A stretch of DNA of 64,000 nt from Methanofastidiosum sp. (GTDB lineage Archaea > Methanobacteriota_B > Thermococci > Methanofastidiosales > Methanofastidiosaceae). The stretch is taken from assembly GCA_039679445.1 (NCBI GenBank), contig JBDKUY010000005.1, forward strand, positions 2,210-66,209. Reading direction: 5' to 3'. How positions within the stretch are numbered: the first letter of the stretch is position 1; each line of letters opens with the position of its first letter. The position numbers were made by a program, and so were the translations under genes. The notes beneath the pieces were generated by a model, which had not been told where the DNA came from, searched no databases, and worked only from the letters and a program-made list of their open reading frames with translations. Positions 1-64,000 of this stretch are shown one piece after another.

Positions 1-14
1 CCCATATTTATTTT

Positions 15-479
15 ATGAACAGAAAAGCAGTTTCCCCCGTTGTTGCTACAATGTTACTTGTTGCAGTAGCAGTATCTTCTGTTAGCGCTTATTGGGTATG
101 GGTTAGGAGCTTTCAGACACAGATCCAGAAGGAAGTAGAGCAGGAGGCCGGCGTTTCAACTAATCTAAGATTAGAAGTTTTGAGCATAAATGACGATGGA
201 AATAAGTATTATGTTACATTAAAAAATACATCTTCTTCGGGAACTATTTTTTTCAATGGAACTCAGGATTTTATTTTGGATGGTCAAAGTAGTTGGGATG
301 ATACTGACGGTATAATTCCGAAACCTCAAGATACAACCATATCTTTAGGTTCAACAAAAACATTTGTGTTAAAACCAAAAAATAAAAACCCCATTTCAGG
401 TACTCAACACAGCTTTGTATTCATAGGCCATACTTCAAAAGATCAAGTAGTTGCAACAATTTCCTACAGAGATTCATAA
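15..479 (+). CDS. Archaeal type IV pilin/archaellin-like protein
   Basis: Class III signal peptide MNRKA|VSPVVATMLLVAVAV followed by a beta-rich domain. Confidence 0.8.
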   Translation: MNRKAVSPVVATMLLVAVAVSSVSAYWVWVRSFQTQIQKEVEQEAGVSTNLRLEVLSINDDGNKYYVTLKNTSSSGTIFFNGTQDFILDGQSSWDDTDGIIPKPQDTTISLGSTKTFVLKPKNKNPISGTQHSFVFIGHTSKDQVVATISYRDS

Positions 480-530
480 AAATAAATAAGATTCTTATAT
501 TTCAAATTAATATTATTTTTGAGGATTTAG

Positions 531-944
531 ATGACTAATCTAAAAATTACAGCCGGAGGATTCATTTTTAAAGCAAAGCTAGAAGAAGAAAACGCACCAA
601 AAACTTGTTCTGCATTCCTGAAGTTATTGCCTTTTAAGAACAAGATTATTCACGTGAGGTGGAGTGGTGAAGGTGTCTGGATACCTTTAGGTGACTTTAA
701 TCTAGGTCTTGGGTATGAGAATCACACAAGCCACCCTTCAAAAGGAGAGATCCTTCTCTACCCTGGTGGGATAAGTGAAACTGAGATTTTAATCCCTTAT
801 GGGAGCACCAGTTTTTCAAGCAAGACGGGCCAACTTGCCGGAAATCATTTTCTTACAATTATTGAAGGAAAAGAAAAATTACCGGAATTAGGGAAAAAAG
901 TATTATGGGAAGGGGCCCAAGATATATTATTTGAAAAGATATAA
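531..944 (+). CDS. DUF3830 family (cyclophilin-like fold) protein
   Basis: APKTC, HVRWSGEGVW, ENHTSHPSKGEILLYPGG, LAGNHF motifs. Confidence 0.75.
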   Translation: MTNLKITAGGFIFKAKLEEENAPKTCSAFLKLLPFKNKIIHVRWSGEGVWIPLGDFNLGLGYENHTSHPSKGEILLYPGGISETEILIPYGSTSFSSKTGQLAGNHFLTIIEGKEKLPELGKKVLWEGAQDILFEKI

Positions 945-948
945 AAAA

Positions 949-2403
949 TTAGATATTTTTCTTGATTTCGTCTATCTTTACCCTGTGCTGATTCATCGAA
1001 TCCCTTTCCCTGATTGTCACGGTGTTGTCTTCTAATGTCTGGAAGTCAATAGTTATTGCGAAGGGTGTTCCAATCTCATCCTGTCTCCTGTATCTTCTGC
1101 CTATCGAGCCTGAATCATCATAGAAAACATCGCAGCACTTCGATAGATTGTCATAGACGCTCTTTGCAACTTTCTCGAGGTCCCCCTTCTTTTGAAGTGG
1201 GAAGATTCCAGCTCTAAAGGGTGCGACTTCCTTGGGAAGTGATATCACTTTTCTGTCTCCTTCGTCTTTATAGAATACATCAAGTAACGTCCAGAAGTTT
1301 CTATCCACACCAAATGAAAGCTCAAGGACATGTGGAACAAACTTCTTACCGTCAACGTTAACGTCAAGCCTTTCCCCGCTTGCATTCTGGTGACCTCCAA
1401 GGTCGTGGTCTGTCCTGTAATGGAGGCCCCCCATTTCCTTGTATCCCCCAAGAGACTCTGTATAGACTTCAACATCCCAATGGATCTTGTTATAGAAAGC
1501 CCTTTCATCAGCAGAAAGCTCTCTGAATCTGAAGAGCTCCCTTGGGAATTTCATCTTATCAAGGTAAAACTCTTGGATCTTTGCCATGTGATAAATGTAA
1601 AATTTGGGCATACCAAAGTTCTTATGGAGGTCTAATGCAGTCATGTCATCGACTTCGTTACTGCTTCTGTTCTGTAACGGGAACACCCTCAGTTTCATGT
1701 CTTTAATGGAATCAAAGTCGGGGTGATCCTCAATAGTATCTGGATCAAAGAATATCTGTAGCTCAGCCTGATTGAATTCTCTTAATCTATAGAATCCCTG
1801 CCTTGGGGAGATTTCATTCCTGTAGGCCCTGCCTATAATTGCGAGACCCATTGGGAGCTTACCCCTTAAAGTGTTAAAGCTTCTTTTGAAAGCCAAAAAT
1901 GCTCCCTGTGCAGTTTCGGGCCTTAAGTAGGCTACCTCTGATTCCCCAGTGGCTCCAACTGATAGTTCAAACATCATGTTAAACATCTTCACATCAAGAA
2001 GATGCCCGCCGCATTTGGGGCATGGAATATTACTGTCTTTTAGCAATTCTGTCATCTCTTCTGCAGACATGCCTTCTGCGCTCCTTTCTAGAAACTCTTC
2101 TACAAGGTGGTCTGCCCTAAACCTCGAGTGGCACTTCTCACATTCAGTCAGCGGATCATTAAAGTTTTCAAGATGGCCTGATCCCACAAAAACATTCTTT
2201 GGCATTATATTAGTAGCATCAATTTCAAAGAAATTAGGATTTAGGCCAAGGTAATGCTTTCTCCACGCATTTTCCCATTTCCTTCTCATAAGGGTACCAA
2301 GATGACCGTAATCATAAAAACCAGAAATACCGCCATAAATTTCAGAAGACGGATAAATAAACCCTCTCCTCAATGCAACGTCCATTATCTCATCAGATTT
2401 CAT
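949..2403 (-). CDS. glyS: Glycyl-tRNA synthetase (archaeal/eukaryotic type)
   Basis: SEIYGG.SGFYDYG, YLRPETAQG, RNEISPRQG, LELSFGVDR, SIGRRYRRQDEIGTP. Confidence 0.97.
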   Translation of the reverse strand: MKSDEIMDVALRRGFIYPSSEIYGGISGFYDYGHLGTLMRRKWENAWRKHYLGLNPNFFEIDATNIMPKNVFVGSGHLENFNDPLTECEKCHSRFRADHLVEEFLERSAEGMSAEEMTELLKDSNIPCPKCGGHLLDVKMFNMMFELSVGATGESEVAYLRPETAQGAFLAFKRSFNTLRGKLPMGLAIIGRAYRNEISPRQGFYRLREFNQAELQIFFDPDTIEDHPDFDSIKDMKLRVFPLQNRSSNEVDDMTALDLHKNFGMPKFYIYHMAKIQEFYLDKMKFPRELFRFRELSADERAFYNKIHWDVEVYTESLGGYKEMGGLHYRTDHDLGGHQNASGERLDVNVDGKKFVPHVLELSFGVDRNFWTLLDVFYKDEGDRKVISLPKEVAPFRAGIFPLQKKGDLEKVAKSVYDNLSKCCDVFYDDSGSIGRRYRRQDEIGTPFAITIDFQTLEDNTVTIRERDSMNQHRVKIDEIKKNI

Positions 2404-2561
2404 GTAACTACCTCTTCTTTAGCAAAGAACAGCGAAGACGACTTATAAATTTTTTGTAGTTATATCTTTCTGACTAATCAAATATCAATTAAAATGTAAA
2501 AAAAGCTAATCTAAACCTAGTTATCTTGTTTAGAAGCAATATATTTTAAAAAAGAAAAAAT

Positions 2562-2753
2562 TTACAAAGATTTTTTTAATTCTTCGATTCTTTCTTCAAC
2601 ACCCTGCTTTTCTTTATCAAGCCAGGTCTTGTATTCTTCGAGCATTTCTATCTTTTCCTGTTTTGTATAGAAGTGTCTTCTACGATCGCATGAATGTTTA
2701 TGTTCCATATGTCTGTGCCTTGGCCCATGCTCTCTATTTTCATATTTCCACAT
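2562..2753 (-). CDS. Small His-rich coiled-coil protein (DUF5320-like)
   Basis: RBS GGGGGTGA before the ATG at 2753; HRHMEHKH then RRHFYTKQEKIEMLEEYK..LDKEKQGVEERI; divergent from padR. Confidence 0.65.
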   Translation of the reverse strand: MWKYENREHGPRHRHMEHKHSCDRRRHFYTKQEKIEMLEEYKTWLDKEKQGVEERIEELKKSL

Positions 2754-2766
2754 TATTATCACCCCC

Positions 2767-2828
2767 ATATCGGTTCTACGATATCGTATATCCGATATTT
2801 ATTTAAAAGTCTTTCGGTTAACCGATAT
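2767..2828. promoter_or_regulatory. Palindromic operator array between divergent padR and His-rich gene
   Basis: ATATCGG-ttc-TACGATATCGTA-tat-CCGATAT (2767-2798) and perfect TCGGTTAACCGA (2814-2825). Confidence 0.6.
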
Positions 2829-2858
2829 GTTTTAATACTTCAAATATATTTGTTAAAC

Positions 2859-3173
2859 ATGCGAGGCCATAAACATCAGGGCAGAGGATTCCTATCATTT
2901 TTGATTTTGTGGATGTTAAGAAATGATAAGATGAACGGTTCTGAGATAACTGATGAAATGGAAAAACGTAGGGGCCGTAGGTTTAGCCCTGGAACAATTT
3001 ATCCTGTCTTAAAAAAACTTAAAGACAAAGGGCTAATCATCGATGATGAGGAAAAAAGATACTCGCTTACAGAAAAAGGCCAGAAGGAGCTCATCGTACG
3101 TATTGATAATTTTTTCAAAACATTCCACGATTTAGATGAAATGAGAAATTATAGCAGTAGCCATGAACATTAA
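2859..3173 (+). CDS. PadR family transcriptional regulator
   Basis: GFLSFLILWML..MNGSEI..FSPGTIYPVLKKL..KRYSLTEKG; start moved to ATG 2859. Confidence 0.9.
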   Translation: MRGHKHQGRGFLSFLILWMLRNDKMNGSEITDEMEKRRGRRFSPGTIYPVLKKLKDKGLIIDDEEKRYSLTEKGQKELIVRIDNFFKTFHDLDEMRNYSSSHEH

Positions 3174-3210
3174 TCTATAATTATCAGGCGAAATAATTGT
3201 AGTAAGATTA

Positions 3211-4605
3211 TTAAGTTGTATTGTCCATTGACTCGGGAAGCTTAAATTTGTCCCTTGTTATCCCTATCAACTTACGTGCCGCAATTGTCAGTGGATCTAT
3301 AACGCTTGATATCGGAGGTACATAGGAAGTTTCAATTAAAGCAAGCTGGTGTGCAGTTACTCCTCTAGAGATCATAAAAGACATTGAATCAATCCTTCCC
3401 TTTACCCCTTCTTTGGAGATTATCTGTGACCCAATTAATCTATAGTTTTTATCAACTAATATTTTAACGGTGATTATTTCTCCTTTGGGGAAGTATCTTG
3501 CCCGGGTGAGTCCTTTTGCCGTTGATTCTTTTGGGAATATTCCGTTCTCGATGGCTCTCTTAGAGTTTACACCTACAGCCCCTATCTCTAAATCACCTAT
3601 AATAGAAACGCCTGGGCTTACAATCGGCGTATAAACAGTATTTGTTCCAAGTATATTCTCTGCAACTGTAAGGGCTTGTCTTACTGCAGTTGAACCCAGA
3701 GCACTTAGAGTTGGCCTAAACGTAACGCCATCAACGACCTCTATGCAGTTTCCACATGCAAATACGTTATACATGAAAGACCCATCTTTTCTTACCCTAA
3801 GGCAGGAATCTGTAATTAATCCTCCTGTAGCGCCCCTTTCTATACCCGCTTTAACAGCTATTTCAACATTTGGTCTAACGCCAACAGAAACTAAAACCAT
3901 GTCAGTTTTTATCTTTCCATTTTTTGTAATAACTGTGGAAACTTTATCGTTTTCACCTTCAAATGCAATAACTTCTGTATCTTTAAGTAATGTAATCCCA
4001 TTGGAAAGTATGTATTCCTCAACAATCATAGCCATGTCTTGGTTAAGCATTGACCCCATTATTTGTGGGCCTCTTTCTATAACAGTAACTTTTTTGTTTC
4101 TCTTCTCGAAAGCATAGGCCATTTCTAACCCTATAGCTCCAGCACCAATAATCGTGATGGATTTTGATGTATTCATCGCCTTTTCAACTTCAATTGCCTC
4201 TTCAAGAGAATGCATAAAATAAATTCCCCCGAGGTTTATTCCATCAATATTGGGGGCAAATGGCTTTACGCCAGTCGCAATGACCAAAATATCATAGGAA
4301 TACGTGCCTTTATTTGTAATTACGATTTGTTTATCGGTGTCTATACTTGTTGCATGGGTATTGGAATGCATGTCGATATTCATATCCTTGTAATGTTGGG
4401 CGCCCCTCATAATCAAGTTATCAAACGAGTCTATGGTTCCAGCTATAACAAAGGGGATGCCGCAGGGGCTATAAGAAAAATATTTTCTATCTGTGATTAC
4501 AGTAATGTCGAAGGCATCTGTTTCTTTTCGCACTTGGGATGCAACAGGTAATCCTGCAGGACCTGCACCAATAACTACAATCTTTTTCTTCATAAATATC
4601 ATCAT
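3211..4605 (-). CDS. FAD-dependent NADH oxidase / CoA-disulfide reductase family
   Basis: IVVIGAGPAG, redox Cys in YSPCGIP, ATG, GAGAIGLE, C-terminal dimerisation domain YVPP. Confidence 0.88.
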   Translation of the reverse strand: MMIFMKKKIVVIGAGPAGLPVASQVRKETDAFDITVITDRKYFSYSPCGIPFVIAGTIDSFDNLIMRGAQHYKDMNIDMHSNTHATSIDTDKQIVITNKGTYSYDILVIATGVKPFAPNIDGINLGGIYFMHSLEEAIEVEKAMNTSKSITIIGAGAIGLEMAYAFEKRNKKVTVIERGPQIMGSMLNQDMAMIVEEYILSNGITLLKDTEVIAFEGENDKVSTVITKNGKIKTDMVLVSVGVRPNVEIAVKAGIERGATGGLITDSCLRVRKDGSFMYNVFACGNCIEVVDGVTFRPTLSALGSTAVRQALTVAENILGTNTVYTPIVSPGVSIIGDLEIGAVGVNSKRAIENGIFPKESTAKGLTRARYFPKGEIITVKILVDKNYRLIGSQIISKEGVKGRIDSMSFMISRGVTAHQLALIETSYVPPISSVIDPLTIAARKLIGITRDKFKLPESMDNTT

Positions 4606-4662
4606 CCTAGGAGATTATACAATATAATCTTAGATTCAAAATATAAGATTACTTCCAATAAA

Positions 4663-5274
4663 TTAGATAAAAGCATCAATAACGTGGACAATCCCTCTAA
4701 AAGATCTTTCTTCATCTTCAGCGCTTGAGATTATGACAACGTCATTATTTTTAGGGCCAAACTTATCATGTAGTTCTGTTTCAAGAGCCCTACTCAAATT
4801 GAGCTTTATTGTTGGGATTTTTATCTCTGGTCTTGTTTCTGGGAGGGTAAAGTGATTGTCCCGGAATATCAGGGTAATTGCAGACCTAGCACCGCCAAAG
4901 ACCGCGCTATCCCTTTGATCCATCCCATCCTTTATCTTTGAAGATGCGCCCTTGATTATAGTACCGAAGTTTTTGTTGTTCAAAGTGAGCTCTTTGGCGT
5001 TAATTTCTGAGGGGATCCCAAATTGCGTAGAGCTTTCTAGGAACTTCTTGCCCTTCCCTGTGACCTTCTGGCCAACCCTTGAGGAATCAATGTATTCCAT
5101 ATCCTTTAGTTTGGAAAGGATTGACCTAATGCTGGCCTCATTTAGAAAGATTCGCTTTGAAAGAAGCTTTCTCCCGATACTTTCCTCTTTTTCAATGATC
5201 TTTAATACTATGAGGATGTCAGCATTGGTAAAGTTTGCCTGCGGGATTATTCTCCTCTCAAACATATCAATCAA
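4663..5274 (-). CDS. Winged-helix protein with DUF4443-like C-terminal domain (putative regulator)
   Basis: IGRKLLSKRIFLNEASIRSIL..LTGKG-like wHTH, then DGMDQRDSAVFGGARSA. Confidence 0.65.
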   Translation of the reverse strand: MIDMFERRIIPQANFTNADILIVLKIIEKEESIGRKLLSKRIFLNEASIRSILSKLKDMEYIDSSRVGQKVTGKGKKFLESSTQFGIPSEINAKELTLNNKNFGTIIKGASSKIKDGMDQRDSAVFGGARSAITLIFRDNHFTLPETRPEIKIPTIKLNLSRALETELHDKFGPKNNDVVIISSAEDEERSFRGIVHVIDAFI

Positions 5275-5329
5275 TTTGAGATGTTAATATATATTACTTT
5301 TGTTTGGAAAATAGAAAAAGAAAAATAAA

Positions 5330-8305
5330 TTATAGTATCATATCAAGAAGATACGAAAGCTGTTTTATTGGTTCGTTTAGGTCAGATACGTTAGCTGCGT
5401 TTAGGATGAGTATATCCTTTTTGCTGTAGATGTTCTTTTGGTATATCATTCCTTCAGAATCTGTGTCAACAAAGTTTCCAAGGTCATAGACTCTCTTTAT
5501 TTCTTCATTGTTGTCCTTGTTTCCAATGAGGATCATGTTGTATTTTGCTCTGTCAGTAGCTGTAATCTGCTTGTCAGTTCTTATCAAGTTTGTAGGCTCT
5601 ACTTTGACATTGACTGTTTCTTTCTTTGGAACGAGATCAACCCTTTGTATCTTGTATTTGACATAGTACTTCTCTTCATCGTAGTCTTCAACATAGACTC
5701 TAAAGTATCTATCTGGGCCCCAGAATACTGCACCTTCTTTAAGGCAATCAAATGGAATTGGGTCGCAAAGTTCTATCTTAATTGAGCGCAAATCCTTGGT
5801 GCAATCTTGGCATCTATCAACATAAGGACTATAGACATTGCCATCATTCATGAGGAATCTAAGTTTCCATCTGGAACCGTCATTTTGAATGTAATCGCAA
5901 TCGCAGTCATCAATGCAACCGTAGTCTATAAGGGTGTAAATATTGAATCGTGCAATCATATGCTCCTTTGTGTCGCCATCAATGTTTTTCTCTAAATCGT
6001 GCTCCATGCCTACGAAGGCAACATCTGCCCCTTCAATTGCAAACTCAACTTCCTCGGGATAGTTATCACAGTCAAGGTCTTTGTTGTATTCAACTACACA
6101 CTGGCAATCTGACGAAGCAATATCCGGCGATAGATTTGTACCAGGGCTCGGTGTGAAGTGTCTTATTGCAGAGCCATATATCTTTCCAGTGTTTTTATCC
6201 TGTAGGAAAGCGACCATACCGCAGTAGTTTGTGCCACAGAGATTGATTTCTGTTCTGTATACATCGCCGCCCTCTAAGTCCTTCCAGTTATAATCTGCAA
6301 CTTTTTCACTGCATTCTATTGTCCACCTATTGATATTCTGCCAGTATTGTGAAGCTATGAGCCCTGTAGCAACAGGTGCACAGCAATCGCAACTTATGCC
6401 CCATACATTAAGGTAAAGTTCTGTATTTGGAAGGTCTTTGTTTAATCTTACAGTTACTAGCGCTTCTTTATCTGTGGCAGTTGTAAATCTTTCAGGATCC
6501 ATATTGGTGTTTATGATTATCTTTGCATCACAGCAACTGCTGACATTTGATTCATAAGCTGCCTTGAATGCTTCATAATATGCATCTTCTGTATTTGGAG
6601 GTATTTTTTGAATTGCCTTTGATTTATTTCCGTTGAAGATTAATGTTGGATAGTTTACATTGTTTTTGGCATCGTATCCATATCCATATATGTATGCAGA
6701 CGGCCATCCACTACCATTATTTCCAAGGCCAAAATGATCTTTAGCAGAATCAATGTACAATGGGTCAATTCCTGATTCGCTTGTATTCGAATGGAATATA
6801 ATTGGAGTTATATCACAGAGATAGCCCTCTGTCTTCAATCTGCAAATTGCCTTTGTTGCAGCGTCAGAATCTGCTTGGGTGTCCACAAAAAGCTCAGCAA
6901 GTGTATTATCGCAGCAATCAACAGTCATTATGTGTCTTTTTACAATACCCTCTGAGTCTGTAACTTCAATAGTGACCTTCTTCTCTCCTAGATAATCCTT
7001 CCCAGTTTTGTGGTCAAAGTTAACTGTTGTCTGGCTCTTGTCCCAGTTGATATCTACTAATTTTACTTTATAATCGCCGTATGTCTTAGTCTGCCCAACT
7101 TTGAACTCTTCATCTTCCCATGTCCTTGGAGTTCCATAGAAAATTCTACCAACTGTTTTATCTGGAAAAGTTTGGTCGTCGTTATATTTGTACATTCTTA
7201 GGAGATTCACTTGTTGGCTTAGGAGGTTATAACTTGATGTTTCAACTGAGTAACTCTTTCCACCAGTCTGAATAAAGTCCCCTGGCAAAGTTTCTTTTAC
7301 CCCTTCAATCCAGTAGTCTAGGTTCTTTAGAAGATTTTTATCCTGGCTAAGAGTCTTATCTGCCCAAGTAAAATCAATGTAATAGGTATTTCCATATAAG
7401 ACTGAAAATGACTCGCCTTTTGTCTCTATTTCATATAGTGAATACGGCTGTGTTGGATTGGGTGGTGCATAGCTAGGTGGTGGCCATCCCCACCCACCAG
7501 AAAGTGGATTTAAGACTACCAATAAGGCATTTGTTGTAATAGGTTTTGTTAAAGTATACGTATCTGTTCTTTTTGTTGAACTACCTGTAACTGGCCATAT
7601 TATTCCTTGGGCCGGTAATTCAATCCAGTTCCCAGATATGCCATTATCTTCTACATAAGTATTTGGGCATAAGCTCTGAAGATAATATATTGTGTAACCT
7701 GCATTAGCTGGAACTGTAACTGTGTTCTCATGAGTAAAGTTTACATCTGTAATTGTTTTAAAATTGTTGAATTTAACTATCACATCTCTTTTGCTGTAAT
7801 ATAGTCCCCAATAATTATATCCTGTACTAGCGATAATTCTAGTATTCCTATCGCCATCGAATAGAGCATCCATACTCTCCACATAAAAAGGGCAGTTTGG
7901 CCAAGCAGGAGCATAGGGGGTTGGATCAAGATAGCTATGTGAGAAATAGTAACTTGGTGTGGTAAAAGATCTCGTGTCAATTATATAATCTAAGTTAGAT
8001 TTTACTCCTGTATACCCAAATGCAACATTATCATGGTCATCTTCAGTGAAGTTTCCAGACTCCCAGATTATCTTCTCCTCAGCTCCCGTCACACTGTAGT
8101 AAGTTTCATTTGTAAGTTTAGTTACAACTTCTGCCACTCTCTGTATGTCTTTTGCAGTTGCAGCTTCACTTACAACTATCAAAGCTTGAGGATTCCCATT
8201 TTCATCAATAAAGAAGTCTCTTCCAGGAAGCTCCTGCGCAGAGTAGTTTGGCACTAGAGACAATACAAAAGCTAATAATAAAAAAACAGAAATAATTTTT
8301 TTCAT
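5330..8305 (-). CDS. Large Cys-rich S-layer-type protein
   Basis: Signal peptide; N-terminal FFIDENGNPQALIVVSEAATAKD and C-terminal NMILIGNKDNN resemble Thermococcales/Methanococcales S-layer N and C domains; RBS AGGTGAG. Confidence 0.65.
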   Translation of the reverse strand: MKKIISVFLLLAFVLSLVPNYSAQELPGRDFFIDENGNPQALIVVSEAATAKDIQRVAEVVTKLTNETYYSVTGAEEKIIWESGNFTEDDHDNVAFGYTGVKSNLDYIIDTRSFTTPSYYFSHSYLDPTPYAPAWPNCPFYVESMDALFDGDRNTRIIASTGYNYWGLYYSKRDVIVKFNNFKTITDVNFTHENTVTVPANAGYTIYYLQSLCPNTYVEDNGISGNWIELPAQGIIWPVTGSSTKRTDTYTLTKPITTNALLVVLNPLSGGWGWPPPSYAPPNPTQPYSLYEIETKGESFSVLYGNTYYIDFTWADKTLSQDKNLLKNLDYWIEGVKETLPGDFIQTGGKSYSVETSSYNLLSQQVNLLRMYKYNDDQTFPDKTVGRIFYGTPRTWEDEEFKVGQTKTYGDYKVKLVDINWDKSQTTVNFDHKTGKDYLGEKKVTIEVTDSEGIVKRHIMTVDCCDNTLAELFVDTQADSDAATKAICRLKTEGYLCDITPIIFHSNTSESGIDPLYIDSAKDHFGLGNNGSGWPSAYIYGYGYDAKNNVNYPTLIFNGNKSKAIQKIPPNTEDAYYEAFKAAYESNVSSCCDAKIIINTNMDPERFTTATDKEALVTVRLNKDLPNTELYLNVWGISCDCCAPVATGLIASQYWQNINRWTIECSEKVADYNWKDLEGGDVYRTEINLCGTNYCGMVAFLQDKNTGKIYGSAIRHFTPSPGTNLSPDIASSDCQCVVEYNKDLDCDNYPEEVEFAIEGADVAFVGMEHDLEKNIDGDTKEHMIARFNIYTLIDYGCIDDCDCDYIQNDGSRWKLRFLMNDGNVYSPYVDRCQDCTKDLRSIKIELCDPIPFDCLKEGAVFWGPDRYFRVYVEDYDEEKYYVKYKIQRVDLVPKKETVNVKVEPTNLIRTDKQITATDRAKYNMILIGNKDNNEEIKRVYDLGNFVDTDSEGMIYQKNIYSKKDILILNAANVSDLNEPIKQLSYLLDMIL

Positions 8306-8314
8306 AAGCTCACC

Positions 8315-9280
8315 TTAATTTTGGAACGAATCTGTGTATTTCCACTCGATTCTCATGCCGTTAGCCACTTTAATATTGGAAATACCTAGTTGTGAATAGT
8401 CATTGTTAATCCAGTACTGCCAGTACCTTCCAGTTGACCTGTTTTCAGCAAGACCTTCTATGGAAGTTACAAAGACACCTAGCGATTGTATATTGTAGTC
8501 AAACTGCATTCCAGAAGCCTTCATCGCATCAAAGATTGTAGAGTCTTTTGGAACTTTCACATCCTTCCATTCTTTGGTGTAACTGTTCCCAAAGTCAGCT
8601 GTGATATTAACTGTAACGCTGTTTTTGTCTTCTGTAGTAGTTGTAGAAGCTGAGATTGCAGGAGCTTCTGAGGTGATAGTTATCTCATCTTTTTGAACAA
8701 ACTGGTCGCCGTTATTATCCTTCCACTTTAATAGCAGAAACTGCGAGTTCCCGTATTTCTGTAAGTTTGCCTGATCTTCTAGAATAAGCCCTGCTGCAAA
8801 AGTACCTTCCCTTGATGCACCCCATAGCATCAGGACATTTGAGTTATTTGACTTCCCAAAGTATATGATCCCTATGTCTTCCCCGGAGCCTATCTTTGGC
8901 TTAGAGAGAGTAAGGTCTTTTGTAGTGATCAATACTCTATCTTGAGTTTCCTCATACTTTATTCCAAAAACATCATTTAGCTCTTTTGTCTTGGAATTAA
9001 TTACTGGCCCTCCCACAACAACAAGCTGCTTATTTGAAGGTGCTTCAAAATCCAAAGAATTTGTGCTTAAAACACCCATTTCTTTGAAGCTTTTTGAGAC
9101 AGTATCCCTTGTAAGAAGGTCAAGCGAGTTTGCATTCTTCCCCGTTACAAAGACTGTGCCATTTGAGAATCCCGATTGAACGTTGCCTATACTCTCTGCG
9201 ATAAATGGAGATGGCAACTGCACTAATAATATAAGAAATACAAATAGTATATAGAAATTCCTAAACTTTATCCCTTTCAT
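8315..9280 (-). CDS. S-layer-anchored DUF4430 (transcobalamin-like) cobalamin-binding protein
   Basis: Signal peptide; S-layer-C-like VVVGGPVINS; C-terminal GVFVTSIEG..YWQYWINN..GI..G.RIEWKY typical of DUF4430; next to an ECF transporter. Confidence 0.78.
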   Translation of the reverse strand: MKGIKFRNFYILFVFLILLVQLPSPFIAESIGNVQSGFSNGTVFVTGKNANSLDLLTRDTVSKSFKEMGVLSTNSLDFEAPSNKQLVVVGGPVINSKTKELNDVFGIKYEETQDRVLITTKDLTLSKPKIGSGEDIGIIYFGKSNNSNVLMLWGASREGTFAAGLILEDQANLQKYGNSQFLLLKWKDNNGDQFVQKDEITITSEAPAISASTTTTEDKNSVTVNITADFGNSYTKEWKDVKVPKDSTIFDAMKASGMQFDYNIQSLGVFVTSIEGLAENRSTGRYWQYWINNDYSQLGISNIKVANGMRIEWKYTDSFQN

Positions 9281-9308
9281 TTTATTTTCCTCCGGTTTAA
9301 TATTGCTG

Positions 9309-9331
9309 TATGGATGGTGTAGCCATCCATA
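9309..9331. promoter_or_regulatory. Operator copy A: TATGGATGG-N5-CCATCCATA
   Basis: Perfect 9-bp arms directly next to the minus-strand TATA (ACTATATA) of the DUF4430/S-layer operon. Confidence 0.75.
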
Positions 9332-9371
9332 TATATAGTTTTCGGATTTAGAATTAGAAAAGGTTAAATAA

Positions 9372-9392
9372 TACGGATGGCTAGACCATCCA
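9372..9392. promoter_or_regulatory. Operator copy B: TACGGATGG-CTAGA-CCATCCA
   Basis: Directly after BRE/TATA AAAAGGTTAAATA (about 9358-9370) of the ECF operon. Confidence 0.7.
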
Positions 9393-9400
9393 GGGATAAA

Positions 9401-10327
9401 ATGCTCGAACTTGTCTACAAAAGAAAAAGGTCAGTCTTCCATGATGCCTCGCCATTTTTGAAAATGTCATGGCTTTTTTCTATCCTTATGATTTCTGTCA
9501 TCTTTGAGCACCCTATAATTCTGTTTATAATATTTCTATCTTCATTGCTTATGGCTTTGGTATCAAAGATTTTTGCTGATTGGGCAAGGGTAATGAAACT
9601 TGTGGTGTTCTTTGTTCCTTTCGTTATATTGTTTAATCTTTTGGTGAATGCTAATGGTGAGACGGTGCTTTGGCAGTTGCCTTTTAGAATCCCTATATTT
9701 GGCATACTAAATATTACCTTGGAAGAGCTCGCCTTTTCACTCACAATGTGTATAAGGATAGCTGCAATCTTGGGCGCTTTTGCAGTTCTAAATCTTACTA
9801 CCGATCCAGACGAACTTTTGAGCGCCGTAACAAAACTAAGGTTGCCATATAGATCTGTTGTTGTAACATCTCTTTCCACAAAATTCGTCCCTGTACTTTT
9901 TGTTGATTTGAAGAACATTCAGGAAGCCCAGAGATCCAGGGGTGTTGATTTCTCTAAAGGAAAACTCTTAGAGAGAATAAAAAAATACGGGGCCATCTTC
10001 TTTCCATTGCTTTCAAAAAGCCTCGATAGGAGCGTCCAGATTGCAGAGGCGATGGAAACTAGGGGATTTGGCAGATACGAAAGGAGAAGCTTCTACAAGG
10101 ATGCCAAAATTTCTGCCTCAGACATACTCCTAATAGTTGTATCAATCGCACCCCTGATTATATCCTTCTATATGGTATCTCGGGGAATTGGTGCCTTTAA
10201 ATTCTATCAAAGAATCGATCCCCTGATAAAATCAAGTTCTGAAGCATATTATATTGTAGCGATCCTTCTAGTCCAAGTTTTCCTATTACCATTGCTTAAA
10301 ATCAAAGGGATGATGACCTATGATTAA
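9401..10327 (+). CDS. ecfT: ECF transporter transmembrane component T
   Basis: Hydrophobic protein with EAQRSRG and AEAMETRGF Arg motifs; start placed at ATG 9401, downstream of the promoter. Confidence 0.92.
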   Translation: MLELVYKRKRSVFHDASPFLKMSWLFSILMISVIFEHPIILFIIFLSSLLMALVSKIFADWARVMKLVVFFVPFVILFNLLVNANGETVLWQLPFRIPIFGILNITLEELAFSLTMCIRIAAILGAFAVLNLTTDPDELLSAVTKLRLPYRSVVVTSLSTKFVPVLFVDLKNIQEAQRSRGVDFSKGKLLERIKKYGAIFFPLLSKSLDRSVQIAEAMETRGFGRYERRSFYKDAKISASDILLIVVSIAPLIISFYMVSRGIGAFKFYQRIDPLIKSSSEAYYIVAILLVQVFLLPLLKIKGMMTYD

Positions 10328-11972
10328 ATTCAATGATTTTTCTTTTTATTACCCTGATGCTGTCACACCCGCCCTCGATAAAATCAATGTCAGGATAGGT
10401 GAGGGCGAGTTCCTTGTCATAACGGGCCCTTCTGGTGGTGGGAAGTCAACATTTTTGAGGGCGATAAACGGTCTTATCCCAAATTTTTACGGCGGGAAAA
10501 TAAGTGGAGATGTACTAGTCCAAGGTAAGAATGCTTCTGAGACCCCGACAAACGAGATGTCAGAGCTCGTAGGGATGGTATTCCAAGACCCTGAAAACCA
10601 ACTCATATCGAATCAAGTCGAGAGGGAGATAGCCTTTGGCATGGAAAATCTCTGCTTCTCACAAGAGCTTATGAGAAAGAGGGTAGAGGAGGCGCTTGAC
10701 GCAGTAAACATTTCAAGGCTAAGAAACAGGACAACTTCAGAGCTTTCAGGCGGCCAGAAGCAAAAAGTTGCAATAGCATCTGCTCTGGCAATGCATCCAA
10801 GTATACTCTTGCTCGATGAGCCCACATCAGAGCTTGACCCAAGAAGCGCCGAAGATGTTCTAAACGTTATAGAAAAGATTAACGATGAGCTGGGCCTTAC
10901 AATACTGCTTGTTGAGCACAGATTAGAGCGAGTCATCCACCATGTAGACCGGATGTTAATGATCGATGGCGGCAAGCTGATCTATGACGGGAGCCCCAGA
11001 AAAATAAAATCAGCGCACATAGAGAACTGGAAAGTCGGGCTTCCCCCAGTGACAAGGCTATCGCTTCACTTCAAGGACAAAATAGCAAACAACGGGATAC
11101 CCCTCACTGTAAAGGAAGCTAGGCTTGCCCTAAAGGATGTCTTGAGTAATCCAAAGAAAAATATCGCTTGGGAGAGGAAAAATAGCTCCGGGAAAGTTTC
11201 AATTTCCTTGGAGAAAGTTTTCTTTTCATATGACGGCGAAAAGGACGTTTTGAAAAATATTTCATTTAAAGTTTACGAGGGGGATATGATTGCCCTTATG
11301 GGAAAGAATGCGAGCGGCAAAACTACACTTGTAAAGCTTATGAACGGTCTTGTAAAGCAGAGGAAGGGGAAGATAGAGCTCTTTGGCAAAAAGATTAATG
11401 ATTACTCGTTAGATGAGCTCATCCAAAAAGTTGGCATAGTATTTCAGGATCCTAACTTGCACCTTTTCAACGACACAGTCCAAGAGGAAGTTGCATTTGT
11501 ATTAAGGAATCTGGGTATGGAAAAAGAACAGATAGATAAGAAAGTAGAGGAGATACTCAGGCGATTTAAGATATACCAGTACAGAAACAGCTACCCACAT
11601 GATCTGTCTGGAGGGGAGCGGCAGAGGGTCGCACTTGCCTCAGTTCTAGTTTCGGAGCCGGAGATACTGATACTAGATGAGCCTACAAGGGGCATGGACT
11701 ATTTTCTAAAAAAAGAGCTGATTTCTTACCTAAAAGAAAAGGCCAAGACCGTTATCATGGTAACGCATGATGTTGAAACTGCGGCAGAATTTGCAGACAG
11801 AGTTGTCCTACTAAGTGAAGGCAACATCATTTCTGATGGCAATAAAAGAGATGTACTATCAAAGGCACTGCTCTTCTCTCCGCAAATTAATAGATTGGTG
11901 CAGCCCTACACTAAATATGGCATACCTGACGATACCTTGACAGTTGAGGAAGTATTAAAGGTGGTTGAATAA
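10320..11972 (+). CDS. ecfA: ECF transporter fused double ATPase (EcfA-EcfA')
   Basis: Two ABC domains: GPSGGGKST/LSGGQ/DEPT and GKNASGKTT/LSGGE/DEPT. Confidence 0.93.
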   Translation: MIKFNDFSFYYPDAVTPALDKINVRIGEGEFLVITGPSGGGKSTFLRAINGLIPNFYGGKISGDVLVQGKNASETPTNEMSELVGMVFQDPENQLISNQVEREIAFGMENLCFSQELMRKRVEEALDAVNISRLRNRTTSELSGGQKQKVAIASALAMHPSILLLDEPTSELDPRSAEDVLNVIEKINDELGLTILLVEHRLERVIHHVDRMLMIDGGKLIYDGSPRKIKSAHIENWKVGLPPVTRLSLHFKDKIANNGIPLTVKEARLALKDVLSNPKKNIAWERKNSSGKVSISLEKVFFSYDGEKDVLKNISFKVYEGDMIALMGKNASGKTTLVKLMNGLVKQRKGKIELFGKKINDYSLDELIQKVGIVFQDPNLHLFNDTVQEEVAFVLRNLGMEKEQIDKKVEEILRRFKIYQYRNSYPHDLSGGERQRVALASVLVSEPEILILDEPTRGMDYFLKKELISYLKEKAKTVIMVTHDVETAAEFADRVVLLSEGNIISDGNKRDVLSKALLFSPQINRLVQPYTKYGIPDDTLTVEEVLKVVE

Positions 11973-12664
11973 AACTAAGTGACTTATTCCCCTTAATCGT
12001 TGTGGCAATAGCTATACTCCTTTTCGGCGGAGGCTTAGTATTTGATGAGTCTAGGACAATAGTTAAGCTCTGGCCATATGAGATAATAGGTATTTTTGTC
12101 CTTGTGATATTTTCTTTTGTATACCAGTTTGAAAGAAAAGAATTCAGCACAAAGCAGCTTACGCTTATAGCGATGCTTTCTGGGATATCGGCAGTCTTAA
12201 GAATCCCATTTTCTAATTTTCAAGGGATACAGCCTTGCACCACGCTCATCATATGCTCTGGTCTTGTCTATGGTCCGATTGCAGGGTTTTTTGTGGGGGC
12301 TTTGACGCCATTTGTCTCAAACTTTTTTTTAGGCCACGGGCCGTGGACACCCTTACAGATGATAGGCTGGGGGCTTCCAGGGCTCGCAGCAGGTTACCTC
12401 GGTAAAAAAGATATAAACTTTAAATTCATTATTGTATTTGCAATTGCTTGGGGATTTCTCTACGGCTGGATAATGAATATTTGGCACTTTGCCTTTTTTG
12501 TGAAACCACATACATTTGAAACTTTTATTAGGACTTATGTTCTTAGTATTGCGTGGGATGTGAGCCATGCATTTGGCAACGGATTATTCATGGCAATAAT
12601 AGGTGAAAGGACAATTAAGATTCTAACAAGATACAAGAAAAGATTTACAATTGAAAGAATGTAG
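11969..12664 (+). CDS. cbrT: ECF S component, CbrT-like (cobalamin)
   Basis: IAML..LRIPF..IQPCT..GFFVGAL..VSNFFLGHGPWTPLQM..WDVSHAFGN; probable ATA start at 11969 (ORF track uses GTG 12002). Confidence 0.8.
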   Translation: MKLSDLFPLIVVAIAILLFGGGLVFDESRTIVKLWPYEIIGIFVLVIFSFVYQFERKEFSTKQLTLIAMLSGISAVLRIPFSNFQGIQPCTTLIICSGLVYGPIAGFFVGALTPFVSNFFLGHGPWTPLQMIGWGLPGLAAGYLGKKDINFKFIIVFAIAWGFLYGWIMNIWHFAFFVKPHTFETFIRTYVLSIAWDVSHAFGNGLFMAIIGERTIKILTRYKKRFTIERM

Positions 12665-12799
12665 TTATTCTTTATGTTGGATGGTCTTACTTTTGCAGAA
12701 GTGGCAAATGTGATCTTTCACAGGATAAAGGTAACATTTGCACTTGGGGCAATATTCCCTGACATCTTTGGGGAAATTTATAATGACTTTATTCTTCAA
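12665..12799 (-). CDS. 44-aa Cys4 zinc-finger micro-protein (MKNKVIINFPKDVREYCPKCKCYLYPVKDHICHFCKSKTIQHKE)
   Basis: Manual translation; TTG start after GAGGT; CPKC and CHFC knuckles; overlaps the stop of the upstream micro-ORF. Confidence 0.65.
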   Translation of the reverse strand: MKNKVIINFPKDVREYCPKCKCYLYPVKDHICHFCKSKTIQHKE

Positions 12800-12908
12800 T
12801 TATAACTACCTCTAGGGTCTCGCTATTTGCGATTGCAGTAATGATTGATATCAATTTATTAGCTTTTTCATTATTCAAATCTTTCTTTGATATTTCAATC
12901 CACAACAT
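12789..12908 (-). CDS. 39-aa micro-protein (MLWIEISKKDLNNEKANKLISIITAIANSETLEVVIIEE)
   Basis: Manual translation; ATG overlaps the end of the upstream ORF and its stop overlaps the next start, suggesting translational coupling. Confidence 0.5.
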   Translation of the reverse strand: MLWIEISKKDLNNEKANKLISIITAIANSETLEVVIIEE

Positions 12909-13038
12909 AGACGCTCTCTCTTTTCGAGTAGTTATTATTTGATTCTAATTGGGAAATATATCTTTCATAGCATTCTTCGCAGATTATGTAAATATCCTTT
13001 TCTAATTCACATTTACAAATAATGCATTTATTGTTCAT
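12895..13038 (-). CDS. 47-aa Cys4 zinc-finger micro-protein (MNNKCIICKCELEKDIYIICEECYERYISQ...)
   Basis: CIIC and CEEC knuckles; ATG 13038 lies about 25 nt downstream of TATA, so probably leaderless. Confidence 0.65.
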   Translation of the reverse strand: MNNKCIICKCELEKDIYIICEECYERYISQLESNNNYSKRESVYVVD

Positions 13039-13060
13039 ATGGATGGTGTCGCCATCCATA
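13038..13060. promoter_or_regulatory. Operator copy C: TATGGATGG-TGTCG-CCATCCATA
   Basis: 22/23 identical to copy A; between minus-strand TATA (TTTATATA, 13069-13062) and the micro-protein ATG. Confidence 0.75.
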
Positions 13061-13158
13061 ATATATAAATATTTCTGTAACTTCGACGTAAAATGCAGAA
13101 AATCAGTCATGGGGAAAAGTTTATAAATTCCCTAAAATATTCACTTCTTATTAGGTAA

Positions 13159-13233
13159 GCCGCGGTCGCCTAGCCTGGGAGGGCGCCAGACTGAAGATCT
13201 GGTATTCCGCTGGTTCAAATCCGGCCCGCGGCA
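13159..13233 (+). tRNA. tRNA-Phe (GAA)
   Basis: Acceptor GCCGCGG/CCGCGGC-A, anticodon arm CCAGA-CTGAAGA-TCTGG, T loop TTCAAAT; CCA not encoded. Confidence 0.96.
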
Positions 13234-13310
13234 CTTTAAACTTTTTTAAATATTACATTCAAATCGTTCATTTTATATTCCTTGTTTTCCTTTTCATTAT
13301 TGGTGTTATA

Positions 13311-13634
13311 ATGAAAGATGGCGTATTTTACGGAAAAGGAGTAAACAAAATAAAAAATGAATATCCTGAGATATACGAAGCTATAGTAAAACTTGACGAA
13401 GCAGTTTTCACTGGAAAAGTCTTAGATTATAGAACCCAGAAATTAGTTGCACTTGGAATAACAGCAGCTAGAGCAGATGAAAGCGCAACAAAAAGACAGA
13501 TTATGTCAGGTATGAATGAATTTAATATAACAAAGGACGAGATAGTTGATGTCTTAAGAGTCGTCCTCTTAACTTCAGGCATGCCTGCATTTAACAAAGG
13601 GATGAGAATCTTAGATGAGATAGAAAAACAATAA
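13311..13634 (+). CDS. Carboxymuconolactone decarboxylase (CMD/AhpD-like) family protein
   Basis: LDYRTQKLVALGITAA..ITKDEIVDVL..SGMPA. Confidence 0.8.
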   Translation: MKDGVFYGKGVNKIKNEYPEIYEAIVKLDEAVFTGKVLDYRTQKLVALGITAARADESATKRQIMSGMNEFNITKDEIVDVLRVVLLTSGMPAFNKGMRILDEIEKQ

Positions 13635-13716
13635 TTTTCTACCTTTACTTTTTATTAATCTTAATTCTTATATATAGCAAACTCAATCTATGCCTTAGAG
13701 CCAAGAGAGTGTTTAG

Positions 13717-14127
13717 ATGAAAGACGTTGAAATAAAGTGCCCGCATTGCGACAAGAAGATTATAATACCTGAGAGCCTTCTAGTAAAAATTATAGAAAAA
13801 TACCAACATGATAACGCAGGAGAAAAGAAATCTGAAATGTTCGCCCCAGTAGATCAGACTCAAGAAACTTCGGCCACCAAAGAACTAGAAAATGAGCTTA
13901 CCGTAAAGGAGGAGCAGCTAGCAGAGGTGATGTCAAAGCTTGAAAGAAACCAGGCTGATTTTACAAGGGTCGTTAAGAGGAACGTGAAACCTGAGGATAT
14001 GTACCGGATACAGAAGGATAGGACAATTCTTATGCAGAAGGCAAAGAACCTCCAAGAAGAAATAGCTGCAATAAATAATCAACTTGGCAAACAAAATAAT
14101 AAATCAAGTAAGGTAAAATATCTTTAA
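13717..14127 (+). CDS. Hypothetical protein with CPHC knuckle and coiled coil
   Basis: ORF with heptad-rich C-terminus. Confidence 0.6.
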   Translation: MKDVEIKCPHCDKKIIIPESLLVKIIEKYQHDNAGEKKSEMFAPVDQTQETSATKELENELTVKEEQLAEVMSKLERNQADFTRVVKRNVKPEDMYRIQKDRTILMQKAKNLQEEIAAINNQLGKQNNKSSKVKYL

Positions 14128-14789
14128 TCTTTTAAGCCATATATCTCAACATCAGACCTATCAAAACCTTTATCAAAAATATCGATATATTTGATAATAT
14201 CTTCAAAATGATTTCTTATTTTGGTATTTTCTTCACCATATGGATAGTATGCAAAGAAAAGAAAGTTCTTAGTTTTCTCTGTGATCATTGTCCTTCTATC
14301 TAGCCCAAACAATACACTTGATATTATGTCAAATCCATCTTCTGATACAATATCTTCTGGCTTTAACTTCATCTCTTTTCCGCTGATGTTCACATACTCT
14401 TCGTTGCCTTTTGTTATCTTTGTACTCAAGCTGCCCTTGATTAGGTCAAGGTCATGGCCGGCTGTAAGATACATATTCTTTAGCTCAGCCATAAACATCG
14501 CCTCAACAACAGTATACTGTGAAGGGAAACTCTTGCCACTGGCTATCGATTTAATCTGGTATTCAATCGGGTACTTCTTTTCAAATTTCTTAAAGAACAG
14601 GCTATATTTTTTTATAGTCTTAGATTCTAGGTAATCTTTAGCATTATTTCGGATATCTGCTTCAATCCTTCTCTTTTCCTTCTCTAGGGATTCATCAACT
14701 TTTTTATTTTCTAAATTTCTAACTTCCATCGTAGAAACTTTTAGATCGGGAAAATAATCCGCCAAATTCTTTGAAACATCTACCTTCAT
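14124..14789 (-). CDS. Stand-alone B3/B4 (PheRS beta editing-like) domain protein
   Basis: VVEAMFMAELKNMYLTAGHDLD..EEY..ISG..DIV..IISSVLFG.DRRT.ITEKT. Confidence 0.72.
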   Translation of the reverse strand: MKVDVSKNLADYFPDLKVSTMEVRNLENKKVDESLEKEKRRIEADIRNNAKDYLESKTIKKYSLFFKKFEKKYPIEYQIKSIASGKSFPSQYTVVEAMFMAELKNMYLTAGHDLDLIKGSLSTKITKGNEEYVNISGKEMKLKPEDIVSEDGFDIISSVLFGLDRRTMITEKTKNFLFFAYYPYGEENTKIRNHFEDIIKYIDIFDKGFDRSDVEIYGLKD

Positions 14790-14881
14790 GATTATATTTT
14801 TCTAGATCGATTTAAATTTTTATTGAAAGGATGGACAGTAAAGATTTTAAAGTTTGTCCTCTCTAATTATATGGGGATAAA

Positions 14882-15190
14882 ATGATCTGTAAAAATTGTG
14901 GCAAGGAGATAGAAGACACTGCGAAATTCTGCCCAGAGTGCGGCTCTTCAACGGCAAAGAGGGATGAATTTTACGTGGATTCTGATCATCTGGTAGAGGA
15001 GATAAAGAAGATTATCGATGAGGGGATTGCAACAAGAATTATTATAAAAGATGAGGCCGATAAAACGCTTCTAGATATTCCTTTAGCAGCAGGTGTCGTG
15101 GGAGCATTGATTGCCCCATGGCTTGCAGCTCTTGGTGCAATAGCTGCGCTTGTTGTAAAATGCAAGATAGTTGTAGAGAAACCAAATTAA
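14882..15190 (+). CDS. Zinc-ribbon plus DUF4342 protein
   Basis: CKNCG..AKFCPECG; IKKIIDEG..RIIIK..LDIPL..GVVG..AALGAIAAL..CKIVVE. Confidence 0.8.
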   Translation: MICKNCGKEIEDTAKFCPECGSSTAKRDEFYVDSDHLVEEIKKIIDEGIATRIIIKDEADKTLLDIPLAAGVVGALIAPWLAALGAIAALVVKCKIVVEKPN

Positions 15191-15254
15191 ATTTTTATTT
15201 TTTATTCTAGTAAACTATTTAAATTAACTAGTTTTTAAACGATAGGTGAGAAAA

Positions 15255-16001
15255 ATGAACCATTCTGATGATATACTTATTATTGAAAATAAGAAGATTG
15301 ATGTAGAGAATCCAATAATTATAGAGGGCGTACCTGATATAGGGCTTGTCGGTTCAATCGCCGTAGGCCATATGGTGCAAGAGCAGAACTTTGAAGAAGT
15401 TGGCTATATTAAATCTGACCTTTTTCCTCCTGTTATGGTAGTCCATGATAGAAAAGTGCTAAATCCCGTAAGGATATTCCAAAAAGAGAAGCTCATAGCT
15501 ATTCTATCTGAAATCCCAATAGATCCAAAAGCTGGGTTTATCCTCTCAAAAAAATTGACCGAATGGTATAAAGAAAAAGGCGCACAGCTTATCGTTTCTA
15601 TAAGCGGAACGCCTATCCAGGAAAGGATTGACATCGACGAACCACAAGTTTTTGGGACATCAAATAATGAATCGATATTGAAGAAAATGGAAGAATTAGG
15701 TGTTCAGATACTTCAAGAGGGATTTATATCAGGATTTTATGCCTTGATCCTTAAGAACTCCATTGAAATAGGTTTAAATTCATCTATACTGCTCGCCCAG
15801 TGTTATTCAAGCTATCCCGACCCAGGGGCCGCTGCTTCAATTCTTAAGATTTTGAATAAAATGACTGATCTAAATGCCGATGTTAAACAGTTGATTGAGC
15901 AAGCCGAAGATCTAAAGGTAAATTACAGGGCGCTTATGGAACAGACAAATGCATCTATCCAGAGGGAAAGCAAAGTTGATGTACCGACTATGTACAGGTA
16001 G
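15255..16001 (+). CDS. PAC2 family proteasome assembly chaperone
   Basis: IIEGVPDIGLVGSIA, YPDPGAA, C-terminal MYR (HbYX-like); ATG 15255 after AGGTGAG. Confidence 0.87.
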   Translation: MNHSDDILIIENKKIDVENPIIIEGVPDIGLVGSIAVGHMVQEQNFEEVGYIKSDLFPPVMVVHDRKVLNPVRIFQKEKLIAILSEIPIDPKAGFILSKKLTEWYKEKGAQLIVSISGTPIQERIDIDEPQVFGTSNNESILKKMEELGVQILQEGFISGFYALILKNSIEIGLNSSILLAQCYSSYPDPGAAASILKILNKMTDLNADVKQLIEQAEDLKVNYRALMEQTNASIQRESKVDVPTMYR

Positions 16002-16006
16002 ATCCT

Positions 16007-16366
16007 ATGATAAGAAGGTACTATATAATTAAGGGAAACACAAACAATTCATTTAGGGAGACATATTGGCACATTAACTACTGTAGCTGTAACAATGTTG
16101 AGCCTTTGACTGAGTTTAATGAATCAAAAGAAGCCTTGGTCGCAACTATGGATATGCCGTGTGTTGAAAAAGAAAAAATTGAAGTTACATCAGAAGAAAA
16201 CTGCATCAGGGTTTTTGCACCAACAAGGAAGGGGTTCTGTTTCAAGAAAGATATTAATCTCCCATTTTCAACTGACCCTGAAAAAGTCTTGGCCACTTTC
16301 AAGAAAGGAATGTTAGTTATTGAAATACCAAAAAAAGTAAGGCAGTATAAAATAGAAATAAAATGA
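16007..16366 (+). CDS. Small heat shock protein (Hsp20)
   Basis: DMPCVEKEKI..LPF..ATFKKGMLVIEIPK alpha-crystallin motifs. Confidence 0.85.
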   Translation: MIRRYYIIKGNTNNSFRETYWHINYCSCNNVEPLTEFNESKEALVATMDMPCVEKEKIEVTSEENCIRVFAPTRKGFCFKKDINLPFSTDPEKVLATFKKGMLVIEIPKKVRQYKIEIK

Positions 16367-17602
16367 TTACTGCCATTTTTCCAATGCTTTTCTTAGCTCC
16401 ATGTGGGTCTTTGCATATTCTTGCAGCGATACCCCTTCCATTACGGCATCGACTGCTTGCCTCATAGCAGTTGCACCTTTTATTGTTCCATCGGGGTGCC
16501 CGTGGATTCCGCCACCGGCTTGTATTATGGTGTCATCTCCCATAAATTGTACTATCTCGGGTATATGGCCAGGGTGAAGCCCTCCGGAGTTTACTGGAAA
16601 ACATGGATTCATGCCAAAAAGGTCAGATACAATCTTCTCCTTATTTTTCAGTACTTCAGTCAATTCCCCTTCCATCTTCCCAACTACAGTCCCTATGTGT
16701 AGTTGATCAATTCCCGATAGCCTTGAAAGAAGGGATAACACCGGCATAGAAATACCGTGCCGCTCGTACCTTGTCATTGCAGCATGCATCGCCCGGTGTC
16801 CATGAATTATCATCTTAAATCCCTGGTCTCTTATTTCCTGGACTTTTGAAAATCCAGCAACTAGGATGTCTACCATTATGCAAGCACCACCATGGTCTTT
16901 TACAAACTGCGCCCTCTCCGTCATATTCACCCCAGTTATGTTTGGGGCGTAGAGCTTCTTTTCTCCAGTTTCACTCTCGGCCCTGTCAAGGGCATCTAGG
17001 ACTTTTATGACTCTATCTTCAAAAGGGCAGAATCTCTGATTTGTGAGATTTTCATCGTCCTTTACAAAATCGCATCCCCCATACCACGACTCGTATGAGA
17101 GGGTGGCAGTATCCTCTGGATTTAGTCCAACTTTTGGCTTAACAATAGTTCCGACATGAGGCCTCCCAGTCTTATAGGTCTTCATGTATTTTCTGACGCC
17201 TTCAATCCCAAACTCCGGGCCTTTGAAAGTCTTGATGTATCTATATGGGATCTCGATATCAAATAGTCTTGCTTTAGGTATTATCTTCATACCGAGGATG
17301 TTCCCTGAAATATCGGAGAGAATTTGAGGGACTGAATTATCTTCAAACAGCTCTATCGGGTATGCAACTTTGATATGCGCAGCTTTATTCCCTTCAATTT
17401 CAAATAATTCTTTTGCATAAAAAACAAAAGCTGATAGGCTAGAGGTATACCCTTTATCAGTTTTTAGTGGGGTCCAGGTGCCGTTGGAAGATTCCTTTGC
17501 AAGCTCACCCGCATTTTTCAGGATATCATCTGTTTCAATGTAGAAATCTGCGATCAAATAGTTGTCTTTATCGATGTCCTCTCCAAGTTTTACAAAATCC
17601 AT
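16367..17602 (-). CDS. rbcL: Form III RuBisCO large subunit
   Basis: ESSNGTW, SGN, KPKVGL, DFVKDDE, HRAMH, HIGT, GKMEG, SGGLHP, AGGG; catalytic residues appear intact. Confidence 0.92.
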   Translation of the reverse strand: MDFVKLGEDIDKDNYLIADFYIETDDILKNAGELAKESSNGTWTPLKTDKGYTSSLSAFVFYAKELFEIEGNKAAHIKVAYPIELFEDNSVPQILSDISGNILGMKIIPKARLFDIEIPYRYIKTFKGPEFGIEGVRKYMKTYKTGRPHVGTIVKPKVGLNPEDTATLSYESWYGGCDFVKDDENLTNQRFCPFEDRVIKVLDALDRAESETGEKKLYAPNITGVNMTERAQFVKDHGGACIMVDILVAGFSKVQEIRDQGFKMIIHGHRAMHAAMTRYERHGISMPVLSLLSRLSGIDQLHIGTVVGKMEGELTEVLKNKEKIVSDLFGMNPCFPVNSGGLHPGHIPEIVQFMGDDTIIQAGGGIHGHPDGTIKGATAMRQAVDAVMEGVSLQEYAKTHMELRKALEKWQ

Positions 17603-17694
17603 CTAATCACCTTACTAATTAAGAAAAGAATCTATTTAAATTTAAGGGATTTAAGTGGTAAATAAGAAATTAAATTAAGAATAGTTTACAGAAA

Positions 17695-18261
17695 TTAGTT
17701 ATTCTCAACTTGAACTTCGACATCATCAATGTACCAGCCACGGTAGTCGTTTGCCAGTTCATCGCTCATGTCAAAATAGAAGCTTATCTCAATAACTTTT
17801 CCTTTGTAACTTGAGAGGTCGTAAGTTTTCTGAAGCCACTGCTCCATTGGATCGCTGTGCAACTGCTCTAGATCTTGCCAGTTTCCATTCCCAACTTCCC
17901 TTACCTGCACATATCTCTGGTCGTAAAGTTTGCTCATATTTTCAGTCTGGTACCAGTACCAAAATGTTAAAGTTGCTTTAGTTGAATTTTTTAGGTTTAT
18001 TGGGGGTGAAATCAATCTACCGCTGTTAGCAGTTCCAGAATCATAGTTCCCTGTAAGGTCACTTCCATACCAGTAACTTGAAACTTCGCTGTTAGCGTTT
18101 CTGTATTCAGACGTTTCACTTACAATATGCCACATACCTGTAGATTCCCAGCTAGCTGCGCCCTTTTCAAAATTATAGGCGTAGTCGTTACTGAACACAG
18201 GTACAGCAACTATCAAAGATAAAACTGCAATCGATAACAGAGTAATTCCAATCTTTTTCAT
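17695..18261 (-). CDS. Secreted beta-sandwich protein (MAM / choice-of-anchor-J-like)
   Basis: Signal peptide; LISPPINL..ATLTFWYW..W..YDLSSYKGK..GWYIDDVEV. Confidence 0.7.
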   Translation of the reverse strand: MKKIGITLLSIAVLSLIVAVPVFSNDYAYNFEKGAASWESTGMWHIVSETSEYRNANSEVSSYWYGSDLTGNYDSGTANSGRLISPPINLKNSTKATLTFWYWYQTENMSKLYDQRYVQVREVGNGNWQDLEQLHSDPMEQWLQKTYDLSSYKGKVIEISFYFDMSDELANDYRGWYIDDVEVQVENN

Positions 18262-18559
18262 TGAACCCACCTTCATGTTACAAGCTACCTCAAGGCTAAT
18301 TTATAAATCTTTCTAGAGATATGCCCTATATCTTATAAAAATATTAAAATATATTTATATTTTCAATTATTATTTATGATAATCAATAAAACAAATCAAA
18401 ATTTAAAAATATATTTATTTTATAACTTTATATCATCTCGATAAGTGATCTAAGGTCTAGAATAACAATCAAAAGATATCTAGGCAGTAAGTCTATCCCA
18501 AGATATGAAAATAAACCCTTTAGGCCTTTCTTAGTTTAGTTTCTGTAATCACTTAATAC

Positions 18560-18880
18560 CTATTTTGTCAGTTCATCAAGGATTCTCATACCTTTTGTGA
18601 AGGCTGGCTGGCCTGATGTCAATAAAACTACTCTTAAAACATCGACTATTTCATCTGGCGTAACCTTTAGCTCCTTAATAGCCGAGCGCATCTGTTTTTC
18701 TGTGGCTGTTTCATCACAGTGGCCGGCAGCGATTCCAATTGCAATAAGCTTCTGTGTTTTATAATCTAAGGCTTTTCCAGTGTAAACAACTTCGTTAAGA
18801 GTCTTTATAGCTTCATAAATATCGGGGTACTCTTTTTTTACCTTCCCCATGCCCTTTCCATAAAATATTTCATATTTCAT
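18560..18880 (-). CDS. CMD/AhpD-like family protein, paralog of 13311-13634
   Basis: LDYKTQKLIAIGIAAGHCDE..DEIVDVLRVVLLTSG. Confidence 0.8.
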   Translation of the reverse strand: MKYEIFYGKGMGKVKKEYPDIYEAIKTLNEVVYTGKALDYKTQKLIAIGIAAGHCDETATEKQMRSAIKELKVTPDEIVDVLRVVLLTSGQPAFTKGMRILDELTK

Positions 18881-18981
18881 TTTATCCCAATTACTAATTA
18901 GTTTTAATCTTTATAAACATAATTACTTTCGAAATATAAATAATCAAAAGACATTTAACGAATTTTCTTATCTGGAAAGTA

Positions 18982-19653
18982 ATGGAGGAGCTGTTATTTC
19001 TTTCTATCGGTTTTGGCGTAGGATTGTCGGGGGCAATTGCACCTGGCCCGCTGTTTATGGCCACAATAAAGGACACTTTGAAGTACGGTCCGCTTTCCGG
19101 CCCAATGATATGTGTCGGGCACCTTTTTGTAGAGATCCCGATAATAATAGGCCTTTCCCTTGGCATATCTTATGTTATCAATATCCCGATTGTAAGGGCC
19201 ATGATAGGATTAATTGGAGGGGTGAGCCTTTTTTACCTAGGGATTCAGATCATAAAAGACAGGAAAAAATTTGAAAAGGTTTCTGAAGAGAGTATGAAGG
19301 GCATCGAAAAGGATCACGCAAGAATTAAAAAGGAGTATTTGCTCCCGATGAAAACAGGTTTCATATTCACAATTTTAAATCCAGCAATGTTTATCTGGTG
19401 GTTTACAGTTGGGAACGGTCTTGTTATGAGGGGCCTTGCAATTGGATTTATGGGAGTTTTCCTATTATTTGTGGGCCACTGGTTAGCAGATGTTTCATGG
19501 TATTCATTTCTTTCATTTTCAGTTTCTAAAGGTAAGAAGTTCATAAGTCCTAGAATCTATGAGGTAATTCTCTTTGCCTGTGGGATCTTCCTTCTTTCCA
19601 TCGGATTGTATTTCCTCTACGGTTCCTTCCCTTACTTTAGTCACTATATCTAA
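18982..19653 (+). CDS. LysE family translocator
   Basis: GAIAPGPL, GHLFVE, LNP..WWFTVG, GHWLAD. Confidence 0.85.
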   Translation: MEELLFLSIGFGVGLSGAIAPGPLFMATIKDTLKYGPLSGPMICVGHLFVEIPIIIGLSLGISYVINIPIVRAMIGLIGGVSLFYLGIQIIKDRKKFEKVSEESMKGIEKDHARIKKEYLLPMKTGFIFTILNPAMFIWWFTVGNGLVMRGLAIGFMGVFLLFVGHWLADVSWYSFLSFSVSKGKKFISPRIYEVILFACGIFLLSIGLYFLYGSFPYFSHYI

Positions 19654-19685
19654 TATTTTTATATTAGAAAAGATAATGGTATCAT

Positions 19686-20720
19686 ATGCTTGAAATAGAT
19701 GGTAGTTTTGGGGAAGGAGGGGGTCAGATACTCAGGACTTCACTAGCCCTATCTGTTTTAACAGAAACTCCTGTTCACGTCTATAATATAAGGAGGAACA
19801 GGCCAAGGGAAGGATTAGCCCCGCAGCACTTGAAAACAATATCTGCAATTGAAGAGCTTACTGACTCGATAGCAGAAGGGAAATCAATAAGTTCTACTGA
19901 AATTAAGTTTATACCCAAAAATGAGTTCAAAAGAAAGATCACGATTAATATTGGAACTGCAGGGAGCATTACTCTACTATTGCAGTCCCTCATGGTACTT
20001 TTACCCTTTTTAGAAAATAAAACAACTGTCGGCGTCTACGGGGGGACAGATGTCCCATGGAGCCCCCAGATAGACTATCTTAGGGAAGTAACTGTGCCAG
20101 CCTTGGAGAGGATGGGGTACAGTATTTCAATCGGCAAAATAACGAGGGGGTACTATCCGGAAGGCGGGGGTTATGCCGAGATAGAGGTAAAACCTATTAA
20201 AAAACTCAAATCAATCCAAATCGACAAATTTGAAAAATTGTCAAAAATTCAGGGTATTTCTTACTCCACAAATCTCCCTGAAAATGTGACTGAACGGCAA
20301 AAAAAATCCGCAAGGGGGGTGATTTCTAGAGAGGGTATCACGCCTAACATCAAACTTCAAGTTGAGAAGGATTCAAGCCAAAGGATCGGCTCCGGCATAT
20401 TCCTTTTTTCAAAAGATAAGGACTCAATCATCGGAGACGGGTCATTGGGTGAAAGAGGGAAAAGGGCAGAAGAGGTAGGCGAGGAGGGGGCAAAACAGTT
20501 TATGGAGAAGTATTCGGAAGGGTTTGATTGTCACCTATCCGACCAACTAGTCCCATATATGGCCCTAGCGGAGGGGGAATCATCCATATATACCAAAAAT
20601 ACTTCTCATCTTGAGACAAATATCTCGATTTTGGAGAAATTTTACGATATTAAATTTTTATGGAAGGATAATTTGTTAGAAGTAGAGGGCATTGGGCTTG
20701 AAAATGTTTATATAGATTAA
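19686..20720 (+). CDS. rtcA: RNA 3'-terminal phosphate cyclase
   Basis: IDGSFGEGGGQILRT, GLAPQHL, GGTDVPWSP, RGYYPEGGG, DQL, SHLETN. Confidence 0.95.
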   Translation: MLEIDGSFGEGGGQILRTSLALSVLTETPVHVYNIRRNRPREGLAPQHLKTISAIEELTDSIAEGKSISSTEIKFIPKNEFKRKITINIGTAGSITLLLQSLMVLLPFLENKTTVGVYGGTDVPWSPQIDYLREVTVPALERMGYSISIGKITRGYYPEGGGYAEIEVKPIKKLKSIQIDKFEKLSKIQGISYSTNLPENVTERQKKSARGVISREGITPNIKLQVEKDSSQRIGSGIFLFSKDKDSIIGDGSLGERGKRAEEVGEEGAKQFMEKYSEGFDCHLSDQLVPYMALAEGESSIYTKNTSHLETNISILEKFYDIKFLWKDNLLEVEGIGLENVYID

Positions 20721-20744
20721 ACTTCAATAAACTAAGGTGAGAGA

Positions 20745-22163
20745 ATGGGAGAGCTAAAGAAAGTATCTGAATTTGTGTATGAGATTGAGAAAAAAGGTGA
20801 GATGAAAGTACCAGCTAGGATTTATGCCGATGATAAACTTATAGTTAAAATGAAGGAAGACCTGACATTAAAACAGGCGGAGAATGTATCTTGCCTTAAC
20901 GGGATTGAAGGCTATTCTTTTGTCATGCCTGATGGCCACCAGGGCTATGGATTCCCCATAGGTGGGGTAGCCGCAATGGATTATGAAAATGGCATCATAT
21001 CCCCAGGAGGGGTCGGATACGACATAAACTGCGGGGTAAGGCTTCTAAAATCTGACTTAACGCATGATGATGTTTTTGAGAAAAGAAAGGATATTATTGA
21101 TTCTATATTCAAAAATGTCCCTTCTGGACTTGGTTCCCAGGGCAAGGTAAGATTATCTTCTAAAGACCTTGATGAAGTCCTGATGGTCGGGGCAAAATGG
21201 GCAGTTGATCAGGACTACGGCTGGAAAAAAGACCTGAAGCGTATTGAGAGCGAAGGTAGCATGGAAGGAGACCCAAGCAAGGTCAGCAGCAACGCAAAGA
21301 AGAGAGGGATGCCTCAGCTAGGAAGTCTTGGTAGCGGTAACCACTTCCTTGAAATGCAGGTCATCGATGAGATTTATGATGAGAAAACAGCAGATGGATT
21401 TGGGCTCAGAGAAGGGCAGATCTGTTTTATGATGCATACAGGATCACGAGGCTGTGGTCATCAGATATGCTCTGACTATATCCAAACAATGGAAGGAGCG
21501 CATAAAAAATACAATATAAAAATTCCAGATAGGGAGCTGGTATGTGCACCTGTCCACTCCAAAGAAGGAGAAGATTATTTCAAAGCCATGAGTTCAGGTG
21601 CTAACTTTGCATGGGCAAACAGGCAGATGATAACTCACTGGATAAGAGAATCTATTTCAAAAGTGATAGATGAGGATCCAGAAGATCTAGGATTAGAAAT
21701 ATTATATGATGTTGCCCATAATATAGCCAAGCTCGAAAAACACAACGGCAAGAAGTACTGTGTTCATAGAAAAGGGGCAACAAGGGCATTCTGGAAGGGG
21801 AGAGATGAACTGCCAAAAGAGTATGAAGACTTCGGGCAGCCAGTTATAATCCCTGGCGACATGGGAACTGCGTCTTACATAATGGTTGGGGTAAAATCAT
21901 CAAGTCAAACGTTTGGGTCAACATGTCACGGAGCTGGAAGAGTTCTTTCAAGAAGTGCGGCGATTAAGAAATTTAGAGGTGAAGACATAATCAAAATGCT
22001 TGAAAAGCAAAATATATATGTCAAAGCCGCTTCTCCAAAGGTCGTTGCCGAAGAAGCTCCTGACGTATACAAAGATATTCATAATGTAGTGGACGTATGT
22101 GATAAAGCAGGTCTTGCAAAGAAAGTTGCAAAACTTAGGCCAATAGGGGTAGCTAAGGGGTAG
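20745..22163 (+). CDS. rtcB: RNA-splicing ligase RtcB
   Basis: MPDGHQGYGFPIGG, GYDINCG, GSGNHF, HTGSRG, HRKGAT, STCHGAGR. Confidence 0.97.
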   Translation: MGELKKVSEFVYEIEKKGEMKVPARIYADDKLIVKMKEDLTLKQAENVSCLNGIEGYSFVMPDGHQGYGFPIGGVAAMDYENGIISPGGVGYDINCGVRLLKSDLTHDDVFEKRKDIIDSIFKNVPSGLGSQGKVRLSSKDLDEVLMVGAKWAVDQDYGWKKDLKRIESEGSMEGDPSKVSSNAKKRGMPQLGSLGSGNHFLEMQVIDEIYDEKTADGFGLREGQICFMMHTGSRGCGHQICSDYIQTMEGAHKKYNIKIPDRELVCAPVHSKEGEDYFKAMSSGANFAWANRQMITHWIRESISKVIDEDPEDLGLEILYDVAHNIAKLEKHNGKKYCVHRKGATRAFWKGRDELPKEYEDFGQPVIIPGDMGTASYIMVGVKSSSQTFGSTCHGAGRVLSRSAAIKKFRGEDIIKMLEKQNIYVKAASPKVVAEEAPDVYKDIHNVVDVCDKAGLAKKVAKLRPIGVAKG

Positions 22164-22250
22164 ATAAGCTCTATTCTGCCTTAAGGTTTAAGAATAAGTT
22201 TAGATATATATTAATTTATTATTGAGAATCTAAGGAGGGGATGATAAGAT

Positions 22251-22772
22251 ATGCCACCACATTGTGATACAATGGACGGCCCGGTTGTAGTTGCTGCCAA
22301 AATGGCTTTAGAAAGAGGAAATGTGAACTATATTCTTCCATGGGTACCAAAGGAATCAGAAAAAGAAGTTGTCGCTGCTTTTCAAAAAGCCCTCACTGCA
22401 GGGAAGAACGGCGGTGAAGCAAAAGAAGTTGCGAATCTTTGGTTCTTTGAAACTGTCGTGAGACTCCACAGGGCTGGTGAAAAAGCACCTTATACAGGAC
22501 TAAAACCAGCTGGTTTAGACGAGGGACCAGTTATACCTCTGGTAGAAGAGGCAATTAAGATGGAATCGCCTTCAGCACTCATTGAATTTCTAAGCGAGGC
22601 AATTAATCAAGAAATAACAAATAAATTCGATTTAGTGATGGAGAAAAAAGATCATGATGTCAACAATGTAGATGCGGGAAGACATTTTGTCCATGCTTTT
22701 CTTGGCCTTACACTCTACTCGCATCATCTTTATAAATTTATAAAGGAAAACGACCATGGCAAAGAAAAGTAA
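22251..22772 (+). CDS. DUF6448-like protein
   Basis: HCDTMDGPVV..WFFETVVRLHRAGEKAPYTGLKPAG; RBS GGAGGGG. Confidence 0.75.
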   Translation: MPPHCDTMDGPVVVAAKMALERGNVNYILPWVPKESEKEVVAAFQKALTAGKNGGEAKEVANLWFFETVVRLHRAGEKAPYTGLKPAGLDEGPVIPLVEEAIKMESPSALIEFLSEAINQEITNKFDLVMEKKDHDVNNVDAGRHFVHAFLGLTLYSHHLYKFIKENDHGKEK

Positions 22773-22837
22773 ATTTATTTTTTCAACTCTTTTTTTATAA
22801 ATTTAAATAGGAAAGATAAAAATATATTCTCTCAAGA

Positions 22838-24664
22838 TCAATCTTTTACGTATCCTTCGACACTTTGATCCCACATCTTGTAAAAGAAATCCCTTGTTTT
22901 CTTTATTGTGGCCTTGTCGTTAGTTATTATTCCCGCTTCAAAGTGATCATAGAAGCTGTCTCTTGTTAGATCTGATGAAGAAATCAACGCCTCTCTATCA
23001 TCAGAAACTAGGAACCTAGCATGGCATTCCCTATTTACTCTGACCTCTGCACCGTTTTTCTTTAGGATTTTGAATGCTTTTTTATTTCCCGGCCTTGTAA
23101 TGTGTCTGAATATCGCTCTTACCTTTGCACCCTTTTTCACAACATCTATTATAAAAGATACAATGGAATCATCGAGATACCCTGTAATAAGAAGCTCATT
23201 TTGAGTGTTTTCTATGAGATTAATGGACCTATCTTTTATAATTTTGTCTTGGGGGGTGGTGAAGATTAATTCAAAGGGAGATTCCAAAGGGGCTAATTTT
23301 TCGTAAGTTACTTTCTTAGATGATATTTCTTCAACTTCAGCAGCCTGGCCTAAAGTATAATAGACTCCGGGATCTGCTACTACACATTCTGTGATTTTGT
23401 CTATTTCTTCCCACAACTCTATTAGTTTTTTAGGATCACCATGATTTAAAAATACTTTTTTTGGTGGATCTTTAAATGATGACACATAATCGATTAGATC
23501 TGGATGAGAAGCATGGGCAGAGAATTCAATCCATTCTACCCTTGACTTAATCTTTCTTAGTTTTCCATCCTCATCTTTAAATTCTCTTAATCCATCTAGA
23601 ATTTGTCTGCCAAAAGTTTCTTCAACCTGGTAACCAACTAATATAAGAGAGTTTTTTTCGTCAGGTGCCCATGATTTAAAATAATCAATAACTGGGCCCC
23701 CCGACATCATTCCCGCAGTAGTAACGACTATTACCGGTTCAGGCGACTGAATTATTTTCTTCCTGTTCCAAACCTCTCTAAAAATTTTGCTGTTGAAAGG
23801 ATTTTCTTTTTTGAAGAGATTTATCATCTTTTGATTCATCCAGTTGGGATAGTTGTCGTAGATGTCATTTGCTTTGATAAGCATGCCCTCAAGGTATATG
23901 GGTTGCGATATCTCGCCCCTTTCCTTCGCCTCTTTTAGAATCATCATTATATTTTGGGCCCTGTCTATCGCAAAAACAGGTATCAAGACATTTCCTTTCT
24001 TCTTTTTTGTTTCCTTAATTATTCGGATGAGGTCCTTTTCTCTCTGTTCTATTGGTGGGTGTATGTCACTTCTCATTCCATAAGTTGACTCAAGTATAAG
24101 GTAGTCCACTCCAGGTATTCCTTTTTTAACTGGATTTAAAGTTCTAACATCAGAGCCGATATCCCCTGTATAGACAATTCTTCCGTAAGGTGTGTCAAGA
24201 CATATTTGAGCTGCGCCCAATATATGGCCGGCATCATAAAAAGTAAGGGATATGTCATCATTTATGTAGACCTTTTCTTCATAGTTTAGAGCTACTGCTC
24301 TAGCGATCTCTTTTCTTATATCTTCTTGATAATAAGGAACTTTTTCTCCTTGAAGCTCTTGGACTTTGATAAAATCTTTCTGGATTAAAAGTGCCAGGTC
24401 CATAGTTGGCTTAGTAAAGTATATGGGGCCGTTATATCCAAGAGAATAAAAACGGGGCGCATATCCAGAATGGTCAAGATGTGCGTGAGATATAATAACA
24501 GCTTCAATTGCGGATATGTTAACATCCGATAAATCAGGATACATTCCTTCCCCAGAAAGCTTTACCCCACAATCCAAAATAAATATTCGTCCATCAATAT
24601 CAACTTCAACGCAAGATTTTCCGACCTCGCCAGCAGCACCTAACCATCTAATCTTCATGGACAT
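22838..24664 (-). CDS. Beta-CASP (CPSF-type) metallo-beta-lactamase ribonuclease fused to a C-terminal PLD-like domain
   Basis: DCG, SHAHLDH, GHILGA, YTGD, FSAHA, HGD; tail HARFLVSD..ISSSDLT..EAGI. Confidence 0.85.
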   Translation of the reverse strand: MSMKIRWLGAAGEVGKSCVEVDIDGRIFILDCGVKLSGEGMYPDLSDVNISAIEAVIISHAHLDHSGYAPRFYSLGYNGPIYFTKPTMDLALLIQKDFIKVQELQGEKVPYYQEDIRKEIARAVALNYEEKVYINDDISLTFYDAGHILGAAQICLDTPYGRIVYTGDIGSDVRTLNPVKKGIPGVDYLILESTYGMRSDIHPPIEQREKDLIRIIKETKKKKGNVLIPVFAIDRAQNIMMILKEAKERGEISQPIYLEGMLIKANDIYDNYPNWMNQKMINLFKKENPFNSKIFREVWNRKKIIQSPEPVIVVTTAGMMSGGPVIDYFKSWAPDEKNSLILVGYQVEETFGRQILDGLREFKDEDGKLRKIKSRVEWIEFSAHASHPDLIDYVSSFKDPPKKVFLNHGDPKKLIELWEEIDKITECVVADPGVYYTLGQAAEVEEISSKKVTYEKLAPLESPFELIFTTPQDKIIKDRSINLIENTQNELLITGYLDDSIVSFIIDVVKKGAKVRAIFRHITRPGNKKAFKILKKNGAEVRVNRECHARFLVSDDREALISSSDLTRDSFYDHFEAGIITNDKATIKKTRDFFYKMWDQSVEGYVKD

Positions 24665-24708
24665 TCAAACGTAAAAACCTTTAAATGTTTTATGAATTAT
24701 TAACTAAC

Positions 24709-25497
24709 ATGGAACTTCAATATCATATTAAGTGTAAGGATGGCGATGTTTTTCCTTACGTTATCATGCCAGGGGACCCAAATAGGGTAAATTTAATCGG
24801 GAGCTTTATGGAGGATGTCAAGCAAATTGCATCTAACAGGGAGTATACCACAATTTCGGGGTATTACAAGGGTGTGGGGATAAGTGTTACATCTACGGGA
24901 ATTGGCGCACCCTCAACTTCCATTGCAATAGAAGAGTTAGCGAGGATTGGTGCAAAGACTTTGATTAGGGTAGGGAGCACTGGGGCATTGGAAGAAACAA
25001 TAAAGTGTGGAGATTTAATAATAAACACAGCTTCAGTCAGATATGACGGCGCAACAAAAGATTATATCAATCCATTTTATCCCGCAGCTGCATCCTATGA
25101 AGTAGCTCTTGCGTTAATAGAAGCCTGTGAAAAACTTAATTATAGATATCATGTCGGTATTGGTGCCAGCAGAGATACATTTTATGGTGGGCAGGAGAGG
25201 CCTTCTTTTGGAGATTACCATCAGTCTTTCATGGATAATCTAATAGATGATCTGGAAAAAGCCAAAGTTTTAAATTTGGAGATGGAGGCATCTACAGTTT
25301 TTACACTTTCAAGTCTTTTTGGACTTAGGGCAGGAGCAATACTTGCGGTATTCGGAAATCGCAAGACTCAAGAGTTTGAGGTTAAAGGAGAAGAAGAGGC
25401 TGCAAAAGCAACACTTGAGTCGATAAAGATTCTCTCTGATTGGGATAAGATTAAAGAAAAAAAGAATAAAAAATACCTCTATCCCTCTTTAATCTAA
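24709..25497 (+). CDS. udp: Uridine/nucleoside phosphorylase
   Basis: QYHI, PGDPNRV, NREY, STGIG.PS, IRVGSTG, DTFY.GQER, EMEAS. Confidence 0.9.
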   Translation: MELQYHIKCKDGDVFPYVIMPGDPNRVNLIGSFMEDVKQIASNREYTTISGYYKGVGISVTSTGIGAPSTSIAIEELARIGAKTLIRVGSTGALEETIKCGDLIINTASVRYDGATKDYINPFYPAAASYEVALALIEACEKLNYRYHVGIGASRDTFYGGQERPSFGDYHQSFMDNLIDDLEKAKVLNLEMEASTVFTLSSLFGLRAGAILAVFGNRKTQEFEVKGEEEAAKATLESIKILSDWDKIKEKKNKKYLYPSLI

Positions 25498-25547
25498 AAA
25501 ATTAGAGCAAATGTTTTAAAACGACCTAATTTTATACAATTAATCAT

Positions 25548-25622
25548 GCCGTTGTAGCAAAGCTCGGCCATGCGCTAGACTCGTAATCTAGTTTGACGGG
25601 GGTTCAAATCCCCCCAACGGCT
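25548..25622 (+). tRNA. tRNA-Thr (CGT)
   Basis: Acceptor GCCGTTG/CAACGGC-T, anticodon arm CTAGA-CTCGTAA-TCTAG, T arm GGGGG-TTCAAAT-CCCCC. Confidence 0.95.
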
Positions 25623-25759
25623 TCATATTATTTCTGAGTCCCGATTTGAAAAAGGAGTTCAAATAGAAATGATTTAGAAATAACATATAAGAAAGGTCAA
25701 AACTTATATAAAGAATTCTTTCAATTTATAGAATAACGCCGAAATATAGGGGATTTCAA

Positions 25760-27817
25760 TTGAATCTTCACAGAAAAAGTAGACTAATTATTTCTTTGAT
25801 GGTTATAGTTTCAACTATCTTAGTTTCCCTATTTTCTGGATTATTTATAATGGGGACATCTAATGAAATTGAAAATGACGCTATAACAAAGGAAATTGAG
25901 AAAACTGTCAAAATAATTAATTACGAAATATCAAACCTGGATTCAACTACAATTGACTGGGCATTTTGGGGCGATACTTATTACTTTGTGATAGATAAAA
26001 ACAATGACTATGTAGCCAATAATCTTATGGATGATACTTTTTCTTACCTAGAAATTAATTTTTTTATTATCTTGGGTACCGACGGTAAAATAATTTATAA
26101 AAAAGCTTATGACTTAACTGAAGAAAAAGAAATAGATTTTCCTATAAGTTTAGAAAATTCAATATCTAATAATGAAACATTCCTACTAACAAAATCAGAC
26201 AGCTTCGTAAAAGGGATCCTAAACACTGAAGAAATATCTGCTATTCTAGCATCTCGGCCGATTTTAAAAAGCGATTCCACAGGCCCTATATATGGGACAC
26301 TTATACTTGGTCAGTTTATAGATCCAAGTAAAATTAATAATTTATCAGAAATATCCCTTCATAATATCCAATTATATAAAATAGATTCTCCAGAAGCAGA
26401 TCAGATTTTGAAAGACTCGCCTAATGATTTCTTAGAAGGAAAAAAGATGCATTCGAAAGTAATTAACGATTCTACAATTAATGGCTATTATATCCTAAAA
26501 GATATATATGGGGCACCAGGGCTCCTACTTGAAATTGAAATACCTAGGAGCGTATACTTAGCATTAAAGAAAGCAAGATTCTATTCTATAGTGGGAATGT
26601 TGGGATTCGGTCTTTTTTTCGGGATAGTATTCCTTCTAGTACTAGAAAAGGGAATCCTTTCAAAAATTTTCACTCTCGAAAAAGGAGTAAATGAAATATC
26701 AACAAAAAAGGATTATTCTTCTAGATTAAATATTCACGGGGATGATGAGATTGATTTGCTTGCCTCTAATATTAATGAAATGATTGAAAATATACAAAAA
26801 TCATCTATAGTACTAAAAGAGAGTGAAGAGAGGTATCGAACTTTGTTTGAGGAATCGATGGATGCAATCTGGACTACGGAGTTAGGTGGTAAAATTATCA
26901 CTGCAAATGAAGCTTCAGCAAAATTACTTGATATTCCTCTAAATCAATTGATTGGCTCAAATATCCTAGATTTCTATGAATTCCCAGGGGCTAGAATTGA
27001 ATTTCAAAATAAAATCGCCGAATTAGGTTCAGTTAAAGAATATCCACTAGATTTAATTACTAAAAAAGGAAAGAAAATTAATTGCCTTATTTCTTTTTCT
27101 GCTTGGAGGGGCAATAAAGGGGAGATTATTGGTTACCGTGGGATCGTCCACAACATAACAACTAGAAAATTATATGAAAAACAATTATTAGAATTAAATG
27201 ATACTCTTAAAGTAATAAACAAAATATTAAGGCATGACATATTGAATGAACTCACCGTAGTCATGTCTATATGTGATTTGATAGAGACTGGGAACAATCA
27301 TCTAAAAGATAAAATGATAAAAACAATATACAAGTCAGTTAATCTAATTGAAAAGATGAGAGAGCTTGAGCAAGCTGTAACTTCAGGTGGGCAAATGAAG
27401 ATATACAATCTTCAAGATGTAATAAATGAAGTAATCAAAAATTACCCCAATATAAAATTCTCAATTTCCGGAGATTGTAATGTTGTTGCAGATGCAGCAC
27501 TTAGTTCTGTAATTGATAATTTAGTTCGCAATGCAGTTGTTCATGGGGGAACAGATAAAATTGACTTCAAGATAGAAAATGAAGAAAAATCTTGCATCTT
27601 AAAAGTTATGGACTATGGTAAAGGGATTTCTGAAGATATAAAAAAGAATATTTTTGACGAAGGGGTAAGTTTCGGTGAGGACAAGGGAAGTGGTCTTGGT
27701 CTCTATATCGTGAAAAAAGTAATTGAGCGTTATGGTGGCGCCATAACAGTGGAAGACAATAAGCCAAGTGGCGCTATCTTCACGGTAAAATTAAGAAAAA
27801 CATATGAATTTAGCTAA
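25760..27817 (+). CDS. CHASE4-HAMP-PAS sensor histidine kinase
   Basis: TM, DWAFWGDTY (CHASE4), DEIDLLA..INEM (HAMP), PAS, RHDILN H-box, N/G boxes DYGKGI and GSGLGL. Confidence 0.9.
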   Translation: MNLHRKSRLIISLMVIVSTILVSLFSGLFIMGTSNEIENDAITKEIEKTVKIINYEISNLDSTTIDWAFWGDTYYFVIDKNNDYVANNLMDDTFSYLEINFFIILGTDGKIIYKKAYDLTEEKEIDFPISLENSISNNETFLLTKSDSFVKGILNTEEISAILASRPILKSDSTGPIYGTLILGQFIDPSKINNLSEISLHNIQLYKIDSPEADQILKDSPNDFLEGKKMHSKVINDSTINGYYILKDIYGAPGLLLEIEIPRSVYLALKKARFYSIVGMLGFGLFFGIVFLLVLEKGILSKIFTLEKGVNEISTKKDYSSRLNIHGDDEIDLLASNINEMIENIQKSSIVLKESEERYRTLFEESMDAIWTTELGGKIITANEASAKLLDIPLNQLIGSNILDFYEFPGARIEFQNKIAELGSVKEYPLDLITKKGKKINCLISFSAWRGNKGEIIGYRGIVHNITTRKLYEKQLLELNDTLKVINKILRHDILNELTVVMSICDLIETGNNHLKDKMIKTIYKSVNLIEKMRELEQAVTSGGQMKIYNLQDVINEVIKNYPNIKFSISGDCNVVADAALSSVIDNLVRNAVVHGGTDKIDFKIENEEKSCILKVMDYGKGISEDIKKNIFDEGVSFGEDKGSGLGLYIVKKVIERYGGAITVEDNKPSGAIFTVKLRKTYEFS

Positions 27818-28476
27818 GTGCTATCAAGTGAATTGTCACTATTCTTTGGGGCACAGCTTAATTTTCCCGTATATTCTTTAAGTAATATGCTTCCCGTTAG
27901 TATAAACAATCCTAACGCAAATCCGCCTATGACGTCTGTCAACCAGTGGGCATTTAGGTATATTCTTGAAAATCCTATTAATATGATCATAAAAGATGTA
28001 ATAATTAGCGTGATCCCTTTTATCGCACGAGATTCACTCTTGTGCATAACAAGATAAGTTAGAAATCCAAAAAATACCACTGCATCAGCCGTATGGCCAC
28101 TTGGAAATGAAAAGTCTGTTTTAGATATAATTCCATTTAAGGGTCTTGCTCTCATAATTATCTCTTTTAATACTAATAATACTATAGCATCTAACAATAT
28201 AGTCATTGAAAAAAACAGGGCAAATTTTTTACAGTACCTTCTTAAGAGAAATACGGATAATAATATTGAGATTACAATCATAGATACAAGATTAAAAATA
28301 ACATCAATTAGAATTGATAATGACGTAAAGAAAGAATTTCTAATCTGGGGCATCGCCATACTTAGAAATAAGTCTAATTGGACTAATGTTCCATTATTTA
28401 ACACTTCTAGAAATACCGCGAGAAATAGTATTAAGGAAAATGTGTTAATAATGACTATATTTACAGAAGCTCTCAT
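27814..28476 (-). CDS. PAP2 family phosphatase
   Basis: K..RARP, SFPSGH, SRIYLNAHWLTDV. Confidence 0.92.
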   Translation of the reverse strand: MRASVNIVIINTFSLILFLAVFLEVLNNGTLVQLDLFLSMAMPQIRNSFFTSLSILIDVIFNLVSMIVISILLSVFLLRRYCKKFALFFSMTILLDAIVLLVLKEIIMRARPLNGIISKTDFSFPSGHTADAVVFFGFLTYLVMHKSESRAIKGITLIITSFMIILIGFSRIYLNAHWLTDVIGGFALGLFILTGSILLKEYTGKLSCAPKNSDNSLDST

Positions 28477-28498
28477 AATATTAATAATAAAAAATTAT

Positions 28499-28645
28499 TT
28501 AGGGGGCTTCTGAGACAGGCCCATCATAGATTTCATCGGCCGTCTTTATTTTTGATATTTTATCCAATCTTTTTTCAACTTCTTCAATACTCTTTTTTAT
28601 TTTTTCTATTTCCTTTCTTATTGCCTTAACATCATTTTCTGCCAT
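28499..28645 (-). CDS. 48-aa coiled-coil micro-protein (MAENDVKAIRKEIEKIKKSIEEVEKRLDKISKIKTADEIYDGPVSEAP)
   Basis: Manual translation; strong RBS GGAGGT upstream; heptad pattern. Confidence 0.7.
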   Translation of the reverse strand: MAENDVKAIRKEIEKIKKSIEEVEKRLDKISKIKTADEIYDGPVSEAP

Positions 28646-28856
28646 AATATGACCTCCACTAACAACTTAAGGGGAAAGGAAACAATAGACATTTTTATGA
28701 TCATATCAAGATTTTATAATTAATCAATTCTTTCCCCAGTCATTATAATATGTTACTACTTGTATATTTATATATTTTTGGATTTCAATAATATATATCC
28801 AATAGGTTTAATAACTAATTTAGTATTCCCCAATCAAAGGTATATCAGGTGAAGAA

Positions 28857-29099
28857 ATGAGACTAAGTGAATTTGAAAAGATGGTTTATGATGGCTTGAT
28901 GAAGTGCGACAATCTTGAAGATTGTAAGACTATTGTAAAAGAATCAATAAATATGCTTAATGAATTTAAGGATGATGAAAATTCCAAGCCATACTACCTA
29001 ATGACACTATCAAATCTTTCTACTATGCTTCAGATGATGAGTCACTCTTTGTCAGTTGAACAGTTTAAGGAAGAGCTAAATAAAATTGTAGAGCTCTGA
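28857..29099 (+). CDS. Hypothetical small helical protein
   Basis: RBS AGGTGA and TATA upstream. Confidence 0.65.
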   Translation: MRLSEFEKMVYDGLMKCDNLEDCKTIVKESINMLNEFKDDENSKPYYLMTLSNLSTMLQMMSHSLSVEQFKEELNKIVEL

Positions 29100-29100
29100 A

Positions 29101-30294
29101 TCACAAATAGTAGTAAAATCTACACTTTTCTCCTTTATTTATCCCTTCTGTATTTTCATTGATTAGTGCATAACCAGTAGAACTAGAAATAGAAGAAATC
29201 ACCCCAGAACCAGAAAGCCTTACCGGATAAATCTCACTGTCTTTTAGGATGCACCTTACGAATTCGACTCTTCCTAACTCAGAAGAATAATTCTCGGAGA
29301 ATGTTAAATCAACTGATTTCAATATTTTTGTTTTGAGGATATTTTCTAAATAAGGGATTACAAAGAGATAGAATTGGACAAAGGAAGCTACGGGGTATCC
29401 TGACATGATAAATATTGGGATACCTTGAATAGAAAATCCTATTGGCTTACCTGGCTTAATTGTTACCCCGTGAAATACAATATTTTCTATAATTTTTGGA
29501 AGATAATCTTTTTTGCCGAAGGAGCTCCCACCTGTGATTAATATAATGTCTGAATCTTTCTTAGAGATATTAATAACTTTTAAAATTTCTTCCTGATCGT
29601 CGGGCACTCTAAATTTGTGGACTACTTTACAAAAAGCCCTTATCGATAATGAAGATAACATTATTGAATTTGAATCAACTATCTTTCCATTTTCTATTTC
29701 ATTTGTATCTTCAACTAATTCGTCACCTGTTACTATAATTGAAACTCTTGGAGTTTTTTTCACTTGTATTTTTCTAATTCCTAGAGATTTTAAAAGCGAT
29801 AGATGTTCTGGGGAAATTATTGTTCCTTTCTTTAGTATAAGGTCTCCCTCTCGTATATCCTCCCCTTTTCTAGAAACATGAAGATATGGAAAAACTTTCT
29901 TGTAAATGCGAACTTCATCATTTTCTCTTTCTGTGAACTCTTGCATTACTACAGAATCGGCCCCTATTGGCATCATTGCCCCTGTCATAATCTCTATTGC
30001 AGTGCCTGTAAAAACTTCCTTATTGGACACTCTTCCCGCAGTTATTGAATCAATAATTTTTAAGGTAACATGTGAGCCTTCAGAGATGGAAAATGTATCT
30101 TTTGCTTGTATTGCATAGCCATCCATTGCAGATCTATCAAAAGCGGGCGAATCAATTGGAGAAAAAATATCTTCAGAAATTACCCTATTTAAGGATTCAT
30201 CCATGTTTATGCTCTCCGACTCAAATTCTTTTGAATGAGCTTTAACTAACTCTAGGGCCTTATTATATGATAGTAATGATTTGAATTCTTTCAT
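29101..30294 (-). CDS. moeA: Molybdopterin molybdo/tungstotransferase MoeA (copy 2)
   Basis: FDRSAMDGYA, IMTGA.MP.GADSV, TGDEL, TGGSS.G, KPGKP. Confidence 0.92.
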   Translation of the reverse strand: MKEFKSLLSYNKALELVKAHSKEFESESINMDESLNRVISEDIFSPIDSPAFDRSAMDGYAIQAKDTFSISEGSHVTLKIIDSITAGRVSNKEVFTGTAIEIMTGAMMPIGADSVVMQEFTERENDEVRIYKKVFPYLHVSRKGEDIREGDLILKKGTIISPEHLSLLKSLGIRKIQVKKTPRVSIIVTGDELVEDTNEIENGKIVDSNSIMLSSLSIRAFCKVVHKFRVPDDQEEILKVINISKKDSDIILITGGSSFGKKDYLPKIIENIVFHGVTIKPGKPIGFSIQGIPIFIMSGYPVASFVQFYLFVIPYLENILKTKILKSVDLTFSENYSSELGRVEFVRCILKDSEIYPVRLSGSGVISSISSSTGYALINENTEGINKGEKCRFYYYL

Positions 30295-30792
30295 TTAGTC
30301 CCTCAAATGTTTTATCAAATGTGCAGCTTCAGAAAGAATAATATCTGTACCTAGTTTTACAGCATTAAGGCTTCCAGGAAGACAGAATAAAACTTTCTCG
30401 CCAATTGTACCACAAATCGCCCCCGATATAATCCCTGGGAAACCTATCTCTTTGTAGCTTAAATATCTAAATATTTCTCCAAATCCAGATATTTCTTTAT
30501 CGAGAAGCGGCTTTATAGCTTGGATGGTCACATCTCTTTTAGTGATTCCAGTACCGCCAGTTGTAATAACACAATCAACATCTTTTAGCATATCATTAAC
30601 GGCTTTCTTTATTTGATCTTTCTCGTCTGGTACAACTAAGTGCTTTGTTACTTTATTATTTTCAGATAATTTTTCTAAAAGATATTTGCCGGATCTATCC
30701 TCTGCAGCTCCTTTGGAACAAGAATCAGATATAGTCACTATTCCATAGTTCAAACTTTTTGGTGCGGTGTGTTTGTGTTTTTCTGAAGACAT
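30295..30792 (-). CDS. moaB: Molybdopterin adenylyltransferase MoaB/MogA
   Basis: TISD, DRSG, VPDE, TTGGTG..RDVT, GFGE, LPGS. Confidence 0.92.
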   Translation of the reverse strand: MSSEKHKHTAPKSLNYGIVTISDSCSKGAAEDRSGKYLLEKLSENNKVTKHLVVPDEKDQIKKAVNDMLKDVDCVITTGGTGITKRDVTIQAIKPLLDKEISGFGEIFRYLSYKEIGFPGIISGAICGTIGEKVLFCLPGSLNAVKLGTDIILSEAAHLIKHLRD

Positions 30793-30794
30793 GG

Positions 30795-31250
30795 TTATTT
30801 CTCCTTTTTGGTGACTCTTATGGGGCCAATTTCTGTATCGGGGTACTGGCCAGAAGAATCTTTTTCATTTGATTTTACCATATCCCAGATGGTAAGAAGG
30901 GCTACAGACACCCCAGTCAAAGCTTCCATTTCGACACCTGTTTTAGATTCTGTTTTTACTGTGCAGATTACGATTATAGAGTTATCTTTAATTTCAAATT
31001 CTATATCTATTTTATTTATGGGAAGTTGATGGCAAAGTGGAATCATTTCCGGTGTTTTTTTTACCGCCTGAATACCTGCAATCTGAGCAGTAGTAAGCAC
31101 ATTTCCTTTTGTGATCTTATTCTGCTTTATCAACTTTATAGTTTCTTTTTTAAGTTTTATTTCACCTTCGGCCACAGCTGTTCTAACTGTTACGTCTTTT
31201 GAGGTTATGTCCACCATTTTTACCCCTTTATCTGATAAATGTGAAAACAT
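30795..31250 (-). CDS. moaC: Cyclic pyranopterin monophosphate synthase
   Basis: [27 protein letters not shown]. Confidence 0.95.
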
Positions 31251-31251
31251 T

Positions 31252-31659
31252 CTATATGCCTCCATGCCAAAATACATTGTCTTCCATATACTCTTTCTTA
31301 AATATCGGTACTTCCTCTTTTAGTCTTTCAAGAATATATTTACAAGCTTCAAATGATTTTGTCCTATCAATCGACTTGACTATTATTAAGACTATATTAT
31401 CCCCAACAAAAAGTTCCCCATATCTGTGAATAATTGAACTTTCTATAATATCGTATTTTTTCGTTGCATCGACCTCAATTTCCCTTAATTTTTTTTCAGC
31501 CATTTCAGCGTAAGCGTCAAGTTTCATTTTCTTGACTTTTTTTCCATGCATTTCCGATTTAACTGATCCCAGAAATATAACTGAAGCTCCACACTTATCA
31601 TTTTTTATTTTTTTTAATTCATAATCAATACTGAAATCTTCTTTTTGGAGTCTAATCGT
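31252..31659 (-). CDS. moaE: Molybdopterin synthase catalytic subunit (non-canonical start, ACG 31659 or ATT 31656)
   Basis: [17 protein letters not shown]; frame extends 36 codons upstream of the ORF-track ATG as [23 protein letters not shown], the MoaE N-terminus. Confidence 0.85.
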
Positions 31660-31661
31660 AT

Positions 31662-31901
31662 CTAACCACCACTTGAAGGCATCATAATGGCAACTTCGTC
31701 ACCATCTTTTAATAGGATGTCAGTTTTGATATACTCTTGATTTAGAGCTATTACAATATTCACATTATCTTTAAAATTGTATTTTTTCATAATTATTTCT
31801 AAAAGGTCCTTTGTTGTTTTACCCTTTTCTATTTGAATAGATTCTTGGGTCTTACCCGTTAACTCTTTGAAAGATGCAAAATACTTCACAAGAATTTTCA
31901 T
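31662..31901 (-). CDS. moaD: Molybdopterin sulfur carrier MoaD
   Basis: VKYFA..LKDGDEVAI.PSSGG C-terminal diglycine. Confidence 0.93.
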   Translation of the reverse strand: MKILVKYFASFKELTGKTQESIQIEKGKTTKDLLEIIMKKYNFKDNVNIVIALNQEYIKTDILLKDGDEVAIMMPSSGG

Positions 31902-31902
31902 T

Positions 31903-32793
31903 TTAGCACCAGTACGGTGTTTTTGTTTTAATGGAATTAATTAGAGTTTCTTTTAGTTTTTCGTGATCTGAAAAATCTTTAACTTTTGTTAGATTATCAT
32001 TTCTGAAGAGACAATTTTTGATTTCACCTTCACTTGTTAATCTTATACTTGTGCAATTTTTACAGAACACGGTGTTATGCATTGACCTTACAACTTCAAT
32101 TTCTTGGGGCACAAAGTATTTTTTCCTGCGCTGCTTTTTTCTTTCGATTATTTTAATCGAATGAGATTCAAGGTGCTCCTCTATTGGTAAAAGACTTGCA
32201 TAGTTCTCTTTATAAAAATCAGAATCAAGATCGTCTTTTGCGGATATAAGTTCAATTAACTGGAGGACCATTCCCTCTTTTGTGTAATTTATCATCTCTT
32301 TAATTTCACGATAATTCCTTTGCATTACCACCATGTTGACTTTTATCGGGAATATTTTCTTCTCATATGTCTTTTCAATTCCATCCAATACAGCTTTGAG
32401 TGTATCCTTACCCGTTATGCTCTTGTAGACTTCATTGTTCAAAGTATTTAGAGTAATATTGAACCTAGAGATCCCAGCCTCTTTTAGATCTGATACCTTT
32501 TTGGATAACATAGTTCCATTGGTAGAAATTGATATATCCCCCATATACTTTGATGCAATTTCCACAATTTCAACTATGTCCTTCCTCAAAAGTGGTTCTC
32601 CGCCGGTAAATCTAACTTTTTTGATGCCCAAATCCTTTGACACTTTAAGGAGATCTTCAATATCTTCTTTAGTTATTTCTTTCCTTCCATTGTTCGAATG
32701 AGAGAATTCGCCTTCGTGGTGACAGTATACACAGTTTAAATTGCAACGTTGAGTCAATGTAACTCTTAAAACTTTTACAGGAATTTCAGACAT
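31903..32793 (-). CDS. moaA: GTP 3',8-cyclase (radical SAM)
   Basis: CNLNCVYCH, TGGEPL, FCKNCTSIRL..C. Confidence 0.95.
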   Translation of the reverse strand: MSEIPVKVLRVTLTQRCNLNCVYCHHEGEFSHSNNGRKEITKEDIEDLLKVSKDLGIKKVRFTGGEPLLRKDIVEIVEIASKYMGDISISTNGTMLSKKVSDLKEAGISRFNITLNTLNNEVYKSITGKDTLKAVLDGIEKTYEKKIFPIKVNMVVMQRNYREIKEMINYTKEGMVLQLIELISAKDDLDSDFYKENYASLLPIEEHLESHSIKIIERKKQRRKKYFVPQEIEVVRSMHNTVFCKNCTSIRLTSEGEIKNCLFRNDNLTKVKDFSDHEKLKETLINSIKTKTPYWC

Positions 32794-32794
32794 T

Positions 32795-34000
32795 TTAATC
32801 TTCCAACAATAATACTTCTAACTCTTCACCTTTATCGACAAATTCAGTATTCTCGCCAATTATGGCAATACCTTCTGCTTTTAAAAAACTTGATATAGCA
32901 CCGCTACCACGAAATACGGAGGCTATTTCATTATCTTTGATTACAATAGGCAGGAAATCTTTTCTGCCCCTTGTGGAATAAATTCTTTCACCTGAAATAA
33001 ATTTCTTAACTTCTATTTTTTTATCCAATCCAGACATTTTATAGATAAAAGGCAATACTAAGATGTTGAATAGAACAAATGAAGATGTGGGATGTCCGGG
33101 AAGTCCAAAAATAAGTTTCTTGTCTTTTAGGCCAACTAATGTTGGTTTTCCTGGTTTGATACTTATGCCATGAATTATTAAGTTACCAAAACTATTGATT
33201 GCTTCCTCTACAAAATCCCTTTCTCCTTTTGAGGCCCCAGCAGAAAGAATTATCATATCGAATTTTTTTGCTTCGTTTAACTTTGAAAGTATCTCCTCTT
33301 TGCTATCTTTTGCAATACCGAGATTATAGGTATCGCAACCTAATTTTTCTAATTTCGAAGAGATATAAAATGAATTAACGTCATACGTTTTTCCATAATC
33401 TAGATCTTCCCAAGGCGTAATAATTTCGTTTCCTGTTGAAAAAATTCCGATTTTTAATTTTCTATATACTTTTACCTTTTTAATACCTAGCCCTGATAGC
33501 AGTCCTACTATCCTGGGTGTAATGGGGGTATTTTTGGGCAGGATATGATTTCCTTTTTTTATGTCATACCCCACATTCATTATATTTTCTCCTGGAGTAA
33601 CACCTCTATTAAGTGTAATATAATTTCCTTGAAGTTGCGTGTTTTCTATCATAACAACAGAATCTGCACCCTCTGGGACAGGGGCGCCAGTTGCTACATA
33701 TGAACATGTATTCTTTTTTAAAAAATACCGGGGGGTGCTGCCTGCATTTACAGTTTCAATTAATTTTAGTTTTACGGGAGAAGTTTCACTAGCTTCGAAG
33801 GTATCTTCCGATCTCACTGCATATCCATCCATTTGAGACTTGGGATAATTAGGAACATTAATTGGTGAAATTAAATCTTCTGACAAAATTCTGTTCAAAG
33901 AAGATGAGATGGGGGTATCCTCAGATTTTAACTCAAAAGATACACTATCTTCAATTTTTTTTATAGCATCTTCATAAGTATCAAGTTTTAAGAACTTCAA
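32795..34000 (-). CDS. moeA: MoeA (copy 1)
   Basis: SQMDGYAV, TGAPVPEGADSV, STGNE, KPGKP, LPGHP; TTG start. Confidence 0.93.
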   Translation of the reverse strand: MKFLKLDTYEDAIKKIEDSVSFELKSEDTPISSSLNRILSEDLISPINVPNYPKSQMDGYAVRSEDTFEASETSPVKLKLIETVNAGSTPRYFLKKNTCSYVATGAPVPEGADSVVMIENTQLQGNYITLNRGVTPGENIMNVGYDIKKGNHILPKNTPITPRIVGLLSGLGIKKVKVYRKLKIGIFSTGNEIITPWEDLDYGKTYDVNSFYISSKLEKLGCDTYNLGIAKDSKEEILSKLNEAKKFDMIILSAGASKGERDFVEEAINSFGNLIIHGISIKPGKPTLVGLKDKKLIFGLPGHPTSSFVLFNILVLPFIYKMSGLDKKIEVKKFISGERIYSTRGRKDFLPIVIKDNEIASVFRGSGAISSFLKAEGIAIIGENTEFVDKGEELEVLLLED

Positions 34001-34022
34001 AGGATTCCCATCTAATTAAATT

Positions 34023-35078
34023 TTATCTCTTAATAACTTGAAGTGCAGTGGCTTTAAAAAATATATTGATATCAGCGCCCTCTTTAATATTTAAATTCTC
34101 AATAGATTGTTTTGTAACAGCAGCTTCAACTTCAAATCCGCAGTCTATCCTCACGATATGATAAAATCCATGTTTAATTACAGATATTACTTTTCCTTTG
34201 AACTCGTTTCTAGCGCTTGTATTGCCTTTACCCAAGATTATATCTTCTGGCCTTATAATTAATCTAACACCATCACCAATCTTAAAGTGGTCAGGTAAAG
34301 CCACAATATTCTTATCATTTACGGAAATTATCATTTCATCTTCTTTTTTGCTAATCACTTTACCTTCCCAGATGTTTTCAATTTTAACAAATTGGGCAAT
34401 TTCTTTTGTGATTGGCTTATAGAAAATATCATCAGGGTTTCCAACTTGGACTATTGTTCCGTTCATCATGATACCGATTCTATCTGCAAGAAGCATAGCT
34501 TCTTCCTGACTATGGGTAACATGGATAAAAGTTATGCCTCCCCTCTTGTGAAGTTCTTTCATATCAGATATAAGCTTAGATTTCGTGTTTTCATCCAACG
34601 CAGAAAAAGGTTCATCCATCAGAATAATTTTAGGATCTATCGCCAAGGCCCTTGCCAATGCGACCTTTTGTTTTTCTCCACCACTCAATGTTTCAGTGTT
34701 CCTATGTAATAAATGATTAATTTTTAGCATTTTTACAAGTTCTGAAATTTTCTTTTCCCTATCTTCTTCAGGAACTTTTCTTAATTTTAACCCATATTCA
34801 ATATTTTTCTTAACGTTTAGATGGGGGAAAAGGGCAAAATCTTGATATACAAATCCTAATCCTCTGTCCTCTGGGTTCAAAAACGTAACATCATTACCGT
34901 TTATTACTACTTTACCTTCTTTTGGAAAGTATAATCCAGCGATTATTTCTAGCAACAGAGTTTTCCCAGCACCAGTTGGCCCTAAAATGATGAAATATTC
35001 ATTTTCCTTGATATTAAGTGATATATCTCTTAGGGAAAAATCTCCCCAATTATTGCTAACGTTTTCCACCCGGATCAT
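34023..35078 (-). CDS. wtpC: Tungstate/molybdate ABC ATPase with TOBE domain
   Basis: GPTGAGKT, LSGGE, DEPF, TSARN..FKATA TOBE tail. Confidence 0.9.
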   Translation of the reverse strand: MIRVENVSNNWGDFSLRDISLNIKENEYFIILGPTGAGKTLLLEIIAGLYFPKEGKVVINGNDVTFLNPEDRGLGFVYQDFALFPHLNVKKNIEYGLKLRKVPEEDREKKISELVKMLKINHLLHRNTETLSGGEKQKVALARALAIDPKIILMDEPFSALDENTKSKLISDMKELHKRGGITFIHVTHSQEEAMLLADRIGIMMNGTIVQVGNPDDIFYKPITKEIAQFVKIENIWEGKVISKKEDEMIISVNDKNIVALPDHFKIGDGVRLIIRPEDIILGKGNTSARNEFKGKVISVIKHGFYHIVRIDCGFEVEAAVTKQSIENLNIKEGADINIFFKATALQVIKR

Positions 35079-35875
35079 CTTTTTTCACCTCGTTTTGAAA
35101 CTAATCTTAGGACGACAAATGTAATGAAGCAGACTATTATCAATAGAACTGCAATTGGTTGTGAACCCAGTAGTCCATTTGTATTGAATCTTGCCAAGAT
35201 TAACGTTGAAGCAATCATGGGGTAATATGCTATTATAATGATTGCACCAAATTCACTAATTCCTCTGGCCCACGACATTATCACACCAGAGAAAATATGT
35301 CTGAAAGTAAGCGGCAAAGCTATTTGATAAAAAGATTCCCACTGGGAAGCCCCAAGTGTCCTTGCTACTCTCTCAAGATTAGGATTAACGCTCTTAAAGC
35401 CCTCCCTTGCCGTACCGACAAAAAATGGACAACTAACAAAAAACATTGCTATTACAATTCCCCACATATTGTCTTGGAATACTATTCCTAACTTTGAAAA
35501 TGTCATTCCAACAGGGCCCCTCTTCATAAGTAAAGAAAAAAGGGCTATTCCTGCAACTGTATGGGGGATAATAATTGGTATATCAACTATTGCTTCAATA
35601 ATATCTTTTCCGGGAAAATTGTATCTTGCAAGAATGTAAGCAAGGGGAATACCAAAAATAACTGCAATAATTGTACCCAGAAATGAAGTATATAATGTTA
35701 GCCAAATAGACTCTAACACAACAGGATCTTTTATAACTGCGATAAATTCTCCTGGGTGGAGAACTAACTGGCTGTATAACATGTTTGATAGTACAGCCAT
35801 AATAAAGACTACTATAACCATCCCAAAAATAAAAAAAAGAATTAGAAGAGGATTTCTTCTAATTTCCGAAAACAT
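35075..35875 (-). CDS. wtpB: Tungstate/molybdate ABC permease
   Basis: PLAY.LAR..FPGK, PHTVAG, ARTLGA, WARGISEFG. Confidence 0.9.
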   Translation of the reverse strand: MFSEIRRNPLLILFFIFGMVIVVFIMAVLSNMLYSQLVLHPGEFIAVIKDPVVLESIWLTLYTSFLGTIIAVIFGIPLAYILARYNFPGKDIIEAIVDIPIIIPHTVAGIALFSLLMKRGPVGMTFSKLGIVFQDNMWGIVIAMFFVSCPFFVGTAREGFKSVNPNLERVARTLGASQWESFYQIALPLTFRHIFSGVIMSWARGISEFGAIIIIAYYPMIASTLILARFNTNGLLGSQPIAVLLIIVCFITFVVLRLVSKRGEKR

Positions 35876-35887
35876 TCATATGCCTCC

Positions 35888-36907
35888 TTATTCTATCATT
35901 TCTACGTATTTCTTCAATTGCTCCGGGATATTTCCTGAACCAAGCGCAGGAACTGTGGGTGGCTGCCCCATGTCTCTGAAAATCTTCTGTCCGTTTTCAT
36001 TTATAACCTGTTCGACGTATTTAATTCCTAAATCTTTGTTAACTGCATTCTTTGGTACAGTAATACCATATGCTATTGGTGCTGCTGTTTGGACAGTTCC
36101 ATTTGATATTTTTACCTTAACTTTAGCGTATGTTTCCTCATACCTTACATCTTTTAGATTAATTGAAGGAGGTAGTTCAACATATTTTAATTTGTTCTGT
36201 TCGGCAACTGATCTATACTCAAAGGCATAATCAATTCCGCCGGCAATTGTCATAGAAACTAAATCTTCAGATTTATCTCGGATAGTAACATATTTTGTGT
36301 CTGGATTCAATGCTTCCGGAGTTGTTATTGTGTAAACGCCATTTTCTTCTTTAATCGTAATTGCGGTATGTGCAGCAAGTAAGTTATCAAATACTGGTTT
36401 GTTGTAAGCGAGATCTGCTAGTTTTATAGTCATAACAGTTCTGTAACCACAAGGGTCAATATTTGGACTTCCAAATGCCCATAGAACATCAGGTTTTTGT
36501 AATACCTCATACCAGTTGTCTGCATTAATCTCATCTGCATATTTACTCTTATCTGTGTAACAAAGCACTATTTCATTTGTGGCAAAAACAATGTACCAGT
36601 CAGCATAGTCTGGATACATCATTTGGGGTATGAGTCTGTAATCGGCCGAACCGATAACATCCGCCTGTTTTCCAAGCTCAGTGACTTTTCTGATAGTGTC
36701 TACGCTACCTGATGCTTCTAATTGTACATCAGTATTTTTATTTGCAGCTTCAAAGTTTTTTTCAACAGCTTGGAATGGCTGGGCCAAACTTCCAGCGTGG
36801 AATACACTTACAGTTTTAGGCTCAGTAGTGCAACCAGCTGTTAACGCTACCATTATTCCAATTAAGAATAATGCCGATATTTTAAGATATGTTTTTCTTT
36901 TATTAAT
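35888..36907 (-). CDS. wtpA: Tungstate/molybdate-binding lipoprotein (probable ATT start)
   Basis: HAGSL, GS, SADY, DPCGYR, FEYRS; lipobox LTAGC; signal peptide extends to ATT 36907 after RBS GAGGTGA. Confidence 0.9.
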   Translation of the reverse strand: MNKRKTYLKISALFLIGIMVALTAGCTTEPKTVSVFHAGSLAQPFQAVEKNFEAANKNTDVQLEASGSVDTIRKVTELGKQADVIGSADYRLIPQMMYPDYADWYIVFATNEIVLCYTDKSKYADEINADNWYEVLQKPDVLWAFGSPNIDPCGYRTVMTIKLADLAYNKPVFDNLLAAHTAITIKEENGVYTITTPEALNPDTKYVTIRDKSEDLVSMTIAGGIDYAFEYRSVAEQNKLKYVELPPSINLKDVRYEETYAKVKVKISNGTVQTAAPIAYGITVPKNAVNKDLGIKYVEQVINENGQKIFRDMGQPPTVPALGSGNIPEQLKKYVEMIE

Positions 36908-36917
36908 AATATCACCT

Positions 36918-36941
36918 CGTTATGATTAAATAAAGATAACG
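36918..36941. promoter_or_regulatory. ModE-type operator CGTTAT-N12-ATAACG before wtpA
   Basis: Lies between TATA and RBS; matches CGnTAT-N12-ATAnCG geometry. Confidence 0.6.
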
Positions 36942-36954
36942 TTTTATAAATATT

Positions 36955-36987
36955 ACGAATAATTATTTAAATTGAATAATTATTCGT
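36955..36987. repeat. 13-bp inverted repeat ACGAATAATTATT-N7-AATAATTATTCGT (terminator or operator)
   Basis: Perfect arms between the ferredoxin stop and the wtpA promoter. Confidence 0.55.
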
Positions 36988-37008
36988 TAGTTGCAAAAGA
37001 ATATCTAC

Positions 37009-37224
37009 TTATCCTTCGATAGAAATTATGTTAGCAGGGCATGCATTTTCTGCAGATTTTGCGCATTGAGCCATATTTTGGTCAATTTCACCTTCAAATT
37101 CGCTATCTAATTGAAATTCTTCTACAATAGTAGCCATTCCATCAGAATCAGGAACGAATACTTCAGGACATTCTTTGAAACAGACTCCGCATCTAGTACA
37201 TCCTTCTTCGATAATTACCTTCAC
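37009..37224 (-). CDS. Single-cluster 4Fe-4S ferredoxin
   Basis: CTRCGVC..CPEVF..CPANII; GTG start after GGTGA. Confidence 0.9.
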   Translation of the reverse strand: MKVIIEEGCTRCGVCFKECPEVFVPDSDGMATIVEEFQLDSEFEGEIDQNMAQCAKSAENACPANIISIEG

Positions 37225-37232
37225 TTAATCAC

Positions 37233-37256
37233 CGATATGATTTAATCAACATAACG
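37233..37256. promoter_or_regulatory. ModE-type operator CGATAT-N12-ATAACG before ferredoxin
   Basis: 20/24 identical to the wtpA box, in the same position between TATA and RBS. Confidence 0.6.
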
Positions 37257-37342
37257 CTTAAAAGGTTTTTCAGACTATCCCACAAAATTTATATAGGGGC
37301 CCAATATAATAAAATATAAAGTTAATGGGCAAGTGAATATAA

Positions 37343-37981
37343 ATGAATATTGAAGGCGGAAGTTACACACTTTGGGAAGAGTTCTATAATGCTTCTATTA
37401 GATTATTGAAGATGGAAAAATATACAGAAGCAAAGAGGCTTGCAAAAAAGTCACTGAATGAAGCCATAGATGTTTACGGCTCTTCACACTCGACTTCTGG
37501 TATGAGTCTATTTTTACTTGGACTTATTTCACAATACCAAGCAGAATTTGCAGAAGCAGAAGTATTTTACGAAAAAGCACTTTCAATATTTGAGAGAATA
37601 TTCTCTGCAAAGGATATAGTTGTTCTAAATGTTTTACAGAATCTTGCATTTGTATATCAGTCACAAGGCAAATATCCTGAATCAGAACAACTGTACAAAA
37701 GAGTATTGAAACTCAAGGAAGAAGACTACGGAAAAGAAAATTCTCAGCTAATTCCTATACTCTGTTCTCTTGCTAATCTTTTAAAAGAAATGAAAAAATT
37801 TGACGAATCCGAGGAGCTATATACCCGAAGCCTTCAAATTTTAATACATGAGTATGGCCCGGATCACCCTCAAATTGGAGATATATATGTTAATCTCCAC
37901 AACATATACTCTATTCTGAATAAAAGAGAGGAAGACAAACAGCTTTACAATTTTTTAAAGAAACACTCTGAGTATTTCTGA
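37343..37981 (+). CDS. TPR protein (kinesin-light-chain-type repeats)
   Basis: NLAFVYQSQGKYPESEQLYKRVL..YGPDHPQI repeats. Confidence 0.8.
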   Translation: MNIEGGSYTLWEEFYNASIRLLKMEKYTEAKRLAKKSLNEAIDVYGSSHSTSGMSLFLLGLISQYQAEFAEAEVFYEKALSIFERIFSAKDIVVLNVLQNLAFVYQSQGKYPESEQLYKRVLKLKEEDYGKENSQLIPILCSLANLLKEMKKFDESEELYTRSLQILIHEYGPDHPQIGDIYVNLHNIYSILNKREEDKQLYNFLKKHSEYF

Positions 37982-38029
37982 GTTATCTTTTCAAATATAC
38001 TTATAAAAAAAAATCTTAAAAATATTTTC

Positions 38030-38508
38030 ATGGAAAAAATATGTTATACTCCTATTGGTATTGTTCATTCTGAATTCAAAGAAAAGATTAACGTTCCAAT
38101 ACAATCCGTATTCTCCAAAAACAAAGGCACAATTGAAATATTCTCTGAATTTTCCGATGGGTTAAAAGATCTAGATGGATTTTCTCATATTTTTTGATTT
38201 ATGATTTTCATCTTTCTAACGGATTTTCATTAAAAGTAACACCTTTCCTTGACAGCGAAGAAAGAGGTATTTTTTCTACCAGAGCACCAAAAAGGCCTAA
38301 TAATATTGGATTATCGATCCTTAAAATTGAAGGTATAAAGAAGAATCAAATATTAGTTTCAGGCATAGATATTATCGACAAAACACCTGTTTTAGATATT
38401 AAACCATATGTGTCTCATTTTGATCAGAGATCTGACGTGAAAGATGGATGGTTTTGTAACAAAATTGATAATAAAGAATATTTATCTGATAATAGGTTTT
38501 CACTATAG
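38030..38508 (+). pseudogene. tsaA: TrmO/TsaA (YaeB) SAM-binding methyltransferase split by a frameshift in a T6 run
   Basis: ATG 38030 frame gives PIGIVHS..GLKDLDGFSHIF*; the -1 frame continues IYDFH..GIFSTRAPKRPN.IGLS..TPVLDIKPY. Confidence 0.8.
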
Positions 38509-38569
38509 ATCAATTACTTAGTTCATTTAAGTAATGCACACATAATAATAATCATAAAAAATTGATATC

Positions 38570-39670
38570 ATGAAAATAAGGGAATTTGAATTTAACCTGA
38601 GAGAACTTGCAGGATCGATGGGTGATTTTGGGACTTTGTTACCTTTGGCTATTGGATATATTGTTGTAAATGGCCTTAATCCAGCAGGATTTCTTATCAT
38701 GATGGGGATTGTCAATATATTTTTGGGATTAATCTACAAGCTCCCCATGCCATTACAACCAAAAAAAACTGTTGCAACTGTTGCAATTGCTCAAGGCTGG
38801 ACACCATCTCTAATTTACTCTACTGGATTTGGATTAGGCATTGTATGGTTATTTCTCTATTTTACCAACCTTATTCAAAAAATAGTGAAGTATACCCCTA
38901 AATCTGTTACGAGAGGAATTACTCTCGCTCTCGGATTTACTCTTTTTTTAACGGGATTTGAATTCTTTAAAACTGATATTCTCATTGGAATTGCTGCTAT
39001 TCTGATAATACTAATCTTTAGAAAAAATACTAGAATCCCAGCGGCCATTCTTCTTTTTTTAACGGGATTTGTAATCCTGATTTTTAAGGGGCAACTTATG
39101 AGCATAATCGATATTGGATTTACACTTCCTCCCCTCACAAGTGTTTCTATTAAAGATATTTATACTGGGATGATCATGGTAGGTATAGCTCAAATTCCTC
39201 TTACTTTGACAAACGCAGTAATCGCAGTCACTGCATTACTTAGAGATTATTTTCCAGAAAAACCAGTATCTGAGAGAAAATTATTGCTCAATATGGGAAT
39301 TATTAATACAATAGTTCCATTTTTTGGTGGGTTCCCGATGTGCCATGGAGCGGGGGGGCTAGCTGGTCAGTATACTTTTGGAGCGAGGACTGGCGGTGCA
39401 AATATCTTGGAGGGCACGATTGAAATTTGCTTGGGCTTATTTTTATCAAAATCAATTCTAAATTTATTTTCTGTATTTTCGATGAGCATAGTAGGCGCAA
39501 TGCTGTTTTACGTATCTTATGAGCTTGCTAAGTTGACTCGAGACATTAAATCTAATTCTGAGATATTTGTAATGATTCTTACGGCAGTTGTTTCTGTAAT
39601 TTCAAATATGGCGATAGGATTTACATTGGGAATTATTACGTTTAATCTAGTTAAAAAATTAAGTTCATAA
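38570..39670 (+). CDS. MOT1-type molybdate (sulfate) transporter
   Basis: ELAGSMGDFGTLLP, PMPLQPKK, QIPLTLTNAV, PMCHGAGGLAGQY.FGAR. Confidence 0.88.
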   Translation: MKIREFEFNLRELAGSMGDFGTLLPLAIGYIVVNGLNPAGFLIMMGIVNIFLGLIYKLPMPLQPKKTVATVAIAQGWTPSLIYSTGFGLGIVWLFLYFTNLIQKIVKYTPKSVTRGITLALGFTLFLTGFEFFKTDILIGIAAILIILIFRKNTRIPAAILLFLTGFVILIFKGQLMSIIDIGFTLPPLTSVSIKDIYTGMIMVGIAQIPLTLTNAVIAVTALLRDYFPEKPVSERKLLLNMGIINTIVPFFGGFPMCHGAGGLAGQYTFGARTGGANILEGTIEICLGLFLSKSILNLFSVFSMSIVGAMLFYVSYELAKLTRDIKSNSEIFVMILTAVVSVISNMAIGFTLGIITFNLVKKLSS

Positions 39671-39759
39671 AATATTTTAATATTTTATTTTTTTACTTAT
39701 CAAATATACCGCTAGGGCAATATATGTTTCTACAAAATAATAATTAATTTTATAAGGAC

Positions 39760-39775
39760 ATGATTTCAAAATCAT
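39760..39775. promoter_or_regulatory. 7-2-7 palindrome ATGATTT-CA-AAATCAT
   Basis: Directly downstream of TATA (TTTATAA) and upstream of the RBS of the ABC binding protein gene. Confidence 0.4.
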
Positions 39776-39787
39776 ATCGGTGATATA

Positions 39788-40144
39788 TTGAAAAAAATAA
39801 TACCTTTTTGTGTATGTTCTCTATTAGTGTTGTCAATGTTCGCTGGATGCATTGGACAGGGTACAGATGCCAAAACAGAAACAACAGAGGAAACGAGAAC
39901 AATAGTTGATATGGCCGGAAGAACTGTAGCTATTCCAAAAAATATTGAGAGAGTTGCTATTTTCGGTGGACCAATCGGACAAGTTCCGCATATATTGGGC
40001 GTTGAAGACAAACTATGTGCAGTATCTAAGGGGCATCAAAGATCAGATTTACTTGCAGCAATGGATCCAAGAATAATGACCCTACCTGCGCCAAGAAGTA
40101 CAATTGGAATTGGGTCTGTTTGGATGTGCTATAGACTATTTTGA
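39788..40144 (+). pseudogene. Truncated iron-siderophore/cobalamin-type ABC binding lipoprotein
   Basis: Lipobox FAGC, RTIVDMAGRTVAIP..IERV; ends at 118 aa versus roughly 300 or more expected. Confidence 0.7.
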
Positions 40145-40445
40145 GCCACAGCAAACAACTGTTCATGTAGGTGAATTTATTACAGTAGTTGCAATTGATG
40201 ACGGGGGATGTATTAATCCTACATGTATATCTATATTTGAAGAGGATTGCTCTACCCCTCCAGACAAGGTCATTTTAGTTAATTCAAAATGTGAAGGCAA
40301 TACACTTACAGTAACATACAGAGCAGTTAAACAAGGAACTGTTAAATTCAATTATATCACATGCAGCAAAGAAGTAACAATACTTCCAAAACCATATCCA
40401 ATGTTCTCTTTTATGAAAATACTTGGATTAGAAAAATCCGATTAA
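40104..40445 (+). CDS. 3' portion of a small Cys-containing exported-type protein (probably 5'-truncated)
   Basis: Beta-rich body with C-terminal PKPYPMFSFMKILGLEKSD; no convincing RBS or start. Confidence 0.45.
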   Translation: MELGLFGCAIDYFEPQQTTVHVGEFITVVAIDDGGCINPTCISIFEEDCSTPPDKVILVNSKCEGNTLTVTYRAVKQGTVKFNYITCSKEVTILPKPYPMFSFMKILGLEKSD

Positions 40446-40463
40446 ATTTTATTTTTATACAAA

Positions 40464-41483
40464 TTAAATAAATAAGGATGCATATAGTACCATAAATACT
40501 ATGAAAGTTCCGACAACTGAACCCAAATGGAGTTGCGTTGGTGTTATCCTGTTCTTTTCCCTCAATTCATTTAAGACAAATTGCATCCCCGGTAGCGACA
40601 GAGTCAATCCCCATGAGAGATATCTAAAGTTTGCAGTATTCATGTTTGCTTTCTGTTGTTCTTCTTTTGATTTAATAAGCTCATCCTTTAAATCTTTGAT
40701 ATCCCAAGTCAATTCTTCATTTTGAACTTTGTAGCTTTCAACTGATCTTTGCATTTCAATTATATTTTCTGTCAGCTTTACATTCTCTTGAGTCAATTTA
40801 GTAATCTCATTTTTTAGAGAATCTATCGAACCACCATAATCTTCTTCTAAAGAAAAAACAGAATAGAAATTCTTGTCTAATCCAGATAGGACTGTTGAAT
40901 AAAAGAATCTTCCTCCTTGGAGTCTCCAACCCGAAGAGTCAAATGGTTTATATCCGCTTGGCAGTGTTATCTTAATTGTAGCTAGATCGTCTGGGCCTAG
41001 GTCTGAGGAAATTAAAAAATCGAATGAGTTTAAGGTACTTGGAGCGAGATTAAAAATGGACTGAGTATTAATAACATAGATTATATTAAATTGGTAATCT
41101 GAGAGTCCCTTTTTTCCTTCAGGATCTATTGTAAATTTAGTGTTAGTTGAACTTTCATCAAAAGTAACATCTAATTTGGTCCATGATGAATTGGAGTCTT
41201 TATAGCTTAGGTCTATGCCAGTTATCATATTTTTTGGAATACTGTTCTCAAAAGTTAGATTACCTTGTGCATCTGAAAATATTATTTGATGGGTTAGATA
41301 TGTGTACTGCTGGTCTATATTAACATCTGTCAAAATATTCATTTGTAAGGAAGGATCTATATCTGCTACATCTGATGTAACGCCAAACGAATAAAGAAAA
41401 CTTTCAGCTTTAACATCGGATTGATTAATTAAAAATGCCCCCAGTATGAATAATAACGCATAAATTCTAATTTTTCTTGACAT
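40464..41483 (-). CDS. Exported protein: signal peptide, beta-rich ectodomain, coiled coil, two C-terminal TM helices
   Basis: Paralog of the adjacent upstream gene. Confidence 0.75.
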   Translation of the reverse strand: MSRKIRIYALLFILGAFLINQSDVKAESFLYSFGVTSDVADIDPSLQMNILTDVNIDQQYTYLTHQIIFSDAQGNLTFENSIPKNMITGIDLSYKDSNSSWTKLDVTFDESSTNTKFTIDPEGKKGLSDYQFNIIYVINTQSIFNLAPSTLNSFDFLISSDLGPDDLATIKITLPSGYKPFDSSGWRLQGGRFFYSTVLSGLDKNFYSVFSLEEDYGGSIDSLKNEITKLTQENVKLTENIIEMQRSVESYKVQNEELTWDIKDLKDELIKSKEEQQKANMNTANFRYLSWGLTLSLPGMQFVLNELREKNRITPTQLHLGSVVGTFIVFMVLYASLFI

Positions 41484-41565
41484 ATCAACCCTTCCTATAG
41501 ATTCGATAGACTATAAAATCTTTAAATTACTTTTCATTTTTCCCTAGTCAATAACTTACAATATA

Positions 41566-42588
41566 CTAAGTTATGAATAATATATACAATATCAAGAAAA
41601 CTACAAATGTTCCAACAACTGAACTTATCAGCATCTGTGTTGAAGTGATTACTGATTTTGTCCTAAGTTCAGCAAAGAAAAGCAGTAATATTGGGAGTAA
41701 TATTGTAAGCCCCCATGAGAACTGCCAGAAGTTGTTTGAAATTCTATCGGATACTTTTCTTTCTTCTTCAGCTTTTAGAAGCCTCTCGGTAAGATTTTCT
41801 ATTTCCGATGAGAGATTTTGATTTTCTACCTTGTAACTATCGACACTTTTCTGGAGTTCCGAAATTGTTTCTAGTAACTTTGAATTATCCTGTCTTAGAC
41901 TAGATATTTCTTGTTTTAAAGATTCTAATGAGTCAGAATAATCATTATCTGTGTTGAAGATGGTATAAAAACTTCCTGAAGTCTTGGAAATCTGTGCAGA
42001 ATAAACGAACCTTTCCCCCTCTACTCTCCAACCAGAATTGTTAAGGGGTTTATACCCTTTGGGTAAGGCCAAATTTATACTTGATATATCAGCTTCACTC
42101 ATCTTTGTTATTAAAAAATATTCAAATGATAGAAGCGTATTAGGTTTAAGAGTATAAATTGAAGACGTATTTAATTTGTAATTTAATATAAAGTGGTAAC
42201 CATCGCTACCTTTTATTTCTACAGTATCCAGTGAAAATCTAGCGTTTGACACTTCTGGATCCAAAGTAATTGCTACTTCATTCCAGCTAGAATTAGCATC
42301 TTGGTACATAAGTTGAATCTGAGTTATAATTGATTTAGGGATTGAAGTATTAAATACAAGAGTTTGGGGGGCTTCTGACAAATATATTTGATTATTAATA
42401 GTTGTATCTTGGTCTGATATATCCACATCAGATAATATCTCGATTTTGCCAAAAGGCACCATATTCGGTGATTTGGGTGCAATGTCAAAAGAATATACAA
42501 ATCCTTCGGCATCTGCTCTAGGCATACTGATTATTAATGAGCCTAATATCAGACATAATATAAAAACTATTGATTTATTATGCGTAAT
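41566..42588 (-). CDS. Paralog of 40464-41483 (probable ATT start)
   Basis: Shared YSF, LP.GYKP..SGWR..G.RF.YS and SWGLT; signal peptide encoded upstream of ATG 42525. Confidence 0.75.
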   Translation of the reverse strand: MTHNKSIVFILCLILGSLIISMPRADAEGFVYSFDIAPKSPNMVPFGKIEILSDVDISDQDTTINNQIYLSEAPQTLVFNTSIPKSIITQIQLMYQDANSSWNEVAITLDPEVSNARFSLDTVEIKGSDGYHFILNYKLNTSSIYTLKPNTLLSFEYFLITKMSEADISSINLALPKGYKPLNNSGWRVEGERFVYSAQISKTSGSFYTIFNTDNDYSDSLESLKQEISSLRQDNSKLLETISELQKSVDSYKVENQNLSSEIENLTERLLKAEEERKVSDRISNNFWQFSWGLTILLPILLLFFAELRTKSVITSTQMLISSVVGTFVVFLILYILFIT

Positions 42589-42686
42589 TTACACTCCCCG
42601 GTGCCTTAAGGATTGTGGTCACTATAAAAATCTTTTGCCTTTAATTTTAAGATATGCTTTTAAAGATATAATAAAATATAGTATTT

Positions 42687-43328
42687 ATGGCAACTTTAGA
42701 CGATGTACTACATGTTATCTCAACAGATGATGAAAAAGCAAAGATTGTTGCCATGGAGCTCGCAAATGATAATGGAAGGCGTATAATAGATGCTTTTTTT
42801 ATTGCGCCACAATCAGCCGGCGATTTAGCAAAGATGTTAGATCTTTCAATGCCTACTGTGATGTTTCATATTGAAAGGTTGATGGAAATCGGGATTATAG
42901 GTGTAGTTGATACAAAACTTTCAAGAAAATTTAAGGATATAAAATATTATGGGCCTAAAAAGACAGCGATCCTTATAGTTCCTTCTCAGAAGGAAGAAAC
43001 TGTAAGGAGCCTATCCACTAGTCTCAAAACATCTTATATCCCTGCAACAACAGCTTTGTTAGTCATGTTCTTTGTTGTAATTCTTGGCATAGGTTTTAGC
43101 GCTCCAGGTATTTTTCAGACGTTTCAGTCAAATCAGCCACAAATGATGTCCGAAGGTTTAGGGGGCAGTGACGAAATAAGACAAATGGATTACGAAGAAG
43201 AAAAAATAGTCATAGTTCCTGAAACAGTACCCAAAAGCAATCCGCTTATGCCTCTAATCTACATAATAATTGGCGGTCTGGCTTCGCTATTATTAATATT
43301 AATATTATTAAGATTAAAGGGTAGATGA
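42687..43328 (+). CDS. Membrane-anchored ArsR-type HTH regulator
   Basis: ELANDNGRRII..SAGDLAKML.LSMPTV.FHIERL, followed by two TM segments. Confidence 0.75.
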   Translation: MATLDDVLHVISTDDEKAKIVAMELANDNGRRIIDAFFIAPQSAGDLAKMLDLSMPTVMFHIERLMEIGIIGVVDTKLSRKFKDIKYYGPKKTAILIVPSQKEETVRSLSTSLKTSYIPATTALLVMFFVVILGIGFSAPGIFQTFQSNQPQMMSEGLGGSDEIRQMDYEEEKIVIVPETVPKSNPLMPLIYIIIGGLASLLLILILLRLKGR

Positions 43329-43329
43329 T

Positions 43330-44079
43330 TTGAGAGTAGGCATTATCTCTAGAACAGACAAACAAAAAGCATTAGACATTGCTAGGGAAATATCAAAAAT
43401 TTTGAAAGTAAAATATGAAGTCTATTTTGACGAAACTTTAAACAAGCACTTCCCTAACGATAATTATTCCAAAAAATCTGGCGACATAGATTTATTGATA
43501 TCCGTTGGTGGTGATGGAACAATATTAAAATCTGTTAGGAGATATAGGGATACTCCGTTATTGGGAATAAATATGGGGACAGTCGGATACTTAAACGAAG
43601 TACTCCCTGAAGAAATTGATTCTATACCTCATATACTAGAAAATCATACTATTGAAGAGCGTTCTATGATCTCTTGTAAGGTGGGCAATAGAACTGTAGA
43701 GGCATTAAATGACATTGTAATACGGACAGAAGTTGCCACAAGAGTATCTCAGGTCAAAGTAGAGATTTCTGGGCAAGAGTACATTGTCTCAGGCGACGGA
43801 GTTATTATTACAACCCCAACAGGCTCCACAGCATACTCTTTTTCTGCAGGGGGCCCTATAATAAGAACGAATTCTCAGGAATTTGGAATTACTCCTATTT
43901 GTCCTCTTTACCGTAAAGCAAGTCCAATAGTATATCCAGACCATGAAAACGTGATTGTCACTGCATTGGACAGGCCATGCACTATTGTTACAGACGGATT
44001 CCCAGAAGGTACAATGAAACCAGGGGATAAGATAGAGATAAAAAAAAGTCTTCTTAAGGCTAGATTTGTAAAGAAGTGA
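43330..44079 (+). CDS. nadK: NAD kinase
   Basis: GGDGT, GINMG.VGYL, LND, DG.IITTPTGSTAYSFSAGGP. Confidence 0.95.
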   Translation: MRVGIISRTDKQKALDIAREISKILKVKYEVYFDETLNKHFPNDNYSKKSGDIDLLISVGGDGTILKSVRRYRDTPLLGINMGTVGYLNEVLPEEIDSIPHILENHTIEERSMISCKVGNRTVEALNDIVIRTEVATRVSQVKVEISGQEYIVSGDGVIITTPTGSTAYSFSAGGPIIRTNSQEFGITPICPLYRKASPIVYPDHENVIVTALDRPCTIVTDGFPEGTMKPGDKIEIKKSLLKARFVKK

Positions 44080-44570
44080 ATTTATTGAAGTTCATCCTTG
44101 ACTCCTCAGCATTTATAGGTGGATTTTTACCAGAAGAGGATGAGTATTTTACGGTCTATGAAGTAATTGGTGAAGTTGAAGACGATCAATCTAAAGAAAG
44201 ATTGTCTTATTTTTTAAATTCTGGAAAGATTAAAGTAAAGGAACCAAATTCAGAAATAGTAAAAGAAGTAACTAAAAATTCTCAAACAACAGGAGACAAT
44301 TTATCTTTGACGGATATTAAATTAATCGCACTCGCACTTGAGTTAGATTCAGCGATTATATCGGAGGACTACGGGATACAAAATGTTTCTTCTATGATGA
44401 AAGTTAAATATAAATCAATTAGAGAGTCTGGGATAAAAAAGATAATTCATTGGGAATATTATTGCATTGGGTGTAAAAAAATACACTCAAAAGACAAAAA
44501 AATCTGTCAAGAATGCGGAAATATAATAAAAAGGCGGCCTATAAATAAAAACATTGATTATTCCTATTAA
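44076..44570 (+). CDS. nob1: Nob1 PIN endonuclease with zinc ribbon
   Basis: ILDSSAF, TGDNLS.TD, SEDY.IQNV, CIGC..CQECG. Confidence 0.9.
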   Translation: MNLLKFILDSSAFIGGFLPEEDEYFTVYEVIGEVEDDQSKERLSYFLNSGKIKVKEPNSEIVKEVTKNSQTTGDNLSLTDIKLIALALELDSAIISEDYGIQNVSSMMKVKYKSIRESGIKKIIHWEYYCIGCKKIHSKDKKICQECGNIIKRRPINKNIDYSY

Positions 44571-44612
44571 TTACTTACGTTTTATTAATATGCTATAACC
44601 AATAAATTTATA

Positions 44613-44628
44613 TTTAGGAACACTTAAT
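44613..44628. promoter_or_regulatory. Putative DtxR/MntR box TTTAGGAACACTTAAT
   Basis: Near TTAGG-N4-CCTAA, directly after TATA of the DtxR-family gene. Confidence 0.45.
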
Positions 44629-44637
44629 AATGTTAGT

Positions 44638-45135
44638 ATGGTCAACACTACTACAAATACCGAACAAGATTATCTTAAAGCCATTTTAAATATTACAGAG
44701 AATAAAGGTTTCGCAAGAACAAAAGATGTCGCTAAAGCGTTAGGAGTAAGACCTGCAACTACTGTTGAAATGCTAAAAAAACTTGAAGAAAAGGGGCTAA
44801 TCAAAAGAGAGCATTATGGGCCCACAGTATTAACTGAAAAAGGAACGAAAATTGCAACAATTACATTGGAAAAACATAAAGTTCTTCTTGATTTTTTCAC
44901 GATGATACTTGTACCCGAAGAAGATGCTGAAAAAGATGCGTGTGATATGGAACACAATTTAAGTAAGATCACGAATGAGCAGCTTATTAAGTTCATGGCG
45001 TTCTTATCTCACGAAGGATTCTTTGATATATGGACAAAAAAATTCAAAGATTTCTCCTCAAGCGGCAAGTTGAAACCTATCAAGTTCTCTGATGAAGAGT
45101 ATTATTATGATTTGGCAACCCAAAATATGAAATAA
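44638..45135 (+). CDS. DtxR/MntR family metal-dependent regulator
   Basis: EQDYLKAI, P.TTVEML, LTEKG, KH..L..FF, DACDMEH. Confidence 0.9.
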   Translation: MVNTTTNTEQDYLKAILNITENKGFARTKDVAKALGVRPATTVEMLKKLEEKGLIKREHYGPTVLTEKGTKIATITLEKHKVLLDFFTMILVPEEDAEKDACDMEHNLSKITNEQLIKFMAFLSHEGFFDIWTKKFKDFSSSGKLKPIKFSDEEYYYDLATQNMK

Positions 45136-45184
45136 TTCTCTATTAACAAATAAACTATTTAAGAAGAGAAATACTACCAAATTC

Positions 45185-46156
45185 ATGATATCTCTTGGGA
45201 TAGAGGGTACAGCGCATACTCTTGGAGTTGGGATAGTTTCTGAAGAATGCGTGCTCTCAAATGTTACTGATTCTTATTGCTCAGACGGAGGAATCCACCC
45301 TAGAGAAGCTGCAGACCACCACGCCAATGTAATGGGGGGCGTTATGGGGAAGTCTTTATCTGAAGCAGGTATTAAAAAAGATGAAATCGACTTAATCTCT
45401 TTTTCAATGGGGCCTGGGCTTGGGCCATGTCTTAGAATTGTTGCCAGCGCTGCAAGGTCCCTCTCGATTAATTTAAATGTACCAATAATAGGAGTTAACC
45501 ATTGTGTCGCTCATGTAGAGATTGGTAGATTCACTACAGGGGCAAAGGACCCAGTTACTCTTTATGTTTCAGGAGGCAATACTCAAATATTGGCTTATGC
45601 AGAAGGTAAATATAGGGTGTTTGGAGAGACTCTTGATGTTGGAATAGGTAATATGCAGGATACTTTTGGCAGGGAATTAGGGATAGGATTTCCCTGTGGA
45701 AAACAGATTGATGATCTTTCTAGCAAAGGACGCAATTATCTACAATTACCCTACACAATAAAAGGCATGGATTTTTCTTTCTCAGGACTTTTGACAGAAT
45801 CAATTAAAAAATTAAAAACTAACAACCAAGAAGATGTTACTTTCTCACTAATGGAAACTGCATATTCCTTGGTAGTTGAAGCATCTGAAAGGGCAATGTC
45901 ACATACAGAAAAAAATGAACTATTGTTAACAGGTGGGGTTGCATCTTCTAAAAGATTAAAAGAGATGTGTAGCACTATGTGTGTTGAAAGAGACGCTACA
46001 CTTTTTGTTCCTCCCCCTGCACTATGCCGGGATAACGGGGCAATGATTGCCTATCAAGGCCTATTGGAATACACAAATGGTAAGAGGATGGAAATTGAAG
46101 ATACGATAATAAAACAAAAATGGAGAACAGATGAGGTGGAAGTAAATTGGGTATAG
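45185..46156 (+). CDS. kae1: KEOPS t6A synthase Kae1
   Basis: GIEGTAHT, GPGLGPCL, VNHCVAH, YVSGGNTQ, DNGAMIA, WRTDEV. Confidence 0.96.
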   Translation: MISLGIEGTAHTLGVGIVSEECVLSNVTDSYCSDGGIHPREAADHHANVMGGVMGKSLSEAGIKKDEIDLISFSMGPGLGPCLRIVASAARSLSINLNVPIIGVNHCVAHVEIGRFTTGAKDPVTLYVSGGNTQILAYAEGKYRVFGETLDVGIGNMQDTFGRELGIGFPCGKQIDDLSSKGRNYLQLPYTIKGMDFSFSGLLTESIKKLKTNNQEDVTFSLMETAYSLVVEASERAMSHTEKNELLLTGGVASSKRLKEMCSTMCVERDATLFVPPPALCRDNGAMIAYQGLLEYTNGKRMEIEDTIIKQKWRTDEVEVNWV

Positions 46157-46746
46157 ATAACGTAGAAAAAGCTGCAAAAATCATAAAGAAGGGGGGCGTG
46201 ATAGTATACCCAACTGACACCTGTTACGGCATAGGGTGTGATGCGACTAATTTACTGGCTATTGAAAAAATATTCAAAATAAAGGGTAGAGAAAAAGATA
46301 AACCGCTTCCATTGATAGCTTCTTCAATTGAAATGATAGAAAAATATGTTTTTTTAGAAGAAAGAGCAATTAAACTGTTCAAAGCTTTCCCCGGGATATC
46401 TGTAGCCCTTAGAAAAAAAGGAAATGCCATACCAGATATTGTAAACAAGGAAAAACTGGCATTTAGAATACCCTCAAATGAGACATCTAAAAAGTTGTCT
46501 GAATTATCTGATAAACCTATCATTTCAACAAGTGCAAATAGATCGGGGGATCCATCTCCTTATTCTATAGAAGAGGTAAAATCTAGCCTTAAAGAATTTT
46601 TAGAGGAAATTGACTTATTTATAGATGGTGGAGTTCTCGATAAAAATCCTCCATCGACTATAGTTGATTTAGTTGATGGCACGATAGGAAGAGTAGATAA
46701 CGTAAAAGAAAAACAGATAATAGATCTACTGGGGGGTAATCTTTGA
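46147..46746 (+). CDS. sua5: Threonylcarbamoyl-AMP synthase (YrdC domain only)
   Basis: YPTDTCYG, KGR..KPL, RIP, STSANRSG, STIVD. Confidence 0.92.
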   Translation: MGIDNVEKAAKIIKKGGVIVYPTDTCYGIGCDATNLLAIEKIFKIKGREKDKPLPLIASSIEMIEKYVFLEERAIKLFKAFPGISVALRKKGNAIPDIVNKEKLAFRIPSNETSKKLSELSDKPIISTSANRSGDPSPYSIEEVKSSLKEFLEEIDLFIDGGVLDKNPPSTIVDLVDGTIGRVDNVKEKQIIDLLGGNL

Positions 46747-47390
46747 TTCTAAAAAAGGGGGCAGAAGCAGACCTTTATCTTGAAGATTTCAAGGATGTTT
46801 TCGGATTTGACTTTTATAATCAGAAGGTTGTCATCAAAAAAAGGGTAAAGAAAAATTACAGAATTAATGAAATTGATGATATGATTAGGGGGTTTAGAAC
46901 TGTAAAAGAAGCAAAGATAATCAATAAAGCAAAACTCTCCGGCGTATACTCTCCAGCGCTATATCTTGTTGACTTAAAAGAAAAAAGTATTGTAATGGAG
47001 TATATTAATGGAATCCGATTAAAAGAACATTTTTCTTCAAAAGGACTCGATAAAGAAATAGGATTTCAGATAGGTAAATCAGTTGGTTCTATGCATAAAG
47101 CTGGGATAATCCACGGGGACCTCACGACATCAAACATGATATTAAACGATGGCAAAGTATATTTCATTGACTTTGGATTATCAGAGGAATCAGAAGAAAT
47201 TGAGAAACAGGGGATAGATGTACATCTATTGAGACAGGCTTTAGAAAGTACGCATTTTGATATTTCAGAGCAACTATTTAGAATAATACTTGAAGGGTAT
47301 TCGGATGTTGTTGGAAACAAAAAAAAGGATGAAATCCTCCAAAGAATTGAACAAATAGAAAAGAGGGGAAGATATAGAAAAAGAGACTAA
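46743..47390 (+). CDS. bud32: KEOPS kinase Bud32
   Basis: GAEA, K.R..K.YR, HGDLTTSN, IDFGL, RGRY. Confidence 0.95.
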   Translation: MILKKGAEADLYLEDFKDVFGFDFYNQKVVIKKRVKKNYRINEIDDMIRGFRTVKEAKIINKAKLSGVYSPALYLVDLKEKSIVMEYINGIRLKEHFSSKGLDKEIGFQIGKSVGSMHKAGIIHGDLTTSNMILNDGKVYFIDFGLSEESEEIEKQGIDVHLLRQALESTHFDISEQLFRIILEGYSDVVGNKKKDEILQRIEQIEKRGRYRKRD

Positions 47391-47638
47391 ATCTTTTCTA
47401 ATTCGCTTAAAACTTCCCAGAGAATTGTTCTCGTGTGCATTGGCATGTTAGGATCGTTTGAAATTTCATCCAACAGCTCAACCGCAGCATGGGCTCTTGA
47501 TTGGGCAGATTCAGAAGTATCGAGTAATCTGTCAGCAGCTTCCTTGGCAGCCCTTCTTATATTTCTAGGAACACTGTTGTCTTCGTTAACAAATTCGTTT
47601 AAGTAATCGACTATACCTTTAATATTTTCTTCAGGCAT
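47387..47638 (-). CDS. UPF0147 family protein
   Basis: SVPRNIRRAA..LDEISNDPNMPMHTRT; ATG 47638 after GAGGTGA. Confidence 0.9.
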   Translation of the reverse strand: MPEENIKGIVDYLNEFVNEDNSVPRNIRRAAKEAADRLLDTSESAQSRAHAAVELLDEISNDPNMPMHTRTILWEVLSELEKI

Positions 47639-47703
47639 TATATCACCTCTTCTATATACCGCATGAACATGAAATTGCTTTAAAACTTTTATCTTTAGAC
47701 TAT

Positions 47704-48645
47704 TTAATTTACTATAACTAAATAGGTTATAATTATAGACATTATGCCAAAAACAGCCCCAATAAACCAAATTATAAGGACTAGGCTTTTTTCAGTGAGT
47801 TTAAAATGGGAAGTAAGTAAATTCGCCACCGAGAGATATTTTTGGGGGTATAATATCCCTTTGTTGTCCACTTTGGTCGGGCCATATTTTTTTCCGCCAA
47901 ATCTTTTCATTGATTTGAATAAAAACTCCATAATTTGAGGTAGTAAAAGGATTACTCCAATTATCTCAATATGTTTTATTATAGAAAATGATGCTATTAT
48001 TGCACCAACTATCAAGGTGCCTATATCCCCTGGGAATATTTTTGCTGGGTATTTATTGTAAATTAAAAAAGCAAGGAAAGATAAAGTAAAAGTAAGGAGA
48101 TAAATTGATGTTTTGAGGTCCCCTAAAAGAAATATGCAAATTGAAAGTGAAAGAGTTGATATAAATCCCAATCCAATCTCCTCACCGTTAAACCCTGCAA
48201 GAAGATTAGTCAGATTCGAAGCGGCGGTGACGCCTATAGGAACTATAAGATAGTAGAGGAGACCAATAGGAATCTTGAATAAAATTAGATTTAATGTAGT
48301 GTCTTTGACAAAAAATAATAATGGTATACCCCCCAAGAGGCATGCGATTGTTTTGAGCGATTGAGGTATATTATAAAGGTCATCTATCAGACCAACTATG
48401 CCTATGATTGCAACAGGAAAGATGAACATCAGTATTAATGCATCACTTGATAATAAGTAATAGAGAATAAAAATAGGGATTGTTCCTAGGAGCAGAGCAA
48501 CACCTCCAGCTTCAGGAATCTCAAGCCTTTCTATCTTATGGAGGTCAATACCAAATAAACCGTGCTTTTTATTGGTTTTGCCGACGATTGGGGTAATGAT
48601 AAGTGTAGTTATGAATGAAATAATCGGAAGCAATATGCTACTCAT
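47704..48645 (-). CDS. UDP-GlcNAc:polyprenol-P GlcNAc-1-P transferase (AglH/MraY family)
   Basis: DLHK..IPEAGG, GLIDD, N..AGFNG.E, NKYPAKIFPGD.G. Confidence 0.88.
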   Translation of the reverse strand: MSSILLPIISFITTLIITPIVGKTNKKHGLFGIDLHKIERLEIPEAGGVALLLGTIPIFILYYLLSSDALILMFIFPVAIIGIVGLIDDLYNIPQSLKTIACLLGGIPLLFFVKDTTLNLILFKIPIGLLYYLIVPIGVTAASNLTNLLAGFNGEEIGLGFISTLSLSICIFLLGDLKTSIYLLTFTLSFLAFLIYNKYPAKIFPGDIGTLIVGAIIASFSIIKHIEIIGVILLLPQIMEFLFKSMKRFGGKKYGPTKVDNKGILYPQKYLSVANLLTSHFKLTEKSLVLIIWFIGAVFGIMSIIITYLVIVN

Positions 48646-48684
48646 GAAATAACTGTTATATATACGTTCTTAAATATTGTTATT

Positions 48685-49335
48685 ATGGAGAAACAGCTCT
48701 CTAATTACACTCTTTTTCTATTTGACATGGATGGAACTTTAGTAAAATTTAAGCTTGACTTTGAGTATCTAAAGAGAGTTACTAGAAAGATTCTAGAAGA
48801 TAATGGGATATATCTAGAGATCAGAGGGTCTTTAATTGAGACATTAAAAGAATTAAGGCCCATATTTACCAAGGAAGAAGAATATAATGAATTTGTGAAG
48901 GGCATTGAAAATATTATAGTCCAGCATGAACTCGAAGCATCAGAAAAAGCTGAGGCTTTCCCCCATTCTATAGAGTTACTAAATATTTTAAAGTCAAAAG
49001 GGAAGAATATTGGAGTAATTACTAGGAATAGTAAAGCTGCATCTATGAAGACACTAGAAGTTTCTGGATTAATGAAATATATGGATGTTATTGTTACAAG
49101 AGAAGATGTCGCAAAAGTAAAACCTGATCCTGAGCACGTAGAAGTTGCCATCAAATTTTTAGAAAAAAAGGCAGAAGATACAGTTGTTATTGGGGATCAC
49201 AAATATGATATCTCTTCTGGAAAAAGGGCTGGATGCTTTACCATAGGAATTCTTTCAGGTGTATCCTCGAAAGAGCTTCTAAACGAAGCAGACCTTATAG
49301 TTTCTTCGCTAGAGGAAATTATTTCGTTTTTATAG
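48685..49335 (+). CDS. HAD family phosphatase
   Basis: FDMDGTL, TRN, KPDP, IGD..D. Confidence 0.9.
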   Translation: MEKQLSNYTLFLFDMDGTLVKFKLDFEYLKRVTRKILEDNGIYLEIRGSLIETLKELRPIFTKEEEYNEFVKGIENIIVQHELEASEKAEAFPHSIELLNILKSKGKNIGVITRNSKAASMKTLEVSGLMKYMDVIVTREDVAKVKPDPEHVEVAIKFLEKKAEDTVVIGDHKYDISSGKRAGCFTIGILSGVSSKELLNEADLIVSSLEEIISFL

Positions 49336-49405
49336 GATATAGACAATAAAGTTTTTAAACAACAATTTAATCGTTTCGTATATATCCAAAGAAAGGAGGG
49401 TCACA

Positions 49406-49807
49406 ATGGAATACAAAATTATTGTTTCTTACCAAGATGGTAAAACTATACAGAAAGAAGTAAAGGACAAACAGGCAGAACCCCTCTTTGGTTTAAAAAT
49501 TGGCGAAGAGTTTAATGGTGAGACGATAGGACTTTCTGGCCATGTATTGAAGATTACAGGCGGATCCGATAAAGACGGATTCCCAATGAGGCAAGACCTC
49601 GACGGTAACAGAAGAGTAAAACTTTTGCTTTCCAAGAGTGTTGGCTTTAGACCAGTAGAACAGGGCGAGAGAAGAAAAAAGAGAGTTAGAGGGAACACCA
49701 TAAACGAAGACACTGTCCAAATTAACACCAAAGTAATTAAGCCTGAAAAATACGAAAATCCTGAAGAAAAGAAAGCAGAAGAAGCACCAGAAGAATCAAA
49801 ATCTTAA
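49406..49807 (+). CDS. rps6e: 30S ribosomal protein S6e
   Basis: ITGGSDKDGFPMR, GERRKKRVRGN. Confidence 0.96.
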   Translation: MEYKIIVSYQDGKTIQKEVKDKQAEPLFGLKIGEEFNGETIGLSGHVLKITGGSDKDGFPMRQDLDGNRRVKLLLSKSVGFRPVEQGERRKKRVRGNTINEDTVQINTKVIKPEKYENPEEKKAEEAPEESKS

Positions 49808-49839
49808 GTGCATATAATTTGTGATAAGGAGATATAAAG

Positions 49840-51060
49840 TTGGGACAAGCTGAAGTAAATATAGGTCTTGTAGGGCATGTCGATCATGGTAAAACTACTT
49901 TGACACGGGCTCTATCTGGAGTTTGGACAGACAAACACAGCGAAGAGCTTAGAAGAGGTATTACAATAAGATTAGGTTATGCAGATATAGAGTTCAGAAA
50001 ATGTGAAACATGCGAAGGGATAGAGGCCTATACTACTGAAAAAACTTGCCCTAAATGTGGTGGAGAATCTAAAGTTTTAAGAAAAGTCTCCTTTGTCGAT
50101 GCACCAGGTCATGAAACCTTAATGGCAACAATGCTTTCAGGCGCCGCAATCATGGACGGGGCCATATTGGTGATTGCAGCAAATGAGAAATGTCCACAAC
50201 CACAGACAAGAGAACATCTAATGGCCTTAAATATTGTAGGAATTAAGAATATTGTTATTGCACAGAATAAAATAGAGCTTGTTTCTAAGGAAAAAGCAAT
50301 TGAAAATTATAATCAGATAAAGAATTTTATTAAAGGAACTGTAGCTGAAAATGCTCCAATTATCCCTATATCTGCTCAGCACAGGGTAAATATTGACTAC
50401 TTGATAAAATCAATTGAAGATGTAATAAAAACTCCAAAAAGAGATTCAAATAAACCACCAATAATGTACATTGCAAGATCTTTTGATACAAACAGACCTG
50501 GCACATTCCCAGAGGACCTAAAAGGTGGAATCTTAGGGGGGTCACTTATTCAAGGTAAGCTAAAAGTTGGGGATAAAATAGAAATAAGGCCCGGCTTTGA
50601 AAAAGTTGAACAGAATAAGAAAGTCTTCAAGCCAATATTAACTGAAGTATCCAGCTTAAATGTTAGCAACGAAGCAGTCGAAGAGGCATTACCCGGGGGG
50701 CTTCTTGGTGTTGGAACTTTCCTAGACCCTGCAGTTACAAAGTCAGATACCCTAGCAGGAAGTATATTGGGGCATCCTGGGGAGTTGCCAAAAGTTTGGG
50801 AAAATTTAACTCTTGAAATAAATCTCCTTGAGAGAGTTGTTGGTACAGAGGATGAAATTGAAGTTGATCCTATAAGGCCTAAAGAAATGCTTTTGTTAAA
50901 TGTCGGGACAGCTAAAACAATAGGCACAACAACAAAGGTCGGGAAAGTCACAGAATTGATATTAAAACTTCCAGTTTGTTCTTTAGTTGGTGAAAGGGTA
51001 GCCATAAGTAGAAGGGTCGGGGCCAGATGGAGACTAATAGGCTACGGAATAATAAAATAG
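49840..51060 (+). CDS. eif2g: Translation initiation factor 2 gamma
   Basis: [35 protein letters not shown]; TTG start. Confidence 0.97.
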
Positions 51061-51431
51061 TTGTAATTCTAGATACAAATTTTCTTCTTCTTCCAGGTAG
51101 ATTTAATCTTAGAATTGAATCAATCGAAGATGTCATTGAAAAAAAATGTAATATAGTAATCCCAACAAATGTTATTTCTGAACTAAAAAGGATAGAGCTT
51201 ACTGGGTCTGATAAAAATGCTAAAGAAATTGCATTAATTATTTCTGAACGTTATGAAAAAATTGAGTTGGAAGGCCCTGTAGATAGATCAATTATAGAAT
51301 ATGCTAAAACTAACAAATGCATTGTAGCAACAAACGACGTGAAATTAAAGTCAGATTTAAGAAAGATCCAAGTTCCAGTTGTTTTTGTAAAAAATGGAAC
51401 AAGACTTGGGCTTGAAGGTTACATTGAGTGA
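51027..51431 (+). CDS. PIN-domain protein (Fcf1/Utp24-like)
   Basis: ILDTNFL, V..EL, D..I, VATND; conserved position after eif2g. Confidence 0.85.
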
Positions 51432-51913
51432 ATTATTCTTTTGATAATGTCTATGTTGGTATTAACTGGATTAGATGTGTCTATAATTATCACATCTTCT
51501 TCAAATTCTTCAAATATTTTTTTCATTTTGAGGTATACGCTGTAATCTGCGTCACTGAACTTATCCTTCCTTTTATTTATTCTTTCCTTAAGAAGTTCTT
51601 CAGGGGTCTCACAATAAACAAAGTAGACTTCTTCACAAAATGATTTTCCAACTTCTTTTGCCCTTTGTCTTAATACTTTTGTATAAAAAGTTCCATCAAG
51701 AATGACATTTTTACCCATAGCCAAATATTTCCCAGTTTGCGAAAATAGTTCATCGTATACAATTCTTTTATCTTCTTCATCATATACTGGCTTTTCAAAA
51801 ATCATTTTTCTTATCTTGTCAGTTGAAAAAACAACAGCATCTGTTTCTTTTGCAAGTGCTTCAGCAATTGTTGTCTTTCCTGTGCCCGGAAGACCAGTTA
51901 CCACAATGAGCAT
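51419..51913 (-). CDS. P-loop nucleotide kinase (AAA_33-like)
   Basis: GLPGTGKTT, TDKIRK, VILDGTF, SDAD. Confidence 0.8.
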   Translation of the reverse strand: MLIVVTGLPGTGKTTIAEALAKETDAVVFSTDKIRKMIFEKPVYDEEDKRIVYDELFSQTGKYLAMGKNVILDGTFYTKVLRQRAKEVGKSFCEEVYFVYCETPEELLKERINKRKDKFSDADYSVYLKMKKIFEEFEEDVIIIDTSNPVNTNIDIIKRIIHSM

Positions 51914-51972
51914 GCACTATCTCCTAAGGTAAGTTTTAAATATATTACTCAAAATATAGGCTGAGGGATAAT

Positions 51973-52284
51973 TTGCCAGATAGATTTACAAAGCCGCCTT
52001 TTAAGAAGGTAAAAATAAAAGAAATACCAAATGAAAAATATGTTAGTGTTGTAGGGGCCATAATCAAAAAAGAAGGTAATGATATCCTTTTGGACGATGG
52101 CACAGGGCAAATCGAAGTCGTTTTTGGCGAAGATATCAATTTCAAAGAAGGTGACATCGTTAGGGTTTTCGGTGCTGCCATCTCGGGCTCTTTAAAAGGA
52201 GAACTAATTCAAGACATGTCAGAGCTTGATATAAAGCTCTACAGGGAAAGTTTTGACAAAATAAAAAGTCTATATTATAAATAA
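51973..52284 (+). CDS. Small OB-fold protein (RPA subunit-like)
   Basis: VSVVGAI..LDDGTGQI..GDIVRVFG..ELIQD. Confidence 0.75.
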   Translation: MPDRFTKPPFKKVKIKEIPNEKYVSVVGAIIKKEGNDILLDDGTGQIEVVFGEDINFKEGDIVRVFGAAISGSLKGELIQDMSELDIKLYRESFDKIKSLYYK

Positions 52285-52344
52285 TATTCCAATAAATTTA
52301 TATAAATAATAATAACTATTGCATATAGGTTGTAAGGTGAGCTA

Positions 52345-53082
52345 ATGTTTGAAGCTGTTTTGAGTGCAGAAACATGGAAAAAATGTGTCACTGCTATTGG
52401 TAGTCTCGTAGAGGAAGTTCCTTTGAAGATTACTGCCGAAGGTATTGAGTTAAGGGCTATGGATCCATCTCATGTAAGCATGATCGATTTTAAAATGAAC
52501 AAGGAAGTATTTGCGGAATATAAAACTGATAAAGAGGCCATCATAGGCATTGATATTGAAGATATGTCAAAATTCATAAACAGAAGCCGAAGCGATGATA
52601 TTCTTGTTCTAAAACTTGATGAAGAGAAAAACAAAATACTTATGGTATTAAAAGGAACATCAACTAGGAGATTCGGGTGTCAGCTTATAGATGTCACCGA
52701 ACAATCGAATCTCAAGATGCCTGCTTTAAATACCACTTCAAAGGTAAGGCTTAGTTCTCAAGCTTTTAGAGAAGGCCTAAAAGATGCAAATATAGTGTCA
52801 GACCATGTTTCCCTGAAAGCAGACGATGCATTTTATATGAATGCCGAAGGAGACACAGGTGACATTGAAGTAAAACTTGAAAAGGGTGACCCCGATCTTT
52901 ATGAGATTATTGTATCTGCAGGAGCTTCTTCAACATTTAATTTGAGCTACCTAACAGACATGTCAAAGTCAATACCTGGAGAAATGTCAATCGAAATAGG
53001 AAGCGATATGCCCGTAAAGATTGAATTTGAAATCGAAGGCGCTTCATTTGTATTCATTCTTGCCCCAAGAGTCGAAAGATGA
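52345..53082 (+). CDS. pcn: DNA sliding clamp PCNA
   Basis: RAMDPSHVSM, FNLSYL, P.KIEF, LAPRVE. Confidence 0.96.
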   Translation: MFEAVLSAETWKKCVTAIGSLVEEVPLKITAEGIELRAMDPSHVSMIDFKMNKEVFAEYKTDKEAIIGIDIEDMSKFINRSRSDDILVLKLDEEKNKILMVLKGTSTRRFGCQLIDVTEQSNLKMPALNTTSKVRLSSQAFREGLKDANIVSDHVSLKADDAFYMNAEGDTGDIEVKLEKGDPDLYEIIVSAGASSTFNLSYLTDMSKSIPGEMSIEIGSDMPVKIEFEIEGASFVFILAPRVER

Positions 53083-53594
53083 GAAGTAATATGGGAAAAT
53101 ATAATGACGACCCCATAAATATCTTTAGAAAAGAATACATAAAAAATGGTATTCTTGACTCTAATACTGAAGATAATAAAGATATTATTGATTTATTAAG
53201 TAAAACTTTTGACGAAGATTCGCTTGAAGGCAAAATAAAAAAAGCTAAAAGTGAATATACTAAAATGCAATTTGAGGCTTTTTGTAGAAAAAGATTTAGA
53301 TCCATATTTGAGAAATCTCTTGAAAATGTAGGATTAGATAATGAGTTAGAAATTAGAATTTCTAAGACAATTCAAGTTCTTCTTAATGAATATAAGAGCA
53401 ATATCCTTAATGTAAATATCTCTCCTAAAGAAAGAAGGGAAAAGGTTTTTAAGGAGGTAAAGCTCTCACAAGATGTACCAGAGTTCATAGGAGAGGATAT
53501 GAGGGCCTATGGACCATATAAAAAAGGGGAAATAATTTCAATCCCCTTGAGAAATGCAGAGATACTTATAAGAGAGAAAGTTGCTGAGAGCTAG
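53079..53594 (+). CDS. gins51: GINS subunit Gins51 (Gins15)
   Basis: B-domain VPEFIGEDMRAYGPYKKGEIISIP.RNAEILI; position between PCNA and L44e. Confidence 0.8.
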   Translation: MRSNMGKYNDDPINIFRKEYIKNGILDSNTEDNKDIIDLLSKTFDEDSLEGKIKKAKSEYTKMQFEAFCRKRFRSIFEKSLENVGLDNELEIRISKTIQVLLNEYKSNILNVNISPKERREKVFKEVKLSQDVPEFIGEDMRAYGPYKKGEIISIPLRNAEILIREKVAES

Positions 53595-53609
53595 TCAAGA
53601 GTGATTCTT

Positions 53610-53888
53610 ATGAAAATGCCAAAAAAAATGAATACCTATTGCCCGACCTGTAAAAAGCATACGTCACATAAGGTTGAGACTGTAAAGAAAAGGAAAAGAG
53701 GAGAACTTAGTGCAGGTCAGAGAAGGTATAAAAGAAAAATTAAAGGTTACAGAGGTTTCCCCAGATCTTCAGTTAGTGGTGGGAAAGCTGTAAGCAAACT
53801 TGATTTAAGATATAGATGCGAATTATGTAAAAAAGCCACTACAAGAAAAGGCTTCAGAGTTAAAAAGTTAGAATTCGTGGAGGCATAA
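53610..53888 (+). CDS. rpl44e: 50S ribosomal protein L44e
   Basis: MPKK..TYCP.CKKHT.H, GQRRY.RK..GY.G, C..C.K. Confidence 0.95.
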
Positions 53889-53889
53889 T

Positions 53890-54066
53890 ATGAAAAAACT
53901 TGTTTCAAAGTTTTTGAGAGTAAAATGCACTGACTGTTCAAGCGAACAGATAGTATTTAACAGGCCCGCTATCACCGTAAAATGCCTTACTTGTGGAAAA
54001 TCCCTTGTTGAGTCAAAAGGTGGAGTAGGCAAGATTAATGCCGAAATACTAGAAGTATTGGAGTGA
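53890..54066 (+). CDS. rps27e: 30S ribosomal protein S27e (absent from ORF track)
   Basis: Manual translation [46 protein letters not shown]. Confidence 0.95.
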
Positions 54067-54073
54067 TTATTCA

Positions 54074-54853
54074 ATGCTTGAAAGGGATTACCCCGAAGAA
54101 GGGGATCTTGTCATGTGTTCCGTTAAGGAAGTATTTCCTTACGGCGCGTTCGTTATCCTTGACGAATATGACAAGGAGGGTATGATACATATAAAGGAAA
54201 TCTCCTCCAGTTGGGTTAAAAATATTAGAAATCATGTGAGGGAAGGTCAAAAAATAGTATGCAAGGTTCTAAAAGTTGACGCATCTAAAAATCACATAGA
54301 CTTATCCCTTAGACGAGTTACAAGCCAACAGAAGAAAACAAAAGTTCAGGAATTCAAGAGAGAAAAAAAAGGCGAAAAACTATTAGAGCTATACGCTTCA
54401 AATATTGGAGAAGATTACAAAAGTATTATCCATAATATTGGGGTACCCATTGTTAATAAATATGGCGATTTATACGCCGCTTTTGAAGAGACTTCAACAA
54501 AAGGCAAGAGTGTTTTAGAGGGATTAATAGACGAGAAATACGTTGATGGGCTTTATGAAATTATAAAAACTAATGTTGAAAATCCATTAGTTTCCATTAC
54601 AGGTCACATAGCCCTTGAATGTTTTTCCGGTGATGGAGTAAACATAGTAAAGGACGCTTTAGTCAATGCAAGAGAAAAATACAAAGACAAAGTAGAAGAT
54701 GTGGAAATAAGGAATGAAGGGTCCCCAAAATATTCTATTCATATCGTTGCTGAAGATTATAAAGCAGCAGAATCTGTTTTAAGAGATATTGCTGAAATGG
54801 CAATTTCTCATGTCCAGAGTAATGAGGGTAAAGGGTCCTTTAAGAGATCATGA
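54074..54853 (+). CDS. eif2a: Translation initiation factor 2 alpha
   Basis: [40 protein letters not shown]. Confidence 0.96.
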
Positions 54854-54854
54854 T

Positions 54855-55016
54855 ATGAAGATGAAAATCTGCCCTAAATGCAATAAGTATACCTTAAAGG
54901 ATTTGTGTCCTTTATGTAATACTCCTGCCGTAAATCCTCACCCTCCAAAGTTTTCACCTGAGGACAAATACGGCAAATATAGGAGATTAATCAAAAAAGA
55001 GAGTGGAGTGCTATGA
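54855..55016 (+). CDS. nop10: H/ACA RNP protein Nop10
   Basis: [27 protein letters not shown]. Confidence 0.95.
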
Positions 55017-55792
55017 AAGAAACTTATATTATTGAAGAAAAAAAAGATATAAAACTTGAGAATCCAATATTTGTGGAAGGTCTTCCAGGAATAGGCCTTG
55101 TAGGAAAGTTAGCTGCTGATCATCTTATTCAAGAATTAAAAGCCGTTAAATTTGCTGAATTATATTCTCCAAGATTTCCCCATCAAGCATTAGTTGAAAA
55201 AGACTCAACTATGAGATTAATGAAAAATGAATTCTATTACTATACCGGTGGAAAAAGAGATATATTGTTCTTATCTGGGGATACCCAGCCACCACCAACA
55301 GATGCGTATGGGCATTATGAAATATCCACCACAATTCTGGACTTTGTTGAGAAATTTGGCGTTAAAGAAATGTTTACATTGGGCGGATATTCTACAGGCG
55401 GATATCCTGTAAAGGAGCCAAAAGTATTGGGTGCAGCATCTGATGTTGAAACAGTTGAAAAATACAAAGACAAAAATATTGTTTTTAGAGAAGACCCAGG
55501 GTCTGCAATTGTTGGCGCATCTGGACTTCTTATCGCAATGGGGAAACTTAGAAACATGAATGGCTTATGTCTTTTGGGAGAATCTCCAGGATACATAATT
55601 GATGCCAAAGCTTCAAAGGCGGTTCTACAAGTATTAGTTGATATATTAGAACTTGAGATTAACATGGAAGAACTGGATAAGAGGGCAGAAGAAACTGAAA
55701 AAGCACTTTCAAAGATACAGGAAATGCAGAAGAACATGACTGAATACCAACCATTGCCCCCTGGAAACGAAGAAACAGGATACATAAGGTAA
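55013..55792 (+). CDS. PAC2 family proteasome assembly chaperone (nop10-linked)
   Basis: [34 protein letters not shown]-terminal YIR. Confidence 0.9.
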
Positions 55793-55967
55793 TTATTTAA
55801 TTACTTTTTATTTTATTTTTATGCTTAAAAAATATTATTCTACTTGTTAGTGAAGCAAGACTAACTAATATAGCTTCGATAATTGCTATTTCATGACTAT
55901 TACTGTCTAAATAGAGTAAACAATAAAAATGAATGATTCTTAACTTATTCGTATTAGGTGAGAATAG

Positions 55968-56562
55968 ATGTCAGTGGCCTTTATAGATAAAAACCGTATG
56001 GAGTCTTTGGTCGATGGAATTTTTGCAGTATGCATGACTATCTTAGTTTTGACAATTGACTTTCCTAAAGGGTTGATATTAAAGATGACATTGTAATTCT
56101 GAAAGCGATAGAAAATCTAATCCCTCAAATAATTATTTATTTTGTAGCTTTTGCTTTAATTGGCATATTTTGGTGCATTTACCATAGTCGATTCCGATAT
56201 GTAAAAAATTGTATAATAAGTTTATATAGATAAATTTATTTTGGTTGATGTTTATAGATTTGATGCCTTTCTCAACTTCTTTAAATGGAGATTATCCAAT
56301 GTTTCATACAGCCGTCCTTGTATTCCATCTAAACTTTTTGATAGTATCCTCTTTATTATTTATACTATGGGCATATGCATCTACAAATAATCTGATTGAT
56401 GAACATTTAGAAAAAAAGACTGTAAGACTAAATAGAAATATACTTATCGTGATGGTTGTAGTATGTTTATTTGCTTTGATAATTTCGTTCTTTTCACCTT
56501 CAATACGTAATCTTTCCTATTTTTTAATATTCCCTGGGATTTTGCTCGTGAAAAGATACTAA
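55968..56562 (+). pseudogene. TMEM175-family K+ channel pseudogene
   Basis: ATG 55968 gives RMESLVDGIFAVCMTILVL; frameshift near 56070, second frameshift near 56212, in-frame TAG, then LMFI.LMPFSTSL. Confidence 0.8.
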
Positions 56563-56567
56563 AAATA

Positions 56568-57449
56568 TTATTTACTTTTTCCCTGCATTAAATAGTTTAT
56601 TATCCTTTCATAAATATCGGGATAAAGCCTGTCTTCGCCGCCGTCTAGAGAAGGATTATCATTTACTTCAATCACATAAAGAGCTCCATTACTTTCTTTT
56701 ATGTCAACTCCGTATAGGCCATTTCCGATAGCATTTCCTGCTCTTATGCCAAGATCGATTATTTCCTGTGGCACCTCTTCTTTCGGAACACTTACAACAT
56801 CGCAGTAGACTAAATGACCATTTACTGAGGCCTGTATTTTAAAAGTTTCATTGGGGATTATATACTTGCATGCATACAATAATTCTCCATTAAGAACCCC
56901 TATCCTCCAATCAAATTTGCTATCAACAAATTCTTGGACTACCACCCAGTCAGATAGTTTTATGAATCTTCTTGAAACTTTTATGAACTCTTCTTTTGTG
57001 TAGACCCTTTCCACTCTTGCCGAAAAAGATGTTGAAGGTTCTTTTAGAATTATGGGTGGATTAAACATTTTAAATACTTCTTCTAGATTTTCTAAAGTAA
57101 CTTCTCCTTTCTTCATGAAAACAGTTCTTGGCATAGGAACGTCTTTTTTCATGAGATGGAGATACATGTTAACTTTATCAGAACATATTCTTATAGAGTT
57201 AGGATCATCTATTACAGGGATTCCTTTCAATTCCGCAATTCTTGCAGCTACATAACTTATATTCATTGAGTCAGTTCTAGCTCTAATAAAAAGGGCATCA
57301 AGTCCCGATATTTTTTTTATCTCCGTTGGGAAGATAAAATAGGCATAATGCCCTAATCTTTCAGCTTCTTCTCTGAATTTAATTAGAGATATGAGTTGTA
57401 CTGAACTACTAAGAGTCTGCCTATCAACAAAAATTCCTAATTTCCCCAT
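56568..57449 (-). CDS. RimK-like ATP-grasp ligase
   Basis: DALFIRA, VIDDP.SI..CSDK, ILKEP..SFS, QEF, DWRIGVL, YGVDIKE, IEVNDNPS. Confidence 0.88.
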   Translation of the reverse strand: MGKLGIFVDRQTLSSSVQLISLIKFREEAERLGHYAYFIFPTEIKKISGLDALFIRARTDSMNISYVAARIAELKGIPVIDDPNSIRICSDKVNMYLHLMKKDVPMPRTVFMKKGEVTLENLEEVFKMFNPPIILKEPSTSFSARVERVYTKEEFIKVSRRFIKLSDWVVVQEFVDSKFDWRIGVLNGELLYACKYIIPNETFKIQASVNGHLVYCDVVSVPKEEVPQEIIDLGIRAGNAIGNGLYGVDIKESNGALYVIEVNDNPSLDGGEDRLYPDIYERIINYLMQGKSK

Positions 57450-58275
57450 TTTCTATCCCAATTTCGACCCTAGTTTTGAATTCTTCCTTTTCGTCATTAG
57501 GTATTTCTGAATTTCTCATTGGCGATATTGAAGAAAGATAATATTTTTCTCCATCATATATGAGAATTATTTTAGCTACTGGTATTTCAAATACTTCATA
57601 TATTCTTTCTAAAAGAGCACAAATCTCGGGATCTGTCGTAGTATTCTTTCCAAACAGTGTTGAGAAAGTTTTTATTTCAGAATTTGGGGGTAATCTTTGG
57701 AAACAAAAAGGATATTTTCCGCCATGTGTTACTTTTTTTATGACTTCCTTTGCAGTTTCTAAGTCGTTTACTACATCATATTTTGACGAGTCCGAGTAAT
57801 AGTTTATCCCATATATCATGGAAGGTAATGGGCAATATGTGTCTGATATTCCCCATTCGCAGACAGGTATTCCAACCATCTCTGCTTTTGTTAGGCATAT
57901 TGGAACGACGTAGGCATCAAGTACCTCGTCACTACTTGGTGTTATCTTGTATCCATTCTGATTTTCTCTTAAAACTATCCTATAGTATGACTCCGTTTTG
58001 TAGTGGTATTCGTTACTTAAAACGAATAAATTGTTGCCTGAGTACATCTCAGTTATATCTTTATCAAAAAGACTTGTCTTTTTATGCAAAATTCCTGCAC
58101 CCCTTTTATGGGATTTAGAACTACTATCTAAATTTACCTCTAAAGAATTAACAAAAGGCAGAACAAAATTATCAATCGTTTTTACATCACAACTATTTGA
58201 CGCATCATCATCTTCTGATTCCATAAAAACAGCCAGCTGGGATTTCTCCCTACACCATCTCCGTGTTATATTCAT
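57424..58275 (-). CDS. RLAN (RimK-like ATP-grasp N-terminal) domain protein
   Basis: LSNEYHYKTESYY..ENQ.GYKITPS..VLD resembles the RLAN motif; start uncertain. Confidence 0.6.
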   Translation of the reverse strand: MNITRRWCREKSQLAVFMESEDDDASNSCDVKTIDNFVLPFVNSLEVNLDSSSKSHKRGAGILHKKTSLFDKDITEMYSGNNLFVLSNEYHYKTESYYRIVLRENQNGYKITPSSDEVLDAYVVPICLTKAEMVGIPVCEWGISDTYCPLPSMIYGINYYSDSSKYDVVNDLETAKEVIKKVTHGGKYPFCFQRLPPNSEIKTFSTLFGKNTTTDPEICALLERIYEVFEIPVAKIILIYDGEKYYLSSISPMRNSEIPNDEKEEFKTRVEIGIENGEIRNFC

Positions 58276-58568
58276 ATTGCGTAGAGCTCACCTGCAGCAT
58301 TTCTTAGGTAGTTGTTTTCTTTTAGGGAAAAAACTGCCATAGAAGTTATGCCTAGATATGTCAAAATCAATACCGCAATGGTAGAGTTTTTTGCAATTTC
58401 AAAATCTAACAAAAAAGTAATGTCCGATACTATGGATATTATTGTTAAAACATAGTCTAATGAGATTAGAATGACCGTGGTAGCGAATGTCCAGACAAGA
58501 ACAAGTCTGTTCTTATCCTTGTCTAGCAAATTTATGTAGTGTAATGGTGTTTCCATTGTACCTAACAA
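58272..58568 (-). CDS. Small membrane protein
   Basis: Two hydrophobic segments; stop overlaps the start of the RLAN ORF. Confidence 0.5.
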   Translation of the reverse strand: MLGTMETPLHYINLLDKDKNRLVLVWTFATTVILISLDYVLTIISIVSDITFLLDFEIAKNSTIAVLILTYLGITSMAVFSLKENNYLRNAAGELYAI

Positions 58569-58653
58569 TGATTACCGGAAACTACTTTTAAATCTTTCTA
58601 TTGACATTTCTGCAAGTCGAATAACATTTATATAACAAATTAAGTTATTTTTA

Positions 58654-58881
58654 TTGATGGTATCGACAAAAAGTAAGAAAAATACACAAATTAAACCAAG
58701 AGACCCATATAAAACATTTAGAGTTCTAACTTTATTTACAGGAGTATTATTCCTCCTAGTGGGAACTAGATCACTATCCTTTGGAGATTCAGCAGGTGCA
58801 CTTTTAAACGGTATAGCTGGATTATTTTTCTTGATGGCTTCATATGTCTTTTTTAAAAAGAAAAAAGAGGAAGGTAAATGA
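58654..58881 (+). CDS. Small 2-TM protein with poly-Lys tail
   Basis: Two TM helices then FFKKKKE. Confidence 0.6.
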   Translation: MMVSTKSKKNTQIKPRDPYKTFRVLTLFTGVLFLLVGTRSLSFGDSAGALLNGIAGLFFLMASYVFFKKKKEEGK

Positions 58882-59084
58882 AAGATCTTACAATTCCATA
58901 TATAATCGTTGGAGCATTGATATATATCCAAGGAATAAGGGTTTATTTTGCAGGGGACTTTATTTCAATGATTATTTACACTTCTTTTGCTTGGGTATTA
59001 TTCCTGATGGCATTTTTTTCGTATAAGAAGAAGAAAAAGCCAAAAGACACAGATATCCTAGGGGAACCATTTATTACTGGGTGA
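58878..59084 (+). CDS. Small 2-TM protein with poly-Lys tail
   Basis: ATGA overlap with previous gene, RBS GAGGAAGG, SYKKKKKP. Confidence 0.6.
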   Translation: MKDLTIPYIIVGALIYIQGIRVYFAGDFISMIIYTSFAWVLFLMAFFSYKKKKKPKDTDILGEPFITG

Positions 59085-59161
59085 GATGTTTCACAAATAT
59101 TTAATATTTTTAAAAGTCAATACTTTTATATATAATTAAATAAAGTTGGTGCTGTGATATA

Positions 59162-60694
59162 ATGAAACTCCATTTAAATGCCGAGTATCTCCTGAGCAAA
59201 CCACTAACAGGGGACGGAGTTCAAAAAGTAAAGAAGTATCTTGCTGAAGAAACTAAGGAATTATTAACTAAAGGGGTACCTAAAGACAAACTTTCAGAAT
59301 CTCCAAAAATAATTGACTCAAATATATCAAATGACACAATCTTAATTACTATTGAAAGTGGCACATATGTTAGATCACATGCAGTTGCCATAAGACTAAA
59401 GAACGCTCTGTCTTTACTTCTTGGAAAGGAGTTTAAAGTTGGGATTAAAAAAGTTGTGGCAAAAAGTTATACTCTCACACTCGAACTTGAAAAAATTCCA
59501 AAAGATCCCATTAAGATACCTTTTGTCGATAAAATATCTATCGAAGGCGCCAATGCAATTTTATCTTTAAAGAATTTGGATGAAGATTTCCTTACTAAAA
59601 ATCATGTTGACCGTATCATTAATTTGTTTTATGAAAAAGTTGAAACCCAGTTTTGGGGCGGCAAGGGTGAGCACTGGGAATTGATTTCAAAGAGTGAAAG
59701 CATAGAACCTTTGACTACAAAAGACCCAACACTAGAATTATTGGCTTTAGGATGGCTAAAACAAGGGCCAAGTCAAGGCCAATGGTTTTATCATGCCCCA
59801 GTTGCAGCACTGCTTCGGACAATGGAAAGAATCGCAGTTGAAGAAGTTTTAAAGCCATTAGGATTCATTGAAGTCATTGCTCCGAAACTTGTTCCTTTTG
59901 AAATTTGGGAAAAGACAGGCCATTTATCTGGCAGTGAACCAGAAATTTATTATGTTTCCCCCCCTATTTCTAGGGATGTTTCTGTATGGGAAGAAGTAAT
60001 TGACCTATACAAAATAACAAAAAAGGCCTATGTTGATAAGATAAGAGAAAGGATGAGAGACCCCATAGGCGGAATGACATATGCGCAGTGCCCTCCAATG
60101 TACTGGGCTTTTGATGGAAAGACTATTGATGATTCAGAATTTCCAGTATTAATCTATGATAAAAGTGGCCCCTCTTATAGGTGGGAAGCCGGTGGGAGAC
60201 AAGGTATAGAACGAGTAAATGAATTCTGGAGGATAGAACCTGTATTTATTGGATATCCAGACCAGTTAATTGGACTTAAAGAGAAGATGATGGAAAGATA
60301 TGCCTATGTCTTCGATAAAATATTCGAGATTGAATGGAGAACAGCGTGGGTAACACCTTTTTATATGGCACAGTCAGGACAGACAGGAATTGAAAAAGAA
60401 ACTGAGAGAATTAAGGGGACTGTGGATTATGAATCCTGGATTCCTTCAAGGGGCAGTAGAGAAGAGAGTGAATGGCTGGAATTCCAGAATCTTTCTATAG
60501 TTGGGGATAAGTATACTAAAGCTTTCTCCATTAAATCTTCAAAAAACAAGGAGTTGTGGTCTGGCTGTTCCGGGATAGGGCTTCAAAGGTGGACAGTATC
60601 TTTCTTGGCCCAAAAGGGACTTGATTCCGACAAATGGCCTAAAGAATTCAAAAAATATTTAGGAGAATTCCCAAAAAATATCAAGTTTGTTTAA
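59162..60694 (+). CDS. serS: Methanogen-type (type 2) seryl-tRNA synthetase
   Basis: Large N-terminal domain with IESG.YVRSH; YAQCPP, SGPSYRWEAGG, ERVNEFWRIE, WLEFQN, WSGCSGIG. Confidence 0.9.
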   Translation: MKLHLNAEYLLSKPLTGDGVQKVKKYLAEETKELLTKGVPKDKLSESPKIIDSNISNDTILITIESGTYVRSHAVAIRLKNALSLLLGKEFKVGIKKVVAKSYTLTLELEKIPKDPIKIPFVDKISIEGANAILSLKNLDEDFLTKNHVDRIINLFYEKVETQFWGGKGEHWELISKSESIEPLTTKDPTLELLALGWLKQGPSQGQWFYHAPVAALLRTMERIAVEEVLKPLGFIEVIAPKLVPFEIWEKTGHLSGSEPEIYYVSPPISRDVSVWEEVIDLYKITKKAYVDKIRERMRDPIGGMTYAQCPPMYWAFDGKTIDDSEFPVLIYDKSGPSYRWEAGGRQGIERVNEFWRIEPVFIGYPDQLIGLKEKMMERYAYVFDKIFEIEWRTAWVTPFYMAQSGQTGIEKETERIKGTVDYESWIPSRGSREESEWLEFQNLSIVGDKYTKAFSIKSSKNKELWSGCSGIGLQRWTVSFLAQKGLDSDKWPKEFKKYLGEFPKNIKFV

Positions 60695-61862
60695 TCTCTT
60701 CTTTTTTTTCTATTTTAAGATAAATTAAAAAAACATCTATTAAGGCAAAGGCGGCAAGCATATAGAAAGCAGCCCTCCATGTCAAAACATCAGCAATATA
60801 CCCTCCAACTGAAACTGCAAAAGATCCAAAGCCAAATATACAAAGAGAACTAAATCCATAAAGCAGACCGCGTATTTTTGTACTGCCCATTGATGCGGTA
60901 AGCATATTTTGTGCAGGTTGAGCGGCGAAATATGAGAATCCCATTATAATTGAAAAAATTAAAAATATAATTGCACTTGTGGTATTAGCAATAAGAGCAA
61001 TAGAAATTGAACTAATTGCTGTGAAAGCAAGAAGCGGTTTTTTGTAACCAAGTTTGTCAGATATTTTTCCACCAAGTATTTGTCCTGGCATACCAGACAC
61101 TATCAGTATTGTTGTGATTAAACCACCTATTAAAACTTTAAGTGATAAAACGTCTTTTGCAAAAGTAGTCAATAATAGAACTGTTCCAGTGTAAAACAAT
61201 CCTCTAAACAAAAGGATTAATATGTATAATATAAAATCTTTAGAAACTAATTTTCTTGTTTCTTGTATGTAGCTATAATTGCCCCCGCCTTCTTCTTTTA
61301 CATAATCTTTGATCTTTGAATCTTTTATGGAAAAGCTCACAAACAATAATACTAATATTGGAATGCACCATAATAGGTAAGGATATTTCCATCCGATATA
61401 TACCCCAACAGCAGCAGCTATTATGGGCGAAGAAGCTTCACCCAAGTTTCCAAGTAAACCATTGAATCCCATTGCTTTACCCATATCTTTTTGATAAAGT
61501 CGGGATACAAGAGAAAGACCGGCAGGATGATAAGTCCCCGCACCGATACCTAATAATAAGAGAGAAATCCACAGAGTGAGAGGTCCTTTCGATAAATAAA
61601 TTCCTGCTATTGATACAAGAAATAGAGTTAGTCCAATTCTAATTATTTTTAAAGACCCTATCCTATCCGATATAAGGCCTGAAGGCAAGGCCAATGCACC
61701 ATACATAAGAAATGAGATAAAAGCAAAAGATGCAGTTTCAGCATTGGTAAGGCCTAAGTCCGTTCTAATCAAAGGCAGAAGAGATGCAAGAGTTAAAGTC
61801 ATTGCATGTGTAACAGTATGTGAAAAAGAAGCAAAATATAAGATTCTTTTTTTAGAAATCAT
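60681..61862 (-). CDS. MFS transporter
   Basis: About 12 TM, GLISDRIG, YHPAG, GKISDKLG. Confidence 0.9.
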   Translation of the reverse strand: MISKKRILYFASFSHTVTHAMTLTLASLLPLIRTDLGLTNAETASFAFISFLMYGALALPSGLISDRIGSLKIIRIGLTLFLVSIAGIYLSKGPLTLWISLLLLGIGAGTYHPAGLSLVSRLYQKDMGKAMGFNGLLGNLGEASSPIIAAAVGVYIGWKYPYLLWCIPILVLLFVSFSIKDSKIKDYVKEEGGGNYSYIQETRKLVSKDFILYILILLFRGLFYTGTVLLLTTFAKDVLSLKVLIGGLITTILIVSGMPGQILGGKISDKLGYKKPLLAFTAISSISIALIANTTSAIIFLIFSIIMGFSYFAAQPAQNMLTASMGSTKIRGLLYGFSSLCIFGFGSFAVSVGGYIADVLTWRAAFYMLAAFALIDVFLIYLKIEKKEEIKQT

Positions 61863-61899
61863 ATAAATTAATTAAAATAATATATTAAAAAAGTTGTGT

Positions 61900-62016
61900 T
61901 TAGCTTCTGAGTGCTGGATAATACTTCTCTTTTTTCCTCTTCTTGAAATTGACCTTCTGAGGATATGCTCCACTTTTCTTGACGCTCCTCAAAAGATTTT
62001 TGATTCTTCTCTTCAT
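61900..62016 (-). CDS. 38-aa highly basic micro-protein (MKRRIKNLLRSVKKSGAYPQKVNFKKRKKEKYYPALRS)
   Basis: Manual translation; RBS AAGGTGAG and BRE/TATA (AAAAAG-TTTTATAA, about 62064-62051) upstream. Confidence 0.6.
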   Translation of the reverse strand: MKRRIKNLLRSVKKSGAYPQKVNFKKRKKEKYYPALRS

Positions 62017-62154
62017 GAACTCACCTTTTTCTTAAAGCCTTTTCATTGCCTTATAAAACTTTTTATTAAAATATCGCGAATTAGATCATTTTATGCTCTA
62101 AGAGATATTTTCTATAATCTTAAGGCTTATAAATCTTCTTTTTATTCCTTTTTC

Positions 62155-62826
62155 ATGGGCCGAGTTTCAGTAGTTATCCCTTCATTCAACGTAGAGAGAA
62201 GCATTCATGAGGTAGTAGAAAGAATACCAAAAGATATCTTTGAAAAAATAGTTGTGGATGATGGAAGCAGAGACAGAACTGGAGAGATGGCCAAAAAAGC
62301 AGGTGCAAAAGTTGTAACTCATGATGTTAATTATGGTAAAGGGAGGGCAATGAGAACTGGAGCCTCGATAGCAAAAGGAGATATTATTGTTTTTCTTGAT
62401 GCGGATCTTCAACATAGACCAGAAGATATTTATAAACTTGTTGAGCCTATCCAAAAGGATAGGGCAGATATCACAATAGGCTCAAGATTTTTAGGAAATA
62501 CAAAGACCATGCCATTTGTTAGGAAGATATCAAACTTTATTTCAACTGCTTTGATAAGATTATTTTTTGGCATTAATATACGGGATACTCAATCGGGATA
62601 TAGGGCCATCAAGAGAGAATTTTTAGAGAAGATGCATTTAGAATCAGAAAGATACAATATAGAAACAGAAGTTTTGTCTTATGTGAGAAAGTTTCATATG
62701 AGGGTTGAAGAAGTACCGATTGAAACGATTTATGGAGATGAAAAATCTCATTTCACTGCTTTAGACATCCCAAAATTTATTTATCTGTTATTCTATCTTA
62801 AATTTCACGAAATGAGAAAGAAATAA
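62155..62826 (+). CDS. GT2 glycosyltransferase (dolichol-P sugar synthase-like)
   Basis: VVIPSFN, VVDDGS.D, GKG.A, DADLQH, GSRF, DTQSGYR; start at ATG 62155. Confidence 0.9.
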   Translation: MGRVSVVIPSFNVERSIHEVVERIPKDIFEKIVVDDGSRDRTGEMAKKAGAKVVTHDVNYGKGRAMRTGASIAKGDIIVFLDADLQHRPEDIYKLVEPIQKDRADITIGSRFLGNTKTMPFVRKISNFISTALIRLFFGINIRDTQSGYRAIKREFLEKMHLESERYNIETEVLSYVRKFHMRVEEVPIETIYGDEKSHFTALDIPKFIYLLFYLKFHEMRKK

Positions 62827-62850
62827 ATACTAATAATATAGGTGTTCGCC

Positions 62851-63807
62851 ATGGGCAATAGATTAGAGATTATAACCAGAAATGCTGAAGAAGTTGTAAC
62901 AGAAGAAGAGCTACTTGAGCTATTGAATACTAAAAATGAGCCGGTATGCTACTGTGGTTATGAAACTTCAGGTGATGTTCATCTTGGTCATCTTGTGACA
63001 ATGTCAAAATTGAAAGATATGGAGAAGGCTGGCTTTAAAGTAAAAGTTTTATTTGCAGATTGGCACACGTGGCTCAATAGAAAAGGGGACTGGGAATGGA
63101 TACACGAGCAGACCTCAATATGGGAAGAGACCTTTAAATCATTTGGATTAAAGTCCGCTGAATATGTATTGGGATCCTCTTTTGAAAGATCATTAGAGTA
63201 TATTGATGATGTATTCAATCTATCTTTAGATACAACTATTAATAGGGCCCTTAGAAGTATGCAGGTAATCGCAAGAGATATTGAACATGCAAGAGTGTCC
63301 CAGGTTCTATACCCATTCTTACAGATTGTAGATATAAAATACTTAGGAGTAGATGTGGCTATTGGAGGAATTGAGCAGAGGAAGATCCATATGCTCGGTA
63401 GAGAGCTTTCTTCAAATATAAACTATAAGTCATTTGTGTGTCTACATACCCCGCTTATTTCTTCACTGACAGGCCCTGGCGACAAAATGAGTTCTTCAAA
63501 ACCTGAAAGCATGATTTCAGTTAGGGATGAAGAACAAGCTATCAAGGAAAAAATTAATAAGGCTTATTGCCCTATGGGGGTAAAGGAGGAGAATCCTCTA
63601 CTTCAAATAGCCCGTCTTATACTCTTTCCAAAGATTACCGGTGCTTTTGAAATAAAAAGATCGGAAAAATACGGGGGCAACGTAGAGTTTGATTCATACG
63701 ACTCACTTGAAAGGGCTTACTTATCAAAGGAAGTCCATCCAATGGATTTGAAGAAATCCGTTATTGATTATCTTGTTGAAATTATAAGTGAGATAAGGTC
63801 TATATAG
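62851..63807 (+). CDS. tyrS: Tyrosyl-tRNA synthetase
   Basis: YCGYE.SG.VHLGH, ADWH, YP.LQ..DI, GG.EQRK.HM, KMSSS, HPMDLK. Confidence 0.96.
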   Translation: MGNRLEIITRNAEEVVTEEELLELLNTKNEPVCYCGYETSGDVHLGHLVTMSKLKDMEKAGFKVKVLFADWHTWLNRKGDWEWIHEQTSIWEETFKSFGLKSAEYVLGSSFERSLEYIDDVFNLSLDTTINRALRSMQVIARDIEHARVSQVLYPFLQIVDIKYLGVDVAIGGIEQRKIHMLGRELSSNINYKSFVCLHTPLISSLTGPGDKMSSSKPESMISVRDEEQAIKEKINKAYCPMGVKEENPLLQIARLILFPKITGAFEIKRSEKYGGNVEFDSYDSLERAYLSKEVHPMDLKKSVIDYLVEIISEIRSI

Positions 63808-63817
63808 GAGGGATTAT

Positions 63818-64000
63818 CTGAAATATCAACCTAGAAATACTGGTGATGAGGAACAGGTCCAGAGAACGAGAACTCCTCAAAAGGGAGAAGTATTGGGCGT
63901 TGTCGATCAGATGCTTGGTGCAGGCAGAATGAAAGTTAGGTGTACAGATGGAAAAGAGAGGATTTGCTCTGTTCCAGGGAAATTTAAGAGAAGACTGTGG
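63818..64000 (+). CDS. eif1a: Translation initiation factor aIF1A, 5' part (runs off the window; probable CTG start)
   Basis: Manual translation (L)KYQPRNTGDEEQVQRTRTPQKGEVLGVVDQMLGAGRMKVRCTDGKERICSVPGKFKRRLW. Confidence 0.9.
   Translation, partial: MKYQPRNTGDEEQVQRTRTPQKGEVLGVVDQMLGAGRMKVRCTDGKERICSVPGKFKRRLW

Follow-up and report, generated by a model that had tools for sequence, protein, structure and literature searches.

A promoter palindrome as the probable operator of a corrinoid supply and consumption regulon in Methanofastidiosales

A 21-base palindrome, ATGGATGG-N5-CCATCCAT (core GGATGG-N5-CCATCC), is located at five promoters in this Methanofastidiosum genome. Judged from its sequence contexts, it is quite probably the operator of a transcription factor that links corrinoid supply and corrinoid consumption in Methanofastidiosales and at least one other archaeal lineage. 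This suggests that B12 control runs through a protein here, in place of the riboswitches that bacteria would employ. Three of the promoters are in the window, the whole stretch of 64,000 nucleotides analyzed here, and belong to a DUF4430 surface protein, an ECF-CbrT transporter and a three-gene micro-protein operon. An earlier note on this DNA had proposed a motif scan for sites at corrinoid or cobalt genes, and the two sites outside the window indeed head corrinoid methyltransferase genes. One precedes an operon for a corrinoid protein, two MtaA-like methyltransferases and RACo, and the other precedes an MtaA::corrinoid fusion gene.

The palindrome and its surroundings in the window

The features discussed here are as follows. 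The TATA-like elements were called by eye in AT-rich DNA and are predictions.

4663..5265 (ATG at 5265), minus strand: candidate regulator, 200 aa, winged-helix N-terminal domain and DUF4443 C-terminal domain
5330..8305, minus strand: S-layer-like protein, 991 aa, downstream of the DUF4430 gene
8315..9280, minus strand: surface protein, 321 aa, S-layer-like N-terminal part and C-terminal DUF4430 domain
9310..9330 (core 9312-9328), no strand: operator O1, ATGGATGGTGTAGCCATCCAT, serving the minus-strand DUF4430 gene, class I geometry
9331..9340, minus strand: putative TATA-like element AACTATATAT of the DUF4430 promoter, abutting O1 upstream
9364..9373, plus strand: putative TATA-like element TTAAATAATA of the ecfT promoter, with GAAAAGG just before it
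9373..9393 (core 9375-9391), no strand: operator O2, ACGGATGGCTAGACCATCCAG, serving plus-strand ecfT, class I geometry
9401..10327, plus strand: ecfT (CbiQ family), Pfam CbiQ E 5.2e-36
10320..11972, plus strand: fused double ABC ATPase ecfA-ecfA', two stretches of Pfam ABC_tran, E 3.1e-66
12002..12664, plus strand: CbrT-like ECF S component, Pfam ECF_trnsprt E 1.2e-15
12665..12799, minus strand: micro-protein, 44 aa, four Cys, genus-restricted
12789..12908, minus strand: micro-protein, 39 aa, ORF with the core MLRIEI... in 7 of 9 loci read
12895..13038, minus strand: micro-protein, 47 aa, four Cys (CxxC...CxxC), conserved in 9 of 9 loci read
13039..13059 (core 13041-13057), no strand: operator O3, ATGGATGGTGTCGCCATCCAT, serving the minus-strand micro-protein operon
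13060..13069, minus strand: putative TATA-like element TTTATATATT of the micro-protein promoter

The three copies described earlier, as 23-mers at 9309-9331, 9372-9394 and 13038-13060, read as quoted, and an A/T-rich TATA-like element is seen directly upstream of each, in agreement with the placement downstream of TATA boxes proposed for them. O1 and O2 are separated by 63 bp. The DUF4430 start codon is 32 nt past the O1 core, with a GGAGG, and this distance is 30-32 nt in 10 of 10 aligned promoters of the genus. The ATG of ecfT, at 9401, is 10 nt past the O2 core, as in 11 of 12 aligned genus promoters (12 nt in G014), and the start of the protein, MLELVYKRK, is conserved. At O3, the start codon of the first micro-protein (13036-13038) abuts the 21-mer, 3 nt past the core.

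Exact GGATGG-N5-CCATCC has three matches in the window, as compared to none in any of 100 dinucleotide-preserving shuffles. With two mismatches allowed there is one extra match (four in total), a count that 10 of the 100 shuffles reach, and the information is therefore in the exact form only. Genome-wide (1,617,756 bases in 78 contigs, 35.4% GC), five exact sites are present, with 0.017 expected from base composition. All five are intergenic and in promoters, while about 89% of the genome is within ORFs by a crude ORF call. No similarity extends into the flanks beyond the 21-mer. Natural variants alter one arm only (GGCTGG in G007 and GGATAG in genus g4). The earlier note had also described the 5-bp spacer as conserved with orientation. 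This stands as a bias, with C at position 1 (42), A at position 3 (37) and A at position 5 (37) among 56 genus promoter sequences read in the direction of transcription, which include orthologous and therefore not independent sites. It does not hold for the corrinoid-protein class, where the spacer has no fixed letters.

The 321-aa protein has Pfam matches to DUF4430 (E 9.1e-15) and S_layer_C (E 1.5e-06), and its match to transcobalamin-1 (4KKI) is weak and non-significant (E 0.19). The 991-aa protein matches S_layer_C with E 8.9e-05, under the curated cut-off. Its gene is colinear in all six genomes mapped and absent in G007. The S-layer part of the regulon as first proposed needs correction, since the 991-aa gene is an optional passenger. 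The best solved relative of the CbrT-like component is 6FNP chain A (E 1.2e-09), an entry that the ECF-CbrT paper (PMC5997447) cites. Of the 16 congeners, 14 have the 44-aa micro-protein, which is absent from the 17 other genomes of the order. RNA libraries of one study yielded contigs identical to positions 9794-11246; their coverage is limited to ecfT/ecfA, and some may derive from DNA. Rfam finds two tRNAs and no riboswitch in the window, consistent with the earlier remark that no riboswitch-sized leader is present.

Target genes and two promoter geometries

The 17-mer core is present in 16 of 16 congeners, with none for the reversed pattern, although kin genomes are not independent observations. 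The 69 exact sites in 17 Methanofastidiosum genomes are all in intergenic promoter regions and fall into seven gene classes: MtaA::corrinoid fusion (16), ecfT (14), DUF4430 (14), corrinoid protein (11), micro-protein (11), cbiM (2) and a 64-aa gene (1). The distance from core to start is nearly fixed in each class (~10, 30-32, 3, 18, 68-74 and 87-90 nt), and three further corrinoid-protein genes have distances of up to 101 nt, compared to 68-74. Domains and functions among the targets include B12-binding, URO-D/MtaA, RACo, CbiM/N/Q/O, Peripla_BP_2 and CbrT-like. In congeners the site is also found upstream of cbiMNQO (G005 and G014) and beside a BtuF-like gene.

Across the phylum, 20 of the 133 genomes have the 21-mer: 15 of 16 in f1 (plus this genome), 2 of 3 in g5 and 2 of 2 in g6. 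The 21-mer is absent from the six f2 genomes and the 97 Thermococcaceae-like f5 genomes. In g5, a genus of another family of the order, all nine sites are upstream of btuFCD, CobD-like/CbiP, ECF-S and DUF4430 genes and have the TATA-operator-start arrangement; in its family the site also precedes the cobinamide-salvage genes CobD/CbiP/CbiZ/CobS. The perfect palindrome ATGGATGGATWATCCATCCAT also occurs on metagenome contigs from other lineages, where it accompanies BtuF, ECF-S and DUF4430 genes. Thirteen metagenome loci have the spacer ATTAT or ATAAT; in our reading, the neighboring gene is BtuF-like, ECF-S-like, DUF4430 or S-layer-like in 10 of them, with two of these 10 assigned by weak or visual similarity. 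What the lineages share, from these predicted functions, is supply genes rather than methylotrophy. The sites at cbiMNQO, btuFCD and CobD/CbiP/CbiZ/CobS genes of kin support the B12 regulon first proposed. Beyond the uptake genes, the proposed regulon also takes in B12-consuming genes, which have a different promoter geometry.

In this genome (94% complete), tblastn with G005 and G021 proteins finds no CbiM, CbiN or CbiQ, and no corrin-ring, CbiP, CbiZ, CobS or CobY genes among those tried. The btuFC genes were also searched for, and none was found. Therefore this genome appears to live on imported corrinoid.

Supply genes have the operator between the TATA box and the start codon (class I). 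At corrinoid-protein and fusion genes it comes first, and 9-11 bp separate its end from a conserved BRE/TATA downstream (class II). Two distant corrinoid-protein genes, 42% identical, repeat the class II geometry: a TATA-like element follows the operator by 9 nt, and the starts are at ~78 and 102 nt. Transcripts of the supply genes would be leaderless or have short leaders. As the operator fills the space between TATA and start, a bound dimer would block recruitment of RNA polymerase. The class I geometry thus suggests repression, which would take place under sufficient corrinoid. The archaeal regulators SurR and TrmBL1 activate from just upstream of BRE/TATA, and by analogy we slightly favor activation from the class II position, such that the holo-regulator would switch the B12-consuming enzymes on and uptake off. 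An alternative is occlusion of the BRE, in other words repression at the corrinoid-protein and fusion genes as well. The fusion gene has a second TATA-like element directly upstream of the operator, and class II could therefore be class I with a long leader. Co-regulation of the operons is predicted, as is the effector, a corrinoid or cobalt.

Candidate regulator and alternative explanations

The best candidate for the regulator, at about even chances, is the wHTH-DUF4443 protein, whose gene is next to the DUF4430 operon. Within the genus, 14 genomes (this one included) were found to have the gene, and in 11 of them it shares a contig with the O1/O2 pair, at a distance of 0.6-6 kb. The structure model of the protein (pLDDT 87.8) has a winged helix and an α/β domain, the latter predicted to resemble the effector domain of NiaR/TM1602 and the insertion domain of AspRS. 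Among the structure matches of the model there is no likeness to known B12-binding folds. The operator could instead be read by another protein, for which the chances are a little below even, and the adjacency in the genus would then be inherited synteny only. Several observations argue for this possibility. The DUF4443 gene is preceded by a TATA-like element of its own, which follows an oligo-T tract, and no operator is found upstream of its homologs in g3, g5, f4 or Thermococcaceae. G021 (91% complete) has four operators, and the gene was not found there. The putative recognition helix, E-x-S-I/V-R-S/T-I/L-L-x-K-L, is nearly identical in Thermococcaceae, where the operator is missing (0 of 97) and the homologs adjoin a pyrF-like gene in the four loci read. 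Moreover, the gene is present in just 1 of 80 metagenome loci (stored DNA). That one locus (L232), on the other hand, is an independent pairing, with a DUF4443 gene (24-35% identical) divergent from a DUF4430 gene and the operator in between. Gene and operator also co-occur in a contrasting manner in two groups: f2 has DUF4430+S operons in 3 of 6 genomes, the DUF4443 gene in none of the 6, and no operator within four mismatches at the three DUF4430+S loci read, whereas g4 has the gene in 3 of 3 genomes and a one-mismatch operator at both DUF4430 promoters read. None of the five B12-binding-domain genes of this genome is an HTH fusion, this genome lacks a counterpart of the ArsR-like gene that g5 has near btuFCD, and the micro-proteins are genus-restricted.

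A plain repressor at every site could sense a methylated substrate (e.g. methylated thiols) or the state of the methyltransferase system, and de-repress methyltransferase operons together with corrinoid/cobalt supply. This is improbable, although the most constant target in the genus is the MtaA::corrinoid fusion gene (16 of 17 genomes, with corrinoid-protein operons in 11), the additional TATA-like element of the fusion promoter would suit it, and position-dependent activation would not be needed. None of the nine g5 sites is at a methyltransferase gene, all being at B12 transport/salvage genes; the majority of the perfect-palindrome metagenome loci are BtuF, ECF-S or DUF4430 genes, and the two geometries stay separate in two distant lineages. 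Equally improbable is cobalt or another metal as the effector of a repressor like the nickel and iron types of archaea. The sites upstream of cbiMNQO in G005 and G014, the domain of ~110 residues, which is small for a corrinoid, and the small ligand of the structural relative NiaR would fit a metal. However, the genome studied here keeps the whole regulon without CbiM, CbiN, CbiQ or the corrin-ring genes tried, and its targets are a corrinoid transporter, a surface protein of corrinoid-binding type and corrinoid enzymes. In bacteria, cbiMNQO is itself within B12 riboswitch regulons. A non-regulatory origin (dispersed repeat or MITE end, RNA hairpin, or chance) is very improbable. O1 and O2 do come up in a simple terminator scan, as stem-loops with T-rich DNA after them, but these hairpins are on the strand from which no neighboring gene is transcribed towards them, and at leaderless genes the palindrome is upstream of the start codon. 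The genome-wide scatter of a MITE end, raised in the earlier note, is not seen, with only five copies per genome, all intergenic, and a register to start codons fixed across 17 genomes. The one-arm variants and the empty shuffles argue in the same direction.

Comparison with known systems

Rodionov et al. 2003 (J Biol Chem 278:41148) reportedly predicted a DNA signal of some archaea, the 'CBL-box', upstream of B12 biosynthesis and transport genes, with a hypothetical protein regulator. The report predates any Methanofastidiosales genome. The palindrome is possibly identical with the CBL-box, though we lean against it, and novelty is limited because that report may cover it. As far as the literature was searchable, neither the two geometries nor the DUF4443 protein as a candidate was found in print.

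CarH/LitR, the B12-dependent photoregulators, are also a protein-based link between B12 and transcription. In CarH a B12-binding domain is fused to a MerR HTH and the response is to light; a fusion of this kind is absent here. TrmB of Halobacterium salinarum is reported to control cobalamin biosynthesis genes and to respond to sugar (PMC2710871). Neither CarH/LitR nor TrmB represents B12 homeostasis feedback.

PH0730 of Pyrococcus horikoshii (PDB 2P8T), a protein without known function from structural genomics, is of the candidate's family (phmmer E 4.1e-10; Foldseek E 3.9e-10, TM 0.69-0.74). It differs in context, as its Thermococcaceae relatives are beside the pyrF-like gene in the four loci read and the operator is absent from the 97 Thermococcaceae genomes searched. 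NiaR (HTH and 3H domain), the bacterial niacin-responsive repressor, shares the N-terminal winged helix and the small α/β effector domain. The Foldseek matches of the candidate's model to NiaR structures 1J5Y and 9EBR are weak (E 3e-03 to 5e-03, TM 0.25-0.30), there is no sequence relationship, and ligand and operator differ.

With SurR and TrmBL1 of Thermococcales, a site between TATA and start gives repression, and one just upstream of BRE/TATA gives activation. This position-dependence matches the two geometries, while protein families and motifs differ, and the outcomes proposed here are predicted from position alone.

There is also a parallel with the bacterial cobalamin riboswitch regulons (Rfam RF00174), which control a near-identical gene set with the same feedback logic on supply. 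Their genes include btuFCD, cbiMNQO, ECF-CbrT, DUF4430-type proteins and cobinamide salvage genes. In contrast to an RNA leader, the element here is a palindrome in promoter DNA, and several of its targets look leaderless. The regulon proposed here also includes B12-consuming methyltransferase operons, at which the position of the site is different.

The operator and its target genes

Rereading of the window confirmed the positions and sequences of the three palindromes described in the earlier note. The core of each is the 17-mer GGATGG-N5-CCATCC, an inverted repeat with half-site centres 11 bp apart, about one helical turn, and the flanking AT/AT lengthens the arms to 8+8 in the 21-mer ATGGATGG-N5-CCATCCAT. 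The exact core is found three times in the 64-kb window and in none of 100 dinucleotide-preserving shuffles. With up to two mismatches the window has four matches, which is not unusual (equalled by 10 of 100 shuffles). In the whole genome (G000; 1,617,756 bases in 78 contigs, 35.4% GC, with the window at C5:2210-66209), five exact cores are observed, compared to 0.017 expected from the base composition. A scan with the 21-mer (up to three mismatches) gives scores of 0, 0, 0, 1 and 2 for the five sites. Seven further matches have three mismatches, six within long ORFs and one (C17:3585) intergenic; ORFs cover about 89% of this genome by a crude call. All five sites are intergenic, although a 71-aa ORF extending beyond the real 47-aa gene nominally includes one of them. 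They precede the following genes.

Operator sites of G000 and the genes downstream
9310-9330 (O1), DUF4430 unit, minus strand: 321-aa S-layer-like protein with a C-terminal DUF4430, then a 991-aa S-layer-like protein
9373-9393 (O2), ECF unit, plus strand: ecfT (CbiQ family), fused double ABC ATPase, ECF S component
13039-13059 (O3), abutting the start codon of the micro-protein operon (12665-13038, minus strand): proteins of 47, 39 and 44 aa, two with four Cys
C53:8032-8048 (fourth site), 72 nt upstream of a corrinoid protein (B12-binding_2 + B12-binding), then two URO-D/MtaA-like methyltransferases and a RACo-type activase
C68:56357-56373 (fifth site), 90 nt upstream of a 584-aa MtaA-family methyltransferase fused to a corrinoid domain

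O1 and O2 are 63 bp apart, between two divergent units. A tRNA gene (13159-13233) is located about 100 bp from O3 and is transcribed away from the micro-protein operon. The fourth and fifth sites head corrinoid-protein/methyltransferase genes, as the earlier note had predicted for a genome scan.

The best solved relative of the S component is 6FNP chain A (E 1.2e-09), which is CbrT by our own reading of its 182-aa length; a paper on the ECF-CbrT vitamin B12 transporter cites 6FNP (PMC5997447). This CbrT-related S component is encoded together with a CbiQ-family T component and a double ATPase, and the unit is predicted from its sequence to transport cobalamin. Metatranscriptome contigs of 146-267 nt (two RNA libraries of one study, from which this DNA may also derive) match 9794-11246 (ecfT and ecfA) with zero differences; they are confined to these two genes, with none over the operators, and give neither starts nor levels. 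They are weak evidence that the transporter genes are transcribed, as DNA carry-over is possible. In tblastn searches of G000 with queries from two relatives (G005 and G021), CbiM, CbiN, CbiQ, the corrin-ring genes, CbiP, CbiZ, CobS, CobY, BtuF and BtuC were not found, and only generic ATPase and aminotransferase matches were obtained. Because these genes were not found at 94% completeness, the organism appears to be a corrinoid auxotroph.

The 17-mer is present in all 16 congeners, with 1-6 copies each, and the reversed-pattern control gives none in any of them. The 17 genus genomes contain 69 exact sites, all intergenic and at a near-constant distance from the start codon for each gene class. 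The assignments below are our own tally, by blastx against reference proteins and by inspection, in which orthologous sites are not independent; one site in G016 was assigned by position, 240 bp upstream of the 44-aa gene.

Targets of the 69 exact sites in the genus (distance from end of core to start codon)
MtaA::corrinoid fusion: 16 sites, 87-90 nt
ecfT: 14 sites, 10 nt (12 in G014)
DUF4430: 14 sites, 30-32 nt
Corrinoid protein: 11 sites, 68-74 nt at the conserved operon, 72-101 nt at three further corrinoid-protein genes
47-aa micro-protein: 11 sites, 3 nt
cbiM (G005, G014): 2 sites, 18 nt
64-aa gene (G009): 1 site

The operator is kept at orthologous promoters across species as well as at non-orthologous promoters of one pathway. 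Its arms are invariant, and the rare natural variants alter one arm only (GGCTGG in G007; GGATAG in G028 and G019). The spacer is variable, being free at the corrinoid-protein sites and elsewhere mostly C-T/G-A-C/G-A when read with transcription. A related palindrome, ATyrATGG-N5-CCATyrAT (for example ATTGATGGAAGAGCCATCAAT), is found in at least four congeners (G008:C12:22760, G004:C11:30231, G016:C3:25649 and G005:C1:775289).

The micro-protein operon is kept at the protein level across the genus. A divergent BtuF-like gene is located 121-130 bp from its site in G005 and G009. The 47-aa Cys4 micro-protein gene accompanies differing B12 transporters, the ECF S component in G000 and the BtuF-like gene in these two congeners (loci L027 and L139). 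The micro-proteins were rejected as a conserved regulator, since the 44-aa Cys4 protein occurs solely in the genus and G010 has its gene without the 47-aa gene and without an operator.

In G005 (L027, C1:871318-890670), corrin-ring cbi-like genes are located on the same strand directly upstream of cbiMNQO, with an operator in the 93-bp gap before cbiM. This cbi run has no specific counterparts in G000, where three of the genes weakly match one methyltransferase-like locus. Therefore, B12 producers and auxotrophs coexist in one genus. In G009 (C122:1989, L133), a full operator overlaps the stop codon of a TrmO_N-domain gene, upstream of a TATA-like element and the 64-aa gene, which has no known family. 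The intergenic C17:3585 match of G000 is orthologous to this site and has decayed to one good half-site. TrmO-like genes also adjoin the BtuF-like cluster in G005.

Distribution beyond the genus

The phylum sample consists of 133 genomes, 97 of them from one family (f5), mostly complete and 1.7-2.4 Mb in size. We take this family to be Thermococcaceae, based on its PH0730-like proteins and its GTDB placement. The strict 21-mer is found in 20 of the 133 genomes, in family f1 (15 of 16, plus G000) and in genera g5 (2 of 3) and g6 (2 of 2). It is absent from families f2 (0 of 6), f6 (0 of 2) and f5 (0 of 97), and the reversed control gives no match in any of the 133 genomes. No site with up to two mismatches was found in 19 kb around cobS in five Thermococcaceae genomes. 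Exact 17-mers in G022:C3, G025, G033 and G037 were taken as chance matches, being within ORFs and without the AT flanks.

Genus g5 belongs to another family of the order and has genomes of 2.5-3.0 Mb with about 44-47% GC. All nine of its sites precede B12 genes.

Targets of the g5 sites
BtuF-BtuC-BtuD operon
CobD-like aminotransferase and CbiP, with CbiZ (+PgpA-like), CobS and a CobY-like nucleotidyltransferase further along the same strand
ECF-S-like gene
Small DUF4430 gene and S component

Over several lineages, sites are thus found upstream of ECF-CbrT-like, DUF4430, cbiMNQO, BtuF-like, btuFCD and CobD-like/CbiP genes, as in a B12 regulon, and a response to corrinoid is predicted. In g6, each genome has one perfect palindrome, ATGGATGGATWATCCATCCAT (L056 = G022:C1; L060 = G032:C57), next to a small ORF and a PGK-like gene or to RraA/BirA-like genes; no B12 link was seen for these neighbours. 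No DUF4430 gene was found in the g6 genomes.

A scan of metagenome contigs matched at least 118 stretches. Among the 80 listed, 40 are intergenic by a crude ORF call, and thirteen have the spacer ATTAT or ATAAT, which makes the entire 21 bp a perfect palindrome, and by our own reading 10 of the 13 are at B12-type genes.

B12-type genes with a perfect palindrome in metagenome loci
BtuF-like genes: L183, L190, L208, L237, L239
ECF-S-like genes: L167, L231, L233 (the last by visual likeness to L231), two of them followed by DUF4430-like genes
DUF4430 gene: L232
S-layer/DUF4430-like gene: L236 (from a partial gene)

In the remaining three loci (L192, L222 and L224), no B12-type gene was recognised. 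The palindrome in L192 and L222 precedes a 237-aa membrane protein without a Pfam match, which may be a further B12-related transporter component. The contigs with perfect palindromes have 42-60% GC and encode proteins 30-50% identical to those of Methanofastidiosales, and therefore come from other lineages. The operator regulon is conserved across families, and probably across phyla.

Two promoter arrangements

In the first arrangement (class I), the operator is located between the TATA-like element and the start codon of supply genes. The ecfT, DUF4430, micro-protein and cbiM sites belong here, together with every g5 site and those at the metagenome BtuF/S/DUF4430 genes. The operator is immediately preceded by a purine-rich stretch and a TATA-like element, except at cbiM, where the gap is about 14 nt. 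Between operator and start codon there are 0-32 nt, and in many cases the codon adjoins the 21-mer (CCATCC-AT-ATG or CCATCC-ATG). As the archaeal TATA box is centred near -26/-27, transcription would start at or just after the operator, and class I genes would be leaderless or nearly so. Archaeal repressors classically bind at such a position, over the transcription start. A protein bound there would occupy the place needed by RNA polymerase, leading to repression.

In the second arrangement (class II), seen at the corrinoid-protein operon and the fusion gene, the operator is upstream of the TATA-like element of corrinoid-consuming genes. At the corrinoid-protein promoter, conservation does not extend upstream of the operator. 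Downstream of it, at a distance of 9-11 nt, is a conserved element that reads TTTATAAGTTAGG at this promoter and GAAAAAC-CTTTTATTAA at the fusion gene; after this element comes a leader of some 30-60 nt that includes a Shine-Dalgarno sequence. These elements match the tRNA promoter in the window, GAAAAG-TTTATAAATT, which serves as the local BRE/TATA reference. The same layout is found at two metagenome corrinoid-protein genes (58-59% GC contigs) that are only 42% identical, with a TATA-like element 9 nt after the operator and starts about 78 and 102 nt away. A second palindrome, GGTTA-gt-TAACC, is conserved in the fusion-gene leader in the 12 genus promoters aligned (C68 ~56,410-56,425; L047 ~8,410-8,425), and may represent either an additional operator or an RNA hairpin.

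Regulators such as SurR and TrmBL1 act as activators when their site immediately precedes BRE/TATA. Because the class II site is in this activating position, we lean slightly, by analogy, toward activation; occlusion of the BRE by the bound protein is less favoured. One caveat is that a TATA-like sequence, ATTAAATAA, is found directly upstream of the operator at the fusion promoter.

Several features argue that the palindrome is a DNA site for a protein rather than an RNA element or a repeat. The spacer is variable between invariant arms, and at leaderless genes the operator is upstream of the start codon. For a cobalamin riboswitch, the Rfam search of the window at the gathering threshold gave only two tRNA matches, in agreement with the earlier note, and the leaders at supply genes are 0-32 nt long. 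A MITE or other dispersed repeat was rejected as well, with five copies per genome and flanks that are not shared beyond 21 bp. The genome-wide scatter that the earlier note had named as evidence against an operator is not seen, all five G000 sites being in promoters. The palindrome is a genuine and highly non-random operator, tied to promoters, by which a corrinoid regulon is defined, and protein binding to it is predicted. These results support the interpretation proposed at the outset, of an archaeal B12 regulon run by a protein.

A candidate regulator and its possible effector

The candidate regulator is encoded close to the O1/O2 pair.

4663-5265, minus strand: winged helix (CggR_N, PH0730-like_N) and DUF4443

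Its Pfam matches are to DUF4443 (PF14544; E 1.5e-19, 70.3 bits, cut-off 27), CggR_N (E 2.1e-08) and PH0730-like_N (E 5.5e-07). The protein is related to PH0730, and 2P8T is its best solved relative. The AlphaFold model (pLDDT 87.8) has a C-terminal alpha/beta domain, with Foldseek neighbours that include the AspRS insertion domain and NiaR/TM1602. These neighbours suggest that this domain is a small-molecule sensor, not of a known B12 fold. Outside the Thermococci, DUF4443 is found in Sulfolobus acidocaldarius, the sole case among 14 control genomes, and Atlas leads point to clusters in Bathyarchaeota, Nitrososphaerota and Asgard archaea.

Gene location favours this candidate. Of the 14 genus genomes with the gene (G000 included), 11 carry it 0.6-6 kb from the O1/O2 pair on one contig; in the remaining three it is on a different contig or at the edge of one. 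The G007 copy comes immediately after a short DUF4430 gene, the S-layer gene being missing between them. In the metagenome locus L232, a DUF4443 gene and the DUF4430 gene (Pfam E 4e-07) are divergent and flank the operator; this DUF4443 protein is only 24-35% identical to any Thermococci member, and its nearest Atlas cluster is in Bathyarchaeota (a lead only). All three g4 genomes have the gene, and the two DUF4430 promoters read in this genus each carry an operator with a single mismatch. In family f2, three of six genomes encode DUF4430+S operons, none of the six has a DUF4443 gene, and no site with up to four mismatches was found at the three DUF4430+S loci read.

However, other observations argue against it. 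An oligo-T tract and then a TATA-like element of its own precede the candidate gene, and autoregulation was rejected, with no palindrome upstream of DUF4443 homologues at 16 loci. No operator was found near the homologues in g3, g5, family f4 and Thermococcaceae, and the putative recognition helix is nearly unchanged in the last of these, which lack the operator. G021 has four operators, and no homologue was found in it at 91% completeness. Moreover, only one of the 80 listed metagenome loci carries a DUF4443 gene in the DNA stored per locus. On balance, we give even chances that the regulator is this DUF4443 winged-helix protein. In Thermococcaceae-like genomes (L089-L095), a pyrF-like gene directly follows the DUF4443 homologue in the four loci read (L091, L092, L093 and L095), which hints at a differing regulatory role in that family. 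Two other regulators were rejected: a CarH-type regulator, with none among the five B12-binding-domain genes, and an ArsR-like gene beside btuFCD in g5, which has no counterpart in G000.

Corrinoid is the most economical reading of the effector, because G000 keeps the regulon without apparent use for free cobalt, and corrinoid uptake and salvage make up the part that the lineages have in common. Cobalt itself is a quite improbable effector, and a methyl-substrate signal is given the same low likelihood. With corrinoid as effector, a broader model can be proposed. DUF4443 proteins would be the missing archaeal corrinoid-sensing factors, with one holo-regulator acting on ATGGATGG-N5-CCATCCAT to repress B12/cobalt uptake and salvage and to activate B12-consuming methyltransferase operons. 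Repression would arise from binding over the transcription start of uptake and salvage genes, and activation from binding just upstream of the BRE/TATA of methyltransferase operons. We regard this complete model as doubtful.

Much of the biosphere's corrinoid pool is produced and used by archaea, whose means of sensing B12 is a long-standing question. The present analysis provides a well-delimited operator, a regulon conserved across families and apparently phyla, and a specific candidate protein, and the question becomes testable at the bench with recombinant protein, a 21-bp duplex and a corrinoid panel, for which culture is not needed. The motif is also an annotation tool. Among genes of unknown function, it flags as B12-related the surface proteins with DUF4430, ECF S components that are unassigned, two micro-proteins of zinc-ribbon type and the 64-aa protein, and it separates B12 salvagers from producers among uncultured methanogens of digesters and sediments.

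A comparative-genomics paper of 2003 by Rodionov et al. reportedly described a 'CBL-box' for a hypothetical archaeal B12 regulator. This may possibly be the same signal in early crenarchaeal genomes, as DUF4443 occurs in S. acidocaldarius, although we consider it somewhat less likely than a separate signal. In the articles and abstracts searched, which include portions of PMC8123684, PMC7689651 and PMC2667541, no archaeal B12 operator was found, and neither DUF4443 nor the term CBL-box is mentioned. As far as we have found, the motif (with the CBL-box caveat), the methyltransferase operons with their distinct geometry and the candidate from a family of unknown function are new.

The regulon described here is the archaeal counterpart of the bacterial B12 riboswitch regulon, which it resembles in function. 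We know of no cobalamin riboswitch in archaea. The broader model, if true, would provide a protein counterpart of that riboswitch which also matches demand to supply. If the two geometries mean opposite regulation, one cofactor sensor would balance uptake against the synthesis of cofactor-consuming enzymes. In comparison with the riboswitch, the mechanism here is that of an ordinary operator-regulator pair, probably with an output that depends on the position of the site.

Follow-up and report, generated by a model that had tools for sequence, protein, structure and literature searches.

The window analysed here is a 64,000-nucleotide stretch from a Methanofastidiosum genome (G000, an assembly of 78 contigs). 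A gene caller reported 59 genes in it, missing at least those for aIF1A and for a transporter component. The initial annotation had assigned to five genes of the window start codons other than ATG, GTG or TTG. These genes and their Shine–Dalgarno (SD) motifs, together with two genes used for comparison, are listed below.

11958..11965, + strand: SD motif AAGGTGGT of the cbrT-like gene, within the 3' end of the ECF ATPase gene
11969..12664, + strand: ECF-type transporter S component (cbrT-like; Pfam PF12822/PF07155), putative start ATA at 11969-11971
31252..31659, − strand: moaE (PF02391), putative start ACG at 31659-31657, 2 nt past the moaD stop
31670-31666, − strand: SD GGTGG of moaE, within the Gly-Gly codons of moaD
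35888..36907, − strand: wtpA, tungstate-binding protein (NF003196 above cut-off), putative start ATT at 36907-36905
36918-36912, − strand: SD GAGGTGA of wtpA, in the layout GAGGTGA-TATT-ATT
40464..41483, − strand: surface-protein paralog with an ATG start, the position reference (42% identity, ungapped one-residue N-terminal offset)
41566..42585, − strand: surface/membrane-anchored protein, putative start ACG at 42585-42583
42599-42592, − strand: SD GGGGAGTG of the surface protein, in the layout GGGGAGTG-TAA-ATT-ACG
49840..51060, + strand: aIF2-gamma, intact protein, TTG start
63806..63812, + strand: SD AGGAGGG of aIF1A, which shares bases with the TAG stop of tyrosyl-tRNA synthetase (62842-63807)
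63818..64000, + strand: aIF1A (103 aa), extending beyond the window end, putative start CTG at 63818-63820

The proposed codons of cbrT, moaE, wtpA and aIF1A were upheld. For the surface protein, ATT 42588 had been proposed, but ACG 42585 is more likely the start, because it stands in the usual SD register and is aligned with the Met of the paralog. ACG occurred in all seven relatives fetched out of 16 matches (no alignment was obtained for G005, the genus genome compared with G000), and four of the seven had no canonical codon within 26 codons.

The label cbrT comes from the initial annotation, and the substrate is putative. The layout is AAGGTGGT-TGA-ATA, the ATA overlapping the upstream TAA stop as ATAA, and the nearest downstream canonical codon lies at +11. 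Both the SD (13/13 aligned relatives) and the ATA (12/13, with ATG in G007; no alignment of the start was obtained for G014) were conserved, and in G004, G005 and G006 the first 26 codons contained no canonical codon at all. At the wtpA position the codon varied among 12 relatives (TTG in five, ATG, ATT and ATC in two each, ATA in one), the next canonical codon, at +18, falling within the signal peptide.

In moaE (layout GGTGG-TTAGAT-ACG) the next canonical codon is at +36, and the Pfam MoaE match begins three residues past the ACG. All 13 relatives had ATG at this position, making the ACG peculiar to G000 among the compared genomes. It was found again in contigs of sequencing runs X6 and X8 (depth 2.5 and 3.2), which stem from two studies distinct from the possible source; contigs of run X11 had ATG, and those of run X2 ended precisely at the ACG base, as expected for a polymorphism.

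Probable near-cognate starts across the genome and the genus

A tally of codons at SD spacing, suggested by the initial annotation, gave more near-cognate codons than chance would. At SD sites of G000 lacking a canonical codon, a near-cognate codon was present at 24 of 47 in-register sites versus 11 of 92 off-register ones (Fisher p = 2e-6); the same comparison in G005 was borderline (16/36 vs 19/76, p = 0.05). An unsupervised model free to choose among 61 codons ranked ATA, ATT and ACG/ATC directly after ATG, TTG and GTG in both genomes; its noise level in G000 was 15 non-cognate "starts" in 1074 confident calls, and on G021 (family f3) and G017 its noise was too high for use (19-26% non-cognate calls). 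An ATT start that the model placed at window position 40179 was dropped, since it sits in a chimeric-looking ORF pair. The 31 confident near-cognate calls in G000 comprised 10 ACG and 21 ATA, ATT or ATC. TTG and GTG, described earlier as frequent, accounted for 143 of the 1074 confident calls, which is common without being extreme; the TTG 49840 of aIF2-gamma was seen as stated and is shared with G005.

Overall, putative near-cognate starts were seen in about 2-7% of genes, among them hisF and apt (ACG), S19e (ATT) and a tautomerase (ATT) whose Pro-1 is essential. The profiles of the families start where the proposed codon lies (residue 3 of hisF matches model position 3, residue 2 of S19e position 2), and the tautomerase proline, residue 2, falls on model position 2. 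Among 638 confident ortholog starts, nine pairs were near-cognate in both genomes and seven near-cognate in one and canonical in the other, while none involved any other codon. When a canonical start was anchored in one genome and the partner had no alternative start, the partner codon was near-cognate in 9/9 cases, against a baseline of ~37% among non-canonical substitutions at internal Met codons. The SD match length grew from 3.9 for ATG to 4.8 for GTG/TTG and 5.7 for near-cognate starts, the last value being partly circular, as these candidates were chosen partly by SD strength. For some candidates a canonical codon also lies in frame on the upstream side (at -9 in SMC; in S19e, a GTG within the SD).

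The segments between the proposed starts and the next canonical codons evolve as protein, under purifying selection: differences were distributed 60/28/176 over the three codon positions, with 134 synonymous versus 82 non-synonymous changes, a pattern resembling that of ATG genes (2825:1666) but not that of the DNA upstream. All these comparisons are among related genomes, which do not count as independent samples.

Both the five codons of the window and those like them elsewhere in the genome are, we think with good confidence, real weak starts placed at ATG spacing behind a strong SD and read by the normal initiator Met-tRNA. The SD–anti-SD duplex would hold the 30S subunit so that only a window of 2-3 nt reaches the P site; pairing of two of the three bases with the CAU anticodon might then suffice often enough for aIF1 to be released, and the strong SD would offset the weak codon at the price of lower output. 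We infer two classes: tolerated drift, in which the codon would flip among ATG, TTG, ATH, ACG and CTG (wtpA, moaE, hisF), and weak starts that are putatively conserved, those of aIF1A, S19e, cbrT and the surface protein.

Competing explanations

One alternative leaves the starts themselves untouched and disputes only the lineage claim: most SD-using archaea might have near-cognate starts at a comparable frequency of a few per cent, concealed by annotation. We regard this as quite possible, if somewhat improbable. A stretch of 400 kb from a Thermococcaceae genome (G035) contained one convincing ATC start and G021 one ATA start; in Haloferax volcanii, ~30% of putative alternative starts are reported to be near-cognate (PMC7261190), and an ATT start has been inferred for an Asgard tubulin (PMC13394414). 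Against it, the register test detected no enrichment in G035 (3/34 vs 6/67, p = 1.0), and in G017 none of eight in-register sites was near-cognate alongside 45 canonical ones, a small sample. The ratio of near-cognate to canonical starts was 40:477 in the genus versus 3:124 in G035 (p = 0.028), but a test in which homology was required gave 6/442 in G000 and 6/398 in G005 versus 1/202 in G035 (p = 0.44), with 2/150 in G021; this test was underpowered and scored GTG within GGTGA as a start. Of the relaxed, SD-led start selection proposed at the outset, what stands is the genome- and genus-wide occurrence of SD-positioned near-cognate starts; a rate special to the lineage has only modest support from two such p values against a single G035 stretch.

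Relaxed selection could instead be confined to genes coupled to an upstream gene by termination-reinitiation, as the distances from the upstream stop (-4 nt for cbrT, +2 for moaE, +10 for aIF1A) might suggest. This is very improbable: no gene on the same strand lies shortly upstream of wtpA or of the surface gene, and the coupled fraction in G000 was 0.23 of 31 near-cognate genes versus 0.26 of 885 ATG genes (p = 0.84), with 0.11 versus 0.29 in G005, all fractions being lowered by upstream genes that the caller missed.

Marginally less probable still is that the codons are start-loss mutations in genes that are decaying or that start at a downstream canonical codon. In many candidates a canonical codon does follow after 5-12 codons, and an ATG-to-ATA laboratory mutation is described for Halobacterium nadA (PMC11834397); start loss may apply to a handful of recent cases, moaE for example, given its ACG missing from every relative and the X2 contig break at that base. 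However, the positions of the downstream canonical codons are not conserved among relatives, and starting there would truncate the aIF1A OB fold, delete signal peptides and cost hisF 33 codons and the tautomerase its Pro-1. The core translation genes aIF1A and S19e retain their codon across species, the N-terminal segments are under the purifying selection described above, and gene-body conservation is similar in near-cognate and ATG genes (0.83 vs 0.86).

C-to-U editing of mRNA, which would turn ACG into AUG and CUG into UUG, could account for the frequent ACG of G000, but it offers no remedy for the 21 ATA, ATT or ATC calls, and at the wtpA and aIF1A positions editable and non-editable codons alternate; we consider it highly unlikely. 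Sequencing or assembly errors, conceivable in so fragmented an assembly, are refuted for the five sites (the initial annotation had called them unlikely), since four carry the same codon in independent genomes, relatives retain the codon or have ATG or TTG at the same position, and the moaE ACG recurs in X6 and X8.

The aIF1A start and the initiation machinery

Upstream of aIF1A the layout is AGGAGGG-ATTAT-CTG, with an in-frame stop seven codons before the CTG; the earliest canonical codon, a TTG, lies 25 codons downstream, within the OB fold. Started at the CTG, the predicted protein begins M-KYQPR. The start was CTG in 15/15 genus genomes fetched and non-ATG in 30/30 genomes of the order, spanning four families, while 9/9 Methanobacteriaceae loci had TTG. 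Judged from these alignments, the non-ATG start is a separate, order-wide conserved feature of aIF1A, not one more outcome of relaxation at the genus level. Because the four families use CTG, ATA, TTG or GTG and never ATG, the pattern suggests that a weak start has been selected for. The genus-specific changes in the protein are CRIP to CSVP and GD to GM, for which the literature consulted gave no function; used as a protein query, aIF1A matched one cluster.

The predicted N-terminal mis-annotation is borne out by the public record, where only four of the 15 aIF1A sequences listed start at the CTG (10/488 by contig counts), the remainder being shortened to 72-79 aa or lengthened to 112 aa. ACG lies outside the start set of NCBI table 11 and is therefore missed even by homology-aware annotation. 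Most public gene calls for the group would lose signal peptides, the catalytic Pro-1 and a quarter of aIF1A.

The purpose of the weak start could plausibly, though short of probably, be a negative feedback like that of infC: with rising aIF1A levels, start selection would become stricter and synthesis of the factor itself would fall. aIF1A is described as strengthening the aIF1-dependent dynamics of the initiation complex (PMC6237735), and the aIF1 gene itself starts at ATG in families f1-f4. Such feedback would not be universal, as the aIF1A genes of Thermococcaceae and DPANN start at ATG.

Inspection of aIF1, aIF2 alpha/beta/gamma, aIF5B, the uS9/uS13/uS19 tails, the 16S 3' end with its anti-SD, the top of h44 and G1338/A1339 revealed no lesion. 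The initiator tRNA looked normal, with A1:U72 and three G-C pairs, and looking for a third CAT tRNA with relaxed ARAGORN settings yielded noise only. Nep1, the methylase of P-site position 966, had no match in 17 genomes of family f1 and six of f2, was found in 6/7 of f4 and 7/7 of f5, and was also without a match in the controls H. volcanii and M. acetivorans. Tsr3 was present order-wide and RsmE-family matches fell below the cut-off, both uninformative. In Escherichia coli, loss of the 966 methylase RsmD is reported to raise AUA initiation 2- to 3.6-fold (PMC3643588). The proposed tolerance sits uneasily with an aIF1 that looks normal here, since the aIF1 of Sulfolobus solfataricus is reported to reject AUU in vitro (PMC4705826).

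Taken as a whole, we offer only tentatively, as a rather unlikely model, that SD-using archaea possess a start-fidelity feedback loop acting through aIF1A, whose own gene has a weak start (CTG, ATA, TTG or GTG) in Methanofastidiosales, Methanobacteriaceae, Hadarchaeota and Odin, and that in Methanofastidiosum the set point of this loop is one of low stringency, so that ATA, ATT, ATC, CTG and ACG are routine for up to ~7% of strong-SD genes with no visible change in a fidelity factor.

Comparison with known systems

Bacteria offer housekeeping genes with similar SD-led starts: dnaA (ATC) and rpsL (CTG) in Deinococcus, cvfC1 (AUU), ccpN (AUA) and citZ (AUA) in Staphylococcus aureus, and pcnB (ATT) in E. 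coli. There, too, a near-cognate codon follows a strong or extended SD and N termini are mis-annotated; in S. aureus reporters such starts are stated to give about 10-30% of AUG output (PMC13009471). The SD spacing, positional homology with ATG and protein-like evolution that mark the pcnB, dnaA and ccpN type were all found in our candidates. The bacterial cases, however, amount to ~four genes per genome and are proven by proteomics or Ribo-Ret, whereas Methanofastidiosum would have tens of genes (2-7%), swap codons freely between species, include ACG and rely on aIF1/aIF2 machinery, all by comparative reasoning.

Putative near-cognate archaeal starts have appeared in H. volcanii Ribo-seq, M. 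mazei CTG sORFs, the Asgard AtubA gene (a proposed ATT) and NCBI aIF1A records at CTG, one of them placed by its RBS and fold completeness; unlike the present set, they were put aside as possible false positives, confined to sORFs or limited to single genes. The passages of reviews that deal with archaeal start codons give AUG, GUG and UUG only (PMC7531240, PMC4705826). A genus with intact factors that likely uses five other codons for tens of genes, core translation included, would cast doubt on the stringency of archaeal start selection in vivo.

That aIF1A lacks an ATG start in all the genomes of the order examined makes it a candidate archaeal counterpart of infC and eIF1 autoregulation. 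The bacterial infC gene (IF3) has a weak AUU or AUA start that differs among lineages (PMC2830850, PMC4705826), and aIF1A resembles it as an initiation-factor gene with a conserved, lineage-varying non-AUG start behind a strong SD. Yet aIF1A is the ortholog of IF1 and not an IF3-like proofreader, and the autocontrol of infC is proven while that of aIF1A is a proposal; discrimination against non-AUG codons is known for aIF1, which starts at ATG here, with aIF1A only reinforcing it. Eukaryotic eIF1 is reported to be autoregulated through a poor start context (PMC4705826). Both eIF1 and aIF1A are fidelity factors with a weak start, which for eIF1 is an AUG in a poor Kozak context met during scanning and for aIF1A a putative non-AUG codon behind an SD.

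Near-cognate codons in Shine-Dalgarno register

The window, positions 2210–66209 of contig C5, belongs to a genome of 1.62 Mb (35% GC, 94% complete), which was compared with its genus (16 genomes), with three other families of the order (f2–f4) and with the family Thermococcaceae (f5) of the class. A simple gene caller yielded 1324 genes but missed cbrT and aIF1A, so that the counts for this genome are lower bounds. The distance from the aligned anti-SD origin to canonical starts (ATG, GTG or TTG) was sharply 13–14 nt. In keeping with the SD-dominated start selection that the initial annotation had proposed, near-cognate codons (ATA, ATT, ATC, CTG or ACG) proved enriched at this spacing: among SD sites lacking a canonical codon, they occupied 24/47 in-register versus 11/92 off-register positions (p = 2e-6). 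The corresponding values were 16/36 versus 19/76 (p = 0.05) in a second genus genome, G005, and 3/34 versus 6/67 in the 400 kb used of G035 (Thermococcaceae). With the off-register share subtracted, near-cognates account for ~7%, ~4% and ~0 of strong-SD genes, respectively, and SD strength goes up as the start codon gets weaker. In both genus genomes, a start model that could choose freely among 61 codons placed ATA, ATT and ACG/ATC directly below ATG, TTG and GTG; its confident calls for the window's genome (n = 1074) included 31 near-cognate and 15 other codons.

Reciprocal orthologs (954, at 84% identity) gave 913 alignments and 638 confident joint starts, of which 622 paired two canonical codons, 9 were near/near and 7 near/canonical, with no other codon involved; the resulting near-cognate share of 2% is a strict lower estimate. 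When a canonical start in one genome served as anchor (66 gapped or low-identity anchors being dropped), 17 partners lacked a canonical codon and 8 of these had a nearby alternative; the others were near-cognate in 9/9 cases, versus ~37% among internal Met substitutions. Between the start and the next canonical codon, the 16 near-cognate pairs differed at 60/28/176 sites by codon position, with 134 synonymous versus 82 non-synonymous changes, a pattern matching that of ATG genes. Twenty candidates were chosen for family scans and 15 matched Pfam, with models beginning within about 3 residues of the proposed codon for hisF, S19e, hemB, carbamate kinase, moeB, apt, SMC and tautomerase. Tautomerase requires Pro-1, and here Pro is residue 2 behind an ATT start that is ATG in the G005 ortholog. 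Judging from these sequences, near-cognate starts are a real feature.

That relaxed initiation would distinguish this lineage, as was also suggested initially, was modestly favoured by the SD test (p = 0.028) but not by a homology test (p = 0.44), both against the single G035 stretch. Near-cognates in the homology-required test numbered 6/442 in the window's genome, 6/398 in G005, 1/202 in G035, 2/150 in G021 (f3), and 0/140 and 0/44 in further sets. Outside the genus, convincing single cases are an ATC behind GGAGGTG in G035 (L085, 17698, plus strand) and an ATA behind AGGTGA in G021 (L142, 15434, minus strand). One survey gives 3/61,358 annotation-based AUG to CUG/AUU switches (PMC5622118), a baseline limited by annotation. 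Our literature search, which left most subscription journals outside, turned up no paper dealing with the start codons of the Methanofastidiosum group.

Start sites and other features of the window

All five sites initially singled out are present in the window sequence:

11969, cbrT start, ATA
31659, minus strand, moaE start, ACG
31662–31670, minus strand, moaE SD, made of the moaD C-terminal Gly-Gly codons
36907, wtpA start, ATT
42588, surface protein start as first assigned, ATT
63818, aIF1A start, CTG; in-frame stop 7 codons upstream, first ATG/GTG/TTG at codon 26, within the OB fold

Of the 13 relatives that aligned at the cbrT start, 12 have ATA and one, G007, has ATG; G014 gave no alignment. 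Behind the GAGGTGA of wtpA, the 12 relatives have TTG (5), ATG (2), ATT (2), ATC (2) or ATA (1). The surface gene reads ATT/ATC-ACG in all 7 relatives fetched, out of 16 matched; its non-canonical start stands, but because the ACG is in SD register and lines up with the Met of a paralog, we moved it to 42585. For moaE, the position is ATG in 13/13 relatives and in one contig set (X11). The ACG recurs at low depth in the X6 and X8 contigs, which come from two studies, neither of them the possible source, and this speaks against an assembly error; X2 contigs break at exactly that base. The moaE ACG may be a recent mutation, tolerated or mildly harmful.

Other features were observed alongside:

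16367–17602, minus strand, Type III-like RuBisCO large subunit (TIGR03326 487.7 bits versus a 497.45 cut-off; NF003252 above cut-off)
39764–40445, plus strand, lipoprotein/ABC binding-protein-like N terminus, 118 aa, early stop
59162–60694, plus strand, methanogen-type seryl-tRNA synthetase, under curated cut-offs and therefore a divergent member

The binding-protein-like ORF overlaps an unrelated-looking ORF in another frame; neither matches NCBIfam, and the pair looks like a recombined remnant.

Initiation machinery and the aIF1A start

On the initially proposed check for unusual substitutions or loss, aIF1, aIF2 and initiator tRNA, like the anti-SD, aIF5B and the P-site tails, all appeared intact. 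Nor were near-cognate starts enriched for coupling to upstream stops. Archaea are expected to have a third CAT-anticodon tRNA; just two were found here, and the third may be unassembled. Ribosomal protein uS5 lines the mRNA entry channel, and in this genome (contig C17, ORF lower end 21902, minus strand) it bears a long acidic N-terminal extension absent from G035 and G017. Among genomes G000–G040, Nep1 was not found in the genus group (0/17) or f2 (0/6); Tsr3 is present across the order, and Thermococcaceae show the reverse. In E. coli, AUA initiation rises upon RsmD loss (PMC3643588). Absence of Nep1 is only a weak lead as a cause, because two control archaea equally lack it. The best reading, which we consider quite probable from the sequence patterns, is that Met-tRNAi would take a two-of-three codon match at an SD-positioned site, with reduced efficiency.

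The aIF1A start is non-ATG in 30/30 order genomes: CTG in all 15 genus genomes fetched (2 were left unfetched), GTG (2) and TTG (4) in f2, CTG (3) and TTG (1) in f3, and ATA (5/5) in f4, where one remaining genome had no match and another just a divergent ATG-started paralog. Such a second aIF1A-like paralog (29% identity, ATG start) was seen in G033 and G019 (L200, L201); in f4 the basic loop of the main aIF1A is altered (VKTKRRGK). We read 80 named loci by eye, 11 being order members already counted. ATG was found in 27/27 Thermococcaceae and 28/29 DPANN or unclassified loci (one not visible), TTG in 9/9 Methanobacteriaceae, 2 Hadarchaeota and 1 Odin, and GTG or TTG in 1 Thermofilales locus. 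That four different weak codons occupy one position argues for selection against AUG there, although the genomes are kin and not independent.

Public calls of genus aIF1A are mostly 72–79 or 112 aa, but 4 of the 15 members listed (of 53), all from NCBI, begin at CTG, so this start is already annotated; a literature search, with most subscription journals outside it, found no paper on a non-AUG aIF1A start. The aIF1 start is ATG in f1 (the genus group) to f4. At seven Thermococcaceae loci (L043, L047, L049, L050, L052, L056, L057), aIF1 apparently has a GTG start and is without the Cys knuckle that f1–f4 carry at the N terminus; with its ATG-started aIF1A, this family is the mirror image of Methanofastidiosales. 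Tentatively, and with the balance slightly against it, aIF1A might feed back on its own start, as suggested by analogy to infC and by the cooperation of aIF1A with aIF1 (PMC6237735).

Follow-up and report, generated by a model that had tools for sequence, protein, structure and literature searches.

What does a methanogen encode in the few hundred nucleotides between a vitamin transporter gene and a tRNA gene, and what might the products do? The question matters because no part of archaeal genomes is charted as poorly as the small proteins, of which very few come with a functional context. We analyzed a window of 64,000 nt (the whole stretch of DNA under study) from contig JBDKUY010000005.1 of Methanofastidiosum sp., in which the interval 12665-13038 is tiled completely, on the minus strand, by three overlapping open reading frames (ORFs) of 47, 39, and 44 aa. 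The best explanation overall, which we hold with belief and doubt about evenly balanced, is a genus-specific micro-operon that is switched with the corrinoid regulon and encodes partner-binding zinc ribbons. Below, we discuss the frames and their conservation, the operator in front of them, and their possible role, weighing other readings along the way.

Layout, conservation, and selection

A sequence-only reading of this DNA had described three overlapping minus-strand micro-proteins, with a first ATG next to an operator copy and a last stop next to that of the transporter gene cbrT. The ORF coordinates bear this out (Table 1): ATG 13038 adjoins the palindrome, and the ORF3 stop (12665-12667) adjoins the cbrT stop (12662-12664), so that the two genes converge with zero spacer. 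The name CbrT and the cobalamin specificity of this S component are inferred from context. The overlaps of 14 nt (ORF1/ORF2, 12895-12908) and 11 nt (ORF2/ORF3, 12789-12799) are conserved. The same reading had called the operon hidden, which holds for ORF3, whose exact sequence is absent from public collections, but not for ORF1 and ORF2, which are already gene calls there (47 and 39 aa); in NCBI annotations of metagenome-assembled genomes, ORF1 is a 47-aa hypothetical protein.

Table 1. Coordinates of the features at and around the micro-operon (positions in the window)
Feature	Position	Strand	Remarks
Surface protein gene	8315-9280	-	DUF4430/S-layer domain
Operator copy	9310-9330		in front of the surface protein gene
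Operator copy	9373-9393		2 outer-base mismatches; in front of the ECF operon
ECF operon	9377-12664	+	CbiQ-type T component, fused ATPase, S component
ECF S component (cbrT)	12002-12664	+	Pfam ECF_trnsprt, E 1.2e-15
ORF3	12665-12799	-	44 aa; TTG start (12797-12799); frame holds no ATG
ORF2	12789-12908	-	39 aa; ATG start; without Cys
GAGGT ribosome-binding site	12808-12812	-	8 nt upstream of the ORF3 start codon
ORF1	12895-13038	-	47 aa from ATG 13038 (MNNKCIICKC...CEEC); open frame spans 12895-13110
Operator (copy C)	13039-13059		21-bp palindrome ATGGATGG-N5-CCATCCAT; abuts ATG 13038, directly after the TATA-like box
TATA-like box TTTATATA	13062-13069	-	3' end 24 nt upstream of ATG 13038
tRNA-Phe	13159-13234		

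Comparison with relatives, including dN/dS, had been named as the check on these frames, and both the frames and the finger cysteines prove to be conserved. Other species of the genus provided 11 homologous loci, at 74-96% DNA identity, and every one of them has an intact ORF3 frame. ORF1 (47-48 aa) is intact in nine of them, being degraded in L010 and replaced in L011, and ORF2 (39 aa) in eight, with a broken copy in L008 and L010 and a truncated one in L011. Pooled Nei-Gojobori dN/dS values were computed over intact copies only and thus carry a selection bias. With that bias, ORF3 gives 0.058 (0.04 in its non-overlapping part), where the two alternative frames give 1.57 and 1.35, and ORF1 gives 0.22 against 0.57 and 0.53. 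Within ORF1, the finger (codons 1-27) has a pN of 0.13 and a pS of 0.77, and the tail a dN/dS of 0.47. For ORF2 the value is 0.32 against 0.42 and 1.11, or 0.35 against 0.65 and 1.21 when only non-overlapping codons are counted. Taken together, these patterns indicate purifying selection that is strong on ORF3, clear on the ORF1 finger, and weak on ORF2.

The conserved core of the locus is ORF3. Across relatives this gene starts at one and the same position, with TTG, GTG, or ATG as the codon, and of 12 aligned loci 10 have GAGGT as its ribosome-binding site and 2 have GGGGT; lineages that have only ORF3 keep the GAGGT site as well, again with GTG, ATG, or TTG at the same position. ORF3 was found in 14 of the 16 other genomes of the genus, mostly in its place at the cbrT 3' end, and ORF1, by a profile search, in 12 (one a remnant); ORF2 is present in 10 (one truncated). 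ORF1 and/or ORF2 are lost or broken in G001, G002, G005, G010, and G013, and judging from such losses these two genes are dispensable. An indel of about 220 nt takes in the operator, ORF1, and most of ORF2, and the cbrT tree suggests that it is a loss and not a gain.

ORF2 is the least secure of the three. It could be an unselected or decaying frame that covers what was once the leader and ribosome-binding region of ORF3, so that only ORF3 and probably ORF1 would be functional. This is somewhat unlikely in our estimation, but several observations speak for it: its dN/dS of 0.32-0.35 compares with 0.42-0.65 in one alternative frame, the frame staying open is not significant in any single genome (Monte Carlo P 0.21-0.74 per genome, which is weak), the 3' end of ORF2 is the GAGGTAGTT ribosome-binding region of ORF3, and ORF3 persists where ORF2 is broken or absent (G002, G005, G010, G013) or truncated (G001). 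On the other hand, nine genomes hold exactly 39 codons with a conserved ATG and zero stops, whereas the other frames hold 50 and 56 stops, and the variable sites number 13, 11, and 20 by codon position.

A single frameshifted gene, that is, a pseudogene, was rejected because every ORF starts on its own, conservation extends to the overlaps, one clade has only ORF3, and the matches include no long relative. Among 1.84 billion representatives ORF3 matches only three clusters, with no relatives longer than 59 and 81 aa, and the sole "longer" ORF1 match is a 90-aa upstream-extended call in the same frame. Some annotations carry ORF1 versions of 54, 55, or 71 aa. We rejected these, since what adds "MDGDTIH" to the protein is the operator. 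Not even the third positions of these codons vary, and they turn up again in front of unrelated genes (e.g., L048 and L094). Two further sets of candidates were set aside, namely a chorismate synthase (392 aa) with a related 252-aa protein in the ORF1 cluster, which are unrelated sequences, and the long membrane proteins L084 and L085 from the metagenome scan, chance matches that have only the CPKC...CYFCKT motif in common with ORF3.

In 17 genomes from other genera of the order, none of the three ORFs has a match at E < 0.005 (0/17), and the ORF3 family comprises one genus plus two metagenomic clusters. Read from these genomes, the locus is a candidate micro-operon of three cistrons, specific to the genus Methanofastidiosum.

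Operator, promoter, and corrinoid regulon

In archaea, the distance from TATA box to transcription start has a usual value, and from this geometry transcription would start at about 13038. Since ATG 13038 abuts the palindrome directly after the TATA box, ORF1 is probably read from a leaderless mRNA under a repressor-controlled promoter. At ORF1, 9 of 11 loci have the operator without any change, even at positions where a change would be synonymous if the sequence were coding; L012 differs at one position, and in L010, whose ORF1 decayed, the box is degenerate. G005 and G009 have the operator as well; there the micro-operon is not beside cbrT, and the box lies divergent from a Peripla_BP_2 gene.

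The window's own genome has five such sites, and a reversed-pattern control gave 0. Across the genus, the operator core occurs in 17/17 genomes, with one to six sites each and no match for the reversed control, and in all 17 the box stands beside the same kinds of neighbours. The layout of TATA box and palindrome is the same at 9310, 9373, and C68:56355; the box at C53:8030 has TATA-like tracts nearby on both strands, without a clear layout.

Because the micro-operon carries the same operator as the ECF transporter operon, both belong in one regulon, as the sequence-only reading had supposed. Its examples of effectors included Co/Zn buffers, but the box genes serve corrinoid import, salvage, and use. 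Besides the genes in Table 1, the box precedes a B12-binding corrinoid protein and a URO-D-type methyltransferase fused to a B12-binding domain in the same genome. In relatives it precedes BtuF-like, CobS, and CobD/CobQ-like genes and, in two genomes (G005 and G014), CbiM. The Pfam matches of box-preceded genes are accordingly CbiQ, ECF_trnsprt, DUF4430, B12-binding, URO-D+B12-binding_2, CbiM, Peripla_BP_2, CobS, and CbiA-type. As far as gene content tells, the regulon is one of corrinoid (B12) and not of Co/Zn metal homeostasis. CbiC and CobS were not found in the 94%-complete genome, and the organism appears unable to make corrinoids and is likely an auxotroph. No B12 riboswitch was found in 8000-14500, and a literature search for an archaeal B12 regulator or B12 box returned nothing relevant. 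As for transcripts, metatranscriptome contigs fall within 9794-11964, on the T and ATPase genes of the ECF operon, and none falls on 12000-13300, the best RNA runs holding only 7-12% of words.

Could it be the micro-proteins themselves that regulate the palindrome, or that act on it as an essential co-regulator, forming an autoregulated zinc-ribbon DNA-binding module? An operator on the operon's own promoter is the classic layout of an autoregulated repressor, and the genome holds no B12-binding domain fused to a DNA-binding domain, its five B12-binding matches being enzymes or corrinoid proteins by frame length. Nevertheless, G021 and G024, which belong to a different family of the order, have the same TATA-adjacent box before BtuF-like, CobS, and CobD/CobQ-like genes, and no relative of ORF1-3 was found in them. 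Moreover, G001, G010, and G013 lost ORF1 and ORF2 yet keep three to four boxes, and in one clade (G010, L067-L071) ORF3 stands by itself, with a TATA box in front but no operator. A box in genomes that lack the micro-proteins implies that these are not its regulator, and we regard such a role as very improbable.

The operator also bears on whether the genes have any tie to corrinoids. They might be young, possibly derived from a mobile element, and play no part in corrinoid metabolism, with the operator at ORF1 as a by-product of promoter duplication. The narrow range of the family and the repeated loss of ORF1 and ORF2 fit this view, as does the distant ORF3 relative P0002, whose locus resembles a mobile element, has no B12 genes, and holds small Cys-rich ORFs together with a TnpB-like ORF and a weak HNH match. 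Such an origin is nonetheless decidedly unlikely in view of an operator that stays invariant in most loci and is kept in G005 and G009 away from cbrT, and of an ORF3 that is under very strong purifying selection and holds its place in most genomes.

Zinc ribbons and their proposed role

The claim that two of the three micro-proteins are Cys4 fingers stands as a prediction, given the invariant CxxC pairs and the identical C-x2-C-x11-C-x2-C spacing in ORF1 and ORF3. In ORF1, C5, C8, C20, and C23 are invariant in 10/10 copies, and the tail is poorly conserved. In ORF3, C17, C20, C32, and C35 are invariant in 12/12 copies and in P0001-P0003, within a core of REYCPKC-x11-CxFCK(S/T)KT. The "CxxCKC" motif that both fingers had been said to share does not hold up: of 10 ORF1 copies, 2 have Phe in place of the third Cys, and the distant ORF3 relatives P0002 and P0003 have Ala there. 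The duplication that had been suggested on its basis is weakly supported, with an hhalign probability of 24% over 21 columns.

At 47 and 44 aa, and stand-alone, ORF1 and ORF3 lie within the size of archaeal zinc-finger micro-proteins (<70 aa). The AF2 model of ORF3 (pLDDT 69.8) has the shape of a zinc ribbon, with two CxxC knuckles on a small beta-hairpin scaffold; that of ORF1 reaches a pLDDT of 58.9. A Foldseek search with the ORF3 model returned only sub-threshold generic zinc ribbons (best E 0.6), and the clusters that the ESM Atlas gave for ORF3, at 0.88-0.90, are unrelated ones of small zinc-ribbon or hypothetical proteins. For the micro-proteins, no Pfam or PHROG family scored above threshold. 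ORF3 scored 14.8 bits against zf-LITAF-like (PF10601; gathering threshold 23.8) and 12.9 bits against zf-ChsH2 (PF12172; threshold 23.2); ORF1 and ORF2 have no Pfam match at E up to 1, and ORF2 no PHROG match either. Co-folding of the three products as a trio gave a score of 0.03 (mark 0.32), which speaks neither for nor against a complex.

The sequence-only reading had suggested cobalt or zinc buffers or metallochaperones. Four invariant Cys per finger are in line with this, the cobalt importer CbiM has the same box in the two genomes mentioned above, and URO-D-type methyltransferases, which the regulon includes, are zinc enzymes. However, a single C4 site per 44-47 aa in a generic zinc-ribbon shape points to structural zinc, not storage; the regulon is built around the finished cofactor; and the genome appears to be without corrin-ring synthesis, which would need cobalt delivery. 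A buffer or chaperone role thus finds no specific support and is, in our view, improbable.

Our preferred reading, the corrinoid-switched and partner-binding micro-operon, would work as follows. Transcription would start at about the A of ATG 13038, and a putative repressor bound between TATA box and start would block recruitment of the polymerase, so that the operon would be switched together with the corrinoid regulon. Coupling or re-initiation at the overlaps may then provide for translation of ORF2 and ORF3. As ribbons with structural zinc, ORF1 and ORF3 would work by docking on a partner protein, most likely a component of the corrinoid import or methyl-transfer machinery, with ORF3 as the core factor and ORF1 and ORF2 as dispensable accessories. 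By analogy with other methanogen micro-proteins (see below), our best guess is that they could be small protein-binding modulators of corrinoid uptake or methyl transfer. The transporter modulators named in the sequence-only reading would likewise be a reasonable guess. Counting against our reading are that ORF3 is not always under the operator, as in the clade with ORF3 alone, that ORF1 and ORF2 can be lost, that the case for ORF2 is weak, and that the P0002 locus, to judge by its genes, argues against a strictly B12-linked role of ORF3.

A bolder version, which we consider unlikely, would make the zinc ribbons a post-translational control layer on corrinoid import or on corrinoid-dependent methyltransferases. 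ORF3, tail-to-tail with the S-component gene, would be the core modulator, and ORF1 and ORF2 would put it under corrinoid control, all within a riboswitch-free, protein-operator B12 regulon spanning the order Methanofastidiosales.

What makes the locus worthwhile is that ORF1 and ORF3 combine clear evolutionary support with a regulatory context, the operator being common to corrinoid import and methyl-transfer genes. The host is an uncultured methanogen, common in digesters, that appears to depend on imported B12. The locus thereby offers a testable handle on what such fingers bind and on how an archaeon without B12 riboswitches senses its corrinoid supply. Its reach is limited by a lineage range of one genus and a function that is only guessed.

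Comparison with known systems

On the side of regulation, Rodionov et al., in J Biol Chem in 2003, are said to have described an archaeal "CBL-box", a DNA operator for a hypothetical B12 regulator. By this description, GGATGG-N5-CCATCC would resemble the CBL-box in being an operator, with no riboswitch, before archaeal genes for cobalamin transport and synthesis. The CBL-box regulon is not known to have micro-protein genes among its members.

On the side of the proteins, Nop10, Spt4, RpoP, and L40e (all from Foldseek), as well as zf-LITAF-like and zf-ChsH2, have two CxxC knuckles on a small beta-hairpin scaffold, as predicted in the ORF3 model. All matches being sub-threshold, ORF3 belongs to none of these families.

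MtrA, to which we return below, is the corrinoid-carrying subunit of its complex. Another parallel is offered by the one-domain zinc-finger micro-proteins of Haloferax volcanii, such as HVO_2753 and HVO_0758 (PMC6562870, PMC10716476). As their abstracts describe them, they are, like ORF1 and ORF3, stand-alone, shorter than 70 aa, equipped with two Cys pairs, lineage-restricted, and mostly of unknown function. The Haloferax set is defined there by two C(P)XCG motifs, whereas the pairs here are CPKCK/CHFCK and CIICK/CEECY, with no Gly after the second Cys, which places ORF1 and ORF3 outside it; no sequence relation between the two groups was found. Unlike here, the abstracts mention neither an overlapping three-gene operon nor a B12 operator.

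The most plausible working model comes from Methanosarcina mazei, in which MtrR (49 aa) binds to MtrA, a subunit of the Mtr methyltransferase complex (PMC13370731), and sP36 binds an ammonium transporter (PMC10714827). MtrR is described as oligomeric and membrane-associated (PMC13370731). ORF1-3 have no homology to either protein, and MtrR is not known to be a Cys4 finger; the likeness is one of analogy and not of membership. Both are methanogen micro-proteins that bind a large partner, as ORF1-3 may do, and each is transcriptionally regulated with the pathway that it tunes (PMC13370731, PMC10714827).

Coding capacity of the micro-operon

Between the ECF S-component gene cbrT and tRNA-Phe, three overlapping ORFs lie on the minus strand (14 nt shared by ORF1 and ORF2, 11 nt by ORF2 and ORF3). 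The ATG of ORF1 adjoins a putative operator and the ORF3 stop directly abuts the cbrT stop, just as the sequence-only reading had described. An Rfam scan of 8000-14500 returned nothing but tRNA above the family threshold, and no B12 riboswitch. The own genome (1.62 Mb, 94% complete), which NCBI protein names assign to Methanofastidiosum, carries the window on contig C5.

Coordinates of the micro-operon, box copies and neighboring features (window positions unless a contig or locus is named)
Feature	Position	Strand	Remarks
S-layer-like protein gene	5330-8305	-	991 aa, adjoins DUF4430 gene
DUF4430 protein gene	8315-9280	-	321 aa, S-layer outer domain, C-terminal DUF4430
Box copies at ECF/DUF4430 divergence	9310-9330; 9373-9393		63 nt apart
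cbrT	12002-12664	+	Pfam ECF_trnsprt, E 1.2e-15
ORF3	12665-12799	-	44 aa, TTG start, frame without any ATG
ORF2	12789-12908	-	39 aa, ATG start
ORF1	12895-13038	-	47 aa from the ATG first read; frame open to 13110
Perfect palindrome (box)	13039-13059		abuts ATG (13038) of ORF1
TATA-like box upstream of ORF1	13069-13062	-	TTTATATA; followed on the coding strand by two bases, ATGGATGGCGACACCATCCAT and the ATG
tRNA-Phe	13159-13234
Small protein gene	13717-14127	+	136 aa, N-terminal CPHC ribbon (weak Brz-ribbon match, E 0.097), coiled-coil-like tail
Small zinc-ribbon protein gene	14882-15190	+	102 aa, Zn_Ribbon_1 and DUF4342
Further own-genome boxes	G000:C53:8030-8050; G000:C68:56355-56375
URO-D/B12-binding fusion gene	L018 1609-3021 (G000:C68)		open frame of about 594 aa
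ORF3 relatives of cluster P0002	L065 245-421; L066 6001-6192		59-63 aa

A DNA search of 41 genomes recovered the region in further Methanofastidiosum species, with 74-96% identity; matches beyond the genus were limited to the tRNA part. Among 11 homologous loci (L002-L012), the ORF3 frame is intact in all 11, that of ORF1 in nine (L010 shows decay of the box and an in-frame loss of 36 nt, L011 other DNA instead), and that of ORF2 in eight (L008 and L010 have a broken frame, L011 a truncated one). Pooled Nei-Gojobori dN/dS, computed on intact copies only and hence subject to selection bias, is 0.058 for ORF3 versus 1.57 and 1.35 when its frame is shifted, 0.22 for ORF1 versus 0.57 and 0.53, and 0.32 for ORF2 versus 0.42 and 1.11. 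The non-overlapping parts give 0.35 for ORF2 and 0.04 for ORF3; within ORF1, the finger has a pN of 0.13 and a (saturated) pS of 0.77, and the tail a dN/dS of 0.47. The proposed arrangement is borne out in relatives, and ORF1 and ORF3 are very likely real genes. For ORF2, random placement of an equal number of changes leaves the frame open with a Monte Carlo P of 0.21-0.74 per genome, so it is only probably coding, and its status as a real gene is somewhat less secure. The TTG of ORF3 is unchanged across 12 aligned loci, 8 nt downstream of GAGGT (GGGGT in two), and lineages with ORF3 alone have GTG, ATG or TTG at the same position behind the same GAGGT(A/T)GTT; the predicted start position is well supported.

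Both fingers, in ORF1 and ORF3, read C-x2-C-x11-C-x2-C with all four Cys invariant in relatives, consistent with the Cys4 fingers first proposed. The shared CxxCKC motif does not hold: its third Cys is replaced by Phe in two copies of ORF1 and by Ala in the ORF3-like protein clusters P0002 and P0003. As for the suggested duplication, 21 finger columns can be aligned in a profile-profile comparison, but with a probability of just 24%, leaving a common origin possible but unproven. An AlphaFold2 model of ORF3 is a small beta-hairpin ribbon (pLDDT 69.8), for which a fold search gave sub-threshold generic zinc-ribbon matches only (best Nop10, E 0.6); the ORF1 model is poor (pLDDT 58.9).

Distribution and probable loss

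Six-frame profile searches covered 34 genomes of the order: the own genome, 16 others of the genus and 17 of other genera. Within the genus, ORF3 was found in 14 of the 16 (cut by a contig end in G009), ORF1 in 12 (a remnant in G013) and ORF2 in 10 (partial in G001). The ORF1 and ORF3 profiles matched nothing in the 17 genomes from other genera, and two marginal 19-residue matches to ORF2 there (E 0.007-0.01) were taken as chance. Two genus genomes of 85-86% completeness, G008 and G015, gave no match to any of the three; since a metagenome contig whose cbrT protein is identical to that of G008 carries ORF1 and ORF3 (L077-L079), their absence from G008 is likely an assembly gap.

Against 1.84 billion representative proteins, the ORF3 profile matched three clusters: P0001 (the genus form), P0002 (59 aa) and P0003 (81 aa). 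The P0002 loci hold a long run of small ORFs rich in Cys, together with a TnpB-like ORF and a weak match to HNH; they contain neither the box nor B12 genes and probably belong to a mobile element or virus. In a set of 5.8 billion proteins, every relative of ORF1 is a Methanofastidiosum "hypothetical protein" 47-72 aa long, apart from one upstream-extended call of 90 aa. The 90%-identity cluster of ORF1 also lists a chorismate synthase (392 aa) and a protein related to the latter (252 aa); neither shares sequence with ORF1, and both were dismissed as a clustering artefact. The window's ORF1 and ORF2 are already public gene calls, whereas the exact ORF3 sequence is absent from these collections; the operon was therefore hidden, as had been claimed, only in respect of ORF3.

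Some genomes encode ORF3 alone. What sets them apart is one indel of about 220 nt: in alignment, precisely the box, ORF1 and most of ORF2 are missing, and a TATA box and the ORF3 ribosome-binding region remain. In a midpoint-rooted and poorly resolved cbrT tree they group as a single supported clade (96/88) within the three-ORF genomes. This points to loss, and G001 and G013 would represent additional, independent losses. In some species ORF3 is directly followed by a 186-aa TrmO-family gene (L026, L010 and L006, of G005, G013 and G014); this gene separates ORF3 from cbrT in G013 and takes the position of cbrT in G005 and G014.

A probable corrinoid operator and its regulon

The palindrome (21 bp, with the core GGATGG-N5-CCATCC) is unchanged in nine of the 11 loci, including positions at which longer versions of ORF1 would tolerate synonymous changes; it is a DNA signal rather than codons, and longer versions reading through it were rejected. 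A TATA-like box regularly adjoins its copies; at the C53 copy such tracts lie nearby on both strands, in a less clear layout. Archaeal repressors sited between TATA and transcription start block polymerase recruitment. With the usual archaeal TATA-to-start distance, transcription would begin at about 13038, so that the ORF1 mRNA would be leaderless and the box would occupy this repressor-blocking position. RNA contigs matched the ECF T and ATPase genes and did not reach the micro-operon.

The own genome has five boxes and no reversed control pattern; all 17 genus genomes have one to six, with zero control hits. Two lie between the DUF4430 gene and the ECF operon (CbiQ-type T component, fused ATPase, S component), one at ORF1, one upstream of a 214-aa B12-binding corrinoid protein and one upstream of a URO-D/B12-binding fusion. 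Boxes inspected in relatives (10 + 12 loci) have the same neighbors, plus CbiM in G005 and G014; L099 has no ORF of at least 70 aa beside its box. The micro-operon of G005 and G009 sits away from cbrT, retains its box and is divergent from a Peripla_BP_2 lipoprotein gene. The same box, kept in relatives, places ORF1-3 with the ECF transporter, as had been anticipated, and membership in this regulon is likely within the own lineage. The DUF4430 and S-layer-like genes are divergent from the ECF operon under the same box, and may encode a cell-surface corrinoid-capture protein. The fusion, under a box in every examined genus genome, combines a URO-D-type methyltransferase and a corrinoid protein in one polypeptide.

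Beyond Methanofastidiosum, a second genus of the order has 4, 4 and 1 boxes in its three genomes, and those of G021 and G024 precede Peripla_BP_2, a MobA-like NTP transferase with CobS, a class I/II aminotransferase with a CbiA-type gene, and ECF S components. In a third family, most sites fall within coding DNA of high GC content and sites have the look of chance matches; one TATA-flanked site (L108) is the exception. Thermococcaceae are near background (one site each in 6 of 57 genomes, control hits in four). The box thus marks a regulon in at least two families of the order (loci including L112, L116, L117 and L111), with ECF-CbrT, DUF4430, corrinoid protein, URO-D fusion, CbiM, BtuF-like, CobS and CobD/CobQ-like genes as members. 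The own genome has five B12-binding domains and neither CbiC nor CobS was detected in it, so the organism probably imports finished corrinoids and looks like a corrinoid auxotroph. Judged by these neighbors and missing genes, the regulon is one of corrinoid/B12, not of Co/Zn.

Could ORF1-3 themselves be the regulator acting at the box? This is unlikely: the box is in use in a genus where none of ORF1-3 was detected, boxes persist in genomes from which ORF1 and ORF2 have been lost, and ORF3 in the ORF3-only clade has a TATA box but no palindrome.

Relation to known systems

ORF1-3 are new, genus-restricted families within the zinc-finger micro-proteins of archaea. Their novelty lies in the setting: a micro-operon of three overlapping genes, tied to a corrinoid operator. 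Our literature searches turned up neither these proteins nor the GGATGG-N5-CCATCC box. An archaeal "CBL-box" was reportedly predicted in 2003, so the operator idea itself may not be new. Membership in the regulon, fingers that look like structural zinc sites and two small-protein precedents make it the most plausible reading, though a tentative one and less likely than not, that ORF3 and ORF1 are small modulators which bind a partner in corrinoid uptake or methyl transfer. In this reading ORF3 would be a conserved core, and ORF1 and ORF2 dispensable additions placing it under the B12 switch. Both precedents come from Methanosarcina mazei: sP36 (PMC10714827) and the 49-aa MtrR, whose partner is MtrA, a subunit of the Mtr methyltransferase complex (PMC13370731).
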